Source: Nitrospirota bacterium (GTDB taxonomy: Bacteria > Nitrospirota > Thermodesulfovibrionia > Thermodesulfovibrionales > JdFR-86). Taken from it: a stretch of 64,000 nt of DNA. The notes beneath the pieces were generated by a model. It had not been told where the DNA came from and made no database searches. It saw only the letters and a list, made by a program, of their open reading frames with translations. The translations under genes and the position numbers were made by a program. Where the stretch lies: NCBI GenBank assembly GCA_963721805.1, contig CAVRJY010000001.1:160001-224000 (forward strand), written 5' to 3'. This document shows, piece after piece, positions 1-64,000 of this stretch; the first letter of the stretch is position 1, and each line of letters begins with the position of its first letter.

Positions 1-65
1 TCGAAAAGCCTGGCTACTTCACCACCCAGGGCGCCGGTAAGACCTTACCGGTCATCAAGAAATAA
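1..65 (+). CDS. aprB: 3' end of APS reductase beta subunit (partial)
   Basis: Frame reading EKPGYFTTQGAGKTLPVIKK* ends at TAA 63-65 just before the aprA RBS (AAGGAGG); identity inferred from position. Confidence 0.65.
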   Translation, partial: EKPGYFTTQGAGKTLPVIKK

Positions 66-80
66 GGAGGACCGGAAAAC

Positions 81-2036
81 ATGGAAAAACAGACCTGTAA
101 TTTTTCATTCTGCGCCAAGCCGCAGATCGTAGAGATAAGCACCGATCTCCTCATCATCGGCGGCGGCATGTCCGCCTGCGGCACGGCCTTCGAGGCCAAA
201 CGCTGGGCCGATGCAGCCAAGAAGGCCGGCAAGGGCGACATCAAGATAACCCTCGTTGACAAGGCCGCCATGGACCGCTCCGGCGCCGTCGCGATGGGCC
301 TTTCCGCCATCAATACCTACATGGGCGAGCAGGACCCGGCTGACTACTCCCGCATGGTCCGCGGCGACCTCATGGGCATCACCCGCGAAGACCTCACCTA
401 CGACCTCGGCCGCCACGTCGACGACAGCGTCGAGCTGTTCGAGGAGTGGGGCCTCCCGATCTGGAAGAAGGACGCCGAAGGCCACACCACTGACGGCGCC
501 GCAGGCGGAGCGAAGCTCAAGGACGGCGGCAAGCCGGTCCGCTCCGGCAAGTGGCAGATCATGATCAACGGCGAGTCCTACAAGGTCATCGTCGCCGAGG
601 CCGCGAAGAACGCCATCGGGATGGACAACATCTATGAGCGCGTCTTCATCGTGAAGCTCCTCCTCGACGAGAAGGTCGAGAACCGCATCGCAGGCGCGGT
701 CGGCTTCAGCGTCCGCGAGAACAAGGTATACATCTTCAGGACCAACGTCATAGCCCTCGGCTGCGGCGGCGCGGTCAACGTATTCCGCCCCCGTTCCAAC
801 CAGGAAGGCCAGGGCCGCGCGTGGTATCCCGTTTGGAACTCCGGTTCAGGCTATGCCCTCGGCATACAGGCCGGCGCCGAGCTCACCATGATGGAAAACC
901 GCTTCGTGCCCGCCCGCTTCAAGGACGGCTACGGCCCGGTCGGCGCATGGTTCCTCTTCTTCAAGGCCAAGGCCACCAACGCCATGGGCGAGGACTACTG
1001 CACGGGCGAGAACTTCGAGTACACCAAGAAGCTCTACAGCCCTTATGCCGAGAAGCTCGGCACCTGCATCCGTAACCACATGATGATGATGGACATGAAG
1101 GCGGGCAAGGGCCCGATCTACATGAACACCCACACCGCCATGGCCGAGCTCGCAAAGACCATGGACGCCAAGCAGATCAAGCACCTCGAGGCCGAAGCTT
1201 GGGAAGACTTCCTTGACATGGCAATCGGTCAGGCCGGCCTCTGGGCCGGTATGGACATCGAGCCCGACAAGGTACCGTCCGAGATCATGCCGACCGAGCC
1301 TTATCTCCTCGGCTCCCACGCCGGCTGCGCCGGCTTCTGGGTCTCCGGTCCCGCTGACATCGCTCCGAAGGAGTGGGTATGGGGCCGCAACCGCGAGTCC
1401 ACCGTCAAGGGCATGTTCATGATGGGCGACATCTGCGGCGCCTCAGGCCACAAGTTCTCCTCGGGCTCCCATGCCGAGGGCCGTATCGTTGGCAAGGGCG
1501 CAATCGCCTTCATCCTCGAGAACAAGGACTTCAAGCCCACCGTCAGCAAGTCCGCCGACGAGCTTGCGGGCGAGATCTACCTGCCGTTTGAGGTCTACGA
1601 GAAGTACAAGACCTACTCGACCGCGCCTGAGATCAACCCCAACTACATCAAGCCGAAGATGGTCCAGGCCAGGCTCCAGAAGATCGCCGACGAGTACTTC
1701 GGCGGTATCTCGACCTGGTACATGACCTCCAAGACCATGCTCGAGAGAGGCCTGCAGCTCCTCGCCGTGCTCAAAGAGGATGCGCTCCTTTCCGGCGCCA
1801 AGGACCTCCACGAGCTGATGAGGGCTTGGGAGAACTATCACCGCATCTGGTCGGTCGAGGCACACGCCAAGCACATCCTCTTCAGGGAGGAGACCAGGTA
1901 CCCCGGCTACTACTACAGGGGCGACCACCTTCCGATCGACGATGTGAATTGGAAGTGCTTCGTCAACTCGAAGTTCGACCCGAAGACCGGCGAGTGGCCC
2001 GTCTTCAAGAAGCCTTACGTACAGCTGATCGACTAA
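81..2036 (+). CDS. aprA: Adenylylsulfate reductase alpha subunit
   Basis: 651 aa; GGGMSACG FAD motif, RSGAVAMGLSAINTY, GKWQIMINGESYK, SGHKFSSGSH. Confidence 0.97.
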   Translation: MEKQTCNFSFCAKPQIVEISTDLLIIGGGMSACGTAFEAKRWADAAKKAGKGDIKITLVDKAAMDRSGAVAMGLSAINTYMGEQDPADYSRMVRGDLMGITREDLTYDLGRHVDDSVELFEEWGLPIWKKDAEGHTTDGAAGGAKLKDGGKPVRSGKWQIMINGESYKVIVAEAAKNAIGMDNIYERVFIVKLLLDEKVENRIAGAVGFSVRENKVYIFRTNVIALGCGGAVNVFRPRSNQEGQGRAWYPVWNSGSGYALGIQAGAELTMMENRFVPARFKDGYGPVGAWFLFFKAKATNAMGEDYCTGENFEYTKKLYSPYAEKLGTCIRNHMMMMDMKAGKGPIYMNTHTAMAELAKTMDAKQIKHLEAEAWEDFLDMAIGQAGLWAGMDIEPDKVPSEIMPTEPYLLGSHAGCAGFWVSGPADIAPKEWVWGRNRESTVKGMFMMGDICGASGHKFSSGSHAEGRIVGKGAIAFILENKDFKPTVSKSADELAGEIYLPFEVYEKYKTYSTAPEINPNYIKPKMVQARLQKIADEYFGGISTWYMTSKTMLERGLQLLAVLKEDALLSGAKDLHELMRAWENYHRIWSVEAHAKHILFREETRYPGYYYRGDHLPIDDVNWKCFVNSKFDPKTGEWPVFKKPYVQLID

Positions 2037-2060
2037 TTCTCAAAAAGCCTGATAATCAAC

Positions 2061-2090
2061 ACCCGGCGGCCGCGGAAGCGGCCGCCGGGT
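2061..2090 (+). terminator. GC-rich stem-loop after aprA
   Basis: ACCCGGCGGCCGC-GGAA-GCGGCCGCCGGGT; no U-tract. Confidence 0.5.
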
Positions 2091-2278
2091 GCCCTAAAAC
2101 AACGGTTGGGTTAAGGGCGTTCCGGGCGGGCAGCGTGGCTCAAAGTCAGGGGCAGCGGCCTTTGATGGAAGGCGCGAGTTTGGCCTATAATAATGAATGG
2201 GCCAGTTGCCTTTAAGATAGAGGGGCGGTCCGCTCCCCGAGGCACCCTTAACCTAATCACCATGGAGGATTTAGAGCA

Positions 2279-3526
2279 ATGGCAGAACAGCGCGTTCTGA
2301 TTATCGGAGGGGGCATAAGCGGCCTGACGTCGGCCGTCGAGATGGCCGAGGCGGGCTACGAAGTCGTGCTCGTCGAGAAGAACCCCTATCTGGGCGGCAG
2401 GGTAGCCCAGCTCAACAAGTATTTCCCCAAGCTCTGCCCGCCGGTCTGCGGGCTCGAGCTGAACTTCCGCCGCATCAAGGAAAACCCGCGCATGACCGTC
2501 TACACGATGGCCGAGGTCGCGGCGATCTCCGGCGCGGAGGGCAACTTTGACGTGACCATAAAGGTTAACCCCCGTATGGTCAACGACAAGTGCACCGCGT
2601 GCGACGCGTGCGCGAAGGCCTGCCCGGCCGAGCGCTCAAACGAGTTCAACTTCGGCATGAACAAGACCAAGGCCGCGTACATCCCGTTCGAGCAGGCGTA
2701 TCCCTTCCGCTACGTGATCGACACCGCCAACTGCAAGGGCGACTGCGGGCAGAAGTGCAAGGAGGCCTGCAAGTACGACGCGGTCGACCTCGGCATGAAG
2801 CCCGAGACCGTGAGCGTCAAGGTCGGCACGGTCATTAACGCAACCGGCTGGAACCCCTACGACGTCAAGAAGCTCGACCTGCTCGGCGGCGGCCAGATCA
2901 AGAACGTCATCACCAACATGCAGATGGAGCGCCTGGCGGCGTTGAACGGCCCCACGGAGGGCAAGATCGTCCGCCCCTCCGACGGCAAGCCCGCGAAGAA
3001 CGTCGCGTTCGTGCAGTGCGCCGGATCGCGTGACGAGAACCACCTCGCATACTGCTCGTACGTCTGCTGCATGGCGTCGCTGAAGCAGACCACTTACCTG
3101 CGCGAACAGTACCCCGACAGCACGGTCAAGATACTCTATATAGACCTGCGCACCCCTGGGCGGTACGAGAAGTTCCTCAACACGGTCAAGGCCGACCCGA
3201 AGGTCTCGATGGTCAAGGGCAAGGTCGCGGCCGTGGAAGAGGCCGACGGCGGCAACGTCACCCTCACTTATGAGGACGTGATGGCCGGCAAGAAGGTCAG
3301 GGAGACGTTTGACATGGTCGTACTGGCCACCGGGATGCAGCCCAGCGGGGCGGCCATGAAGGTGCCGTCGACGAACTACTCCGAGGAGGGCTTCGCGCCC
3401 CAGCCCAGCCAGGCCGCCGGGATGATCTCGGTCGGCACGGTCAAGAGCCCGCTGGACGTCCAGCGCTCGGTTCAGGACGCAACCGGAGCGGCGATCAAAG
3501 GCATCCAGTCGCTGGTGAGGAGATAA
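2279..3526 (+). CDS. qmoA: QmoA, HdrA-like flavoprotein
   Basis: GGGISG FAD motif, YFPKLCPPVCG, QCAGSRD..CSYVCC; follows aprA. Confidence 0.93.
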   Translation: MAEQRVLIIGGGISGLTSAVEMAEAGYEVVLVEKNPYLGGRVAQLNKYFPKLCPPVCGLELNFRRIKENPRMTVYTMAEVAAISGAEGNFDVTIKVNPRMVNDKCTACDACAKACPAERSNEFNFGMNKTKAAYIPFEQAYPFRYVIDTANCKGDCGQKCKEACKYDAVDLGMKPETVSVKVGTVINATGWNPYDVKKLDLLGGGQIKNVITNMQMERLAALNGPTEGKIVRPSDGKPAKNVAFVQCAGSRDENHLAYCSYVCCMASLKQTTYLREQYPDSTVKILYIDLRTPGRYEKFLNTVKADPKVSMVKGKVAAVEEADGGNVTLTYEDVMAGKKVRETFDMVVLATGMQPSGAAMKVPSTNYSEEGFAPQPSQAAGMISVGTVKSPLDVQRSVQDATGAAIKGIQSLVRR

Positions 3527-3528
3527 TA

Positions 3529-5742
3529 ATGGAAAAGAACTACGGAGTATATATCTGCAACAGCTGCGGCATCGGCGATATGGTCGATACCGCAAAGGCC
3601 GGCAAGGATGCGGCCAAGAACGCCAAGTTCCCGGCCGAGAAGGTCAAGTGCGTGGACAAGCTCTGCTCCCCCGAGGGGCTGGCCGTGGTCAAGGCCGACA
3701 TGGCCGAGGGCGTAAACACGATCCTGATCGCCGCATGCTCGCCGCGCGCCAAGACGGACGAGTTCGACTTTCCGGGCGCGGTCGTCGAGCGCACGAACAT
3801 CCGCGAATTCATGTCCTGGAGCCAGCCGATGCCGACTGACCAGACGCCGGAGTACTACCACCCGCAGGGCATCGCGACCGACTATATAACGATGGGCATC
3901 ATCAAGTGCCAGAAGGGCGAGATGCCCGAGCCCGGCATACTGCCGGACCTCTCGAAGACCATATTGGTCGTCGGAGGCGGCATGGCAGGCTGCACCGCGG
4001 CCCTCGAGGCCGCAAACGCGGGCTACGAGGTCGTGCTCGTGGAGAAAGAGCCCGCGCTGGGCGGCATGGGCGCGAAGCTCTACAAGTCCACGCCCAGGAA
4101 GGCCCCTTACGACACGCTTGAGGAGTCCCCGGTAATCGAGAAGATAAAGGCCGTGCAGGGCAACCCGAAGATAAAGGTCTACACCGGAGCGAAGATCGCA
4201 AAGACAGAAGGCCAGCCCGGCCTGTTCGACGTGACGCTCACGAGCGGCGATACGTTCCGCGCCGGGGCGATAGTGCTCGCGGCCGGTTGGCAGCCCTACG
4301 ACGCGACGAAGCTCACCCACCTCGGCTACGGCCTGCCCGGCGTAGTGACGAGCCTGGAGTTCGAGGAGATGGCGAAGGCCGGAAAGATCACGGCCAAGCG
4401 CGTGGCGTTCATACAGTGCGCCGGGTCGCGTGACGAAAACCACCTTCCTTATTGCTCCTCTTTCTGCTGCGCGACGTCGCTGAAGCAGGCCAAGTACGTG
4501 CGCGAGGCCTCCCAGGACGCGATGGCGTACATATTCTACCGCGACATCCGCACCCCCGGGCAGACCGAGCTGTTCTACAAAAACATGCAGAACGACCCCG
4601 GCATCATGCTGACGAAGGGTGACGTAAAGGGCATAACGGCCGAGGGCGGCAAGCTCTACGTCGAGGCAGCGGACACGCTGCTCGGAGCCAGCGTAAAGGT
4701 CGAGGCGGACCTCGTGGTGCTCGCAATCGGCGTAGTGCCGGCCACGGCGCCTTCTCAGAAATACCTCGACGACCTCAAGGTCGAGGCAGGCAAGGGCGAC
4801 GACGCCAAGGCAGCGTTCCTCGCTAATACGCCTGTCCCCGAGAACCTCCTAAACCTTGCTTACAAACAGGGCCCGGAGCTCCCGTCGCTTGAGGGCGCAT
4901 ACGGGTTTGCCGATAGCAACTTCATCTGCTTCCAGTACGAGACGCGCCGCACGGGCATATACGCGGCCGGCTCGATCCGCCAGCCCGGCACGATGGCCGA
5001 CGCAGAGGCCGACGCCGCGGGCGCCGCTCTAAAGGCCATACAGTGCACCGAGCACGTGGCGCAGGGCATCGCCGTGCACCCGAGGGCTTGGGACACGACC
5101 TTCCCCGACCCGATGATGCAGCGCTGCACGTCCTGCAAACGCTGCACTGAGGAATGCCCCTTCGGCGCTATCGACGAGGACGAGAAGGGCACGCCGTTTT
5201 ACAAGATCAACCGCTGCCGCCGCTGCGGCACGTGCATGGGCGCATGCCCCGAGCGCATCGTGTCGTTTAAGGACTACAGCGTCGACATGGTCGGAGCGAT
5301 GCTCAAGAGCGTAGAGGTTCCGGAAGAGGGCCTCCGCATCATCTGCCTGGCGTGCGAAAACGACGCATACCCGGCGATAGACGCACTCGCCAAGAGGGGC
5401 AGCGAGATCCACCCCGGCGTCCGGTTCATACCGATGCGCTGCCTGGGCTCGACGAACCTCGTCTGGGTCGCCGACGCCTTCAGCAAGGGCGTCGACGGGC
5501 TGCTGCTGCTAGGCTGCAAGTACGGCGAGAACTACCAGTGCCACTTCGTCAAGGGTTCGGAACTGGCCCAGGTCCGGTTCAGCAAGGTGCAGGAGACGCT
5601 CAACAGGCTCCAGCTCGAGGCCGACCGCTGCCAGATGATGCAGATCGCGATCAACGAGTACGACAAGCTGCCGGGGATGATCAACGAGTTCGTCAAAAAG
5701 ATCGAGGACGTCTTCGGCCCGAATCCCTTTAAGAGCTTCTAG
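3529..5742 (+). CDS. qmoB: QmoB, HdrA-like domain fused to MvhD-like domain
   Basis: FAD motif, two CxxCxxCxxxCP ferredoxin motifs, C-terminal ACENDAYPA/RCLGS/GCKYGENYQCHF. Confidence 0.93.
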   Translation: MEKNYGVYICNSCGIGDMVDTAKAGKDAAKNAKFPAEKVKCVDKLCSPEGLAVVKADMAEGVNTILIAACSPRAKTDEFDFPGAVVERTNIREFMSWSQPMPTDQTPEYYHPQGIATDYITMGIIKCQKGEMPEPGILPDLSKTILVVGGGMAGCTAALEAANAGYEVVLVEKEPALGGMGAKLYKSTPRKAPYDTLEESPVIEKIKAVQGNPKIKVYTGAKIAKTEGQPGLFDVTLTSGDTFRAGAIVLAAGWQPYDATKLTHLGYGLPGVVTSLEFEEMAKAGKITAKRVAFIQCAGSRDENHLPYCSSFCCATSLKQAKYVREASQDAMAYIFYRDIRTPGQTELFYKNMQNDPGIMLTKGDVKGITAEGGKLYVEAADTLLGASVKVEADLVVLAIGVVPATAPSQKYLDDLKVEAGKGDDAKAAFLANTPVPENLLNLAYKQGPELPSLEGAYGFADSNFICFQYETRRTGIYAAGSIRQPGTMADAEADAAGAALKAIQCTEHVAQGIAVHPRAWDTTFPDPMMQRCTSCKRCTEECPFGAIDEDEKGTPFYKINRCRRCGTCMGACPERIVSFKDYSVDMVGAMLKSVEVPEEGLRIICLACENDAYPAIDALAKRGSEIHPGVRFIPMRCLGSTNLVWVADAFSKGVDGLLLLGCKYGENYQCHFVKGSELAQVRFSKVQETLNRLQLEADRCQMMQIAINEYDKLPGMINEFVKKIEDVFGPNPFKSF

Positions 5743-5760
5743 AGGAGGAATGAGATAGAT

Positions 5761-6891
5761 ATGAGCGAGAAGGTAATCAAACCCGATCTTGAGTTCGTAA
5801 ACGACGTGATAGCGGCCGGGGGCACCGATCTGAAGAAGTGCTTCCAGTGCGCCACGTGCTCGGTCGTCTGCAACATGACGCCCGACGACCACCCCTTCCC
5901 GCGCAAGGAGATGATAAACGCGCAGTGGGGACTCAAGGACGAGCTTTTCCGCAACCCCGACATATGGCTCTGCCACCAGTGCAGCGACTGCACCGCGCAC
6001 TGCCCCCGCGGAGCCAAGCCCGGCGAGGTCCTAAACGCGATCCGCAAGATGAGCATCCAGCACTACTCCGCGCCGTCGTGGCTCTCAAAGCTCGTCAACG
6101 ACCCGCGCTACCTCCTGCTGCTGCTCGTGCTCCCCGTGGTGCTGCTGCTGGGCGTCATGACCGCCAACAAGATCAACATAGGCAGCCCCGAGCGTCCGGA
6201 CGGCAACATAATATTCGCCAAGTTCATCCCGACCACGACGGGGATAGACCCGCTGTTCGTCACCGCGTTTGCCTTCGCGGTCATAATGCTGTTTATGGGC
6301 ATCAGGCGCTACTGGGCCGACATGCGCAAGACGGCCGAGCCCGAGGGCTTCATGATCGACGGCGTCATCGCGACTATATCGGAGGTCTTCACCCACAAGA
6401 ACTTCAAGAAGTGTAACGTGACGGTCAGCCGTTCGGTCTCACACCTGATCGTGTTCTACAGCTTCGTGGCGCTCGCGATCACGACCGCCATCGCTGCGGC
6501 GTACCTCTACGGCACAGAGTTCGGGTTCCTCCACAAGGAGCAGCCCTATTCGCTTCTGGACCCGATGAAGATCCTCGGCAATGCGGGCGCTATCGCCCTT
6601 GCCCTCGGCATCCTCCTCGTGATAATGAACCGCTTCTCCAACGCCGAGAAGGCGGGTATGGGCGGGTATTACGACTGGCTCTTCATCGGCATAGTGACGT
6701 ACATCGCGGCCTCGGGCATAATGTCCGAGCTGCTGAGGCTCGCGGGCATGGGCGTGGCGTACCCGATTTATTTCTCGCACCTGGTCGCGGTGTTTTTCCT
6801 TTTCTTCTACGCGCCTTACTCGAAGATGGCGCACATGCTCTACAGGGGCACGGCGATGGTGTTTGCCAAGATGACCAAGAGGAAGTACTAG
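5761..6891 (+). CDS. qmoC: QmoC, HdrC-like Fe-S domain plus membrane domain
   Basis: CFQCATCSVVC, CHQCSDCTAHCP, transmembrane helices, PYSKMAH. Confidence 0.93.
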   Translation: MSEKVIKPDLEFVNDVIAAGGTDLKKCFQCATCSVVCNMTPDDHPFPRKEMINAQWGLKDELFRNPDIWLCHQCSDCTAHCPRGAKPGEVLNAIRKMSIQHYSAPSWLSKLVNDPRYLLLLLVLPVVLLLGVMTANKINIGSPERPDGNIIFAKFIPTTTGIDPLFVTAFAFAVIMLFMGIRRYWADMRKTAEPEGFMIDGVIATISEVFTHKNFKKCNVTVSRSVSHLIVFYSFVALAITTAIAAAYLYGTEFGFLHKEQPYSLLDPMKILGNAGAIALALGILLVIMNRFSNAEKAGMGGYYDWLFIGIVTYIAASGIMSELLRLAGMGVAYPIYFSHLVAVFFLFFYAPYSKMAHMLYRGTAMVFAKMTKRKY

Positions 6892-6913
6892 GAATCCCCA
6901 GGAGGCACGGGCC

Positions 6914-7339
6914 ATGACGCTAAGGGAGATCATCAAGGAAAAGGGCTATGAGGTCATCGCCGTGGACGGCTCGCTCACGGTGGCCGACGCTGTCAGGAAG
7001 ATGGTCGACCGCAACATAGGCTCGCTGCTCGTGATGTGCGACGACGGCACGACCGGGATGTTCACCGAGCGCGACGTGCTCAAGTGCTGGGCCGCCGGCA
7101 AGCTCGGCAACTTCCCGATCAGCGACGTCATGACGCGCAACCTGATCGTGGTGCAGGCTACGGACAGCATCGAGGACGCGATGTCGATCATGATCCAGCA
7201 CGGCATACGCCACCTGCCGGTGATGGACAGCGGGAAGATCATCAGCGTGCTTTCGATGCGCGACGTGGTAAAGACGCAGGTAGGTCAGCTCCAGGCCGAG
7301 GTGCATTATCTCAAGGAGTTCCTCACGGCCGGGGGTTAG
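6914..7339 (+). CDS. CBS-pair protein
   Basis: GMFTERD and IRHLPV CBS motifs; RBS GGAGG. Confidence 0.88.
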   Translation: MTLREIIKEKGYEVIAVDGSLTVADAVRKMVDRNIGSLLVMCDDGTTGMFTERDVLKCWAAGKLGNFPISDVMTRNLIVVQATDSIEDAMSIMIQHGIRHLPVMDSGKIISVLSMRDVVKTQVGQLQAEVHYLKEFLTAGG

Positions 7340-7411
7340 TTAATAGAGCAGGAATCAGGGAGGTCACCATAAGGTTATGGTCAAATCAATTTTAAGGAGG
7401 GGTACAAGCTT

Positions 7412-9499
<2,088 letters not shown>

Positions 9500-9519
9500 G
9501 AGCGTTTCATCCGCAACCC

Positions 9520-9554
9520 AAAACCGGCCCCTCGAAAGGGGGGCCGGTTTTTTT
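9520..9554 (+). terminator. Intrinsic terminator of hppA
   Basis: AAAACCGGCCCC..GGGGCCGGTTTT followed by a T-run. Confidence 0.85.
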
Positions 9555-9862
9555 GTTCTTTGAAAGCGCGCTAAAGTCGCGTGATACGTCGTTACGGTTC
9601 GAATCCTCGCCCTCGATGTACGTCACAGTACACCGTCGGGCGGTCTTCTCGCCGCTCCTAGTCTGAGCCTAATTTCGGCCCGCTTTGCGGGGTTAGACGC
9701 GGCAAGGGCATTTATTGAAAGGGCCTGTCGGCCCCCGCTGGACCCCGCACCCCAAGGTCAACGGCTTATTTGATGCCTTTTTCCGGGGTTGGTCGCGGCA
9801 AGTGCTTTTATTGAAAGGGCCGGTCGGCCCCCGCTGGACCCCGCACCCCAAGGTCAACGGCA
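9555..9862 (-). repeat. Dispersed palindromic element copy 1, with duplicated head segment
   Basis: AAAGCGCG..TGATAC..GTAC-N6-GTAC..GTCTGA..CGCTTT core; ends GGTCAACGGC at both 9765 and 9861. Confidence 0.85.
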
Positions 9863-9952
9863 TTCGTTAAAAAATATTCATAGCGGTCAGGTTATTGCAT
9901 GTGGTTCATGCCAGTCTAGATAATGCAGAGCAAGGACAGTTTTGTGCGTGGA

Positions 9953-9981
9953 TTGACATGCACCCTTTAAGCACTTATCAT
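9953..9981 (+). promoter_or_regulatory. sigma70-type promoter
   Basis: TTGACA-N17-TATCAT upstream of 10007. Confidence 0.6.
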
Positions 9982-10006
9982 ATTGCAAATACAAGTGGAG
10001 GTGTAG

Positions 10007-10522
10007 ATGAGTTTTATAGATGACAATCTAATGGCGGGCGAGAGGGTTGTGTATCGAACTCAGCTTCACTGGGCGATATTTATCATGCCAATTGTGCTGA
10101 CACTGACAGTCGTGTTTGCGATCATCGGAATCCCATGGCTGGTTATTATCTACATCGCGTATAAATCCTCGGAATTTGCGGTGACCAATAAAAGGGTATT
10201 GATCAAGGTCGGGCTTATCAGGCGTGAGTCTCTTGAAACGCTTCTTCAGAAAGTTGAAGGCATACATGTCGAACAGGACATTCTTGGCCGTATATTTAAT
10301 TATGGGACAATCATAGTCAAGGGTACTGGTGGAACAAGCAATCCATTTAAGACAATTTGTTCACCGTTTGAGTTTCGCAAAATAGTGCAAGAGCAGGTCG
10401 AGAAATCATATGGGCAGCAAGGTGCTACTGAAGTTGCAGGTAAAGTGTTTTGCCGGCACTGCGGTGAGGCAAGCTTGAAGGGTTCAAGGTTTTGCAGTAG
10501 GTGCGGTAAAGAGATGGCATAA
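10007..10522 (+). CDS. Bacterial PH-domain membrane protein with C-terminal zinc ribbon
   Basis: EFAVTNKRV, GRIFNYGTI; CRHCG..CSRCG; AT-richer than flanks; RBS GGAGG. Confidence 0.85.
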   Translation: MSFIDDNLMAGERVVYRTQLHWAIFIMPIVLTLTVVFAIIGIPWLVIIYIAYKSSEFAVTNKRVLIKVGLIRRESLETLLQKVEGIHVEQDILGRIFNYGTIIVKGTGGTSNPFKTICSPFEFRKIVQEQVEKSYGQQGATEVAGKVFCRHCGEASLKGSRFCSRCGKEMA

Positions 10523-10523
10523 G

Positions 10524-10799
10524 GTGAAAAGTTACCGCTTTACAGCGAGGTTCGAGAAGGCATTCGGCCGGTTGCCGGAGGATGCGGCGGAGCTGTTTTT
10601 GAAAAAGCTCCCGCTGCTGCTCGTGAACATGCGGCATCCTTCGCTGCGCGTAAAGAAGATGCTGGGCCTGCACGACCCTGAGGTCTGGGAGGGCTCGCTC
10701 AGCATGGATTACCGATTCACGTTTCAGGTAGAAAAAGACGGCACGCTGACGTTCAGGAGCATCGGCCACCATGGGATATTGGATAAAGAGAAGAACTAA
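10524..10799 (+). CDS. RelE/ParE-superfamily toxin-like protein
   Basis: 91 aa; RHPSLRVKK, WEGSLSMDYRFTF, IGHH pattern. Confidence 0.75.
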   Translation: MKSYRFTARFEKAFGRLPEDAAELFLKKLPLLLVNMRHPSLRVKKMLGLHDPEVWEGSLSMDYRFTFQVEKDGTLTFRSIGHHGILDKEKN

Positions 10800-11104
10800 G
10801 CGGGTTTCTTTGCGCGGCTGGACTTGCGGAGCTTTTTTAAATGCTCGATCCCTTCAGCGGGGGTGGAGAACTTCTTCGATACCCTGCCGGCCTTGATGTC
10901 CTCTTCGGCCTCGCGCTCCGCGTCCTGCCAGCCCTTTTGCCAAAACCACGCCTGATCCGCATCGACGAGCTTCTTGGCCTTGACCGAGACGCCGCGCTCG
11001 CCCACGACGAAATCGAGGTAGTCGCCCGCCTGAGCGTTCATCGCCTCCATGACGTCCTTGGGTATGCGGACCTGTCCGCTGGGGCTGATCTTCACTGTGC
11101 TCAT
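10796..11104 (-). CDS. AbrB/MazE/SpoVT-family antitoxin-like protein
   Basis: GQVRIPKDV..GDYLDF AbrB motif; DQAWFWQKGWQDAEREAEEDIKAGRV tail. Confidence 0.85.
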   Translation of the reverse strand: MSTVKISPSGQVRIPKDVMEAMNAQAGDYLDFVVGERGVSVKAKKLVDADQAWFWQKGWQDAEREAEEDIKAGRVSKKFSTPAEGIEHLKKLRKSSRAKKPA

Positions 11105-11110
11105 ATGTTT

Positions 11111-11140
11111 ATTCTAAACATATATTGGTCTTGTAGTCAA
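11111..11140 (-). promoter_or_regulatory. sigma70 promoter of the antitoxin gene (probably leaderless)
   Basis: TTGACT-N18-TAGAAT, 6 nt before ATG. Confidence 0.55.
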
Positions 11141-11150
11141 CTCTAATTAG

Positions 11151-11330
11151 TGCCGTTGACCTTGTGGGGCGCGGGGGGGCTTCCGCAATCCTCTCCCCCC
11201 GAAAGCGCGCCCAAATCGTCTTCAGACAAGGCAGGGCGAGAAGACCGCCCGACGACGTACTGAGACGTACATCGAGGGCGAGTCTTTGATGCCCAACGCA
11301 GTATCAAGCGATTTGGAGCGCTTTAAAGAA
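11151..11330 (+). repeat. Dispersed palindromic element copy 2
   Basis: TGCCGTTGACC head; AAAGCGCGCCCAAATCG..CGATTTGGAGCGCTTT outer stem. Confidence 0.9.
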
Positions 11331-11361
11331 GCGAGCGATTAGGGATAAGCGACCGGATGCC

Positions 11362-11394
11362 CCCTCTCTCCCTCTGGGGGTGAGGGAGAGAGGG
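11362..11394. repeat. CCCTCTCTCCCTC/GAGGGAGAGAGGG hairpin (REP-like or Hsp20 terminator)
   Basis: 13-bp perfect stem, 7-nt loop. Confidence 0.6.
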
Positions 11395-11424
11395 ACCGAT
11401 CCGGGTGTGGGTACGGGCGGGTTG

Positions 11425-11808
11425 TTAATTGGAGGTGACGGACGCCCCCATGACCTCGATCTTGCGGCCCTTGGCGGCCTCGGCCTTAGGCATCGCGAGC
11501 GTGAGCACGCCGTTACGGACGGACGCTGTGATGCGGTCGCGGTCGATCTCGTCAGTGAGCTTAAAATCCCTGCGGTAGCTGCCGACGCCGTGCTCCGAGT
11601 ACACGAGCTTGTAGCCGCCGAGCGGCTCGGCCGGCTCGACCCTGCCCGCTATCGAGAGCAGGTTCTTCTCGATGGTGATATCCACTGATTTTTCGTCCAC
11701 GCCGGGCATCTCGGCCCGAAGCACGATCTCGCCGCCCTGCTCGAAGATGTCCACGGCCGGGCTATAGAGTCTTTCCTTCTTCTCGGTGAGTTCCGCTGTG
11801 CATGTCAT
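11425..11808 (-). CDS. Hsp20/alpha-crystallin small heat-shock protein
   Basis: PAVDIFE, AEMPGV, ASVRNGVLTLAMPK. Confidence 0.92.
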   Translation of the reverse strand: MTCTAELTEKKERLYSPAVDIFEQGGEIVLRAEMPGVDEKSVDITIEKNLLSIAGRVEPAEPLGGYKLVYSEHGVGSYRRDFKLTDEIDRDRITASVRNGVLTLAMPKAEAAKGRKIEVMGASVTSN

Positions 11809-11867
11809 ATTAATTTCCCTCTCTCGTTCTATGATCGCAGGCCGACGGCCTGAACGTCGCTATATAT

Positions 11868-11883
11868 AACAAGGAACGTGCCA
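11868..11883 (-). promoter_or_regulatory. sigma54 -24/-12 promoter of Hsp20
   Basis: TGGCAC-N5-TTGTT (non-canonical -12). Confidence 0.55.
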
Positions 11884-12016
11884 GGGATAATACACTTTAA
11901 AAACAACGCTTTCTTGGCCGGCTTGATTGGTATGGGTAGGGCGCTATGGGACATAATGTCCTAGATGAGTGCGAGAGTCAGGATCGGCGCGGGTATGGAA
12001 GGTAGGACGTTATGAC

Positions 12017-13492
<1,476 letters not shown>

Positions 13493-13861
13493 GCGCGGTA
13501 TCCGACCATGTAGTCGGCCACGACGCGTGCAGGGTCAAGCCCGAGCTGCTGGGCGTACAGGCGCAGGTAGCCGCGCAGGAAGACCTCGGCCGGGAGTTTC
13601 TGGAACTGCTCGTGCTCGATCGCATCGAAGTGTATCCAGCGGACCTTCGTGACCTGCTCCATCTCCTTGAGGTCGAGGCCGAGCTGTTCGCGGATGCCGC
13701 GCAAGTGCGGGCCTGTGTACCTCGAAGCGGCCGCCGCCTTCTCTTCGCCCATCGCCTACCCCCTCGCCCAAGGTAAATGCCCGGTCACTTTGGCCCAGTG
13801 CATAATGATACAACAGTACAACCATGGATGACAAGAAAATCCGGCGTCAAGGTCCTTGCCG

Positions 13862-14575
13862 CTACCTCAGCCCGTTTAGGTCTCCGAGGCTCTTGAAGGC
13901 GCGCAGGTAGTATCCGCGCAGCTCGCTGATATCGCCCGCGATCGCGGCGCGGTCTCCGGAGGCCGATGCGGCCTCGAGCCTCTCGATTGCATCGGTCTCG
14001 ACCTGCAGCAGGCCGTGGTATGCCTCGGTGTTTTCTCCTGCAAGGGGGGTAACGTCGGCCAGTTCGATCGAGCGCCAGAGGCTGCGAGCCTCGGGCGTGA
14101 GCCTCCGGACGCCCTGCAGCTCGGAGTCGGTTATCTGGCCGTCCGCCGCGGCCGAGGACAGCAGGCCGAGCGTCTCTTCGAACTCCAGGTACCTGTCGAT
14201 CACCGAGGGCTCGGGCCACGCCTCGTGCGCGGCAAGCCTCATTTTTCCGAGCTTCCTGTGGGCCTCGTGCAGCCTGTTTACGGTTATGTCGGCATATGCG
14301 GCCTCGGCCAGGTCGCCCGCTTCGGCAGCCGCGCTGCTCCAGGCAGGGTTAGCCTCGATGATGCCGCGGTTTTGGGTCAGAAAGAGCTTCCAGCGCATCC
14401 TGAGCCTCTCGAGCGCCAGGACCGCCTGCCCCGCGTCCCCGCCCTCATCGGTGAGCGTGTAGGCCGCGATCCATGTCCTGTCGATCAGCGCGTGGTCGAG
14501 GCCGGCCTCGGGCTCCTTGCATCCGGCCGCCGCGAGCGCGACGAATAAGGCCGCTGCCAGTAATCGCTTCATCAC
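13862..14575 (-). CDS. Hypothetical lipoprotein
   Basis: Signal peptide with lipobox AAGC. Confidence 0.7.
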   Translation of the reverse strand: MMKRLLAAALFVALAAAGCKEPEAGLDHALIDRTWIAAYTLTDEGGDAGQAVLALERLRMRWKLFLTQNRGIIEANPAWSSAAAEAGDLAEAAYADITVNRLHEAHRKLGKMRLAAHEAWPEPSVIDRYLEFEETLGLLSSAAADGQITDSELQGVRRLTPEARSLWRSIELADVTPLAGENTEAYHGLLQVETDAIERLEAASASGDRAAIAGDISELRGYYLRAFKSLGDLNGLR

Positions 14576-14648
14576 AGGGTTATCATAACATGAACCCGCG
14601 AGGCTTGGGTTCCGCGGTATTGTAATCCTCCCTGTTTCCTGCTATCCT

Positions 14649-15845
14649 TTGGGCATCGGGGGAGTTGGGGAGACAGGTACGGAAAAGGAAAAGGGCGCGA
14701 ATCCGCTGGCCGGGCTTTCGGCGATGGGCAAGGACGAACTCCGCTCGGAGCTGATTAAGCTCAGGCGGAGGTACGCCCGCCTGGAAAAGACCGCGACGAA
14801 GGCCGGGGAGGCCGGAGAGGCGCAGCGCGCAGCGCATGACGAGCAGGTCAAGACCGAGGCGATACTCGGCGGGCTCGGCGTCGGCGTCATCATTCAGGAC
14901 CTCGATTACCGCGTGATGTACGAAAACCCCTTCCAGCAGGCCGTGACCGGCTCGCACATCGGGGAGCTCTGCTATCAGGCCTTCGAGGGCCTCGACCGGG
15001 CCTGCGAAGGCTGCCCGATGCGGCTGAGTATCTCCGACGGCGGCATACACAAGGGCTACCGAGAGATCAAGACCCAGGAGAGGACGAAGCATTTCGAGCT
15101 GATCACGACCCCGCTTAGGGACTCCGAGGGCAGGATCGTCGGTGGCATCAAGGTGGTGAGGGACATCACGGACCTCAGGGCCGCGCAGGCCGAGGCCGAA
15201 GGCGCGCTGGCCGCGCGCGACTCGCTGCTGCTGGAGATACACCACCGGGTCAAAAACAACATGCAGATCATCTCGAGCATCATAAGGCGGCAGGAACGCC
15301 ATGCCGCGAGCCCCGAGGTCGCCGACGCCCTCAGCGACGTGCAGGGCCGTATCCGCTCGATGGCCCTTGCACACGAAAAGCTCTTTTACTCGCCCACTCA
15401 CGACAGCATCAACATGGATGAATACGTCCGCGACCTCGCCGTCCACCTGGTGCAGAGTTTCCCCGGCAGCAAGTCCAAGGGCGTGGAGATAAAGCTCGAG
15501 GTCGAGCCTATATCCGTCTCGGCCGAGACCGCGATCCCCTGCGGCCTGATAGTGAACGAGGCCGTATCTAACGCCTTAAAGCACGCCTTCGGCGATGGCC
15601 GCACCGGGGCCGAGGTCTGCATCACGCTCAGGCGCGAGGACTGGGGCGGCCTCCTGCTGGAGGTCCGGGACAACGGCTCGGGCCTGCCTCCGGGCCTCGA
15701 CATCCGGAACTCCGTGTCGGTCGGCCTCGACCTCATGGCCATACTGGCCGAACAGCAGCTCCGGGGCGAGTTCGAGATAGAACGCACCGGGGGCACGACC
15801 GTGCGCGTCCTGTTTAAGGAACTCGAATACAAAAAGCGTTTTTGA
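14649..15845 (+). CDS. PAS-domain histidine kinase (HisKA_2 type)
   Basis: EIHHRVKNNMQ, NEAVSNALKHAF, DNGSG; start uncertain. Confidence 0.9.
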   Translation: MGIGGVGETGTEKEKGANPLAGLSAMGKDELRSELIKLRRRYARLEKTATKAGEAGEAQRAAHDEQVKTEAILGGLGVGVIIQDLDYRVMYENPFQQAVTGSHIGELCYQAFEGLDRACEGCPMRLSISDGGIHKGYREIKTQERTKHFELITTPLRDSEGRIVGGIKVVRDITDLRAAQAEAEGALAARDSLLLEIHHRVKNNMQIISSIIRRQERHAASPEVADALSDVQGRIRSMALAHEKLFYSPTHDSINMDEYVRDLAVHLVQSFPGSKSKGVEIKLEVEPISVSAETAIPCGLIVNEAVSNALKHAFGDGRTGAEVCITLRREDWGGLLLEVRDNGSGLPPGLDIRNSVSVGLDLMAILAEQQLRGEFEIERTGGTTVRVLFKELEYKKRF

Positions 15846-16021
15846 ACCTATCTCAAAATCCCTTCTGGCCGAAAGAGGCTGAAATCGCGGGATACTGCGT
15901 CGTAAAGAAAAAATCGTTCCTCGATGTAGCGCTGCTACACCGTCGTCCGATTTTCCCTTTCCTCCTTGTCTGCCACGATTTCCTCTCTCTTTCGCCTCAG
16001 AATCAATTTTGAGATAGGTTC
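15844..16021. mobile_element. MITE-like element with 16-bp terminal inverted repeats around a core related to the dispersed element
   Basis: GAACCTATCTCAAAAT..ATTTTGAGATAGGTTC; inner GATACTGCGTC..CCTCGATGTAGC-GCT-GCTACACCGTC..CCTTGTCTG. Confidence 0.75.
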
Positions 16022-16061
16022 TGATCCCACCTTCTTCCTCTTTGTTTGTTAGAATATCCCG

Positions 16062-16835
16062 ATGAATATAAAACGTATCGAGAGTGCAAAGAACCCCGCG
16101 CTTAAACCGCTGCTGTTTCCGAAGCGCGCCGGGGGCGCGTTCGTGGTCGAGGGTCCAAACCTGCTTGAGGCCGCGCTCCACTCCGGCCGCGTCGAACTCG
16201 GGCCGCTGTTCGTCACGGCCCGCGCCCTGGAGCGCCATCAAGACCTTATCGAGGCTGCCAGCCGCATCGCACCCGCCCTGTACGAGATACCCGAGCACGT
16301 GATGGCGCGCATCTCCGGGGTCGAGGCCCCGCCGGGCATGGCCGCGCTCTGCACCTTGAGCCGCGCATGGTCGGTGGATGATATCGAGCGCGCGTCCGTC
16401 ATAGTCGTGCTCGATGCGCTCGGGGAGCCCGGCAACGTCGGGACTATCATCCGGAGCGCCGAGGCCGCGGGTTCGGGAGGCGTGGTGGTGCTGCCGGGCA
16501 CCGCGGACCCGTACTCAGATAAGGCCCTGCGCGCATCGGCAGGGGCCACGCTTCGCATGCCGATAGTGAGGCTGGAGTCCATCGAGGCGCTGGGCGGGAT
16601 GCGCATATTGATCGCGGAGCCGCGCGGCGGGGTGGCGGTATACGAGGCCGACCTCAGGCCGCCGGTCGCTGTAGTATTCGGAAACGAGGCGCACGGCGCA
16701 TCCGGGATTACGAAGTTCAAGGCCTCGGGGACGGTCTCGATACCTCTTGCGGGGCGGGCCGAGAGCCTGAACGTCGCTGCGGCCGCTGCGGTCGTGCTTT
16801 TTGAGGCGCTAAGACAGAGGGGCGTTAAGGGATAG
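16062..16835 (+). CDS. TrmH/SpoU-family RNA methyltransferase
   Basis: PGNVGTIIRSA, FGNEAHG, ESLNVAAA. Confidence 0.92.
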   Translation: MNIKRIESAKNPALKPLLFPKRAGGAFVVEGPNLLEAALHSGRVELGPLFVTARALERHQDLIEAASRIAPALYEIPEHVMARISGVEAPPGMAALCTLSRAWSVDDIERASVIVVLDALGEPGNVGTIIRSAEAAGSGGVVVLPGTADPYSDKALRASAGATLRMPIVRLESIEALGGMRILIAEPRGGVAVYEADLRPPVAVVFGNEAHGASGITKFKASGTVSIPLAGRAESLNVAAAAAVVLFEALRQRGVKG

Positions 16836-17223
16836 GCTGCGTCTGCTTTGCGAGGATCGCTGTAATGCGCCTGATAAGGACCTCCGGGGTGAAGGGCTTA
16901 AGCAGGTAGCCCGATACTCCCAGTGATACCGCCGTGGTTACGCTATCGGCGTCGCTGTTGGCCGTGAGCATTATAAATGGCACCTTGCTGGTATCCGCGC
17001 CGCGCCTGACCCTCTCTAGCAGGTCGCGGCCGGTCATGCGCGGCATGTTCCAGTCCGAGATAATAAGGTCCAGCGGGCGGGTAGTGGCGATTTGAAGGGC
17101 CTCCTCGCCGTCCGAGGCGGTATAGACCTCGGCGCCGGTGAAATGCTCGCTGAGGGCGTCGCTGACGAACATGGTTATGGCCCGGCTGTCGTCCACTACG
17201 AGTATCCTGGTCTTCCTGGCCAT
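16825..17223 (-). CDS. CheY-like single-domain response regulator
   Basis: ILVVDDS, ISDWNMP, YLLKPF. Confidence 0.9.
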   Translation of the reverse strand: MARKTRILVVDDSRAITMFVSDALSEHFTGAEVYTASDGEEALQIATTRPLDLIISDWNMPRMTGRDLLERVRRGADTSKVPFIMLTANSDADSVTTAVSLGVSGYLLKPFTPEVLIRRITAILAKQTQPIP

Positions 17224-17379
17224 GTCCCACCCCCGGCAGTGCATGTGTCGAGCACGCGAGAAAAGTATAGCACACCGCCGAGGCCTGCTGCGGGAGTTCG
17301 ACCGCTTGAAAAAACAGCGTATTAAATGATAAATTCATAAGCTCAAAAGTCCGCTTTAATCCATTGGCAAAGACGGAGG

Positions 17380-18525
17380 ATGAGGTTGAGGAAAAGCTAT
17401 CTTTACGCCCCGGGGCCTACTCCAGTGCCGCCGGCAGTCTTGCAGGCCATGGCCCTGCCGATCATACACCACCGCTCCCCGGATTTCGTCCCGGTGCTGG
17501 AGTCGGCCCGCAAGGGCCTGAAGTGGCTGTACCAGACGAGCGACGACGTCATGGTGCTCTCGTGCTCCGGCACGGGCGCGATGGACGCGGCCGTATCTAA
17601 CTTCCTGACGCCCGGCGAGCGCGTGCTCGTCGTAAACGGCGGCAAGTTCGGCGAGCGCTGGACGAAGATATGCCAGGCCTACGGCGTGGACGTCGAGGAG
17701 CTGAAGGTCGAGTGGGGCAACTCGGTCAAGCCCGAGGCCGTCGCGGCCGCGCTCGCCGCAGACCCCGCGATCGGCGCGGTGCTGATGCAGGCCTCGGAGA
17801 CCTCGACCGGCGTGTACCACGACGTCGAGGGCGTCTCTAAGGTCATGCGCAACCACCCCAAGGCGCTCTTCATCGTAGACGCGATAAGCGGGCTGGTCGC
17901 CCACGATATCCGGACCGCCGACTGGGGCATAGACGTCCTCGTCGCGGGCTCGCAGAAGGGCCTGATGCTCCCGCCCGGCCTCGCGTTTATCAGCGCGACC
18001 GACAAGGCATGGGAGCGCAACAAGGCCTCGAAGACACCGCGTTTCTATTTCAATCTTAAAAAGGAGAGGGAAAACCTCCTTAAGAACCAGACGAACTTCA
18101 CCTCGTCCGTGACGCTCATCATCGCGCTTAACGAGGCGCTGAAGCTGCTGCAGGCCGAGGGGTTAGAGAACATATTCAGGCGCCACGCCCTTCTTGCAGA
18201 GGCGATGCGCGCGGGTGTGGCCGCGATGGGGCTTAAGCTCTTCCCGAAGGAGTCGCCCTCAAACGCGCTCACCGCTATATGCGCGCCCGACGGGATAGAT
18301 GGGCAGGAGATATACAAGGCCCTGCGCGCGAAGTACGGCATCACCGGCGCGGGCGGGCAGGACCACCTCAAGGGCAAGATATTCCGCATAGCGCACCTTG
18401 GATACGCCGATATGTTCGATACGATCACCGCGCTTGCCGGGCTCGAGATGGTCTTGAAGGGCTTGGGCTATAAGGTCAAGCTCGGCTCCGGCGTGGCCGC
18501 CGCCGAGGAGATCTTCACGCGATGA
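17380..18525 (+). CDS. Class V PLP aminotransferase (serine-pyruvate/phosphoserine type)
   Basis: PGPTPVP, ETSTGV, GSQKGLMLPPGL; coupled to serA. Confidence 0.9.
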   Translation: MRLRKSYLYAPGPTPVPPAVLQAMALPIIHHRSPDFVPVLESARKGLKWLYQTSDDVMVLSCSGTGAMDAAVSNFLTPGERVLVVNGGKFGERWTKICQAYGVDVEELKVEWGNSVKPEAVAAALAADPAIGAVLMQASETSTGVYHDVEGVSKVMRNHPKALFIVDAISGLVAHDIRTADWGIDVLVAGSQKGLMLPPGLAFISATDKAWERNKASKTPRFYFNLKKERENLLKNQTNFTSSVTLIIALNEALKLLQAEGLENIFRRHALLAEAMRAGVAAMGLKLFPKESPSNALTAICAPDGIDGQEIYKALRAKYGITGAGGQDHLKGKIFRIAHLGYADMFDTITALAGLEMVLKGLGYKVKLGSGVAAAEEIFTR

Positions 18526-20111
18526 ACAAAAAGAAGGTCCTCGTAAGCGACAGCCTCTCGGAACACGGCATACAGATTCTCAGGCAGGCCGGGCTCGAGG
18601 TCGACGTAAAGGTCGGGATGAAGCCCGAGGAGCTGAAGGCCGTCATCGGGCAGTACCACGGCATCGTGATCCGAAGCGCGACGAAGGTGACCGCGGAGAT
18701 CATCGAGGCGGCCGGGAACCTGAAGGTCATAGGCCGCGCAGGATCCGGATTGGATAACGTGGATAAGGCCGCCGCGACCAAGAAGGGCATCGTCGTGATG
18801 AACACGCCCGGCGGCAACACGGTCACGACGGCCGAGCACACGATAGCGATGCTCTTTAGCATGGCGCGCCTGATCCCGCAGGCCAGCGGCTCGATGGCCG
18901 CGGGCAAGTGGGAAAAGAAGAAGTTCATGGGCGTCGAGCTGTATAAGAAAACCATCGGCGTGGTCGGCTTCGGCAACATAGGCCGCGAGGTCGGCAAGCG
19001 CTGCCTATGCATGGGCATGGACGTGCTCGCGTATGACCCGTTTCTGAGCGAAGAGGCCGCGGCCGCGATGAACGTCGAGAAGGTGTCGGTCGAGGACCTG
19101 TTCAGGCGCGCGGATTTCATCACCGTGCATACGCCGCTGACGGCCGAGACCAAAAACCTGATCAATCGCGAGACGATAAAGACGATGAAGCAGGGCGTGC
19201 GGATCATCAACTGCGCGCGCGGCGGCATCATAAACGAGGCCGACCTGGTAGAGGCCCTGAATTCCGGCAAGGTCGGCGGGGCGGCGCTTGACGTCCTTGA
19301 GGTCGAGCCTCCGGTGAATAATCCGCTGGTAGGCCACGAGCGCGTCGTCACGACGCCGCACCTCGGGGCGTCGACCGGCGAGGCTCAGGAGAACGTCGCT
19401 GTCGCGGTGGCCGAGCAGGTCGTGGACTACCTCGTGCACGACGTAATCAGAAACGCGGTGAACTTCCCCTCGATCCCGCACGATCAGGCCCCGAAGCTGA
19501 GCCCGTACATCGCGCTCGCAGAGAGCCTCGGCACCTTCGCCTCGCAGCTGGTCGAGGGCGGGGCGCGGGAGATCACGCTTGAGTTCAGGGGCGAGGCCGC
19601 GGAGCTTCAAAACCCCGAGCCGGTGAAGATCGCGGCGATCAAGGGCTTCCTCACCCCGATACTCTACGAGACCGTGAACTTCATCAACGCACCGATGATC
19701 GCAAAGGAGCGCGGCATCGAGGTCAAGGACGTCCGCAGCGCCGAGGCAGGGGATTATCACACGATGCTGATTCTCAAGATCAAGGCCGCGGGCGTGGAGC
19801 GCAGCTTTTCGGGCACGCTCTTCGGCCAGCGCGAGCCCCGCATAACGAAGGTTGACGCGTTTCCGGTCGAGATATACCCCGAGGGGACAATGCTCATCAT
19901 GGGCAACAACGACAAGCCCGGCGTGATCGGCAACATCGGCGTGACGCTCGGCCGCTACGGGGTCAATATCAGCCGGATGCACTTCGGCCGCGAGGCGGCC
20001 GGGGGCAGGGCCATAACGGTGGCGAGCATAGACGCCACGGCCTCGCCCGAACTAATCGAGGAGATAAAACGTCTCCCGAACATCGTCTCCGTTAAACAGG
20101 TCCACCTGTAG
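18522..20111 (+). CDS. serA: D-3-phosphoglycerate dehydrogenase
   Basis: GRAGSGLDNVD, GFGNIG, TPHLGAST, C-terminal ACT domain. Confidence 0.95.
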   Translation: MNKKKVLVSDSLSEHGIQILRQAGLEVDVKVGMKPEELKAVIGQYHGIVIRSATKVTAEIIEAAGNLKVIGRAGSGLDNVDKAAATKKGIVVMNTPGGNTVTTAEHTIAMLFSMARLIPQASGSMAAGKWEKKKFMGVELYKKTIGVVGFGNIGREVGKRCLCMGMDVLAYDPFLSEEAAAAMNVEKVSVEDLFRRADFITVHTPLTAETKNLINRETIKTMKQGVRIINCARGGIINEADLVEALNSGKVGGAALDVLEVEPPVNNPLVGHERVVTTPHLGASTGEAQENVAVAVAEQVVDYLVHDVIRNAVNFPSIPHDQAPKLSPYIALAESLGTFASQLVEGGAREITLEFRGEAAELQNPEPVKIAAIKGFLTPILYETVNFINAPMIAKERGIEVKDVRSAEAGDYHTMLILKIKAAGVERSFSGTLFGQREPRITKVDAFPVEIYPEGTMLIMGNNDKPGVIGNIGVTLGRYGVNISRMHFGREAAGGRAITVASIDATASPELIEEIKRLPNIVSVKQVHL

Positions 20112-20142
20112 CGCGACGGTAGGGAAGAGAGAGAAAAAATAA

Positions 20143-21429
<1,287 letters not shown>

Positions 21430-21434
21430 GGGCC

Positions 21435-21525
21435 GGGGTCATGGACCCCTCCTCCTCGGGTGGAGCATCGTTCCCCCTCTGAAGGGCTTATTAAGAAGGG
21501 GCCAGTCGGCCCCCCGCCCCCGCAT
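21435..21525. repeat. Free-standing short GC-hairpin module
   Basis: GGGGTCATGGACCCC..GGGGCCAGTCGGCCCC; same hairpins occur inside element copies. Confidence 0.65.
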
Positions 21526-21542
21526 GTGATAATATAAACGTT

Positions 21543-22571
21543 ATGCTACAGACCGACGCGATACGCGAGGGGTTCCGCCAGGCCCATAAAAACTGGCTCC
21601 TCATCGTGCTTCAGCTCGCGATGTCGCTGCTGCTCTTCGTCGGGCTTATAGTAGTCGTCGCGGTTTTTATCGCTACGGCGATAGTGGTGCTCGGATTTGA
21701 CATCAACCGCCTCGACGCGCTCGGAGACTGGCTCGGGACCGTAAAGGACCCCATCGAGCTCCTGACGAACTACGCGGGCCTCGCGCTCGGGTTCGGCTTC
21801 GGGTTTCTGCTATATTCCACGTTCGCCGCGATGGTATGGATATTCACGCTCGCGGGCTCGGCCGGCGTGCTCGGGCTCTCGATCACGCACCCCGATAACA
21901 AGCTCACGGTGCGCGAGTTCGTCACCGAGGGCAAGGTGCTGTTTTGGCGGATGGGCTGGCTTACGAGCCTCGTGGGCCTGCTGTTCATAGCCGCGCTGGC
22001 GGTGATGGGCCTTCTGGCCGGAGGGGGCTCGGTGCTCTGGGACATATTCATCAGCAAGGGCACGCGGCTCTCGGTATTTTTAGGGGTGCTTATGTCGCTT
22101 CTGGCCTTCACCGTACTGATCCTCGTGATGATATACCTCTTTGCGCTTACGGCGTGGGGCATCGCGGAACTCGTGCTGCGGGGCGGGCGGGCGCGCGACG
22201 CCCTGAACCGCGCCGCGTCCTTCATCCGGCAGCGGCCGGAGAGCTTCGGGATGCTGCTCCTGGCGATTTTTTTGATGGTGCTCGTGCAGGTCATGCTGAT
22301 GGGCGTCTGGTACCCGGTCAGCCTCTCGCCGGTGCTCGGCATCATCGTCGCGATACCGTTTCAGGTGATCGCATACGCGGTGCAGGGCTACGTGAACCTC
22401 GCGCTCATGGCTGCGGTGCTGGTCTATTACCACCGGCTGTCCACGCCGGGTCAGAGTAGCGCTCAGTACGCAGGCCCCGCGCAAGATCAAGCTCATGCTC
22501 AGACGGATGAGACCGCTGGAGCCGGACCCCTGGAAACGCCTCTTCAAACGCCGCCACCACAGCAGCCTTAA
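21543..22571 (+). CDS. Multi-pass membrane protein of unknown function
   Basis: Several hydrophobic helices; low-complexity tail overlapping the next gene. Confidence 0.75.
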   Translation: MLQTDAIREGFRQAHKNWLLIVLQLAMSLLLFVGLIVVVAVFIATAIVVLGFDINRLDALGDWLGTVKDPIELLTNYAGLALGFGFGFLLYSTFAAMVWIFTLAGSAGVLGLSITHPDNKLTVREFVTEGKVLFWRMGWLTSLVGLLFIAALAVMGLLAGGGSVLWDIFISKGTRLSVFLGVLMSLLAFTVLILVMIYLFALTAWGIAELVLRGGRARDALNRAASFIRQRPESFGMLLLAIFLMVLVQVMLMGVWYPVSLSPVLGIIVAIPFQVIAYAVQGYVNLALMAAVLVYYHRLSTPGQSSAQYAGPAQDQAHAQTDETAGAGPLETPLQTPPPQQP

Positions 22572-23223
22572 GCGCCTCAACCGTCAGGCCCGGCGCGAAC
22601 TCCCGGAGCCCTGCCATGGAAGTCCTGAACCCATCCGCATCCTCCGAGCGAAACACCCGGCACATGCCCGCATAGTCCAGCGTAAGCGGGATCGCCCCCT
22701 GCTGGAGCATCGAGCCGGCGGACAGCCGCCTCTGGGCCGAGCCTATGAGCTTGCGCCCCCCGGCCGAGAGCTCGGCATATGAGGCGGACTCAAAACATAC
22801 GCCGGAGCGCGGCCTGCCCGTGCGCTTCCTGCCCTCGCTTTCGCAAGGTATGCCGAGGGAGCGAAGCGCGAGCATGAAGGCGCGCCCGAGCAGGGCGTAA
22901 CTTTGAAACAGCCCGCCTGAGAATACGCCCGCGGCAGTCGGCGCGGTGAAGCCGTACGTCAGCTCGTCGGCCGCGTGCAGGATCGCGCGGCCCCCGGTCG
23001 GACGGCGCACCACAGGGATACCCCCGGCCTTGCAGCAGGCCTCGTCGATGTCCGTGATGCGCTGAAACCTGCCGAGGCTCACCGCCGCCCGTTCCCAGCC
23101 GTAAAGCCGCAGCGTCGGGGGCCCGCCTGCCGCGCTGATCGCGAGCGCCTCATCCAGCGCCATGTTATGGTCTGCCGCGCCGGGTGGGTCCTCGATAAGT
23201 CTCCATGTCTCAGGCCGGGACAA
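22405..23223 (-). CDS. Lipoate-protein ligase/octanoyltransferase family (LipM-like)
   Basis: NMALDEAL, VRRPTGGRAILH, KLIGSAQ. Confidence 0.9.
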   Translation of the reverse strand: MSRPETWRLIEDPPGAADHNMALDEALAISAAGGPPTLRLYGWERAAVSLGRFQRITDIDEACCKAGGIPVVRRPTGGRAILHAADELTYGFTAPTAAGVFSGGLFQSYALLGRAFMLALRSLGIPCESEGRKRTGRPRSGVCFESASYAELSAGGRKLIGSAQRRLSAGSMLQQGAIPLTLDYAGMCRVFRSEDADGFRTSMAGLREFAPGLTVEALKAAVVAAFEEAFPGVRLQRSHPSEHELDLARGLRTERYSDPAWTAGGNRPAPQP

Positions 23224-23410
23224 GCAGCATCCTTCCCTTCCTGAAAGAGATCTCGGCTATCGTGCCCTTAAAGGTGCGCTCCTCGCCAAAGAGGTTGCGC
23301 ATGTAGAGCACCCCGCCCTCCTGCTGCCTCACGGTATCGACGCCCTCCAGGTACAGCTCCTCCTTGCCGCCCTCGCTTGCGACAGTTACGTACGCGTTTA
23401 TCTCGCACAT
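23210..23410 (-). CDS. CooT-like small protein
   Basis: MCEINAYV..LEGVD..NLFGE; RBS GGAGG. Confidence 0.75.
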   Translation of the reverse strand: MCEINAYVTVASEGGKEELYLEGVDTVRQQEGGVLYMRNLFGEERTFKGTIAEISFRKGRMLLVPA

Positions 23411-23533
23411 GAGCAATCCTCCATAAATTTATCTTACCATTTGGGTGCCATGGGCACCTATTCTTCAGGGGGCGCTGCCCCCTTGTCCCCCGACCGTGGA
23501 GCTGCTTTTATCAAGCCTGAGTTATAATTAAAT

Positions 23534-24625
23534 ATGATTGAACTGAAGTTCATCGGCCGCCCCGCTGCCCAGAGTGGCCCCCCGCCCGGCCCATGGCCGA
23601 AATACGTGGCGGACTATATCGAGACGCCGGCCGGGTTCGTCCCGAGGGTCGGGGGTGAGCTCAGCCGGGCCGACCTCCTGGGCGCGCTCCGAAGCCGCAC
23701 GAGCGCGTACAGGATGGCGTATAAAGTCGTTCCGGGCCTCTACGCCATCGGCCGCCCAACGCCCGATTCCCCGACCGTCGTCACGGCGAACTACAAGCTC
23801 AGCTTCGACGCGCTGCGCCGCGCGCTCGATGGCGCCGACGCCTGGATACTCGTGCTCGACACCAAGGGGATCAACGTCTGGTGCGCCGCGGGCAAGGGCA
23901 CGTTCGGCACGGACGAGCTCGCAGGCCGCATCCAGAGCTCCGGGCTCAAACACGTCGTGGGCCACAGGCGCATAATCGTGCCACAGCTCGGCGCGGTCGG
24001 CGTTGCGGCGCAGGAGGTTTCCAAGCGCACCGGGTTTCACGTGAGCTACGGCCCCGTGCGCGCCGAGGACCTCCCGGCGTACTTCGAATCAGGCGCGACC
24101 CCGGAGATGCGCAAGGTGCGCTTCACGCTGATGGACCGCCTGGTGCTGACGCCTATGGAGCTTAACCCGGCGCTTAAGCGCTACCCGCTATTTGCGGCAG
24201 TAGTGCTCGTGATATTCGGCGCGCACGCCGAGGGCCTGCTGTTTAGGCCTGCGCTCGCGGGCGGGCTGCCGTTTTTGGCGCTAGGTCTCGTGGCCATAGC
24301 CTCGGGCGCGTTTCTGACCCCGGCCCTGCTGCCGTGGATACCGTTTCGCGCGTTCTCACTAAAGGGACTCGTAATGGGATTTATCACCACGTCCGCCGCG
24401 CTCGCGGCCTATGGCGGCCTCAAGGGCACCATGCCGCTGCTGGCCGCTTACCTGTTCTTCCCTGCCGCAAGCTCGTACCTGGCGCTGCAGTTCACCGGTT
24501 CAACGACTTACACCGGCATGTCAGGGGTTAAGAAGGAACTGCGGTACGCGATACCGCCATACGTAATCGCCACGGCATGCGCATTCGCGCTCCTCGTGGC
24601 GTCAAGGATCGGAGGCATGAAGTGA
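23534..24625 (+). CDS. hgcA: Mercury methylation corrinoid protein HgcA
   Basis: Cap-helix TKGINVWCAAGKGTF, TANYKLSFD, C-terminal TM region ending FTGSTTYTGMSGVKKE. Confidence 0.95.
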   Translation: MIELKFIGRPAAQSGPPPGPWPKYVADYIETPAGFVPRVGGELSRADLLGALRSRTSAYRMAYKVVPGLYAIGRPTPDSPTVVTANYKLSFDALRRALDGADAWILVLDTKGINVWCAAGKGTFGTDELAGRIQSSGLKHVVGHRRIIVPQLGAVGVAAQEVSKRTGFHVSYGPVRAEDLPAYFESGATPEMRKVRFTLMDRLVLTPMELNPALKRYPLFAAVVLVIFGAHAEGLLFRPALAGGLPFLALGLVAIASGAFLTPALLPWIPFRAFSLKGLVMGFITTSAALAAYGGLKGTMPLLAAYLFFPAASSYLALQFTGSTTYTGMSGVKKELRYAIPPYVIATACAFALLVASRIGGMK

Positions 24626-24912
24626 AATATCTTGCCGGAGTTTCGACCGTCGGGCTCGATGCCGAGCGCTGCACCGGCTGCGGCCGGTGCGTCGAGGTAT
24701 GCCCCCACGCAGTCTTCGAGCTCGAGGACAAAAAAGCGCGGATAACGGACCGCGACCTCTGCATGGAGTGCGGGGCCTGCATGAAAAACTGCGCCTCCGG
24801 CGCGATCTCGGTCGAGACCGGAGTCGGCTGCGCCGCGGCCCTCATCAATGCAATGATCACGGGAGGGGAGCCCAGCTGCGACTGCAGCTCCGATAAGCCC
24901 TCCTGCTGTTAG
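24622..24912 (+). CDS. hgcB: Mercury methylation ferredoxin HgcB
   Basis: GTG start overlaps hgcA stop; CTGCGRCVEVCPH, CMECGAC, GVGCA, terminal CC. Confidence 0.93.
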   Translation: MKYLAGVSTVGLDAERCTGCGRCVEVCPHAVFELEDKKARITDRDLCMECGACMKNCASGAISVETGVGCAAALINAMITGGEPSCDCSSDKPSCC

Positions 24913-24923
24913 GGGGCAGCGGT

Positions 24924-25100
24924 GAAAGCGCTCCAAATCGCTTGATACGTTGTCGCCGTCCGAAAAACGATCCTTGACGTATGTCCATATACGCCGCCGG
25001 GGGTCACGGACCCCTCCTACGAAAGAAAAGGGGCAGTCGCCCCCTAGTCTGAAGACGATTTGGCGCGCTTTGCGGGGAGTAGCCCCCGCGGTCAACGGCA
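24924..25100 (-). repeat. Dispersed palindromic element copy 3, with nested hairpin module
   Basis: AAAGCGCTCCAAATCGCTTGATAC..GTCTGAAGACGATTTGGCGCGCTTT..GGTCAACGGCA. Confidence 0.88.
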
Positions 25101-25337
25101 TAGTTACTCATACCGCGCGCGTTTTTGGGCCTTCAAATGACCGCCACCTGATGCTCAGTAGAATTACCTAATTGCATTGCTGCCTTAAGTAGCGTAATGT
25201 TATAGGTAGTTCGCAACAAAGGCATGTGGTTGTGCGGCGCGCGCTCCGCGGTGGGATGGGGGTTTCATCGCGGACAATATAACGCTTTGGAATGGGGGCC
25301 ATCGCAATTTAAGGACGGAGTTCCAGGGCGTGGACAA

Positions 25338-26798
25338 GTGAAAAAGCTTGTAAGCATTGACGAACTCAGGGTCGGCATGTACGTGTGCGGTCTGACTCAG
25401 GCTTGGATAGATACGCCCTTCCTGACGCACTTCTTTGCGGTCTCGGACCGTGCGGCCATCGAGAAGCTGCGCAAGGCCCGGATAGACTTCCTCTATATCG
25501 ATACCGAGCGCGGCCTGGACGTATTGGAGGACGCGGCCTCGGCCGAGGAGCCCGGGGCGGCCGGGATCTCAGCGCCCCCGGCGCCTCCGATCCCGGAGGA
25601 GGGCCGCTATCTGTCCGTAAGGCTCTCTTCTCTAAGATTTGGCACGGCCATACCTTTCGATCTGTTCAGGGAGTCCGCCTCCGGCATGGAGCCGTGCATT
25701 GCAAACGGCGCTGAATACTCGCAGAAGCTCCGGAGCGCCTTTGGCCCCGCGGAAGACGGGTTCATCCGGTACGAAGACGAGGAGGCCTACAGCCAATACT
25801 GCGATGCCCTCCGTATCGGCCCCGACGGCAGCGTGACTTATACCCGGCAGGAACTCGAACGTTATACGCAGGAAAAAGAGACCCACTATCCCATCTCGCG
25901 CGAGATGCTGGCCGCGGGCGACAAGGTGGACTTTTCGATATTCGTGAAGAGGGGGTTTTCCTGCGAGCCGCTGCTTGCGGCCGGCCCTGGCATGGAGGCC
26001 GAGGTTACCGCACGGCATTTGAGCGCTTACGGGGACCTTGTCATAGGGCAGGATGACATCGAGAAGTACCAGGACTATATCGCCCGGCGGCTCAACCACA
26101 GCGGCAGCGATACCGCGATGGCGGCCGCCGTTACGCGCGAGACCGCAAAGGTAAAGGTGCGCGAGATGTTTCTCGACTACAAAGACGCCAGGAAGGTGAA
26201 AAAGAACGTCGAGGACACGGTGCAGGAAATGCTGTCCATCATTACCAGCAGCCCCAAGGCTTTCGCGAGCCTGATGAGCCTCAATGCACGGGATACTTAC
26301 ACGTATGTCCATTCGGTGAACGTCTCGGCGCTGTCCCTCGGGCTCGGAAACGCGCTCGGCCTCGGGCAGGGCCCTCTGCGCGAACTCGGCATGGGCAGCA
26401 CCTTGCACGACATCGGGAAGGTCAAGATTTCCAAAGATATCCTCAACAAGCCCAACCGCCTGACCGTGCTGGAATTCAAAGAGATCCAAAAGCACGTTAT
26501 GTTCGGCTACGATATTGCCCGTAAATTTGGAGATATGCCTGAAGGGGCATTCATCCCCATATTGCAGCACCATGAAAAGCTCTCGGGCAAAGGCTATCCC
26601 AACCACCTTCAAGGCGACGAGATACATGCCATGGGTCGTATCGCCTCGATGGTGGACACGTATGACGCCATAACCGCCAGCAGGCCATATCGGAGGGCCC
26701 TGAAGCCGTTTTACGCCCTAAAGGTCATCTCCAACGAGAACGAGAACTACGCCCCGGAACTCTACCGGGAGTTCGTAAAGCTCCTTGGCCAGGCCTGA
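25338..26798 (+). CDS. HD-GYP phosphodiesterase with DUF3391-like N-terminus
   Basis: ELRVGMYV N-terminus; HDIGK, HHEKLSGKGYP; GTG start chosen. Confidence 0.88.
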   Translation: MKKLVSIDELRVGMYVCGLTQAWIDTPFLTHFFAVSDRAAIEKLRKARIDFLYIDTERGLDVLEDAASAEEPGAAGISAPPAPPIPEEGRYLSVRLSSLRFGTAIPFDLFRESASGMEPCIANGAEYSQKLRSAFGPAEDGFIRYEDEEAYSQYCDALRIGPDGSVTYTRQELERYTQEKETHYPISREMLAAGDKVDFSIFVKRGFSCEPLLAAGPGMEAEVTARHLSAYGDLVIGQDDIEKYQDYIARRLNHSGSDTAMAAAVTRETAKVKVREMFLDYKDARKVKKNVEDTVQEMLSIITSSPKAFASLMSLNARDTYTYVHSVNVSALSLGLGNALGLGQGPLRELGMGSTLHDIGKVKISKDILNKPNRLTVLEFKEIQKHVMFGYDIARKFGDMPEGAFIPILQHHEKLSGKGYPNHLQGDEIHAMGRIASMVDTYDAITASRPYRRALKPFYALKVISNENENYAPELYREFVKLLGQA

Positions 26799-26982
26799 TC
26801 CCCCGCCCCAATCCGCGTCCTCCTCCTCCCCGGCCCGCGGGCTTGGTCGCGTGGCCTGGCCTCCAGTTCAATAGCCGTGACGACGAGATGGGCCCCGGTC
26901 CGGCACCGTAACAGGGAAAGGGGGCCAGCCGGCCCCTTCGCGTGATATAATGGACGGAGTTTACATTACGGAGGGCTCCCCA

Positions 26983-27241
26983 ATGCGTGGCTCGGCTGCG
27001 ATTGTGTCGTGTGCGCTGTTTATAACGCTGATCTCCGCTCAGGCCGCCCTTGCAGCCGAGCCCGAGAAGTTCGAGCTCCGGCAGGACGCCGAGGTCAGGC
27101 AGGCGCGCGGCAGGAAGCCGCCGACCATCAGTCATCAAGCGCGACCCGAACGGCCACTATACGTGGGAGATCAAGGGCGAGGACGCCGAAGAGGTGATCG
27201 CCGCGGATCGGCGCCTCCGCGAGTATATGAGGGGCAAATAA
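26983..27241 (+). pseudogene. Small exported protein apparently split by a frameshift near 27130
   Basis: RBS and signal peptide in one frame; protein-like VIKRDPNGHYTWEIKGEDAEEVIAADRRLREYMRGK continues in the +1 frame. Confidence 0.5.
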
Positions 27242-27331
27242 AGCTCGCGGCAGATCCTCGCTCCGCCCGGATTTGTCGCGGCATGACGGCTGACGGGACG
27301 AATGGAAAACATCCGCAAAGGGGGATGACAC

Positions 27332-27814
27332 ATGGCTAAGTATTCGATACGCGAGATAGTGGAGATGGCCGTCCAGACCGAGCGGCTCGGGCTTGAATTC
27401 TACAGCCAGATGCTCGGGAAGTTCGCGCATATCCCGGAGTTGGGCGCGCTCTTCAGCACGCTTGCGAAGATGGAGAAGTCCCACGTCGAGATCTTCACCG
27501 CGCTCCTCGGCAAGATCCCCGAGACCGCTGTCGCCCCCGAGGGCTGGGACGAGGCCGAGCACTACTTCCGCGCGGTCGTGGAGTCCGAATTCTTCCTTGG
27601 CGCGGGCAAGGCCCTGCCCTCGATGTCCGATATGGACGACCCGTTTAAGGCCGTGGGCTACGCCCTTGGGTTTGAGAAGGAGACGCTGCTTTATTATATA
27701 GGCCTCGAGGGCGCGCTCCCGGTCGCCGACCGCCTGGTGCTGGACGACATCATCCGCGAAGAAAAGAGCCACATAGTATGGCTGTCCCGATACAGGGATA
27801 TTCACAAAATATAG
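27332..27814 (+). CDS. Ferritin-like/rubrerythrin family protein
   Basis: E..G..FY, EKSH, FEKET..YY, EEKSH diiron motifs. Confidence 0.85.
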   Translation: MAKYSIREIVEMAVQTERLGLEFYSQMLGKFAHIPELGALFSTLAKMEKSHVEIFTALLGKIPETAVAPEGWDEAEHYFRAVVESEFFLGAGKALPSMSDMDDPFKAVGYALGFEKETLLYYIGLEGALPVADRLVLDDIIREEKSHIVWLSRYRDIHKI

Positions 27815-28665
27815 GCGGCGCGGGCAGGCTCTACGTGGTCTCGACCCCGCTTGGGAACCTCGAGGACATCACGCTGCGGGCGGTGCGCACGCTTAAGGAG
27901 GCCGATGTCATCGCGGCCGAGGACACGCGCCATACGCTGAAGCTCCTGAGCCACCTGGGCATCACCGGAAAGCCGCTCGTCAGCTACTGGGGCGAGCGCG
28001 AGAAGGCGAAGGCCGAGGAGGTGCTCTCTCACCTCGCCGCGGGCCGCGACGTTGCGCTCGTAAGCGACGCAGGGACCCCGGGCATCTCGGACCCAGGGGC
28101 GGTGCTCGTCCGGCGCGCTATCGAGGAGGGCGTCGAGGTGATCCCGGTCCCCGGCCCGTCCGCTCTCGTGGCCGCGCTCTCGGTCTCGGGCCTCAACACA
28201 GAGGAGTTCACGTTCTTCGGGTTCCTTCCGGCCAAGCGCGGCCCGCGCCAGAGGGCGCTTGCAGCGCTCGTGCTCGAGCCCCGCACTCTAGTGTTCTACG
28301 AATCCCCGCACCGCATAATAGACTCGCTTATAGACATGGAAGAGGTCTTCGGCGCTGACCGCCGCGCGGTGCTCTCGCGCGAGATCACGAAGATGCACGA
28401 AGAGACCGTGCGCGACACCTTCCGCGGCATACTCGACTACCTTGAGGCCGACGCGATCGTGGCCGGCGAGTACGTCGTGATGGTCGAGGGCCACAGGCGC
28501 GGGGAGCCCGGAGGCGAGGGCTCGGCCGGGGAGGCCGTGGCCGAGGTCGCCGCGCTTATTAAAAAGGGCATGGGCCGCAAGGAGGCCGTCAGGCAGGTCG
28601 CGGTGCAGTACGGCATCAGCAAGAAAGAGCTCTATGACAAGAGCCTACGCGAGGCCGCAGAATGA
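27778..28665 (+). CDS. rsmI: 16S rRNA C1402 2'-O-methyltransferase
   Basis: LYVVSTPLGNLEDIT, AEDTR, SDAGTPGISDPG, FYESPHR. Confidence 0.95.
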   Translation: MAVPIQGYSQNIGGAGRLYVVSTPLGNLEDITLRAVRTLKEADVIAAEDTRHTLKLLSHLGITGKPLVSYWGEREKAKAEEVLSHLAAGRDVALVSDAGTPGISDPGAVLVRRAIEEGVEVIPVPGPSALVAALSVSGLNTEEFTFFGFLPAKRGPRQRALAALVLEPRTLVFYESPHRIIDSLIDMEEVFGADRRAVLSREITKMHEETVRDTFRGILDYLEADAIVAGEYVVMVEGHRRGEPGGEGSAGEAVAEVAALIKKGMGRKEAVRQVAVQYGISKKELYDKSLREAAE

Positions 28666-29054
28666 AGACCCTGGGGTTCTGGCTTTTGATGGTAATCATC
28701 CTCTCGCTCCTGCCGATGGGCGGCCCCATGACCGAGGCGAGGCACGCAGCCGAGCTCGTATTTCACTTCATCGTGTATGCCATAACCGCGATGCTCATCA
28801 TGAGCGTGCTCGTCAATGACTCCGGCCCGGCGATAAAGTCGGTGCTCATATACCTGGGCGGGCGGAATTCCGCGTGGGTCGCGGCCGGGCTTGCCGCGGC
28901 CTTCGGGCTGCTGCTCGAGGGCGCGAGGGAGGCGTATCCGGCCTCCGGCGGGTTCTCGGCCGAGAGCGCAGCCGTAAACGCGATAGGGGCGGCCTCATGG
29001 GCCGCATATGCGATCTGGTCGTCATCGAGAAAGAAACGGAGAAAGCCTCTATGA
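28662..29054 (+). CDS. Small membrane protein (VanZ-like)
   Basis: Four hydrophobic segments; HFIVYA, LLEGA; coupled to both neighbours. Confidence 0.65.
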   Translation: MKTLGFWLLMVIILSLLPMGGPMTEARHAAELVFHFIVYAITAMLIMSVLVNDSGPAIKSVLIYLGGRNSAWVAAGLAAAFGLLLEGAREAYPASGGFSAESAAVNAIGAASWAAYAIWSSSRKKRRKPL

Positions 29055-30187
29055 GCTCGAAGGTATGGTACGCCTCTGCGCGGGTAAAGAAATGGAAATA
29101 CTCCGACAGCATGGCCGGCAGGCTCGAGGCCATGCTCCGCTCTGTGGACTTGGGCGCGCACATCGAGGGCGGCGAGTGGGTGGCGATCAAGACGCACCTC
29201 GGCTCAGACGGCGCGCACCGCACGGTCAGGCCGCTGTTCCTGCGCAAGGTCGTCGAGGCCGTAAAATGCGCGGGCGCAAAGCCGTTCATCACCGACACCG
29301 TGCGGATCAAGGGGCTCGATTACCTCGAGGTCGCGAACGCTAACGGGATAAACCACCTCTCGACCGGAGCGCCTGTCGTGCTTGCCGACGGCCTCTACGG
29401 CCACGACAACCTGATGGTAAAGGCCGGCGATATCCTGGGGGAGGTCGCTGTATCCTCGGTGATACACGACGTCCCGGCGATGGTGATGACGAGCCACGTC
29501 AAGGGCCATATACTCGCGGGCATAGGCGCTACGATGAAGAACCTCGCGATGGGCGGCGTCAGCGGAGGCCACCGCACCTGCGGCTGGAAGTGCGGCCGCG
29601 GCGCGATGCACACCAAGGACGCCGGGGCGATACTCTGGGAGGCCGGGCTCTGCACCCAGTGCTACCAGTGCGAGGAGGTCTGCCCGCTTGAGTGCATAAC
29701 GTTCAAGGACGACCGGACGGAGTTCACCTACGACGCCAACGTCTGCTGGCGGTGCGGAAGATGCACGCGCGTCTGCCCCTCCGGCGCGCTTTCGATGGAG
29801 GGGGCGGACGACACCCGGTTTCTGCGCGGGCTGGCCGAGGCCGCGATGGCCGTGCTCAGCACGTTTAAGCCGGGCAAGGTGCTGTACATCAACTTCATGA
29901 CCGAGATGCAGCCCGAGTGCGACTGCATGCCCGGCGCCGACGTCCCTGTGATGCAGGACCAGGGGATCATGGCCTCCTGGGACCCTGTAGCCGTGGAGCA
30001 GGCCACGCTCGACATGATACTCAAGGCCTCGCCGCTCCCGCAGTCCGCGGCCGAGGACAAGGGGATCAAGGCCGGCGAGGACATTTTCACCAGGCTCAGC
30101 GGGCGCAACCTGCAGGTCACGATCGACGAGGCCGAGCGGCTCGGGCTTGGGAGCAAGGACTACAGGATCGCCGTAATCGAAGGCTGA
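29051..30187 (+). CDS. DUF362 Fe-S protein with ferredoxin insert
   Basis: VAIKTHLG, SHVKGH, KNLAMG, two CxxCxxCxxxCP, PECDC. Confidence 0.88.
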   Translation: MSSKVWYASARVKKWKYSDSMAGRLEAMLRSVDLGAHIEGGEWVAIKTHLGSDGAHRTVRPLFLRKVVEAVKCAGAKPFITDTVRIKGLDYLEVANANGINHLSTGAPVVLADGLYGHDNLMVKAGDILGEVAVSSVIHDVPAMVMTSHVKGHILAGIGATMKNLAMGGVSGGHRTCGWKCGRGAMHTKDAGAILWEAGLCTQCYQCEEVCPLECITFKDDRTEFTYDANVCWRCGRCTRVCPSGALSMEGADDTRFLRGLAEAAMAVLSTFKPGKVLYINFMTEMQPECDCMPGADVPVMQDQGIMASWDPVAVEQATLDMILKASPLPQSAAEDKGIKAGEDIFTRLSGRNLQVTIDEAERLGLGSKDYRIAVIEG

Positions 30188-30505
30188 CCAATAGCGCGCC
30201 AAAGCACGGGGCCGACTGCCCCGCTGATTGCAATATGGGGGGGCTTCGGCCCCCCTTTCCTTTTATTTTTAGTCACTTAAGGCGTCCAGGTCTCGCGAGC
30301 CCGGTGAATCAAAAAATAATCCCCGCCCCGCGTCAATCTGCAGTATTGCGTAAGCTGCTAATTCGTGGTATCTATTTATATCAGAGGAGGCGCCTCGGGT
30401 TGAGGCGTTTATATGCAAAGGAGGTGTGTAGACAGTAGGCTAAGCCACCCGTTTAACCTTCAGGGTTATACGCCTTATCAGCAAAAAAAGTCCAACAAGG
30501 AGGCT

Positions 30506-30856
30506 ATGATGAAAAGACTTATACTTACTTGCATGCTTGCGGCAGCCATGATAATAGGCATGGTGGGCATAGCATCGGCAACGCACCTCGAAAGCAACCC
30601 CGAGCTCTCGGGGTTCGTGATGACTGGCATGGAGGGCGTTACGCACCCGACGGGGATGGGATTTATCATGAACCAGAGTTCTACGTCGGGCCCGAGCGAT
30701 TATGTTAATCCAGAGAAGACGGGCTTCGAGGGCGTAACCTCCCCGAGGACCATTGCGCCTAAGGGCTCGCCCGCAGAGCCCGCCGGCCCGGCTGAAGAGC
30801 CCACAGATGTCGAGCAGGAGATTCCGACCGGCACCGAGGGCGAAACAGCCCCATAG
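30506..30856 (+). CDS. Small secreted acidic protein
   Basis: RBS AAGGAGG, signal peptide, repeated TGxEGVTxP. Confidence 0.75.
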   Translation: MMKRLILTCMLAAAMIIGMVGIASATHLESNPELSGFVMTGMEGVTHPTGMGFIMNQSSTSGPSDYVNPEKTGFEGVTSPRTIAPKGSPAEPAGPAEEPTDVEQEIPTGTEGETAP

Positions 30857-30900
30857 GCTAAATGGGATGGGGCAGACGTCGAGCCAGAGAGGGTTAATAT

Positions 30901-30924
30901 AAGGGGGGCTTCGGCCCCCCTTTT
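30901..30924. terminator. Bidirectional terminator
   Basis: AAGGGGGGC-TTCG-GCCCCCCTTTT between convergent genes. Confidence 0.7.
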
Positions 30925-31711
30925 ACATCCTTGCTGTTTTGAGCGCGTCCTTGCACGGGCAGCTGCGGCTATGCGGGACAGCGCCTATCGCGGCCGCGAG
31001 CAGGGCCTTGATCCTGTCGTTCGCCCAGGCCATCGTCGAGCGGACCTCCTCGGTCGTGAGCCTGTGGGCCGATATCCCGGCCGCGTAGTTCGTCACGACG
31101 CAGAGGCCTGAAAAGCATATCTCGAGCTCCCGCGCGAGCACGGCCTCCGGCATCCCGGTCATCCCGACCACCGAGGCGCCGAGCATCCGGTAAAACTCGA
31201 TCTCGCTGCGCGTCTCGAGCCTCGGCCCCTGCACGCAGACGTACGTGCCCCGGTCATGCGCATGGAGCCCGGCCGCCTTCGCGGCCTGACCGAGCGCGGC
31301 TCGCAGCTCCGGGCAGTAAGGGTCGGTGAAGTCCACGTGCACGATCTCGCCCTCTTCATAAAACGTCCCCGCGCGCGCCCCCGCGGTCATATCAAGTATC
31401 TGGTCCGGCACTACGATATCGCCCGGCGTGAGGCCGTCTCCGATCCCGCCCGTGGCGTATATGGCAATTATCCGCTCGACGCCGAGTTCCTTGAACCCTC
31501 GCAGGTTCGCGCGATAATTGATCTTATGCGGCGCGACCGAGTGTCCGGCCCCGTGGCGCGGCAGGAAGCAGACCTCCGCCTCGCCGAGTCTGCCTATGGC
31601 ATAAGCCGCCGAGGGCTCGCCGTAGGGCGTGGCCACGCGCTCCTCGCCGGTGAGCTCGAGGCCCGGTATCCCATAAAGCCCGCTTCCGCCTATGACTCCG
31701 ATGCGCGGCAT
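30923..31711 (-). CDS. mtnP: Methylthioadenosine/purine nucleoside phosphorylase
   Basis: IGVIGGSGLY, FLPRHG, GPRLET, VGMTGMPE, VTNYAAG. Confidence 0.9.
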   Translation of the reverse strand: MPRIGVIGGSGLYGIPGLELTGEERVATPYGEPSAAYAIGRLGEAEVCFLPRHGAGHSVAPHKINYRANLRGFKELGVERIIAIYATGGIGDGLTPGDIVVPDQILDMTAGARAGTFYEEGEIVHVDFTDPYCPELRAALGQAAKAAGLHAHDRGTYVCVQGPRLETRSEIEFYRMLGASVVGMTGMPEAVLARELEICFSGLCVVTNYAAGISAHRLTTEEVRSTMAWANDRIKALLAAAIGAVPHSRSCPCKDALKTARM

Positions 31712-31733
31712 GCGATATAATACACCATACCGC

Positions 31734-33122
31734 ATGATAGACCAAGAGCTCATAATGAAGCTGCTCAGGGCCGCGCTTGAAAGTGGCGGAGACTACGCCG
31801 ACGTGTTCGCCGAGAGGCGGAGGCCTGTGTTCCTTCAGCTCGAGTCCGGCCGCGTCGAGAAGGTGCTCTCCGGCACCGAGGCCGGCGTCGGCATCCGCGT
31901 GCTCGTTGGCGAGCGCACCGCGTACGCCTACTCAAACGATATCTCGCCTGAGGCGCTCCTCGAGATGGCCTCGACCCTGCGTGGCGCGATCAGGGACGCC
32001 TCGGCATTCGGCCGTCCGATAGACCTCCGCGCGCTCAAGCCCTCGGTAGCCATGCCGATAGAGGTGTATCCCTCGGACGTGCCGATAGAGCGCAAGGTGG
32101 CGCTTATACGCAGCGCCGATGCTGCCGCGCGTGCGGTGGACAGCGCGGTGCGCCAGGTCATAGTGATCTACCGCGATTCCGTCCAGACGGTGCGCATCGG
32201 AAACTCTCTGGGCGCGCTGGTCGACGACGAGCGCGTGCAGCTGACCGGGATCGTCCAGGTAGTGGCCGAACGTGGCGGGGTCGTCCAGACCGGGTATGAC
32301 ACAGTTGGCGGACATACCGGATTTGAGATATTCGGCCGCGAGCCCTTGGAGGCCGCGGCAGAGCGCGCCGCGCGCCGCGCGGTCGCGATGCTCTCGGCAC
32401 GGCGCGCTCCGGGAGGGCGGATGCCGGTAGTGATATCGTCCGAGGCCGGGGGCACGATGGTCCACGAGGCCATAGGCCACGGTCTGGAGGCGGACCTCGC
32501 CGGACAGGGGCTCTCGAAATACTCGGGCATGCTAGGCGCTCAGGTCGCATCGAAGCTGGTCACCGTGATAGACGACGCAACGCTCCCCGGCCACCGGGGC
32601 TCATACGCGTTTGACGACGAGGCTACGCCGTCAGGGCGCACCGTGCTCGTAAAAGACGGCGTGCTCACCGGATATATGTATGACCGCCTGAGCGCGAAAA
32701 GGGATGGAGCTTCACCGACCGGAAACGGACGGCGCGAGTCATACCAGAGCAGGCCTATCCCGCGCATGTCCAACACCTTCATAGCGCCCGGTGCGTCCGC
32801 GCCGGACGAGATCCTGCGCTCGACGCACTCCGGGCTGTTTGTGCGCAAGATGGGCGGTGGGCAGGTCAACACCGTCACCGGCGAGTTCGTCTTCGACGTG
32901 ATGGAGGGCTACCTGATCGAGGGCGGCCGGATCGGGGAGCTCGTGCGCGGGGCCACGCTTACGGGAAGCGGCCCGGACATCCTCCGCTCTATAGACATGG
33001 TCGGCACCGACCTGGGGTTCTCTATCGGCACCTGCGGCAAGGACTCCCAGGGCGTACCCGTATCGGACGCGATGCCGACCGTCCGCATCCCGGATATGGT
33101 CGTTGGCGGCGAGGTCGCCTAG
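31734..33122 (+). CDS. tldD: TldD metalloprotease
   Basis: HEAIGHGLEAD, TGNGRRESY, PRMSNT, GTCGK. Confidence 0.92.
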   Translation: MIDQELIMKLLRAALESGGDYADVFAERRRPVFLQLESGRVEKVLSGTEAGVGIRVLVGERTAYAYSNDISPEALLEMASTLRGAIRDASAFGRPIDLRALKPSVAMPIEVYPSDVPIERKVALIRSADAAARAVDSAVRQVIVIYRDSVQTVRIGNSLGALVDDERVQLTGIVQVVAERGGVVQTGYDTVGGHTGFEIFGREPLEAAAERAARRAVAMLSARRAPGGRMPVVISSEAGGTMVHEAIGHGLEADLAGQGLSKYSGMLGAQVASKLVTVIDDATLPGHRGSYAFDDEATPSGRTVLVKDGVLTGYMYDRLSAKRDGASPTGNGRRESYQSRPIPRMSNTFIAPGASAPDEILRSTHSGLFVRKMGGGQVNTVTGEFVFDVMEGYLIEGGRIGELVRGATLTGSGPDILRSIDMVGTDLGFSIGTCGKDSQGVPVSDAMPTVRIPDMVVGGEVA

Positions 33123-33142
33123 CCCTAACAAGACTTTGAGAC

Positions 33143-33237
33143 TGTTGCATAATTGCAACATTAGAATATTCCTGGCTACAGTCGCCCTGAAAATAATCCT
33201 TTAATATCAAGCGGAACACTCTGGCACGTCAATTGCA
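33143..33237 (+). promoter_or_regulatory. Palindromic site plus sigma54 promoter of lpxC
   Basis: TGTTGCA-TAAT-TGCAACA (33143-33160); TGGCAC-N5-TTGCA (33222-33237). Confidence 0.7.
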
Positions 33238-33252
33238 CTCTATAAACCGATC

Positions 33253-34131
33253 ATGCAACTTCAGAGGACCATAAAGGGAGAGATCGCGTTTGAGGGGCCG
33301 GGGCTTCACACCGGCCGGCAGGTGAGCATGAGGCTCCGGCCGGCACCCCGCGATACGGGAATCGTATTCCGCAGGCTCGACAAGGGAGTCACGATCCGCG
33401 CCACCCTCTCCGCCGTATCCGACACGTCGTTTGCGACCACGATCAGCTCCGGCGGCGCGAACATCAAGACCGTCGAGCACCTGCTGGCCGCCGCGGCCGG
33501 GCTCGGGGTCGACAATATGCAGGTGGAACTCAACGGCCCCGAGGTCCCGATCATGGACGGCAGCTCGACCGCGTTTGCAGAGGGCATACTCAAGGCGGGG
33601 ATCGCCAAGCAGGCCTCCAACAGGCCGTACATCAGGATCACCAAGCCGGTCTACTTCAGCGAGGGCAAGGCCGAGATCGCGGTCGTCCCGTACGAGGGCC
33701 GCAGGATCAGCTACCACATAGCCTTCAACCATAGCATGGTCGGCGAGCAGCGCCTCTCGATTGACCTCTCCTCCGAGACGTTCATGGAAGAGCTGGCCCC
33801 GGCGCGCACCTTCGGGTTTCTGAAGGACGTCGAGTACCTCAAGTCCATGGGCCTCGCCAAGGGCGGCTCGCTTGAAAACGCGATCCTCTTAAGCGAGACC
33901 GGCGTGCTGAACGCCTCGGGCCTCAGGTTCCGCGACGAGTTCATCCGCCACAAGGTCCTGGACTTCGTCGGCGACATCTCGCTAGTCGGTTTCCCGGTCA
34001 TGGGCCATTTCATCGTATCGCGTTCGGGGCACTCCTCGAACATCAAGTTCCTGCACACGCTCCTTGGCTCCCGCGACGCATGGGAGATCGTCACCGGCGT
34101 GGGCGACGCGATGCGCGCCGCGATAGCCTGA
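33253..34131 (+). CDS. lpxC: UDP-3-O-acyl-GlcNAc deacetylase
   Basis: GLHTG, TVEHLLAA, PIMDGS, ARTFGF, RHKVLD. Confidence 0.96.
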   Translation: MQLQRTIKGEIAFEGPGLHTGRQVSMRLRPAPRDTGIVFRRLDKGVTIRATLSAVSDTSFATTISSGGANIKTVEHLLAAAAGLGVDNMQVELNGPEVPIMDGSSTAFAEGILKAGIAKQASNRPYIRITKPVYFSEGKAEIAVVPYEGRRISYHIAFNHSMVGEQRLSIDLSSETFMEELAPARTFGFLKDVEYLKSMGLAKGGSLENAILLSETGVLNASGLRFRDEFIRHKVLDFVGDISLVGFPVMGHFIVSRSGHSSNIKFLHTLLGSRDAWEIVTGVGDAMRAAIA

Positions 34132-34337
34132 GCCCCCTCCGCCCGGGGCATCCAGGGGCGAATCTCAAGACGATTCAAGGCAATTCAGGGGATCGGTGTC
34201 TGTAGAAAAAACATTATAAATCAATAAGCTGGCTGCAGCAGTTGATTTTTAACAGGGCAAAGCCAGAAAATATCAGTGTCTCAAAAAAGAGAGGGCTGGG
34301 GAAAGCGTCATAAAAAGCGCTTCCCCAGCCCGAGCGT

Positions 34338-34457
34338 TTACTTCTTCTTCGTTGCCTTCTTCACAGTCTTCTTCACAGCAGCCTTCTTCGGAGCAGCCTT
34401 TTTCGCGGCAGCCTTCTTCGGGGCAGCCTTCTTCGTCGTCGTCTTCTTTACCGCCAT
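34338..34457 (-). CDS. 39-aa Lys/Ala-rich histone-H1-like protein
   Basis: MAVKKTTTKKAAPKKAAAKKAAPKKAAVKKTVKKATKKK*; strong RBS GGAAAGGAGGT. Confidence 0.75.
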   Translation of the reverse strand: MAVKKTTTKKAAPKKAAAKKAAPKKAAVKKTVKKATKKK

Positions 34458-34506
34458 TTGTCAGTCACCTCCTTTCCAATCCCCCCACGATGGGGGAACC
34501 CGAATT

Positions 34507-35052
34507 TCAAGCCCTGCCCAAAAGGGATATCCTTTTACCCGCGGTTATGCGCGCGAGCATTGGGTCCTTCTTACGCCTCTTCGACCTGTACTCCTCCTCG
34601 TCCATCTCGATCCAGGTGATCGTGCGGCCGAACTTGCGCTCGAGGTCCTTGAACTCCCGGACCGGTGAGCTCTGCGCCCCCATCACGAGCAGCGTGACCT
34701 CCGGGGCGTCGTCGTCTTCCGCATATGGGCCATAGATGAAGGCCGCCTTGGCGCCGGCCGCGCGCAGCACGGCGCGCAGGGCGCCCGGCAGGCCGAGCGA
34801 TTTAGTGATCAGGTTTTTGAGTTCGGCGTATAGCGGGCTTTCGATGTCGGCCTGGAAATATCTGAGGTTCGCGACGCGCTCGCTGCGCAAGATCCCGGAC
34901 TGCTCCAGATTGTCGAGTTCGCGCTTGATGACCGAGGGGTTTTTTCGGAGGATACCCGCCACCTCCCGGATGTAGAACATCTCATCAGGGCTGTTGAGCA
35001 GTAACGAGAGCACCTCTGCCCTCGTGGATGATGAAAATAGGCTCTTCAGCAT
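34507..35052 (-). CDS. Winged-helix protein with degenerate nucleotidyltransferase-like domain
   Basis: LFSSSTRAEVL..YIREVA..ELDNLE; AFIYGPYA; promoter TTGACA-N17-TATCTT at 35094-35066. Confidence 0.8.
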   Translation of the reverse strand: MLKSLFSSSTRAEVLSLLLNSPDEMFYIREVAGILRKNPSVIKRELDNLEQSGILRSERVANLRYFQADIESPLYAELKNLITKSLGLPGALRAVLRAAGAKAAFIYGPYAEDDDAPEVTLLVMGAQSSPVREFKDLERKFGRTITWIEMDEEEYRSKRRKKDPMLARITAGKRISLLGRA

Positions 35053-35215
35053 CTTCCTTACGCCTAAGATAACATACCGCAAAAGGGTTGTCAAGAGAAA
35101 AGTGCACTTTAAGAACAGATGATGCTAAAAGTGAAACGATTTTGAATTGAATACGTTAGGAGCCAGATTGAGAACGATCAGGTAAAGGTAACGATCGTTT
35201 CAATTATGGATACGA

Positions 35216-36046
35216 TCATCGAAGGAGAGAGCGGGCCGCGGCGAGGTTGCGCAGGTCGTCCCCGTCGCCCTCCTTCGGGGTCTCGAGCACCAGCGGCACG
35301 CCCGCGAAAGCCCGGTGCGCAATGGTTTCCCTCAAGGCATCAATTCCGATCGTGCCCTCCCCGATGCCCGCGTGGCGGTCAGCGCCCGAGCCCGAAGCGG
35401 CGCGCGAGTCGTTGAGGTGCACGAGCCTTATCAGAGAGAGCCCGACGCTCCTGCCGAGTTCCGAGCCGAGCCGCTCTATCCCCCCCGCCCTGAGGTCGTA
35501 CCCGGCGGCGTGCGCGTGGCAGGTGTCGATGCAGACCCCGGCGGCCGCGCCCTGTGCGCCATCAAGGATTTCAGCGAGGTCGGCCGGGGTGGTCGCGATG
35601 TCGCCACGCTTGCCCGATGTGTTCTCGACCAGCAGCCCGGAGCGAAGCGCCAGCCCGGCCATCGCCTCCCTGATGCTCCGCGCGGCGCGAGGGCGGCCCT
35701 CGGCGTCATGCGTGCTCCCGGCGTGCAGCACGACGTACTCGGCCCCTATGGCCTCGGCCCGCAGCATCTCTTCGCGCAGCAACGAGACGGACTTTATCCG
35801 CAGCTCTTCGTTTGAGGATGCGATATTAATCAGGTAAGAGGCGTGCACGTATACGGGCGAGATGTCGAGCTTCGCCCTCTCGGAGCGAAACGTACCCGCC
35901 TCCTCGGGGCTTACAGGCGCGAGCGCCCACTGCCGCGGGCTGTGCGAGAAGATCTGCATGCAGGTGCAGCCGAGCGCGGCGGCCCTCGCCGGGGCGAGGC
36001 TGACCCCGCCCGCTATCGAGACGTGCACGCCTATGCGCCGCTTCAT
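35216..36046 (-). CDS. nfo: Endonuclease IV
   Basis: IGVHVSIAGG, HASYLIN, CIDTCH, HLNDS, DRHAGIG, LETP. Confidence 0.93.
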   Translation of the reverse strand: MKRRIGVHVSIAGGVSLAPARAAALGCTCMQIFSHSPRQWALAPVSPEEAGTFRSERAKLDISPVYVHASYLINIASSNEELRIKSVSLLREEMLRAEAIGAEYVVLHAGSTHDAEGRPRAARSIREAMAGLALRSGLLVENTSGKRGDIATTPADLAEILDGAQGAAAGVCIDTCHAHAAGYDLRAGGIERLGSELGRSVGLSLIRLVHLNDSRAASGSGADRHAGIGEGTIGIDALRETIAHRAFAGVPLVLETPKEGDGDDLRNLAAARSLLR

Positions 36047-37872
36047 ACGTATGCCGGGTCGATGTCTATGGTGCATGGCCCGGCGGCCGTGGCTATGGCG
36101 GAGACCGCGCGGCGCAGCGCCACGCGCGACGGGGCCTTGACGAGCAGCTTCCACCGCCCGCCGCGCTCTGGTAGCGGGCCCAGGACCTCCGCGCCCCTGA
36201 CCTCGGGCAGCGCCTCGGGGTGGTCTATCCTCAGGACCGCGAGCTTCCAAAACGGCGGATACCCGTGCTCCTGGCGGGCGGACAGTTCTTCCTTATAGAA
36301 GCCCTCGCGGTCGAACCGCTTGAGGTGCCCAAAGATGCGCGCTCCTGAAAACCGGCTCTGCAGCACGATCCTGCCGGTGGGAGAAAGGGCGTCGGCCGCG
36401 TGCAGGAGGTCGCAGTACGCGCGCTCCGTGGCGCGGAAGTCAGGTATGTGCATGTACGAATCAGCGTTCAGTACCGCAATGAGATTAAAACCCTCTTCGC
36501 CGGTCTCCTGCCTTAGCGCCATCTTCGAGCCCACGGCGAAGACGCCGTGGCCCGAGGCCGTCAGCGCCTCGACCGATGAGTGCTCGTCGCCGGGCTTGAG
36601 GTGCACGGGGTTTAGAGCCGCGAGCTCGTCCTCTATGCGTTCGAGCCCGACGCCCGCGGGCTCGATGATCCCGCCGCACGCCGGGCAGGTCTCGGGCGGC
36701 TCGGCCTCGTGGCCGCAAAGCGTGCACCTTAGCGCGCGGCGCGCCCTCTTAGTGTACTCAAGCCCCACGCCGCAGGTTGGGCACTCGGGCATCTGGCCGC
36801 AGTCCGCGCACCGGAGCATCGAGTACCCCATGCGCCGGATTACGAAGAGCACGCGGCCCCCGCGCCTGATCTCGGCCTCGGCCATCGCGCGCAACCTCGG
36901 CGCGATGCCGCCCCTGGCCGAGCGCGTAGGAAGCAGGCTCACCTCAGGCCGCCTGGGCGCGGGGCTCTTGGGGACGACCAGGGCGTACTTCCCGCGTTCG
37001 GCGTTGTGGTATGACTCCAGGGACGGGCAGATCGAGCTCAGGAGCACCGGTATGTGTTCGAGGTACCCGCGCATCACGGCCGCGTCGCGCGCGTTGAACC
37101 TGATGCCGCCCTCGTCCTTATATGACGCGCTCTCCTCCGAGAGCACCGCTATGAGCGATGGCGCAGCGGCCGGGGCGAACGCCCCGAGCCTGCTCCCTAC
37201 GACCACCCGCGCCCCGTCCATCGAGCGGAGCGCGTCCGAGCGCTTGCCGGCCGAGAGCCCGCTGTGGTACGCGACGACCCCCTCAAACGAGCCGCGCAGA
37301 AGCTCGGCCACGTGCTCGGCGCGGCCTATGTCGGGCGCCAGCACGAGTGCGGGGCCCGCTTCACCGGCCGCCGCGATGGCCTCGGCCAGAAACCCGTGCT
37401 CGTACGCGCCCGATGGGGCCTCGAGCAGATACGTCCTGTAAGCGCGGCGCTTTGCGTACTGCGAGATCGAGGCGAGGGCGAGGGCGGCCTCCTTATCCGG
37501 CGTAAACGCGCTGTAGTGCGGAGGGGCATGGGCGCGTATCTTCTTAGCCGCGCGCGCCTTGGCCGGCCTGAAGAACTCCTTCGGGAAGATGCTCTTAAGC
37601 ACCATGCCCTCCGTGGTCATGTAGTATTCCGCGAGCCATCCTATCAGGCTGACCGTCGCATGGCTTAATAGCGGCGCGTCCTCGACAGCGCAGCGAATAG
37701 ATCTGAGCTTCATCCCGGCCGGGGCCGAGCCTGCTCTCAGCACGATGCCGCGGCTGACCGAGCGCTTAAGCGGGGCCTCCACCACCATGCCCGGCTCAAT
37801 CCGCAGCCCCGGAGGGACTATATATGTAAGCGCCCCAAGCTGCTGGGGGAACGCTATGTCCGCGAACTCCAT
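36043..37872 (-). CDS. priA: Primosomal protein N' (degenerate helicase motifs)
   Basis: Two CxxC pairs, PDFRATE, YPPF; Walker A and DEEH not canonical. Confidence 0.85.
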   Translation of the reverse strand: MEFADIAFPQQLGALTYIVPPGLRIEPGMVVEAPLKRSVSRGIVLRAGSAPAGMKLRSIRCAVEDAPLLSHATVSLIGWLAEYYMTTEGMVLKSIFPKEFFRPAKARAAKKIRAHAPPHYSAFTPDKEAALALASISQYAKRRAYRTYLLEAPSGAYEHGFLAEAIAAAGEAGPALVLAPDIGRAEHVAELLRGSFEGVVAYHSGLSAGKRSDALRSMDGARVVVGSRLGAFAPAAAPSLIAVLSEESASYKDEGGIRFNARDAAVMRGYLEHIPVLLSSICPSLESYHNAERGKYALVVPKSPAPRRPEVSLLPTRSARGGIAPRLRAMAEAEIRRGGRVLFVIRRMGYSMLRCADCGQMPECPTCGVGLEYTKRARRALRCTLCGHEAEPPETCPACGGIIEPAGVGLERIEDELAALNPVHLKPGDEHSSVEALTASGHGVFAVGSKMALRQETGEEGFNLIAVLNADSYMHIPDFRATERAYCDLLHAADALSPTGRIVLQSRFSGARIFGHLKRFDREGFYKEELSARQEHGYPPFWKLAVLRIDHPEALPEVRGAEVLGPLPERGGRWKLLVKAPSRVALRRAVSAIATAAGPCTIDIDPAYV

Positions 37873-38207
37873 AAGAAGATTTTAACACGCAGGGTGCAAT
37901 GGACACTTTTTCCAATTTCAGGGTTTCTCCACGGCACGAGAGGTGGCGGGGGAACCCGCTCACTTATAAATAATGCCCTTGACCGCGGGGCTGGGGCGGA
38001 AGCGTTTCGTATATGAACGCCTTTTTTGCGCTTTCTTCATATGTTCTTCATTGCATTGTTTGTAAAATTATTGTGCTGTTTAATGGGAATTCATATGAGA
38101 TAAAGGATTTCCATCACGCTAAGTTATGGGTTGTGGCTTTTTTTCATGCCCGGAAGGTTTGGGGTAACGGTTTTATAATCGGCCTGTGTGCCAAGGAGAC
38201 AGCTTAG

Positions 38208-39233
38208 ATGTACAGAAAAACAATGATGGTCTTAACCCTGCTTATTGCCTTGACAATGGCCTTATCGGCTACCTCGTCGATGGCGATGGCGATGGGCGGC
38301 ATGGGCGGCGGGACCGGCGGGACCGGCGGCACCGGTGGCATGGGCGGCATGGGTGGCAATGTCGGCAACGGCGGCATGGGCGGCACCAACGCGTGCATCC
38401 CGAGCGGACTGGCGGCGATGACCTCCTGCAAGCTGGACGCACAGAGTTCCTATGCCCTCGATCTTGCCAATTGCAAGAACCTCACCAAGACTGACCAGCC
38501 CATGTGCAAGCAGGAGGCTTCGACGGCACAGAAGAATTCGATGCGGGCGTGCAACAGCCAGATGGCCGCCAGAATGTCACAATGCGGCTGGATGGGCAAC
38601 TACGGGTATGCCCCGGTGATGAACTCAGCGGATTTCGTACAGGACGTAACCAACCCGTTCATGCCGCTCGTGCCCGGCACGACCTTCATGTATAACGGCG
38701 CTACCTCGGGCGGCCTCAAGCAGATGGAGTTCAATGTGACCGGCAACACGAGCGTCATCCTCGGCGTCACAACCACCGAGGTCGATGTCAAGACCTCCGT
38801 GGCCGGCAACATGACCGAGAATGACACCGAATGGTTCGCGCAAGACACGACCGGTAACGTCTGGCTCTTCGGCAAGAACGCAAACCAGATGTCCGACGGC
38901 CTCGTCGTCGGGGTCGCAGGCTCATGGACCGCCGGAGTCGGCGGGGCCATGCCGGGCATCGTAATGGAGGCCACCCCCACGCTGGGCAATGCGTATCGGC
39001 AGGACTTCTCCATAGGCATGGCCGAGGACATGGCCACGGTCATGAGCATCACCGAGTCCGTCTCAGTGCCGTATGGATCGTGGGCCAACTGCCTGAAGAC
39101 CTCCGAGACCACCCCTCTTGCTCCGTCAGCCCAGAGGTATATGTACTACTGCTCAGGCGTCGGCAACGTGCAGATGGAAAACGCGGCGTCCGGCGATACA
39201 CTGCAGCTTATCACCGTCACCACCGGCCCATAA
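38208..39233 (+). CDS. Secreted protein with Gly/Met-rich linker and Cys-rich segment
   Basis: Signal peptide, GGMGG repeats, NPFMPLVPG..WFAQDTTGNVWLFG. Confidence 0.85.
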   Translation: MYRKTMMVLTLLIALTMALSATSSMAMAMGGMGGGTGGTGGTGGMGGMGGNVGNGGMGGTNACIPSGLAAMTSCKLDAQSSYALDLANCKNLTKTDQPMCKQEASTAQKNSMRACNSQMAARMSQCGWMGNYGYAPVMNSADFVQDVTNPFMPLVPGTTFMYNGATSGGLKQMEFNVTGNTSVILGVTTTEVDVKTSVAGNMTENDTEWFAQDTTGNVWLFGKNANQMSDGLVVGVAGSWTAGVGGAMPGIVMEATPTLGNAYRQDFSIGMAEDMATVMSITESVSVPYGSWANCLKTSETTPLAPSAQRYMYYCSGVGNVQMENAASGDTLQLITVTTGP

Positions 39234-39389
39234 AGAAAAAGGCTTCTCGTTACACAAGCGTCGGGGGCTCAGTCCCCCGACGCTTTCCCTCCTCAAAATC
39301 TAATGCCTTCCCCATACCCCTGTTGCGGCCTCGCGTAAGAAATGATAGTATTTGGCAGGGAGAAACCTAAACCACAGGAGGAACGGCTT

Positions 39390-39860
39390 ATGTTTAGTTT
39401 GAGGCCATTGAAGGGGCGTCTAACGGTTTTCACATTGATTGCGGTGCTGCTGCTTCAGCTCGCGGCATGCGGAACGATCCTCTATCCTGAGCGCAGGGGC
39501 CAGCGCAGCGGCACAGTGGACATCGGGGTCGCGGTTCTTGACGGCATCGGGGTCGTACTCTTCGTGATCCCCGGGCTTATCGCCTATGCGATAGACTTCT
39601 CGACCGGGGCGATATACCTGCCGGGCGGCAGCAGGTCGTCCAATGGGATCGGCACTGACCTCACCGTGATAAATGTTCCCCCGGCTGAACTCACCCCTGA
39701 GAGGATCAGACAGGTAGTGCTCGCTCAGACCGGTGTTGATGTGGATCCGAGCTCGCAGCGCGTGCTGCAATATTCAGCCAAGTATGCCGACCTGCACAGT
39801 CTGGCGCAGGCGATAAACAGCGGCGGCTCGAGGCTCGCATTCGGGATAGCCTCCCACTAG
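39390..39860 (+). CDS. Hypothetical lipoprotein
   Basis: Lipobox LAAC followed by GTILYPERRGQ; RBS AGGAGG. Confidence 0.8.
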   Translation: MFSLRPLKGRLTVFTLIAVLLLQLAACGTILYPERRGQRSGTVDIGVAVLDGIGVVLFVIPGLIAYAIDFSTGAIYLPGGSRSSNGIGTDLTVINVPPAELTPERIRQVVLAQTGVDVDPSSQRVLQYSAKYADLHSLAQAINSGGSRLAFGIASH

Positions 39861-39889
39861 GTGTGCCGGGGTCGACTGGGCCCCACTCT

Positions 39890-41446
39890 TCATAAGATAT
39901 AATGGCCTCCGTGGCCGGGCAATACGGTCACGGGGGCCTTCCTTTGCCCCGCGAGAGCGGCGAGCGCCGATCTCAGGGCCCCGGACTCCTCGTTATATAG
40001 CGCGGGGTCGGTGTTAGGGTTCGTAAGCAGGTACTTATAGATCCCGAGCTGCTCGCGGTCTCTGGGCATCAGCGTGGCGGGGTTTATCAGGTAGTCCGAG
40101 GTAAAAACCCAGCCGCAGGCGCGGCAGAGATAGAACACCAGCCCCGGCGCATGGCCCCCGCGGCTCTCTATGACCTCGAACTCAAGCGGCCCGAACTCAA
40201 ACCGGCCGATGATTTTGAAGCCCCCGAAGGCCACATGGTGGCCCTCTTCAGCCGCCCAGTATGCCGGGTGCTCCGGGAAGGCGCACCCCGTAATCCGGAT
40301 AGACAGGCGCGTGTAGTACTTGTTGAGCTCAAACAGCCGCCCGCTCGTACCGTGGGCGCGGTTGAGGCTCTCCATCACGTCGCGGCCGCCGCGGTGCATC
40401 CAGATCTCCGCGCCGTTTTCGGCCTCGAACCTGCCTGCCATCCCGATGTGGTCGGTGTCCGGGTGGGTGACGAACACGCGCCTGACCGCCGAGGGCTTAT
40501 GCCCGCGCTCGCGGAGCGCCCGCTTGAAGTCCTCGTAATATATGCCGTGGCCCGCGTCGATCAGGGCCAGCTCGCCGCCCTCGCGGCTCAGGAGGTAGAC
40601 GTTCTCGCTCGTGGGCAGGCGTATGCCCTCCACCGTGACGCCCTGGCACGCGAGCGGCTCCATCCACTGCGCGACGAAGCGGTCTCCGACCTGCCCGCGT
40701 GCGCGCGAGGCCATCGCGAGCACCTTCTCGAAGACCTCCGATGCGTCGAGGTCGCGGCCGGCCTCCTCGTAGAACCCCACGAGGTCGCGGTATAGCTCGC
40801 CCGAGGAGCGCACGAGGCTTCGGACGTCCCCGGCGTCCTCGGCCCCGAGTATGGCCTTCAGGCGGATGAAGAACCGCTCGGTGAGCTTCAGCCCTATGGC
40901 GCGCTTGACCTCGCCGTCCCCGTCCGCGCCGCGATATAGCACGCGGTAGTGATATCCGCGCTGGTTCAGGGCGTCCAGGATCGTGTCGATCTCCGGGGGC
41001 GAGGGCGCGGCCATCGCGACGTCCGCGCTGTCCGGGGTGATCTCGTCGTCATAGAGCATGTAGGTGATGTTGGCCTCATGGGATTTGAGCACTGCGGCGA
41101 ACTCGGCGAGCGATCCGGGGCGGTCCTCGAGCTTGACGCTTATCTCGAACACACCCTCGGCCGTCGTGAGCGAGGGCTCCTCGTCAGAGGCCGCGGCATA
41201 GCCCTCCGAGGCGATCTGCTTCATAAGGGCATCGAGGCCGTCCGCAGAATCGAACTCGGCCTCGACCGCGATGCGCGTTGAGTCGACCGAGCGGTCGTAG
41301 TGGAAGAACTCGATGTTGCCACCGGCGGAGGCTAGCAGGGAGGCGAAGCCCGCCAGGGAGCCCGGCCTGTCAGGAAGGGATACTCGTAACTTCAACAAAA
41401 GCCCCTCGCCATTTATTCTTTTGTATGCCCGGATGGGTTCACTCAT
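39890..41446 (-). CDS. Tandem ACT domains fused to a metallo-beta-lactamase fold
   Basis: DRPGSLA twice; THPDTDH, GGHAPG, SD, PGHG. Confidence 0.85.
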   Translation of the reverse strand: MSEPIRAYKRINGEGLLLKLRVSLPDRPGSLAGFASLLASAGGNIEFFHYDRSVDSTRIAVEAEFDSADGLDALMKQIASEGYAAASDEEPSLTTAEGVFEISVKLEDRPGSLAEFAAVLKSHEANITYMLYDDEITPDSADVAMAAPSPPEIDTILDALNQRGYHYRVLYRGADGDGEVKRAIGLKLTERFFIRLKAILGAEDAGDVRSLVRSSGELYRDLVGFYEEAGRDLDASEVFEKVLAMASRARGQVGDRFVAQWMEPLACQGVTVEGIRLPTSENVYLLSREGGELALIDAGHGIYYEDFKRALRERGHKPSAVRRVFVTHPDTDHIGMAGRFEAENGAEIWMHRGGRDVMESLNRAHGTSGRLFELNKYYTRLSIRITGCAFPEHPAYWAAEEGHHVAFGGFKIIGRFEFGPLEFEVIESRGGHAPGLVFYLCRACGWVFTSDYLINPATLMPRDREQLGIYKYLLTNPNTDPALYNEESGALRSALAALAGQRKAPVTVLPGHGGHYIL

Positions 41447-41472
41447 AAGTAATCCCCATTGTGGCATTTGCC

Positions 41473-41631
41473 AAAGTGCGCGAAATCGCGTGATACGTTG
41501 TCATGGCTCGGAAATCCGTCCTCGGAGTACGCTCAAGTACACCGTCGGACGTTTTCCTCGCCATTCCTAGTCTGACGCTGATTTCTCGCGCTTTAAATTT
41601 CAATCTCATAAGTGTGCGAGCGGTCAACGGC
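41473..41631 (-). repeat. Dispersed palindromic element copy 4
   Basis: AAATCGCGTGATAC..GTAC-N6-GTAC..GTCTGACG..CGCGCTTT..GGTCAACGGC. Confidence 0.85.
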
Positions 41632-41632
41632 T

Positions 41633-41956
41633 CAGTTATATACATAGTTATCGCGCGCGTGCGCGCGCATTTTTTTAGAGCGTTCAAATGAACGAAGAAA
41701 AAACAGTGCAAGGTAGCGGAATCCATGGCTAATTTGAAAGCCTCCATGTTCATGCGTTCAGAAACGGTTTCCGTGCATTCCATCGGCCTTCTGCTCCGCT
41801 TTCTCTGACCTCAAAATGGGCATATAACCCTCATCCAGTATTGAATCACAACGCTATGACAAAAAGCGATAAACTACGGTTTATATATAAACCCAAGTTG
41901 ATAGAAAAAATTGATAGCCGTGCGTTTTCTACTAACTTCCGATTAACTATGGTTAA
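41633..41956 (+). repeat. AT-rich module A attached to the element head
   Basis: Both ends match 60215-60548 in inverse orientation. Confidence 0.75.
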
Positions 41957-41979
41957 AGGAGGGGCCGGGCGGCCCCTCC

Positions 41980-42186
41980 TTATTTCGCGTAAAGTTTCTT
42001 GGCCTGCGCCTTAAAGCCCTTAAGTTCCTCTATCAGGCGGTCGATCTCGGTGTCCATCTCGGCCGGGCTGAAGCAGTCGTAAGAGATCTGGATCTCGCCG
42101 TCCTCGTGCTCCCTGAAATGGTTGAGCCCTATATATACCAGCTTCTTCCCTGACTTCGTCGTCCTCAGTTCAAACGTATGCGCCAT
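41980..42186 (-). CDS. 68-aa hypothetical protein
   Basis: RBS AAGGAGG; hairpin at 41957-41980 right after the stop. Confidence 0.75.
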   Translation of the reverse strand: MAHTFELRTTKSGKKLVYIGLNHFREHEDGEIQISYDCFSPAEMDTEIDRLIEELKGFKAQAKKLYAK

Positions 42187-42219
42187 TATTTAATCCTCCT
42201 TATAAATAACTTTAATTAA

Positions 42220-42398
42220 TGCCTTTGACCATGTGGGGCGCGGAGGGCCTCCTTTATCCGTGCCCCCCGAAAGCGCGCCCAAATCGGCTTCAGACAAGGC
42301 AGGGCAAGAAGACCGCCCGATGGTGTACTGTGACGTACATAGAGGGCGAGTCTTTGAAGCCCAACGAAGTATCAAGCGATTTGGAGCGCTTTAAAGAA
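42220..42398 (+). repeat. Dispersed palindromic element copy 5
   Basis: TGCCTTTGACC head; core close to copies 2 and 6. Confidence 0.9.
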
Positions 42399-42423
42399 AG
42401 CACCGGGTGCGGTTCAATAGCCA

Positions 42424-43416
42424 CTATAGTCCCTTCAACCCCATTACTTCCCTTACCTGCTGCATTGTCGCTCGTGCCGTAATGCTCGCCTTATCGGTGC
42501 CTATGTCTATCGCGCGCCTGAGTATCGAGGGATCCCCCGCGATCTGCGCCCGGCGCTCCCACAGGGGCGAGAGTGCCCCGCGCATGTTCTTGATCAGCAC
42601 CTTCTTGCAGTCGATGCAGCCGATCCCGGCGGTGCGGCAGCCCTCGGCGACCTCTGCCAGCTCGGCCTCGCTCGAGAATATCTTATGGAGCTGGTATACC
42701 GGGGAGAGTTCCGGGTCGCCCTTGTCCGTGCGCCTGATGCGCGCGGGGTCGGTGGCCATGGTGCGCACCTTTTTTTCGAGCTCATCGGACGTGTCGCTAA
42801 GGTATATCGCGTTATCGTAGCTCTTGCTCATCTTGCGGCCGTCGAGGCCCGGCACCTTGGGGAACTTCGTGAGCAGGGCCTCGGGCTCGACCAGCACGTC
42901 GGAGTTATACAGCCCGTTAAAGCGCCGCGCGATCTCGCGCGTGATCTCCAGATGCGGCATCTGGTCCACTCCGACCGGGACGTAGTGCGCGCCGTAGAGC
43001 AGGATGTCCGCGCTCATGAGCACCGGGTATCCGAGGAAGCCGTACATCGAGAGGTCGCGGTCTGAGAGGTTTTCCTTTTTCTCCTTGTATGTCGGCACGC
43101 GCTCGAGCCATCCAAGCGGGGTGATCATGCTCAGAAGCAGGTGCAGCTCGGCGTGCTCCAGCACGCGGGACTGCAGGAATATCGTGCAGCGCTCCGGGTC
43201 GAGCCCGGCAGCGATGAAGTTCGTAAGCAAGTCCTTGGTGCTCGCGGCCAGCGCGGAGGGATCGGCGTAGCCTGTAGTGAGCGCATGCCAGTCGGCCACG
43301 AAGTAGTAGCAGTCGTATTCGTCCTGGAGCTTGACCCAGTTGCGCAATGCCCCGACCCAGTTGCCTACGTGAAGGCGGCCGCTTGCCTGCATGCCGCTTA
43401 GAACTCGCTTTTTCAT
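42424..43416 (-). CDS. trpS: Tryptophanyl-tRNA synthetase
   Basis: HVGN, YPVLMSADIL, KMSKS. Confidence 0.96.
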   Translation of the reverse strand: MKKRVLSGMQASGRLHVGNWVGALRNWVKLQDEYDCYYFVADWHALTTGYADPSALAASTKDLLTNFIAAGLDPERCTIFLQSRVLEHAELHLLLSMITPLGWLERVPTYKEKKENLSDRDLSMYGFLGYPVLMSADILLYGAHYVPVGVDQMPHLEITREIARRFNGLYNSDVLVEPEALLTKFPKVPGLDGRKMSKSYDNAIYLSDTSDELEKKVRTMATDPARIRRTDKGDPELSPVYQLHKIFSSEAELAEVAEGCRTAGIGCIDCKKVLIKNMRGALSPLWERRAQIAGDPSILRRAIDIGTDKASITARATMQQVREVMGLKGL

Positions 43417-44090
43417 AGACCTCCAACCCAGGTTAAAAGTATGCTGAAGAAATAAAGCAGGGGCGCCATGAGAAACCTCGTTGCGCCCGTGGCGATCAGG
43501 AGCATCACGATCATGAACCCGAACGGCTCGAGCCTCGCAAGCTGCCGGCCCATGCTGTAGGGCAGCAGCCCGACCGCGACGCGCCCGCCGTCAAGCGGGG
43601 GGATCGGGATAAGGTTAAACGAGGCCAGCACGAGGTTCATCGTGATGCCAGAGATCAGCATCAGCCTCAGCGGATGAAGCACCGACTCTGCGGTATCGGG
43701 CGATACGAACGCAGAGGCAGGGATCACGACAAATTTGATGAGCAGCAGGCTTATGACCGCCAGCAGGATGTTGCAGACCGGCCCGGCCGCGGCCGTGATC
43801 GCCATGCCGCTGTGCGGGTTTTTGAAGTTATTGGGGTTGATCGGCACGGGCTTGGCGTAGCCGAACATGAACCTCCCGCCGCTGAGGATCAGCATCGCTA
43901 TCGGCAGGATGATCGTGCCGACGAGGTCTACGTGCGCCAGCGGGTTTAGCGTCAGGCGTCCGAGCATCTTCGCTGTGGGGTCCCCGAGGCGGTTGGCGAC
44001 ATACCCGTGCGCGACCTCGTGAAAGGTGATCGCGATCAGTATCGGGATGGCCGATATCGCTATCTGTCTGATTGTATCCGTTATGTCCAT
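43413..44090 (-). CDS. Site-2 protease (M50 family)
   Basis: HEVAH, NLIPIPPLDG. Confidence 0.93.
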   Translation of the reverse strand: MDITDTIRQIAISAIPILIAITFHEVAHGYVANRLGDPTAKMLGRLTLNPLAHVDLVGTIILPIAMLILSGGRFMFGYAKPVPINPNNFKNPHSGMAITAAAGPVCNILLAVISLLLIKFVVIPASAFVSPDTAESVLHPLRLMLISGITMNLVLASFNLIPIPPLDGGRVAVGLLPYSMGRQLARLEPFGFMIVMLLIATGATRFLMAPLLYFFSILLTWVGGL

Positions 44091-44152
44091 GGTGGAAAGC
44101 TTATGATATAGCCTATCTCAAAGGCATGTCAAACAAGCGTATAATTGTATCC

Positions 44153-44611
44153 ATGCCGGATATATCGCACGCAGATATAGCGGATGCGGCTGAGATACTC
44201 GAGCTTCAGAAGCTCGCGTTTCAGAGTCAGGCCATATTATACGATTACTGGTCCATGCCGCCCCTGACCCAGACGCTTGAAGATATCAGGGAGGAGTTCG
44301 GCAGGCTCGTATTCCTGAAGGCGACCGAGTCAGGCAGGATCATAGGCTCGGTCAGGGCGTCGCTAGATGACGGCACCTGTCATATCGGCAGGCTGATCGT
44401 ACATCCCGATTTTCAGAACCAGGGCATCGGCACGCGGCTGATGCGGGCGATAGAGGCCGAGTTCCCGGACGCGCAACGCTACGAATTATTCACCGGCAGC
44501 AGGAGCGAGCGCAATATCCACCTCTACGAGAAGCTCGGCTACAGGATCATCAGGCAAGAGCCGGTATCGAATAATGTCTCACTTTTGTATATGGTTAAGG
44601 CGCTTAGCTGA
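44153..44611 (+). CDS. GNAT acetyltransferase
   Basis: VHPDFQNQGIG, LYEKLGY; ATG 7 nt after TATAAT. Confidence 0.9.
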   Translation: MPDISHADIADAAEILELQKLAFQSQAILYDYWSMPPLTQTLEDIREEFGRLVFLKATESGRIIGSVRASLDDGTCHIGRLIVHPDFQNQGIGTRLMRAIEAEFPDAQRYELFTGSRSERNIHLYEKLGYRIIRQEPVSNNVSLLYMVKALS

Positions 44612-44636
44612 AAGCGCTCATCTTAATTCCAAACAT

Positions 44637-44817
44637 TGCCATTGACCTTCGGGGCCGGGGGGCCGACCGTTCTTCCGTGCCCCCCGAAAGCGCGCCCAAA
44701 TCGTCTTCAGACAAGGCAGGGCAAGAAGACCGCCCGATGGTGTACTGAGACGTACATAGAGGGCGAGTCTTTGAAGCCCAACGACGTATCAAGCGATTTG
44801 GCGCGCTTTGAAAGAAC
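44637..44817 (+). repeat. Dispersed palindromic element copy 6
   Basis: TGCCATTGACC head; core close to copies 2 and 5. Confidence 0.9.
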
Positions 44818-44832
44818 TTGCTAAGTGCCCTG

Positions 44833-45414
44833 CTAAGGTTTCTTATTCGCCATCGCGGCTGCGGCGGCTGGCAGGTTCTTAAGTACCGACGACATGCGTT
44901 CGGTGAGGGACGCGACCTTCAAGGGCGGCATCGCGGCCATCGCCGCGCCCGACTTGCGGGGGTTCATGCCCAGCAGTATGTTGACCGCGAGGTCTTCAGG
45001 GAGCGCGGCCAGGCGCACCGCGGCATCCTCGGGCTGCATGGCCTCGTAGCTCTTAACGATTTTCTTCGTGTTTTTGTTGTTGAGGTCCCCGGCCGTCTGC
45101 AGAGCGGCCTCGATCTTCATCAGGAGCTTCGTGTACCTGTCGATCTCGTTGTCGAGGTCGCGGCGCATCGCGCCCATGCGCTCCTCCTCGCTCTGGAGCT
45201 TGGCCTCCCATGCCGAGAGTTCCGCGCGGCGGGCCTCGATGTCCTTGTCCGCTGTCTTGGGGGCCGCATCCTGCGCGGCGTACGGTTTCGGGGTGTACAC
45301 GCCTGCGGGCGAGTTCGTCCCGGCGGGCTGGGCTGAGTTGTCGATGCCGTACATCGGCACCGCGATCAGCAGCCCAAGGGCGATCAGGGCCCCAAGCCAT
45401 ATGGCGCGGTTCAT
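44833..45414 (-). CDS. MotE/FlbB-like flagellar protein (MgtE N-terminal-like)
   Basis: TM, coiled coil, YEAMQPEDAA..MNPRKSG; follows fliJ. Confidence 0.7.
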   Translation of the reverse strand: MNRAIWLGALIALGLLIAVPMYGIDNSAQPAGTNSPAGVYTPKPYAAQDAAPKTADKDIEARRAELSAWEAKLQSEEERMGAMRRDLDNEIDRYTKLLMKIEAALQTAGDLNNKNTKKIVKSYEAMQPEDAAVRLAALPEDLAVNILLGMNPRKSGAAMAAMPPLKVASLTERMSSVLKNLPAAAAAMANKKP

Positions 45415-45854
45415 GCGAGCGCCCTCCTGCTTATAAACAGCGCGTCCATGCCCTTTTGCTCCTCGATGTCCTGCTGGCGGGTGAATTGCTTCTGGAGCCG
45501 GTCGCGGTAGGTCTCGATGACCCTGCGCTCGCGGTGGGCCTCGAGCAGGGCGTCGAGCCTGGAGTCGAGCTCGATTGTTGCGGCCTCCACGACCGCGCTC
45601 TGGCGGCCGCGGCTCCGGTCCATGCTCTCGCGGTACTCAAACAGCATACTGAGCTCAAGGACGTCGAGCGTGCGCTCCGACTGCACCTCGAAGAGCCGCT
45701 TCATCGCGGCATCGAGGCTGCGGTCGATCAGCCGCAGCGCGGCCTCCTCGTCCTCCAGGACGGCGCGTGCGCGGCGGACCTCGGCGACCTTGTCCTCCTC
45801 CTCGATCTCGCGGACCTCGGCCACGCGCGTCAGCGTCGATATCCTCTGTCTCAT
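45411..45854 (-). CDS. fliJ: Flagellar export protein FliJ
   Basis: 147-aa coiled coil ending EQKGMD; follows fliI. Confidence 0.75.
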   Translation of the reverse strand: MRQRISTLTRVAEVREIEEEDKVAEVRRARAVLEDEEAALRLIDRSLDAAMKRLFEVQSERTLDVLELSMLFEYRESMDRSRGRQSAVVEAATIELDSRLDALLEAHRERRVIETYRDRLQKQFTRQQDIEEQKGMDALFISRRALA

Positions 45855-45879
45855 ATCTTGTAACTCATTGGCTTATATC

Positions 45880-47244
45880 TCATCGCTTCTGGCCCGCGGG
45901 CACCGGCGGCTGCGGATGGGGCTGAGGCTGCTTCTCGAACAGGTGGTAGAGCCCTTGGAGGCTGTCGGAGAAGTCCTTGCGGTCGTTCATGCCCTGCCGC
46001 AGGTAGGCGCGCATCGGCTCGATCATCTCGATTGCGTAGTCGATCTTCGGGTTCGAGCCTTTCTTGTAAGCGCCAAGGTTTATCAGGTCCTCGGCGCGGC
46101 GGTAGTTTGCGAGCGTCTCTAAAAACTTGTTCGCGAACTGCAGGTGCTTGGGGTCTGCGATGTCCGTCATGACCCTGCTTTTAGACTGCAGGACGTCGAT
46201 TGCGGGGAAGTGGTTTTCTATCGCCAGCTCGCGCGTGAGCACGAAGTGACCGTCGAGCACCGAGCGCGACGCGTCCGCTATCGGCTCGTTGAAGTCGTCG
46301 CCCTCGACGAGCACGGTATAGAGCCCCGTGATGCTGCCCTTGGCCTCGGTCGTCCCGGCGCGCTCCAGTATGCGCGGTATCAGGGCGAAGACCGAGGGCG
46401 TGTAGCCCTTCGCCGTAGGGGGCTCGCCGATGGCAAGGCCGATCTCGCGCTGCGCCATGCAGACGCGGGTGAGCGAGTCCATCAGCAGCAGGACGTCCTT
46501 GCCCTGGCTTCGGAAATACTCAGCCACGCTCGTCGCGGTAAACGCGCTGCGCACCTTCGCAAGCGGGGGCTGCTCGCTGGTCGATACGATAACGACCGAG
46601 CGCTTCAGGCCCTCGGGCCCCAGGTCGCGCTCGATGAACTCGCGCACCTCCCTGGCGCGCTCGCCGATCAGGCCGATCACGTTTACGTCGGCCGCGGTGA
46701 ACTTCGACATCATCCCCATCAGCACGCTCTTGCCCACGCCCGAGCCGGACATGATCCCGAGCCTCTGGCCCTTGCCGACCGTCAGCAGGCCGTTGATCGA
46801 GCGCACGCCCAGGTCGATGGGGTCGTGGATGCGGCGGCGCTTCAGCGGGTGGGGGGAGTATGAGAAAAGCGGGTACTGTTCCCCGGTGACCGGCCCCTTG
46901 CCGTCCATCGGGTTGCCGAGGTAGTCAAGCACGCGGCCTACGAGCGACGGGCCGACCGTGATGGATAATTTCTTGCCGATGGCCTGCACGCGGCTTCCGG
47001 GGCGTATCCCAGCCTGATCGCCTATGGCCATCAGGAGGCTCTGGCCGTCCTTGAACCCGACGACCTCGGCAGGAACCGGTAGCTCGCCGTCCTCGCCGTG
47101 TATGAGGCAGGCCTCGCCGACGCTCACGCGCAGGCCCGAGACCTTCAGCAGCAGGCCGGTGATCTCGGTCACGCGGCCGTATGCGTGCATGCACTCCAGC
47201 GCGTCTATCGCGGCCGCGAAGCCCTCAAGGTCGCACAGCGGCAT
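45880..47244 (-). CDS. fliI: Flagellar export ATPase
   Basis: GSGVGKS, MDSLTR, GEPP..KGYTPS. Confidence 0.95.
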   Translation of the reverse strand: MPLCDLEGFAAAIDALECMHAYGRVTEITGLLLKVSGLRVSVGEACLIHGEDGELPVPAEVVGFKDGQSLLMAIGDQAGIRPGSRVQAIGKKLSITVGPSLVGRVLDYLGNPMDGKGPVTGEQYPLFSYSPHPLKRRRIHDPIDLGVRSINGLLTVGKGQRLGIMSGSGVGKSVLMGMMSKFTAADVNVIGLIGERAREVREFIERDLGPEGLKRSVVIVSTSEQPPLAKVRSAFTATSVAEYFRSQGKDVLLLMDSLTRVCMAQREIGLAIGEPPTAKGYTPSVFALIPRILERAGTTEAKGSITGLYTVLVEGDDFNEPIADASRSVLDGHFVLTRELAIENHFPAIDVLQSKSRVMTDIADPKHLQFANKFLETLANYRRAEDLINLGAYKKGSNPKIDYAIEMIEPMRAYLRQGMNDRKDFSDSLQGLYHLFEKQPQPHPQPPVPAGQKR

Positions 47245-47902
47245 GCATGGCCTCCAGCTCGCGCTCTATCTCGCGTATCTGCCCGTCGATCTCGGTGACG
47301 ACCTCGTCGGCCGGACCGATGACGACCGGCCCGGTGGCCGAGGCCGAGGGGTCGACGTCGAAGACGATATCGGGGTGTATCGCCATGAGCTCGGGCTTAA
47401 TCTTCTGGATGAGCTCGGCCACGGCCGGGTTGAGCTTGATCGTGACCGGCCCGGTCTTCTCGACCTTGCGCAGCGCGGCCTTGACGAGTTCGGCTATGGA
47501 CTCGGGGGACTGCTTCAGCTCGGTCGCTATGACCTTGCGGGCAATCGCCACGGAGAGCTTAAGCAGCCCGGGCTCGATCTCGCGGCTCAGGTTGTTTTTC
47601 CGGTCGATGAGTTCGTTGAGCGTGTGCTGCAGGCGCTGGAGCAGCGCGGCGGCCTTCTGCTGCCCGACCTCGAGCCCCGCCCGCTCCCCTGCGGCGTACC
47701 CCTTCCGATAGCCCTCTTTCTCAATGGCTGCGATGTGCTCGGCGGGCGTGGGGCCTGCGGGCTTCCTTAGCTCCTCGCCCTTGATCCTGCCCTCCAAATG
47801 CGGCATCCCGAAGACAGGCTGTCCCGTATCCTTCAGCACCTTGCTCCTGAAAAGCGAGCCGCTCTCTGCGGTGCCCTTTATGCTCGATGCGGTCCTCATC
47901 AT
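47225..47902 (-). CDS. fliH: Flagellar assembly protein FliH
   Basis: GxxxG repeats (GYRKGYAAGERAGLEVG); between fliG and fliI. Confidence 0.85.
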   Translation of the reverse strand: MMRTASSIKGTAESGSLFRSKVLKDTGQPVFGMPHLEGRIKGEELRKPAGPTPAEHIAAIEKEGYRKGYAAGERAGLEVGQQKAAALLQRLQHTLNELIDRKNNLSREIEPGLLKLSVAIARKVIATELKQSPESIAELVKAALRKVEKTGPVTIKLNPAVAELIQKIKPELMAIHPDIVFDVDPSASATGPVVIGPADEVVTEIDGQIREIERELEAMHAAVRP

Positions 47903-47916
47903 CTATCGGAGCCCGC

Positions 47917-48048
47917 TCATACGAGTTGCTCTCCGAGGCGTCGAGCAAGCGGGTGCATGTGCTATGGAGTTCATCATACGAGTTGCTCTCCGAGGCGTCG
48001 AGCAAACGGGAGCATGTGCTATGGAGTTCGTCATACGAGTTGCTCTCC
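47917..48048. repeat. 57-bp tandem repeat (2.3 units) containing three copies of the last 18 bp of fliG
   Basis: TCATACGAGTTGCTCTCC at 47917, 47974, 48031; the two 39-bp linkers differ at 3 positions. Confidence 0.95.
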
Positions 48049-49005
48049 ACCCTTGCCGCCGAGGATGATGCGGCCCTCCTCCTCGAGGCGGCGGGCGACC
48101 TTGACGATGTTCTGCTGCGCCTTCTCGACCTCCGATACGCGCACGGGGCCGCGCACCTCCATCTCCTCTTTGAGGATCGTGGCGGCGCGCGAGGACATGT
48201 TCTTGAAGATCTTGTCCTTCAGCGTCTCGCTCGACGTCTTGAGCGCGAGCGAGAGGTCGTCGGTGCTCACTTCCTTCAGCACCGACTGTATGCCCTTGTC
48301 GTCGACGTTTATGAGGTCTTCGAACACGAACATGAGCTGGCGTATCGAGTCCGCGAGCGCGGTGTCGTGCTCGTCGATGTTTTCAAGTATCATCTGCTCC
48401 GTCGTGCGTTCGACCGAGTTTAGGATCTCGGCCACGGTCTTTATGCCTCCGACCTTGGTGCCGGAGCCCCTCGTGAGTTCCAGCCCCTTCAGCGCCTCCT
48501 CGAGTTCCTCGATGGCGTGCGTCGGGATGCGTTCGGTCACTGCCACGCGCATCGCTACGTCGGCCCTCATGGTGTCGGGGAGGTTGACCAGGACCTCGGC
48601 GGCCTGCGGCGGTTCGAGCAGGCACAGGGCGAGCGCGACGGTCTGGGGGTGTTCGGTCGTCAGGAAGTTCGCGAGCGTCTTGGGGTCGACGTCCTGCAGC
48701 GACTCGATCGGGCTCTCGGACTCGATCAGGGCCAGCACGCGGTCGGCGCGGTCGGGGCCCAGGACCTTCTCCAGTATGCGGCGGATGTAGTCCTGCCCGA
48801 CGGGCTGCAGCTCCCCGGTCGTGATGCGGCTGGAGGCCTCGTTGAAGACCATGTCGATGTCGGCCTTGCCCACGGAGCCTACCTTGCTCATGTACGAGCT
48901 GATGCGGCTGATCTCGTCCATCGCGAGGGACTTCAGGACCTCCGCGGCGCGGTCCTCGCCGATAGTCCTGAGGAATATGGCGGCCTTCTCATACCCGGTT
49001 AACAT
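48031..49005 (-). CDS. fliG: Flagellar motor switch protein
   Basis: EHPQTVA, MFVFED, NMSSRAA, VEKAQ. Confidence 0.95.
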   Translation of the reverse strand: MLTGYEKAAIFLRTIGEDRAAEVLKSLAMDEISRISSYMSKVGSVGKADIDMVFNEASSRITTGELQPVGQDYIRRILEKVLGPDRADRVLALIESESPIESLQDVDPKTLANFLTTEHPQTVALALCLLEPPQAAEVLVNLPDTMRADVAMRVAVTERIPTHAIEELEEALKGLELTRGSGTKVGGIKTVAEILNSVERTTEQMILENIDEHDTALADSIRQLMFVFEDLINVDDKGIQSVLKEVSTDDLSLALKTSSETLKDKIFKNMSSRAATILKEEMEVRGPVRVSEVEKAQQNIVKVARRLEEEGRIILGGKGGEQLV

Positions 49006-49056
49006 TTACGCGGCCCCCGTGCCTTCCGACATTATGCCCTGTCTCATTATATTAGC

Positions 49057-50604
49057 CTATTTCTTCTCTTCGAGCCAGCCGCGTATGAGGTCGGCGGTCT
49101 TCTTCGGGTTCTTCTCGACCCAGTCGAGCACCTGTCCCTTGACGCCGCGCGTGCGGGTCTCGGACTCGAGCTCCGGCAGTATCGGCTCGAGAGACAGCGA
49201 CTGCTGGGCCTGTGCGGCGGCGAGCGCCCTGATCTGGGCGCCGCCTTCGGTCTCGCGCGGCCCGGTGAGGGCGCGCATGATCGGGCGGAGCACCATCAGG
49301 AAAAACAGGATTACCACTATAAACGGGGCGAGGTACTTAAGCGCCTGCATCCCGAGCGCCGCATAGTCGCGCTTCTCGACCGGGATCTCCTCGGCCGTGA
49401 CCTCAAACGGCATGTTCGCGACGCTGACCTCGTCGTTGCGCTCCAGCGAGAACCCGATGGCCTTCTTTACGAGGTTCTCGTAGTTGCGGATGTCCTCGTC
49501 CTTGCGCGGGGCATAGGTGCCGGTCTTCTTGTCGTATACGCCGTCGACGATGACCGCGGCCGTGATGCGCTTGACCTGTGCGGCTGCGTCCGTCGTATGG
49601 CTTACGACCTTCGTGATCTCGTAGTTGATCGTCTCGTTCTGGTTATTGGTGTTGGAGTTGGAGCTCGAGGGCTGCGCGGTGGCGGTCTTGCCCGGCACGT
49701 TTGAGCTCACGCCGGGCACTCCGCCGCGGCCCGTGGACTCGGACTTCTCGGTGCTGTGCTGCTCGCTGCGCACGACCTGACCCTCGGGGTCGTACTTCTC
49801 CTCGGTCGACTCGCGGTGCGTGAAGTCTATGGTCGCTGCGACCTGGGCCTTGACCTTGCCCTGGCCGACCACCGGCTCGAGGATCGAGACGATGCGCTCT
49901 TGCAGTTCCTTCTCGACGGTCTTTTGATAGTCCAGCTGCGTGCTGCTGAGCCCTGTGCTGTCGTCCGCGACCTTGGTGAGCATCGCCCCGTTTGAGTCCA
50001 CGACGGTCACGTCGCGGGGGTCCATGCCCTCCACGCTGCTGGAGACGAGGTGCACGATGCCCTGCACGCTGTCCTCCGAGAGGCGCCTGCCGGGGCGGAG
50101 CTTGACGAGCACCGAGGCCTTGGGCTTGAACTTGTCGGACTGAAACAGCGAGCGCTCGGGGATCGAGACCTGCACGCGTGCTCGGTCGACCTCGGTAAGG
50201 GCGCCTATCGTGCGCTGCAGCTCGCCCTGGAGCGCGCGGCGGTAATTGAGCTTCTGGACGAAATCCGTGGTCCCGAACTCGACCTTGTCGAAGAGCTCGA
50301 AGCCGACAGAGCCGCCCTGCGGCAGCCCCGCAGCGGCCATCTGCATGCGCAGCTCGTAGACCTTGTCCTTGGGCACCATGATGCCGCCCTCGGTGGCCTT
50401 GTACGGGACCTTCATCTCCTGGAGCTTCTGGGCTATCTGCCCGGAGTCCTCGGCCGAGAGGTTTGTAAACAGCAGGCTGTAGTCGGGCCTCTGGGCCCAT
50501 GCGAACACCAGGACCATCGCCACGACCCCCAGGGCCAGGGCGGCCAGGAGCGCGCCCTTCTTGCGGGCCGGGAGGTTCGTTATCGTCTCTGTCAGGTTTG
50601 CCAT
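49057..50604 (-). CDS. fliF: Flagellar MS-ring protein
   Basis: GFELFD, RALQGELQRTI, PKASV. Confidence 0.95.
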   Translation of the reverse strand: MANLTETITNLPARKKGALLAALALGVVAMVLVFAWAQRPDYSLLFTNLSAEDSGQIAQKLQEMKVPYKATEGGIMVPKDKVYELRMQMAAAGLPQGGSVGFELFDKVEFGTTDFVQKLNYRRALQGELQRTIGALTEVDRARVQVSIPERSLFQSDKFKPKASVLVKLRPGRRLSEDSVQGIVHLVSSSVEGMDPRDVTVVDSNGAMLTKVADDSTGLSSTQLDYQKTVEKELQERIVSILEPVVGQGKVKAQVAATIDFTHRESTEEKYDPEGQVVRSEQHSTEKSESTGRGGVPGVSSNVPGKTATAQPSSSNSNTNNQNETINYEITKVVSHTTDAAAQVKRITAAVIVDGVYDKKTGTYAPRKDEDIRNYENLVKKAIGFSLERNDEVSVANMPFEVTAEEIPVEKRDYAALGMQALKYLAPFIVVILFFLMVLRPIMRALTGPRETEGGAQIRALAAAQAQQSLSLEPILPELESETRTRGVKGQVLDWVEKNPKKTADLIRGWLEEKK

Positions 50605-50616
50605 TTGGAGTTCTCC

Positions 50617-50922
50617 TTATACCTGCATCCGCATGACTTCCTGGTATGCCGAGACGAGCTGGTTACGCACCTCGAGCATCACCTGAAACGACATGTCGGC
50701 CTGCTCCATAGCGAGCATCGTCTCGGTTACGTCGCCGCCCTTCGTGAGGTTCTCAACCGCCTTCTCGGCCTCGTTATTGGCGTCGTTGACCTTGCCGAGC
50801 GCCGTGTCCATGGCCTTGGAGAATGCCCCCTCCTCCGGCGCAGCGGCCGATGAGGAGGGCTTCGTCATCTGCGGGCTTATCGAGTTCGTCCCTGAGAGCG
50901 GACCTATGTGGAAACCTGACAT
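50617..50922 (-). CDS. fliE: Hook-basal body protein
   Basis: EVRNQLVSAYQEVMRMQV. Confidence 0.95.
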   Translation of the reverse strand: MSGFHIGPLSGTNSISPQMTKPSSSAAAPEEGAFSKAMDTALGKVNDANNEAEKAVENLTKGGDVTETMLAMEQADMSFQVMLEVRNQLVSAYQEVMRMQV

Positions 50923-50937
50923 CCTGCGGCCCTCCCG

Positions 50938-51354
50938 TTACTTCCCTATCTGAAGGGCCGACTTGAACATGCCCTTTGATATGTTAAACGTAGAGACGTT
51001 GGCCTCGTATGCGCGCGAGGCCATCATCATGTTGACCATCTCGGCCAGCGGGTCGACGTTCGGCATCTGCACGACGCCGTTTTCGTCCGCGTCCGGGTTG
51101 CCGGGGTCGACGACCGCCTTAAACGGGCTTTGGTCCTGCACTACTTCGCTTACGGCCACGCCGCTTATGCCGTCTTTGGGGTCCTTGCCCATCGGCGTGG
51201 AGGTGAAGACGATGTCCTGCCTGCGGTAGGGGCCGCCCTCCTCGGTGCGCGTGGTGTGGGCGTTGGCCATGTTCGATGCGATGAGGTTCATCCTCGCCCG
51301 CTGGGCGTACAGCCCGCTGGCGCTTACCCTGAGCACGTCGAAATTGGAGTCCAT
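50938..51354 (-). CDS. flgC: Basal-body rod protein
   Basis: ASNMANAHTT, PYRR, ASRAYEAN. Confidence 0.95.
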   Translation of the reverse strand: MDSNFDVLRVSASGLYAQRARMNLIASNMANAHTTRTEEGGPYRRQDIVFTSTPMGKDPKDGISGVAVSEVVQDQSPFKAVVDPGNPDADENGVVQMPNVDPLAEMVNMMMASRAYEANVSTFNISKGMFKSALQIGK

Positions 51355-51361
51355 AGCTTAT

Positions 51362-51772
51362 CTACCTTCCCTTTACTGCCTGGTTGAATTCGTTGATACG
51401 CGTTGAGATGAGCCGCACCCCGGTCTCGTACAGCAGGGAGTTCTCGGTCATCTTCGAGACCTCGACGTCGAGTTCCACGTTGTTCTGGTCGTCCCAGGGC
51501 TCGGTGTCCTGAACCTTCAGGTCCACGGCCTCGGGGATGCTGGACTTGGGCGTTATGTGGCCCGGCTCCGTCGCGGCCATCTGGAGCCTCGCGCTCTCCT
51601 TGCCGAGTTCGGCGCCGAAGCTCGCGATGTCCTTAGAGCGGTAGCCCGGCGTGTCCGCGTTGGCTATGTTGGAAGACAGCACCTTCTGCCTGAACTGCGC
51701 GACGCGCAGGATCTTGTGCATCGTCTCGAACCCCTTGTCGCCCATCGCCTCTATGCCTGTCGGATTGCTCAT
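51362..51772 (-). CDS. flgB: Basal-body rod protein
   Basis: NIANADTPGY, NNVELDVE. Confidence 0.93.
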   Translation of the reverse strand: MSNPTGIEAMGDKGFETMHKILRVAQFRQKVLSSNIANADTPGYRSKDIASFGAELGKESARLQMAATEPGHITPKSSIPEAVDLKVQDTEPWDDQNNVELDVEVSKMTENSLLYETGVRLISTRINEFNQAVKGR

Positions 51773-51786
51773 ATCGCCTCGTTATT

Positions 51787-51802
51787 AACAATAAGCGTGC
51801 CA
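51787..51802 (-). promoter_or_regulatory. sigma54 promoter of the flgB operon
   Basis: TGGCAC-N5-TTGTT. Confidence 0.65.
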
Positions 51803-51902
51803 GCTTTCGCCGGACAGATAACGTTGATTATAAAGATAATTTTCCTCACCCTGTTGTCTCCTTGGCTCTCGCCACGTCAAAATCCCGTCAGCGCGTCCGT
51901 CT

Positions 51903-53210
51903 TCAGGAAAAGTTTCCCCCGTATTCCGCCAGTTTATTGCGTATCGTCCGCACGGTCACGCCGAGCCTGCGGGCGGCGGTTGTCTTGTTGCCGTCGCACT
52001 CGGTAAGCGTGCGCAGTATGACCTCTTTTTCGATCTCGCGGAGGCTGCCGCCCAGCTGGCCGGCCGCCGGGGCGGCCGCCCCTCCGGTCTCGACCATGAA
52101 GTCGTCGGCCTCTATGACGCCGGAGTGGTTTAGGAGCACCGCGCGCTGAAGCGCGTTTTCCAGCTCGCGCACGTTTCCGCGCCACGGGCGGCGAAGCAGC
52201 GCCTGCATCGCGCCCTCGCTGATCGACTCTACGGGCTTGCCCATCGAGGCCGAGAATTTCTTCAGGAAGTGGGCTGCCAGCAGTTCGACGTCCTCAGGCC
52301 GCTCACGAAGCGGCGGGAGCGTAAGAGGCACGACGCTCAGGCGGTAGAAAAGGTCCTCTCGGAACCTGCCCTCGGCGCATTCTTTCGATAGGTCGCGGTT
52401 CGTGGTTGCGACGATGCGGATGTCGACCGGCACGGGCTTGCTCGATCCGACGCGGTCCACCTCGCGCTCCTGCAGCACGCGCAGGAGCTTGGCTTGCAGC
52501 GTCATCGGCATCTCGCCGATCTCGTCCAGGAGCACCGTCCCGCCGTCGGCGAGCTCGAACTTGCCCTGCTTGCGCTCGATAGCGCCCGTAAACGCGCCTT
52601 TTTCGAACCCGAACAGCTCGCTCTCCATCAGGGTTTCGGGGATCGCCGCGCAGTTGACTGCGACAAACGGTCGCTCGCGGCGCGGGCTCATGCGGTGTAT
52701 CAGGCGCGCGACGAGTTCCTTGCCCGTGCCGCTCTCGCCGGTGACGAGCACGGTCGTGTCGGTGCGGCTGACCTCCTCGGCCATGCCAAGGACGCGCTCC
52801 ATGCGCGGGCTTTGCGTGAGGATCTCGCGGTCGCCCGTGTAGCGCTCCATCACCGAGCCGACCGAGGCCGTGAGCGTGTCGTAGGAGAAGGGTTTCAGCA
52901 GGTACTCAACCGCGCCTTCCTTCATCGCCTCCACGGCGTTCTCTACCGTGGCGTAGCCGGTGATGATCAGCACCGGGAGCTTCCCGGCGCGGGCGCGGAT
53001 TTCCTTTAACAGCTCGAGCCCTCCCATGCGGGGCATCTTCATGTCCGTTATGACCATCGAGAACTCCGAGGCCGCGAGCCTTTGCATGGCCTCGCGTCCG
53101 TCCTCGGCGAGCACGGCCTCAAAGCCCATGCGCTGCACGGCTTCTTTAAGCGCCGAGCGCATCTGCGGGTCGTCGTCCACCACCAGTATAGGATTCGTCG
53201 TTGTCGTCAT
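51903..53210 (-). CDS. sigma54-dependent response regulator (FleR/FlrC-like)
   Basis: Receiver domain, GESGTGKE, GAFTGA, HTH. Confidence 0.92.
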   Translation of the reverse strand: MTTTTNPILVVDDDPQMRSALKEAVQRMGFEAVLAEDGREAMQRLAASEFSMVITDMKMPRMGGLELLKEIRARAGKLPVLIITGYATVENAVEAMKEGAVEYLLKPFSYDTLTASVGSVMERYTGDREILTQSPRMERVLGMAEEVSRTDTTVLVTGESGTGKELVARLIHRMSPRRERPFVAVNCAAIPETLMESELFGFEKGAFTGAIERKQGKFELADGGTVLLDEIGEMPMTLQAKLLRVLQEREVDRVGSSKPVPVDIRIVATTNRDLSKECAEGRFREDLFYRLSVVPLTLPPLRERPEDVELLAAHFLKKFSASMGKPVESISEGAMQALLRRPWRGNVRELENALQRAVLLNHSGVIEADDFMVETGGAAAPAAGQLGGSLREIEKEVILRTLTECDGNKTTAARRLGVTVRTIRNKLAEYGGNFS

Positions 53211-54412
53211 GCCCTCTGTCCCTCCGCTTCTAATTGTGGCAGGCTTAGCAGGAAGCTGGTACCACGGCCGGGGCCGCTCTCCACCCTGATCGTTCCGCGG
53301 TGCGCCTCCATGATGCGAGCCGAGATCGCGAGCCCGAGCCCGGTGCCCCGATCCTTCGTGCTGAAAAACGGGTCGAATATGCGCCCGGCGTCCTCGCGGC
53401 TGATGCCGGGGCCGTCGTCATGCACCTCGATCACGGCCGCCCCCCCGCGCTCGGAGCAGGTGACGGCTACCTCCGAGCCGCTCGGCGCGGCCTGTATCGC
53501 GTTTAGGATTATGTTCATCAGGACCTGCTTTATCAGTTCGAGGTCAAACAGCGCCAGCACGCCCGGGCCGCCCGAGAAGGCGATCGTAAGGCCGTGGCTT
53601 GCGGCCATTGGCTTTAGCAGGTATACCGTGGGCTCTATCGCGCGGCAGACCTCGGAGGGGCGCAGCGCGGCCTTCCGGGGCTTGGCGAAAAACAGCATGT
53701 TCGTAAGCACGTTGTTGAGGCTCCTGATGCCCGAGGATATGCCCTCGGCCATCTCGGCGTTAGGCGTGCCGCCCAGGTCGCGCGCGAGCATGCTGGCATA
53801 TAGCTCGATGCTGCACAGCGGGCTTCGGATCTCGTGTACTATCTTCGCGGCCATCTCGCCCATCGCTATCAGGCGGTGGTTGCGCTCCTGGGCGGCCTCA
53901 AGCTCCTTGAGCCGCGTGATGTCCTGCAGGAGCACGACATGCCCGCGCGTCATGCCCTCGGCGTCCGTGATCGCGGAGCGCGAGACTATGACGTCGAGCC
54001 TCGAGGCCGCAAGCCATGCCTCATCGGCGTCCTCCGGGATGCCCAATGACGCAAACCCCGCGCCGACTATGCCTTCGGTGCTCATGCCCAGCATCCGGCC
54101 GGAGGCGGCGTTGGCCATCGTGACCGTGCCGGCCGTGTCGACCACTATGATCGCCTCCGAGAGGCTCTCCAGTATGCCGCCCAGGTAGTCCTTGGCCTCC
54201 TCGGTCTGGGCGAGCGCCCCGGCGAGCGCGCGGTTTTTCTCGCCGAGCTCGTCGGTGAGATACCGCACGCGGCCCTTGAGGTCCGCATACGACTGCTCGA
54301 GCGCCTTCGAGGCCGAGGTGAACTGAGTGAATGCCTCGTGGAGCCTCTGCATCTTTTTGAGCTCCTCGGTGATCTGCCCTTCGGACATGGCCTCTTTTAT
54401 CGCCTGTGTCAT
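53207..54412 (-). CDS. PAS histidine kinase (FleS/FlrB-like)
   Basis: HEIRSPL, NAIQA, DDGPG, GTGLGL. Confidence 0.9.
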   Translation of the reverse strand: MTQAIKEAMSEGQITEELKKMQRLHEAFTQFTSASKALEQSYADLKGRVRYLTDELGEKNRALAGALAQTEEAKDYLGGILESLSEAIIVVDTAGTVTMANAASGRMLGMSTEGIVGAGFASLGIPEDADEAWLAASRLDVIVSRSAITDAEGMTRGHVVLLQDITRLKELEAAQERNHRLIAMGEMAAKIVHEIRSPLCSIELYASMLARDLGGTPNAEMAEGISSGIRSLNNVLTNMLFFAKPRKAALRPSEVCRAIEPTVYLLKPMAASHGLTIAFSGGPGVLALFDLELIKQVLMNIILNAIQAAPSGSEVAVTCSERGGAAVIEVHDDGPGISREDAGRIFDPFFSTKDRGTGLGLAISARIMEAHRGTIRVESGPGRGTSFLLSLPQLEAEGQRA

Positions 54413-56430
54413 CTGCCTTCGAGCGCCTTTTCTATCTGGATTTCCCTGAGCCGCGCAGCGGCCATCTTGCCTATGATCGAGCTTCCGGGGCTTATGAGCT
54501 TAAAAAGCTCCTCCTGGTCCGGGCCGCTGCTCATGACCGCCATCCTGTATGTAGCCCATTCGTTCGTCGCGTCCCTGGCGTGCGCTTCCTCGTAGAAGCT
54601 GAGGGATTTCTGCCTCTGCCCTAGGTCGTAGAGCATGTCCGCGAGCGAGAGCAGCACGGCCGCTGAGGGATCGTTAGCAGAATTCACCGCGCGCTCGAAA
54701 TAAGCTGCGGCCTTCGCGGGGTCGGATGAGCCCTTATATGACTGCCCGAGCAGGAGGAGGTCGTCCTCCGTAGGATTTTTGATCGAGAGTATGCGCGAGG
54801 TCGCGCCCTTGAGGTCGTGCTCGGCGAACAGTATCGCGGCGTCGGCCCGCTGGACGTCAGGGCCCTTCGCGCCCTGGAGCGTCTTTAGGCGGTCGAGGTA
54901 GGTCCTCGCCCTCTGGAAGTCCCCGGTCGCGGTATAGTGGTTGACGAGTTCGGCCAGCGCGCGCGTGCGGCCCTCGCGCGAGCCGTTTTCCTCGACCCAC
55001 TGCAGGGTGTCGAGATACGGCTCGCCGAGCTTCTTGAGCCTGAAGGCGATGTCCAGGAGCGTTGCCTCGCGCTTGGTGTCGAGCATCCATTTCTTTATGG
55101 CGGCCCAGGTGGACTTCAGGTCTTCGTCGTCACCGGCCTTCAGGTATGCCTTTAAGATGTTCTCGTATTCGTCGACGGCCTTGGCCTCGGGCTGAAACCT
55201 CATGACCAGCTCGCGGAGGTGGCCCATGGCGTCCTTCTGCTTGCCCTCGGCCTCGTCGATGCGGGCCAGGCCGAGTATCGCGGCATCGTATTCCTTGCCG
55301 TAGGGGAACTTCGAGCGGATCTCCTCGAGCGTGGCGCGGGCCTCGGTGAGCCGCCCGGTGCGGGCCTGTATGGCCGCGAGCTCAAGGAGCGCCGAGACCG
55401 CGATCTGGCGCGTCTGGGAGGACTTCAAGGCCTCAAGGCCGCTTATCGCCTCGTCGTCGCGGCCCTCGGCGGAGGCGATCCTCGCCAGGCCGAGCGCGGC
55501 GCGCTCCCTGTCCGGGCCGGACTGGATATCCTTCAGCATCTGGCGTGCGTCGAAGAGCTTCCCCTGCTGCCTGAGCGTCTCGCCGTACATGTAGCGCGCG
55601 TCGGCGGACTGTTGCAAGTACCTCGGGTACTTCGTCTGGGCCTCGCGGAACGCGCGTTCGGCCTCGTCGAACCTGCCCATGCGGCCGAGCGCCTCGGCCT
55701 CGCCGAATCCGGCTGCCGCGGACTGCCCGGCCTGCTGGAAGCTCGGGATCGCCTCGCCGTAGAGCTTCAGGCCCATCAGGGCCTGCCCGAGCCCGAGGTG
55801 GGCCTCCTCGGATAGCTTGGAGTTCGGGAAGCTCTTTAGGAATATCATGAAGTCCGCGCGCGCCTCGATATGGTGCTTGAGCGCGAGGTACGTCCGGCTG
55901 CGCTCGAACAGCGCGAGTTCCTTGAGCTTCTGGTCGGCGCTCAGCACGTAGGCGCCCCTGAATGAGTCTACCGCGTCGAACATGCGGCCCTGGCTGCGGT
56001 ACAGGAGGCCCTGCATGAAGTTAAGCGGCGGGTATGGGTTCGTGGGCGGCCTGTATGCGGCCAGGTCCTTCGCGGCCTCATTAGGGTTGCCGTTTTTGAT
56101 ATGCAGGAACGCGAGCTTCAGCGTAGGGTTGGATATCGCGAGATCTATCGAGTAGTCGATGTCGAACTTCGGGGCCTCGGCCGCCGGGGCGGCCTGCGGT
56201 TCTGAGTATGCGTGCCTCTCGTAAGGCTCATAGTTTCCGGGTGAAGGAGCGGTGGACGCGGGTCTGTCGTAGGGCGCATAGTTTCCGGGTGTTTGCGCCG
56301 GGGATGGCCTCTCGGCCCCGGACGGGCCCGCAGGCTTGACGATAGGCGCGAAGATCGAGGGCGGCGCGGTGTCCGCCGCCATAGCGGCCGAGGCCATCAA
56401 GATTATGATCGCTGTAAGAAACGCTCTCAT
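54409..56430 (-). CDS. Exported TPR-repeat protein
   Basis: Signal peptide, Pro-rich linker with duplicated PGNYxPY, TPR-like helices. Confidence 0.85.
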   Translation of the reverse strand: MRAFLTAIIILMASAAMAADTAPPSIFAPIVKPAGPSGAERPSPAQTPGNYAPYDRPASTAPSPGNYEPYERHAYSEPQAAPAAEAPKFDIDYSIDLAISNPTLKLAFLHIKNGNPNEAAKDLAAYRPPTNPYPPLNFMQGLLYRSQGRMFDAVDSFRGAYVLSADQKLKELALFERSRTYLALKHHIEARADFMIFLKSFPNSKLSEEAHLGLGQALMGLKLYGEAIPSFQQAGQSAAAGFGEAEALGRMGRFDEAERAFREAQTKYPRYLQQSADARYMYGETLRQQGKLFDARQMLKDIQSGPDRERAALGLARIASAEGRDDEAISGLEALKSSQTRQIAVSALLELAAIQARTGRLTEARATLEEIRSKFPYGKEYDAAILGLARIDEAEGKQKDAMGHLRELVMRFQPEAKAVDEYENILKAYLKAGDDEDLKSTWAAIKKWMLDTKREATLLDIAFRLKKLGEPYLDTLQWVEENGSREGRTRALAELVNHYTATGDFQRARTYLDRLKTLQGAKGPDVQRADAAILFAEHDLKGATSRILSIKNPTEDDLLLLGQSYKGSSDPAKAAAYFERAVNSANDPSAAVLLSLADMLYDLGQRQKSLSFYEEAHARDATNEWATYRMAVMSSGPDQEELFKLISPGSSIIGKMAAARLREIQIEKALEGR

Positions 56431-56444
56431 CGCGCTGATTTACT

Positions 56445-56460
56445 TGCAACACTCATGCCG
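56445..56460 (-). promoter_or_regulatory. sigma54 promoter of the TPR-kinase-regulator operon
   Basis: CGGCAT-N5-TTGCA. Confidence 0.6.
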
Positions 56461-56562
56461 GGCTCAAAGGTACTGATTTTGAATGCTTTTATCTCCTTGA
56501 GTGAAGTCGGGTTTTTGACGATCACATTAAGCTCTGACACGCGAACGCGGCTAGTTTCAACC

Positions 56563-56712
56563 GAAAGTGCGAGAAATCGCGTCAGACAAGGGTGCCACGG
56601 GCACTTTTCTTTAACAGGAGGGGGTCCGTGACCCCCGATGGTGTACTGTGACGTACATAGAGGGCGGATTTTTGAAGCCCTGACGCAGTATCACGCGTAT
56701 TTGGCGCGCTTG
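56563..56712 (+). repeat. Dispersed palindromic element copy 7 (nested module, degenerate head)
   Basis: AAATCGCGTCAGACAAGG..GTACTGTGACGTAC..GTATCACGCG..GCGCGCTT. Confidence 0.85.
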
Positions 56713-56748
56713 AGGAAAGTGGAGGATTCGCAAAGCAGCTTTCGTTAA

Positions 56749-57795
56749 TTAATAAGTTATATTCTTCTTCTTAATCTTTTCAATCAATGTCGTGCGATTT
56801 AATCCTAGAAGCGACGCCGCCTTGCTCTTGACCCCGCCTACCCGTTTGAGGGCAACGGTGATCATATGCCTCTCGATCTCATCCATCAGGTCATTAAGGT
56901 TCACCCCGCCTTCCGGGAGCGGGAAGAGGAAGTCAGGCCGGGGCTCGGCATATGAGAACCTCGGGCCGTCCTCGGCCGCGGGCGCGGCGGGCGCGGTAGA
57001 GATCATCGAGGGCTCCGGCGCGCCCAGGACGCGCGGGGGGATGTCCTGCATCGTGATGGAGTCGTCGTTACAGAGGGTCACCATGCGCTCTATCGTGTTT
57101 TCGAGCTCGCGCACGTTGCCGGGCCAGTGGTAGACTTGCAGCTTCTCGACGACCTCCTGCGAGACCTCGACCTCGCGGCCCCGTTTTTTGGAGAAACCGG
57201 TAACGAACTCCTGCACCAGCAGCGGTATGTCATTTTGCCTCAGCCGCAGCGGCGGCAGGTGCATCGGGATGACGTTGAGGCGGTAGTAGAGGTCCTCGCG
57301 GAACGCCCCGGTGCGCGTCGCGGCCTCCAAATCGCGGTTCGTCGCGGCGAGTATTCGGACGTCGACCGAGATCGTCTTGGTCCCGCCAACGCGCTCGAAC
57401 TGCCGCTCCTGAAGCACGCGCAGGAGCTTGACCTGCAGCGTCGGGTGCAGCTCCCCGATCTCGTCGAGGAATATCGTGCCCCCGCTTGCGAGTTCGAACC
57501 TGCCCGGCCTCATCGCTATGGCGCCCGTAAACGCGCCCTTCTCGTGGCCGAACAGCTCGCTTTCGAGGAGGTTTTCGGGGATCGCGGCGCAGTTGACAGG
57601 GACGAATGGTTTGGGTGCGCGGTCGCCGTTTTGGTGGATCGTCTTGGCTACGCGCTCCTTGCCGGTGCCGCTCTCGCCATAGATAATAACGGTGGTATCG
57701 GAGGCCGCGACCTTGCGGATCAAATCGAAGACCTGCATCATTTGACGCGATTCGCCCGTAAGCATTGGGTAACGGCCCTCTCCCCGTTGGTCCAT
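56749..57795 (-). CDS. FleQ/FlrA-like sigma54 activator without N-terminal regulatory domain
   Basis: AAA+ starts almost at the N-terminus; GAFTGA; C-terminal LGLNRTTLIEK. Confidence 0.88.
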   Translation of the reverse strand: MDQRGEGRYPMLTGESRQMMQVFDLIRKVAASDTTVIIYGESGTGKERVAKTIHQNGDRAPKPFVPVNCAAIPENLLESELFGHEKGAFTGAIAMRPGRFELASGGTIFLDEIGELHPTLQVKLLRVLQERQFERVGGTKTISVDVRILAATNRDLEAATRTGAFREDLYYRLNVIPMHLPPLRLRQNDIPLLVQEFVTGFSKKRGREVEVSQEVVEKLQVYHWPGNVRELENTIERMVTLCNDDSITMQDIPPRVLGAPEPSMISTAPAAPAAEDGPRFSYAEPRPDFLFPLPEGGVNLNDLMDEIERHMITVALKRVGGVKSKAASLLGLNRTTLIEKIKKKNITY

Positions 57796-57977
57796 AGGAT
57801 ATAGCCTAGAATAAACATTTTGCCAATGTCAATAGTTTGACTTATTTTGCTGGTTTGACGCGGACAAGACGGCTCGCGTATGGGGAGCAGCCCGATGCGG
57901 TGCTTTTGGATGCGGCCGGATGGCCCGTTTACCGGGCCTTGCTATTGCCGCGCCTCATCTGGTTTAATCGGCTTACG

Positions 57978-59819
57978 ATGTACAACCTTCCGCGGATAGA
58001 TCCCATGCTCGCGCGCGACGGGCGCGGGCTGGTCGTCCTGGAGTCCCTCAGGCCGGATGCGCAGAACCGCACCAGCTATGTCTTTCGAGAGCCGGAGAAA
58101 GTCCTTACCGCTCATGACTGCGAGGGCGTGGCCCGCGCGCTTACGGAGATCGACCGGCTCTCGCGGGAGCGCTGGATCGCGGGGTACATCACTTACGAGG
58201 CGGGGCTCTGCATGGAAGGGGCCACGGGCCCTCTCCTCGCCACGGGCCCTCTCCTATGGCTCGGGGTATACAGCGGTGCCACCAAGTACGACCACGTAAC
58301 GGGTCAAATTGCGGGAGACGCTGCGGTGTTCGCATCGGGTGAGGTTGAGCAAGGGGATTACGCTATCACAAACCTCGCGCTTGAGATGGACGCGGCGCGG
58401 TACGCCGAGCGCATAGGGCGGGTGAAAGACTATATCGCTGCCGGGGACGTCTACCAGGTGGACTTCACGACCGGGTACGCTTTTGATTTTACGGGCTCGG
58501 CATATGCCCTTTATGACGCACTCAAGAGAAAGCAGACCGTGGCATACGCCGCGTTCATCCGCACGGATAAAGGCGGAGAGGTGCTATCTCTCTCGCCGGA
58601 GCTGTTTTTAAGGCGAAGCGGCGACATAGTGACAGTAAGGCCGATGAAGGGCACCGCACCCCGTGGCCGCACCGCGGCAGAGGACGCCGCGCAGGCAACG
58701 TACCTCGCCGCCGATCCCAAGAACCGCGCCGAGAACGTGATGATCGTCGACCTGATGCGCAACGACCTCGGCCGCATCAGCCGCACGGGCGGGGTGCGTG
58801 TTGCGAGTCTCTTTGACGTCGAGCGGTACGAGAGCCTGCTTCAGATGACGAGCACGGTCACGGCCGAGCTCAGGCCGGACGTTAAATGGTCAGAGATCAT
58901 GCGCTGCATCTATCCTTCGGGCTCGGTGACCGGCGCGCCGAAGATCAGGGCCATGGAGATCATACGCGAGCTGGAGGACGGGCAGCGCGGGGTATACACC
59001 GGGGCGATAGGGTTCATCGCGCCGGGCGGCCGCGAGGCCGCGTTTAACGTACCGATACGGACTATAGAGCTAAGCGGCGGACGTGGCCGGATGGGCGTGG
59101 GAAGCGGGATAGTCGCGGACTCCGGGATCGCGGCGGAGTACGAGGAGTGCGTGCTTAAGGCCGCGTTTCTGACCTCGCCCCCGGTTGCGCCATTTAAACT
59201 GATTGAGACGATGCTCTGGGAGCGGGGCGGATATAAGCGGCTGGCGCTGCATATGGAGAGGCTGGCCGCCTCGGCCTCGTACTTCGAGATTCCGCTGAGT
59301 GAGGATGGAGTCAGGCGGGCGCTAGATGATGCCGCATCCGCGTTCGATGCGAATCTGCGATACCGCGTGAGGCTCACGCTCGATAGCGATGGCCGCTCCG
59401 ATGTTAATGCGGCCGGGCTGGTTGATACCGCTTCGGATACCGTCGCGATCTCGCCGCTTCGCACATCGAGAAAAGATGTCTTCCTGTATCACAAGACCAC
59501 AAACCGCGCGCTTTATGATGCGGAGTTCAAGAGGTGCTCTGCGGAAGGCCATGCGGACGTGCTGTTTTTAAATGAGGAGGGCGAGCTGACCGAGGGCGCG
59601 ATATCGAACGTGTATGTCGAGATCGAGGGCATGCTCTATACCCCACCGGTCGGGTGCGGTCTGCTCGCTGGCGTGATGCGGCGCGTGCTGCTTGAAGAGG
59701 GCAGGTGTACCGAGCGTGTGATCACCCTGGACGACCTCAAGGCCGCGGATGCGGTCTATATCTCGAACTCGGTGCGCGGGCTTAGGAGGGTCAGTATCGT
59801 ATTGCCGGCACTGCCGTGA
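57978..59819 (+). CDS. pabB: Aminodeoxychorismate synthase component I fused to a class IV aminotransferase/ADC lyase domain
   Basis: SPELF, PMKGT, AENVMIVDLMRND, GSVTGAPK; HKTTNR, EGAISN; start uncertain. Confidence 0.9.
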   Translation: MYNLPRIDPMLARDGRGLVVLESLRPDAQNRTSYVFREPEKVLTAHDCEGVARALTEIDRLSRERWIAGYITYEAGLCMEGATGPLLATGPLLWLGVYSGATKYDHVTGQIAGDAAVFASGEVEQGDYAITNLALEMDAARYAERIGRVKDYIAAGDVYQVDFTTGYAFDFTGSAYALYDALKRKQTVAYAAFIRTDKGGEVLSLSPELFLRRSGDIVTVRPMKGTAPRGRTAAEDAAQATYLAADPKNRAENVMIVDLMRNDLGRISRTGGVRVASLFDVERYESLLQMTSTVTAELRPDVKWSEIMRCIYPSGSVTGAPKIRAMEIIRELEDGQRGVYTGAIGFIAPGGREAAFNVPIRTIELSGGRGRMGVGSGIVADSGIAAEYEECVLKAAFLTSPPVAPFKLIETMLWERGGYKRLALHMERLAASASYFEIPLSEDGVRRALDDAASAFDANLRYRVRLTLDSDGRSDVNAAGLVDTASDTVAISPLRTSRKDVFLYHKTTNRALYDAEFKRCSAEGHADVLFLNEEGELTEGAISNVYVEIEGMLYTPPVGCGLLAGVMRRVLLEEGRCTERVITLDDLKAADAVYISNSVRGLRRVSIVLPALP

Positions 59820-60117
59820 TTTCCGCGCTGATCCTCGCCATCACGCCATCAATGCCTGAAAGCACGTCTGTCTGCGTGCAGCTTAAAAACCTGATCCCGT
59901 AGCCCTCGATGATCGCCTGACGCTTCTTGTCCGGGCCCTTCGCGCCCTCGATCTCGACCACCAGCCTGAGCTTGGGGCAATAGAAATCAACGACCAGCTG
60001 CCCGACGCCGTATTCGCGGCTGAACCTGTAACCATTCAGGTCTGTTTCCTTCAGCCTGGCCCAGAGGGCGGCCTCGGCCTTCGGCGCTTTAATCTCAAGC
60101 AGTCCGTTTTTTGTCAT
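59791..60117 (-). CDS. DUF559 (Vsr-like) endonuclease-domain protein, possibly degenerate
   Basis: AEAALWARL, FSREY..VVDFYC..LVVEIEG, GIRFL; usual DG..H segment absent. Confidence 0.8.
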   Translation of the reverse strand: MTKNGLLEIKAPKAEAALWARLKETDLNGYRFSREYGVGQLVVDFYCPKLRLVVEIEGAKGPDKKRQAIIEGYGIRFLSCTQTDVLSGIDGVMARISAEITAVPAIRY

Positions 60118-60214
60118 TTCGTTTGCCTCACTGAATGTTCCGGCCAAAGGTATATTGTTGATGGCGGGTGCGTCTTATTAAGTATAGCATTTACGTGGCA
60201 ATCGGCCTCATTTA

Positions 60215-60548
60215 TTAACCATAGTTAATCGTAAGTTAATAGAAAACGCACGGGCATGAATTTTTTCTATAAGCTTCGGTTTATATATAAACCAAAGTTT
60301 GGCATTCTTTAGTGTATATTGGTTCTATGAGCAGTTTAGGATCATATCTGATGGGTAGCGCAGGCGGGGTTAGAGGGTTCCGCACTTGTTCGGATAAAGG
60401 GCTGAAAAGAGCCAAAAATATCCGAACATCCGAACACGGGGAACTAGGAGAATCAATATTTTCCGCAGAGTTATCACCGGTTTTGCGCCCGACATCCGAA
60501 CAGAATCGGCAAAAACGCGCGCGCACGCGCGCGGAATGCATAACTATA
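60215..60548 (-). repeat. AT-rich module B attached to the element head
   Basis: TTAACCATAGTTAA, GGTTTATATATAAACC and CGCGCGCGCACGCGCGCG shared with module A. Confidence 0.75.
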
Positions 60549-60570
60549 CCTAAGCGCGGACATCAGAACA

Positions 60571-60767
60571 TGCCTTTGACCTCGTGGGGCGCGGGGGGCG
60601 TCCTTCGTCCGTGCCCCCCGAAAGCGCGCCCAAATCGTATTCAGACAAGGGGCCGACTGGCCCTTTCTTCAGGAGAGGTGCCCGTGGCACCCCGATGGTG
60701 TACTGTGACGTACATAGAGGGCGAGTCTTCGATGCCCAACGACGTATCAAGCGATTTGGAGCGCTTT
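60571..60767 (+). repeat. Dispersed palindromic element copy 8, with nested module
   Basis: TGCCTTTGACC head; core with inserted GGGGCCGACTGGCCC and GGTGCCCGTGGCACC hairpins. Confidence 0.9.
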
Positions 60768-60846
60768 GATCGAAAGGGACGCTTGCCAGATGAGGCCGCT
60801 TTAAGGTTAAATGGTGGTTCAATAAAACTAAAGGTAGGTGTCCCTA

Positions 60847-62532
60847 ATGGCTACAGTTGAGCCTAATAAGATTATTTATTCCATGGTGCGGGTCAGCAAG
60901 CTCTACGACCGCAAGCCCATAATCAAGGACATCTCGCTCTCGTATTTCTACGGTGCCAAGATCGGCGTGCTCGGGCTGAACGGCTCGGGCAAGAGCACGC
61001 TTCTGAAGATCATGGCCGGGGTCGAGAAGGAGTTTGAGGGCACCGCTGTGCTCTCGCCCGGATACACCGTCGGATACCTCGAGCAGGAGCCGCTCCTGAG
61101 CTCGGAGAAGACCGTGCGGCAGGTCGTTGAGGAGGGCGTGCAGGCCACGGTCGATCTCGTAAACGAGTTTAACCAGATAAACGAGAAATTCGCCGAGCCG
61201 ATGTCGGATGACGAGATGGAAAAGCTGTTAAAGAGGCAGGGCGAGGTGCAGGAGCAGCTCGACCACCTTGACGCGTGGGACCTCGACTCGCAGCTTGAGA
61301 TGGCGATGGACGCGCTCGGATGCCCGGACGGCGCGATGAACGTTAACGTCCTTAGCGGCGGCGAGCGCAGGCGCGTCGCGCTATGCAGGCTGCTGCTGCA
61401 GAAGCCCGACATACTGTTGCTGGACGAGCCCACCAACCACCTCGACGCCGAGACCGTGGCGTGGCTCGAGCACCACTTGAAGGCTTACGCCGGTACGGTC
61501 ATCGCGGTGACGCACGACCGCTACTTCCTCGATAACGTCGCGGGATGGATACTCGAGCTAGACCGCGGCGAGGGCATCCCGTGGAAGGGGAATTATTCCT
61601 CGTGGCTGGAGCAGAAAGAGGCCCGCCTCGCCAACGAGGAGAAGCAGGAATCGCAGCGGCGTAAGACTCTCGATAGGGAGCTTGAGTGGATACGGATGTC
61701 CCCCAAGGGCCGCCACGCAAAGGGCAAGGCCCGCATCAGCTCATACGAGGCCCTGCTCGGGCAGGAGGCGGAGAAGCGCGCCGAGGACCTTGAGATCTAC
61801 ATCCCTCCCGGCCCGAGGCTAGGGAAAACCGTAATAGACGCCGAGGGCGTCACGAAGTCATACGGCGAGAACATCCTTATGGAGAACGTATCGTTCATGC
61901 TCCCGCCGGGCGGCATAGTCGGCGTGATCGGCCCAAACGGCGCGGGCAAGACCACGCTATTTAGGATGATCACCGGGGCCGAGGAGCCGGACGCGGGCAC
62001 GCTCAAGGTCGGCGAGACCGTGACGCTCGCGTACGTGGACCAGAGCCGCGAGGGCCTGAGCGCGGACAAGAGCGTGTATGACGAGATCTCGGGCGGCTAT
62101 GACATGATAAAGATGGGCTCGCGCGAGATCAATGCGCGCTCCTATGTCGGGAAGTTCAACTTCTCGGGCACCTCGCAGCAGAAGAAGGTCGGGATGCTGT
62201 CGGGCGGCGAGCGCAACCGCGTGCACCTGGCGAAGCTGCTGAAGTCCGGGGCGAACGTCATATTGTTAGACGAGCCGACGAACGACCTCGACGTCAACAC
62301 CCTGCGCGCGCTCGAAGAGGCGCTCCTGAACTTCGGCGGCTGCGCGGTGGTGATCAGCCACGACCGCTGGTTTCTGGACCGCATCGCCACGCACATGCTG
62401 GCGTTCGAGGGCGATAGCAAGGTCGTATGGTTTGACGGGAACTACTCGGAGTACGAGGCCGACCTTAAGGCGCGGCTAGGCGTAAACGAGATCACGCCGC
62501 ACAGGATAAAATATCGTCACTTGACTAGGTAG
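60847..62532 (+). CDS. ettA: ABC-F translational throttle EttA
   Basis: YGAKIGVLGLNGSGKST, two LSGGE motifs, ELEWIRMSPKGR. Confidence 0.95.
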   Translation: MATVEPNKIIYSMVRVSKLYDRKPIIKDISLSYFYGAKIGVLGLNGSGKSTLLKIMAGVEKEFEGTAVLSPGYTVGYLEQEPLLSSEKTVRQVVEEGVQATVDLVNEFNQINEKFAEPMSDDEMEKLLKRQGEVQEQLDHLDAWDLDSQLEMAMDALGCPDGAMNVNVLSGGERRRVALCRLLLQKPDILLLDEPTNHLDAETVAWLEHHLKAYAGTVIAVTHDRYFLDNVAGWILELDRGEGIPWKGNYSSWLEQKEARLANEEKQESQRRKTLDRELEWIRMSPKGRHAKGKARISSYEALLGQEAEKRAEDLEIYIPPGPRLGKTVIDAEGVTKSYGENILMENVSFMLPPGGIVGVIGPNGAGKTTLFRMITGAEEPDAGTLKVGETVTLAYVDQSREGLSADKSVYDEISGGYDMIKMGSREINARSYVGKFNFSGTSQQKKVGMLSGGERNRVHLAKLLKSGANVILLDEPTNDLDVNTLRALEEALLNFGGCAVVISHDRWFLDRIATHMLAFEGDSKVVWFDGNYSEYEADLKARLGVNEITPHRIKYRHLTR

Positions 62533-62538
62533 ATTTTA

Positions 62539-62690
62539 AAAGTCGCACTAAAGTCGCGTGATACTGCGTCAGGGCTTCGGAAATCCGTCCTCGGAGTACG
62601 TCACAGTACACCGTCGGACGTTTTCCTTGCCGACGCGATTTATCGCGCTTTAGCGCAGCTTGCGCTTAATCGTGCGAGCGGTTAACGGCA
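62539..62690 (-). repeat. Dispersed palindromic element copy 9
   Basis: GTCGCGTGATACTGCGTC..GTAC-N6-GTAC..CGCGCTTT..GTGCGAGCGGTTAACGGCA; closest to copy 4. Confidence 0.85.
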
Positions 62691-62695
62691 TTGAT

Positions 62696-63250
62696 TTAAT
62701 GCGCGGAGCGAATAGGTGAGCGCGGAGCGTGAATATTGAAGGGGCCAGCCGGCCCCTTAAGGGACGAGCGGGTCGGCCTCAGTCGGAGCGGGATATGTAC
62801 GCCTTTGCTCGCACTCCTCGCGCCACCGGGGAGGGTCTCCTGATGGAGCTCCATGGCCTCGACCGCACGCGCCGGGTTGACGCGCGCGAAGTATTTGAGC
62901 ACCTGCGCGCCGAGCTCGTGCGGGTTGATGGGCTTGATCAGGTATCCGCTGATGCCTATTTTTACGAAGTCCATCACGTCGTCGCTCTTTGACAGCGAGG
63001 TCAGGATGATGGCCGGGGTCGCGCGGTCGCCGAAGAACGTGCGGATCGTCTTGAGCGCGGCATAACCGGTCATGACCGGCATGATGCTGTCAAGCAGCAT
63101 GAGATCGGGCTTCTGCTCGCCGTAGGCCTCGAGGAGTTCCTTGCCGTTGGCGACGAACCGCTTCTCGAATACGTAGCCGCTGAGGAAGCAGTCGTAGGTA
63201 TCCTGGAGCGATTTTTCGTCCTCCGCTATCAGGATATGGATTTTTTCCAT
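62696..63250 (-). CDS. Response regulator (receiver domain plus tail)
   Basis: ILIAEDE, LLDSIMP, YLIKP. Confidence 0.85.
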   Translation of the reverse strand: MEKIHILIAEDEKSLQDTYDCFLSGYVFEKRFVANGKELLEAYGEQKPDLMLLDSIMPVMTGYAALKTIRTFFGDRATPAIILTSLSKSDDVMDFVKIGISGYLIKPINPHELGAQVLKYFARVNPARAVEAMELHQETLPGGARSASKGVHIPLRLRPTRSSLKGPAGPFNIHAPRSPIRSAH

Positions 63251-63295
63251 GGCGGTCTCATTTTACATCAAACCGGCGTGAAAAATTAATATGAA

Positions 63296-63391
63296 CTGTG
63301 TAACGGGTTACCCAACGCTGTGTAGCGGGTTACACACTCCTGCTGACGCTCCCGCGTATATAAAGCGGATTTTTGTGGCACGCCGGTTGCT
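63296..63391 (+). promoter_or_regulatory. Tandem enhancer-like sites and sigma54 promoter of pilY1
   Basis: CTGTGTARCGGGTTAC at 63296 and 63318; TGGCAC-N5-TTGCT at 63376-63391. Confidence 0.75.
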
Positions 63392-63493
63392 TCTATACTA
63401 TACTGTAGTGACCGGGGGGCGTTCGTGACCCGTGAAGATAGCGTGACTGACTAACCGGGCCGTAAAGGGCCCTCCAGAAGAAGGGGTGCGCAG

Positions 63494-64000
63494 ATGAGCA
63501 AGAGGGCAAGGAAGCGCGAGGGCGTGGCCGAGGTTCTGATACTGATACTGGCGCTGTTCACGGCGTTCCTGTTTCAGGGCGCCGCGCCGAAGCAGGCCTC
63601 GGCCGTCTATAACAGCAACGATTACTGCACCAACCCCGCGCTGATCGGCAGCGGCTCGGTGCCCCCGATGGTCATGCTCACGGTCGAGAAGGACCAGAAG
63701 CTCTGGAAGAAGGCGTACAGTGATTATTCGGACCTCGACGGCGACGGTCTGCCTGATATAACCTTTAAGCCCTCAATCGACTACTACGGGTATTTTGACC
63801 CCTACAAGTGCTACACCTATGACTCCACAAACACGACGTACAAACCCGTGCGCTCGACCTCAACCAAGATCTGCGGCGGCGGCGCGCGCAACGACGCTGC
63901 GCTGGGCGAGTGGTCCGGCAATTTCCTGAACTGGGCCACGATGACCCGGCTGGACGTCATGCGCAAGACCCTCTATGGCGGCTACCGCTTTAGCGAAGGC
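63494..64000 (+). CDS. pilY1: Type IV pilus adhesin PilY1, N-terminus (partial)
   Basis: Signal peptide; YYGYFDP..CY, WSGNFLNWATMTRLDVMRKTLYGG; open to the window end. Confidence 0.85.
   Translation, partial: MSKRARKREGVAEVLILILALFTAFLFQGAAPKQASAVYNSNDYCTNPALIGSGSVPPMVMLTVEKDQKLWKKAYSDYSDLDGDGLPDITFKPSIDYYGYFDPYKCYTYDSTNTTYKPVRSTSTKICGGGARNDAALGEWSGNFLNWATMTRLDVMRKTLYGGYRFSEG

Follow-up and report, generated by a model that had tools for sequence, protein, structure and literature searches.

Hairpin MITEs such as Correia/NEMIS and RPE may resemble the repeat described here. ERIC-type repeats have been known for more than 30 years; no mobilising enzyme had been demonstrated for them as of 2007, and processing of ERIC RNA depends on orientation (PMC2229807). 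ERIC (IRU) is like our element in its long rod fold, AAGG/ACG internal loop, apical stem, intergenic position and strand specificity, but has terminal inverted repeats (TIRs), TA ends and a target duplication; the first two are absent here and no target duplication was seen. Our element in turn has a one-sided head, an additional hairpin, a strictly polar placement toward foreign DNA and pairs placed around exchangeable genes. REPIN/RAYT systems, as partly covered in PMC3116915, share with it inverted doublets, compensatory changes, single-strand folding and intergenic location; unlike REPINs, our element has no RAYT, spacers that are 0.5-6 kb of gene cargo, unmatched partners, and arms that stay while the cargo changes.

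Within the window (the whole stretch of 64,000 nucleotides analysed), the nine copies and the TIR-bounded relative located by the earlier note were all recovered, on both strands and at covariance-model scores of 43-137 bits, and their intergenic placement was borne out (Table 1). Most copies have a head at one end only, as had been described, but copy 7 (56563), thought to have a degenerate head, has no recognisable one. In copy 9 (62539) the TCAGAC block is missing, leaving a 113-nt core, and the head has TTAAC; copy 3 (24924) reads GTAT-N6-ATAC where the earlier note gives GTAC-N6-GTAC. The tail of copy 1 sits behind the terminator of an H+-pyrophosphatase gene. A search of the whole 2.8-Mb genome (an assembly 94% complete) gave 241 non-overlapping matches, 169 of them full length, well above what chance would give, a full-size repeat being about 180 bases with a core of 123 nt. 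No two of the 168 copies compared are identical, the median distance to the closest copy being 18 differences, and about seven TIR-bounded MITEs have the same core.

Table 1. Elements, modules and cargo genes in the window.
Feature	Coordinates	Strand	Remarks
Copy 1	9563..9770	-	core 9563-9686, then GC-rich hairpin, head
Second head-plus-hairpin unit	9765..9866	-	96-nt tandem repeat on the upstream side of copy 1
Cargo between inward pair copy 1/copy 2	9867..11145	.	GC 0.51
bPH_2 ORF in this cargo	10007-10522		GC3 0.47
115-aa ORF in this cargo	10425-10772		no family
AbrB/MazE ORF in this cargo	10796-11104		
Copy 2	11151..11324	+	full length
TIR-bounded MITE	15844..16021	-	core as in the copies (15872-15992); headless and without GC polarity
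Copy 3	24925..25100	-	extra small hairpins in core; short module B piece upstream of head
Copy 4	41473..41631	-	left arm of inward pair with copy 5
Module B joined to copy 4 head	41630..41956	-	non-coding
Copy 5	42220..42392	+	tail toward stop codon of class I (Trp/Tyr) tRNA synthetase gene
Copy 6	44637..44809	+	GNAT gene 44072-44611 on head side
Copy 7	56563..56711	+	headless; extra small hairpins in core
DUF559 gene	59791..60147	-	head-side accessory gene beyond module B of copy 8
Module B joined to copy 8 head	60215..60570	+	
Copy 8	60571..60767	+	extra small hairpins in core
Copy 9	62540..62690	-	left arm shortened
Module C (small REP-like hairpins)	to about 62760		upstream of copy 9 head

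Judged by sequence models, the core is of ERIC type. Model R2, made from 65 matches and no E. coli sequence, scored E. coli ERIC at 24.9 bits (E 8e-6 in 1.5 kb) and genome-wide in E. coli gave one match (E 7.4e-5), a 127-bp TA-ended copy. Two 127-bp TA-ended E. coli copies were scored by R2 in all; with strict filters the model recovers only 1 of about 30 K-12 ERIC copies, and its E-values are rough. Model R1 alone gave 6.8 bits (E 0.44) against E. coli ERIC, and a search of Rfam returned no match for the element. The same core lies inside TIR-bounded elements both here and in relatives, where, as a control, it shows no polarity (8/21). The relative at 15844 has TIRs of another type than ERIC, and the headed copies have neither terminal inverted repeats nor TA ends; no target duplication of at least 3 bp was found outside the 46 inward pairs, single copies being compared by eye. 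The head pattern matched 107 times in this genome; among 400 other genomes of the phylum, 12 had a single match apiece. A blastn search with one copy found nothing in 60 relatives, no plasmid and four chance phage matches. When genome, metagenome and viral contigs were scanned by pattern, they returned 88, 7 and 1 stretches, all taken as chance: the eight metagenome and viral stretches failed the model and the 88 genome stretches were judged by the looseness of the pattern. The headed form was found only in this genome, and as part of the explanation that we tentatively prefer, the copies may descend from an ERIC-type hairpin repeat as a form without TIRs that is specific to this lineage.

Covariation in the 123-nt core is strong, and the better fold is that of the head-first strand. 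Fold z-scores of two copies were -4.9 and -4.4, with none of 200 shuffles equally stable, and 90.5% of positions in the proposed structure pair, compared with 28-49% in slid controls. Two-sided changes were seen in 20 of 39 pairs and in 0 of 500 shuffles, a test favoured by design since the structure was drawn from the same sequences. The head-first strand is the more stable in 136 of 152 copies as RNA and in 140 of 152 as single-stranded DNA, and G-U combinations outnumber A-C ones (102 vs 26); a bias of this kind would be expected of single-stranded DNA no less than of RNA. A promoter and terminator scan of window positions 59700-63400 gave nothing above shuffles.

The earlier reading did not include the polarity of the family: the heads face foreign DNA and pairs of copies enclose exchangeable genes. 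GC content is lower on the head side of 149 of the 169 full-length copies (0.50 vs 0.60), an effect that fades by 3 kb. Among 55 neighbouring pairs 0.3-3 kb apart, 35 point inward and three outward, and the genome holds 45-46 inward pairs, or two-armed slots. Inward pairs with arms less than 300 bp apart number only two. Of 209 low-GC3 genes, 65 are found no more than 1.5 kb from a head and five that close to a tail; for all 2317 genes the corresponding counts are 220 and 251. In convergent-stop cases the tail lies -2 to 23 nt from the stop codon (62/99), but it faces a start codon in 65 of 164 copies, which excludes a plain barrier. The cargo consists of intact ORFs with flanks of 25-150 bp, for example toxin-antitoxin pairs, HEPN proteins, a KAP NTPase and a restriction enzyme; PADLOC models were matched by 7 of 28 scanned cargo proteins, in some cases by way of generic domains (kinase, TPR), and many cargo proteins match no family. 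Similarity between the partners of a pair does not exceed that of random pairs (median 60 vs 64). Synteny at the tRNA synthetase locus was uninformative, its downstream neighbour differing among 10 relatives.

The earlier note saw in these repeats a non-autonomous mobile element, a view that could be extended to tail-first insertion at gene ends, the space within inward pairs being a passive haven for foreign DNA. The MITE ancestry of the core, which occurs in TIR-bounded elements and matches ERIC, and its single-strand folding agree with the structured, MITE-like part of that description; the tails lie close to gene ends, three IS families target the repeats, and about 240 copies arose in one lineage, implying that the family was once mobile. 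Present mobility of a REPIN or PATE type found no such support, since no RAYT, target duplication or identical copy was found. In line with the note's statement on the window, no transposase family appeared among the 54 of its 176 listed ORFs that were scanned with Pfam. Genome-wide, where the enzyme searches covered selected families, the proposed search for a RAYT flanked by the repeats led to six identical Y1_Tnp genes that represent one IS200 with its own ends; these differ from the element ends, and no fixed tetranucleotide target, as in PATEs, was seen. IS200, IS30 and IS481 were rejected as drivers and regarded as passengers, having their own ends and near-identical recent copies. IS110 (PF02371), IS91/ISCR (PF04986), IS1182 and reverse transcriptase (PF00078, RVT_1) had no match in the genome.

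Comparison with a co-binned 13.7-kb sister contig (C9), collinear with 844383-858281 of the main contig (C1), bears on the same question. At 18-41% divergence of four-fold sites, all three elements are kept at the same sites, a result that speaks in part against mobility by the earlier note's own reasoning on shared occupied sites. Module B and one hairpin find their nearest match in their own orthologue (ranks 1/28 and 1/145). Of the three orthologous cores, by contrast, two have 35 and 33 differences (ranks 79-111 of 145) and the third has 21 (ranks 17-20), one C9 core, with two differences from its nearest main-genome copy, being possibly altered by polishing. All three still fold, their inner parts having been rewritten where they stand, block by block. 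At the only two-sided slot compared, DUF5677 and MNT-HEPN genes in C1 are replaced by DUF4019 and other ORFs in C9, both cargoes having a GC of 0.44; this swap was seen at a single slot, and reading frames on the C9 contig are broken. Since neither joint falls within the arms that C1 and C9 share, the swap did not arise by crossover between non-orthologous copies. One low-depth DNA run, possibly from the source sample, showed no joints or empty sites; one of its contigs crosses the left head-cargo joint of C1 without differences. On this comparison the copies are stationary borders of exchangeable slots and are not MITEs hopping at present. A mobile element with passive havens would leave in-place rewriting with a kept fold unexplained, and together with the shared sites, the random-like partners and the want of a cognate transposase this makes it improbable.

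The slot boundaries are sharp. Of 176 heads, 170 have an A at -2; more than 20 types occur among the five bases leading up to the head, and a degenerate AT-rich YYYAAWYAAW stretch precedes it. No covariation links this stretch to the arms of its own copy, so that a base-pairing guide between the two is not supported. Nor was there support for a pairing of one type-I with one type-II head when the base preceding the head was taken as the type. Module B is a non-coding stretch of about 330-360 bp with ATCCGAAC-like repeats, a GGTT-N8-AACC palindrome (rejected as a regulon box, with 25 in module B and none elsewhere) and a sharp distal end at which repeated YTAAC boxes and a TAAC-N4-GTTA palindrome give way to differing DNA (32 ends listed). 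In 27 of 45 pairs a single arm carries module B or D, and in no pair do both arms (P 0.003). At the swapped slot the right joint falls 0-3 bp from the conserved end of module B, and among truncated copies that reach the tail 13 of 51 begin in the apical loop, some being repeats of one composite.

These boundaries raise the main alternative, possible but less likely, in which a recombinase or nuclease of a dedicated chromosome-wide cassette system would read the folded single-stranded core and join cassettes both at the head and where module B ends in its palindrome. Such a system would work much as integrons or pdif modules do, though its two-armed slots would be dispersed. Intact ORFs with short flanks, breaks and a nested insertion in the apical loop, a module B confined to one arm and its exact joint in the C9 comparison all agree with such a system. 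Against it, the integron integrase model (TIGR02249, NCBIfam) scored far below cut-off in six of the seven tyrosine recombinases, and the seventh reads as XerC by eye; the genome has a single dif-like site, none at the heads, which are unlike it; by crude gene calls cargo points away from module B in 17 cases and toward it in 15; a pairing guide is not supported; and no two slots were seen to share a near-identical cassette. Its boldest form is likewise rather unlikely: a gene-capture system of a new class, with an ERIC-type element domesticated at about 45 slots and an enzyme guided by the folded strand swapping defence and toxin-antitoxin cassettes. The AT-rich motif, and eroded head-plus-hairpin units upstream of 34 of the 176 heads, would also suit RNA-templated capping, in which a reverse transcriptase primes on AT-rich foreign ends and copies the element from the head, each fragment end gaining a copy, with host transcripts as a possible antisense template; the lack of an RVT_1 match, and the fact that at the swapped slot the arms were there before the cargo, make this highly improbable.

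The explanation that we rank first, at close to an even chance, is that the cell's own recombination rewrites the repeats and swaps slot contents, and that the folded strand probably acts on RNA. Hairpin, arm and inner-stem types are mixed among copies, and one element-gene-element unit is duplicated (465 kb and 486 kb of C1), with homology stopping at the elements; both are signs of recombination between copies. A ComEC gene is present in the genome. We infer four steps, of origin, recombination, joining and action on RNA. The core of a TIR-bounded MITE would have lost its ends and gained a head; about 240 copies would then supply homology for RecA-type conversion and exchange with DNA delivered by natural transformation. 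Foreign DNA would join at the distal end of module B or immediately beyond the head, through microhomology to the YYYAAWYAAW stretch, and afterwards spread from strain to strain by double crossover in arms and flanks. Finally, transcripts from AT-rich cargo or module B may run from head to tail, fold and be processed like ERIC and Correia RNAs, shielding the adjacent host gene, which would account for the restriction of lasting foreign genes to the head side; the head-to-tail folded strand probably owes its retention to an action on RNA leaving foreign DNA. Against this explanation count the joints outside the shared arms, the one-sidedness of modules B and D, the right joint at the module B end, as expected of a site-specific event, the apical-loop starts, which hint at a specific cut, the fit of the strand bias to single-stranded DNA, the tails that face start codons, and the restriction of the swap to one slot.

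An ERIC-type core without transposon ends marks where this chromosome holds and exchanges foreign genes. Host recombination would make it a clear case of a repeat organising the pangenome into fixed slots, by an undescribed way of stocking accessory genes; an enzyme-driven process would be a new cassette system alongside integrons and pdif modules, and gene capture would point to a role for the widespread ERIC-type core. Either way, the slots predict sites of further defence genes.

Integrons (attC) resemble the slots in cargo types, compact single-gene units and a possible folded single-strand substrate, but here the sites are inverted and dispersed, with no tandem array, no IntI found and no cassette orientation bias. 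The XerC/D sites of pdif modules are 28 bp, and the cassettes of Neisseria minimal mobile elements are swapped by homologous recombination after transformation. The dif modules of Acinetobacter plasmids, as outlined in extracts of PMC13141974, PMC6449649 and PMC10132070, likewise have accessory and toxin-antitoxin genes between inverted sites, shuffled contents and IS elements that target the sites; exchanged accessory genes between inverted sites are found here too, in the inward pairs and the one swap, but the slots are chromosomal and their arms are structured repeats of 180-540 bp. The Neisseria minimal mobile elements and replacement islands, as excerpted from PMC3787668, are alike in placing differing gene cassettes at one fixed locus; their flanks are conserved host genes, whereas here the same structured repeat edges every slot.

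The family is a real, dense and structured repeat. A profile built from the nine window copies gave 237 matches in the genome (2.78 Mb, 94% complete), and the rebuilt profile gave 241 non-overlapping matches, 169 of them full length. The nine copies and one TIR-bounded relative that an earlier note had described from the window (C1:160001-224000) lie where it placed them. In the AT-rich stretch before the head (YYYAAWYAAW), an A occupies position -2 in 170 of 176 heads. No two of the 168 copies compared are identical, the median distance to the closest copy being 18 differences; despite this, the 56 most conserved columns deviate at only 1%. Left and right arm types agree in about 130 of 140 copies. 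At gathering scores, Rfam had no match within the window, and it gave nothing notable at seven related loci. Along contig C1, element density ranges from 24 down to 2 per 100 kb.

Layout of a full copy and coordinates of individual features
Feature	Position	Remarks
Full copy, in order		degenerate AT-rich stretch; head GCCGTTGACC; variable hairpin; 123-nt core; purine-rich tail extension
IS30 copies in left arm of core	C1:387254, 649313, 759626; C2:367109, 397058	L007:755-1850
IS481 element	C1:81095 and nine other sites	L008
IS200 copies		L001-L006
ORF of module D	L009:2148-2567	139 aa
Second core subfamily nested in apical loop of headed copy	C4:138188-138316; C1:1546530-1546656	
Lone small hairpin	window 21482-21514	module C type; a host gene on either side
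Gap in element distribution	C1:513000-634000	120 kb
Single dif-like site	C1 near 1448150	within element-poor region
Stretch matching its own reverse complement	C4:32-18743	18.7 kb, 82% match
C1 segment collinear with C9	C1:844383-858281	

Over 35 cores, 90.5% of cells were paired and 20 of 39 pairs showed two-sided change, a result reached by no shuffle, with the structure drawn from those very sequences. G-U pairs outnumbered A-C pairs by 102 to 26 across 152 cores, and the head-first strand was the more stable in 136 of 152 copies folded as RNA and in 140 of 152 folded as DNA; one strand therefore folds, RNA and single-stranded DNA being indistinguishable from strand data.

Headed copies (those with a head and no TIR) are strongly polar with respect to their surroundings. 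In 149 of 169 copies, the 400 bp preceding the head had a lower GC content than the 400 bp following the tail. Among 209 low-GC3 genes, taken from crude in-house gene calls, 65 had a head within 1.5 kb and five had a tail within that distance. Neighbors 0.3-3 kb apart (n=55) were arranged inward in 35 cases, directly in 17 and outward in three (P 2e-9). TIR-bounded cores showed no polarity bias in relatives (8 of 21), and six of the seven in this genome had a GC difference of at most 0.04. The cargo between two arms, the elements edging a slot, consists of intact ORFs with short flanks, and tails close against host gene ends. Scans covering part of the cargo, in sets of 40, 28 and 10 ORFs taken from genome loci, identified toxin-antitoxin pairs, MNT-HEPN, a KAP NTPase, a kinase, a restriction enzyme and many unknowns. 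Since no target duplication was found around 46 inward pairs and pair partners resemble each other no more closely than randomly chosen copies do, these pairs are not composite transposons. In a full-text literature search, no listed paper described a repeat of ERIC type that lacks TIRs and borders slots with exchangeable genes; within that literature the arrangement is undescribed, and it is possible, if doubtful, that the slots form a new cassette system.

Exchange of slot contents was examined on C9, a co-binned 13.7-kb contig collinear with C1 at 80-85% identity, which is either a sister lineage or an old duplicate (four-fold sites differing, 65 of 160 and 13 of 73). Contigs C3, C7, C8 and C9 are all 80-95% identical to parts of C1, as co-binned sister lineages or strains, and only C9 carries elements. 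All three elements occupy identical sites in C9 and C1, and the fold is intact in all six cores; C9 has broken reading frames, and one of its cores is near the common type, possibly a polishing effect. In the one two-sided slot, which provides the evidence for a swap, 1.5-1.6 kb of interior is unrelated between the two contigs; at another site the cargo gene is retained. Homology spans the left element, ends about 20 bp beyond its head, and restarts at the distal end of module B, which is 360 bp long. Blocks are also replaced within orthologous elements. For example, the left hairpin differs at two positions (its orthologue is the nearest of 145) and the left core at 35, while in the right element module B is closest to its orthologue (36 differences; next, 112), with 27 differing positions in the hairpin and 33 in the core. 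Within C1, an element-gene-element unit is duplicated at 83% identity, with homology stopping at the elements.

Recombination among dispersed copies is expected to produce both in-place block replacement and a bounded duplication, and on this basis we tentatively favor host recombination. It would act on stationary arms, new DNA would first be joined just outside them, and selection on a head-first RNA fold like that of ERIC (PMC2229807) would maintain polarity. A dedicated cassette enzyme, a less probable but serious candidate, would suit the exact joint at module B in the C9 comparison, the one-sidedness of module B (adjoining 46 of 165 heads and on both arms in 0 of 45 pairs, P 0.003) and the 13 half-copies that begin in the apical loop. 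No such enzyme was found among the selected families searched in the 94% complete genome: Y1_Tnp matched one IS200 only, DUF772, IS110, reverse transcriptase, Y2 and DDE_Tnp_1 had no match, and none of six tyrosine recombinases scanned was an integron integrase. The seven tyrosine recombinases include one XerD and one reading as XerC, and a ComEC gene is present. A still-mobile MITE providing passive havens fits more poorly than host recombination or a cassette enzyme and is improbable; RNA-templated capping, also a poorer fit than those two, is very improbable indeed.

Resident IS elements also lie in or near the repeats. Five of seven copies of a 1096-bp IS30 element sit at exactly one point of the core's left arm. 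All ten IS481 copies lie 90-575 bp to the head side of one of the hairpin repeats, in or beside the GGAAC repeats of module D. Of six identical IS200 copies, five are within 1 kb on a head side and two lie within the distal end of module B. Some copies of module D contain an ORF; most of the Atlas clusters closest to it are viral, and in several of these closest clusters a minority of the members carry HTH families. The end of module D has promoter-like spacing.

The headed form was found in this genome only. R1, a covariance model of the core, matched 9 of 40 relatives and, across the phylum, 37 of 150 genomes, where the core is enclosed by inverted ends of at least three kinds; a published MITE catalogue (PMC11602168) may include these TIR-bounded relatives. 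In other phylum genomes (L164, L167, L170, L175), tandem cores lie immediately ahead of sequences that look, by eye, like tRNA genes. R2, built from 65 of these matches and without any E. coli sequence, matched 4 of 50 unrelated genomes (Binatia, Pseudomonas, Myxococcota and Omnitrophota; L242-L270); in the Myxococcota genome, core copies look nested or tandem. The core is of a known kind, ERIC-type. R1 alone was not significant. The E. coli aceF-lpd element, which contains a 16-mer printed in 311 listed ERIC papers, scored 24.9 bits (E 8e-6) with R2. Across the E. coli genome, the sole R2 match was a 127-bp, TA-ended copy, matching in size and ends what PMC2229807 states for ERIC.
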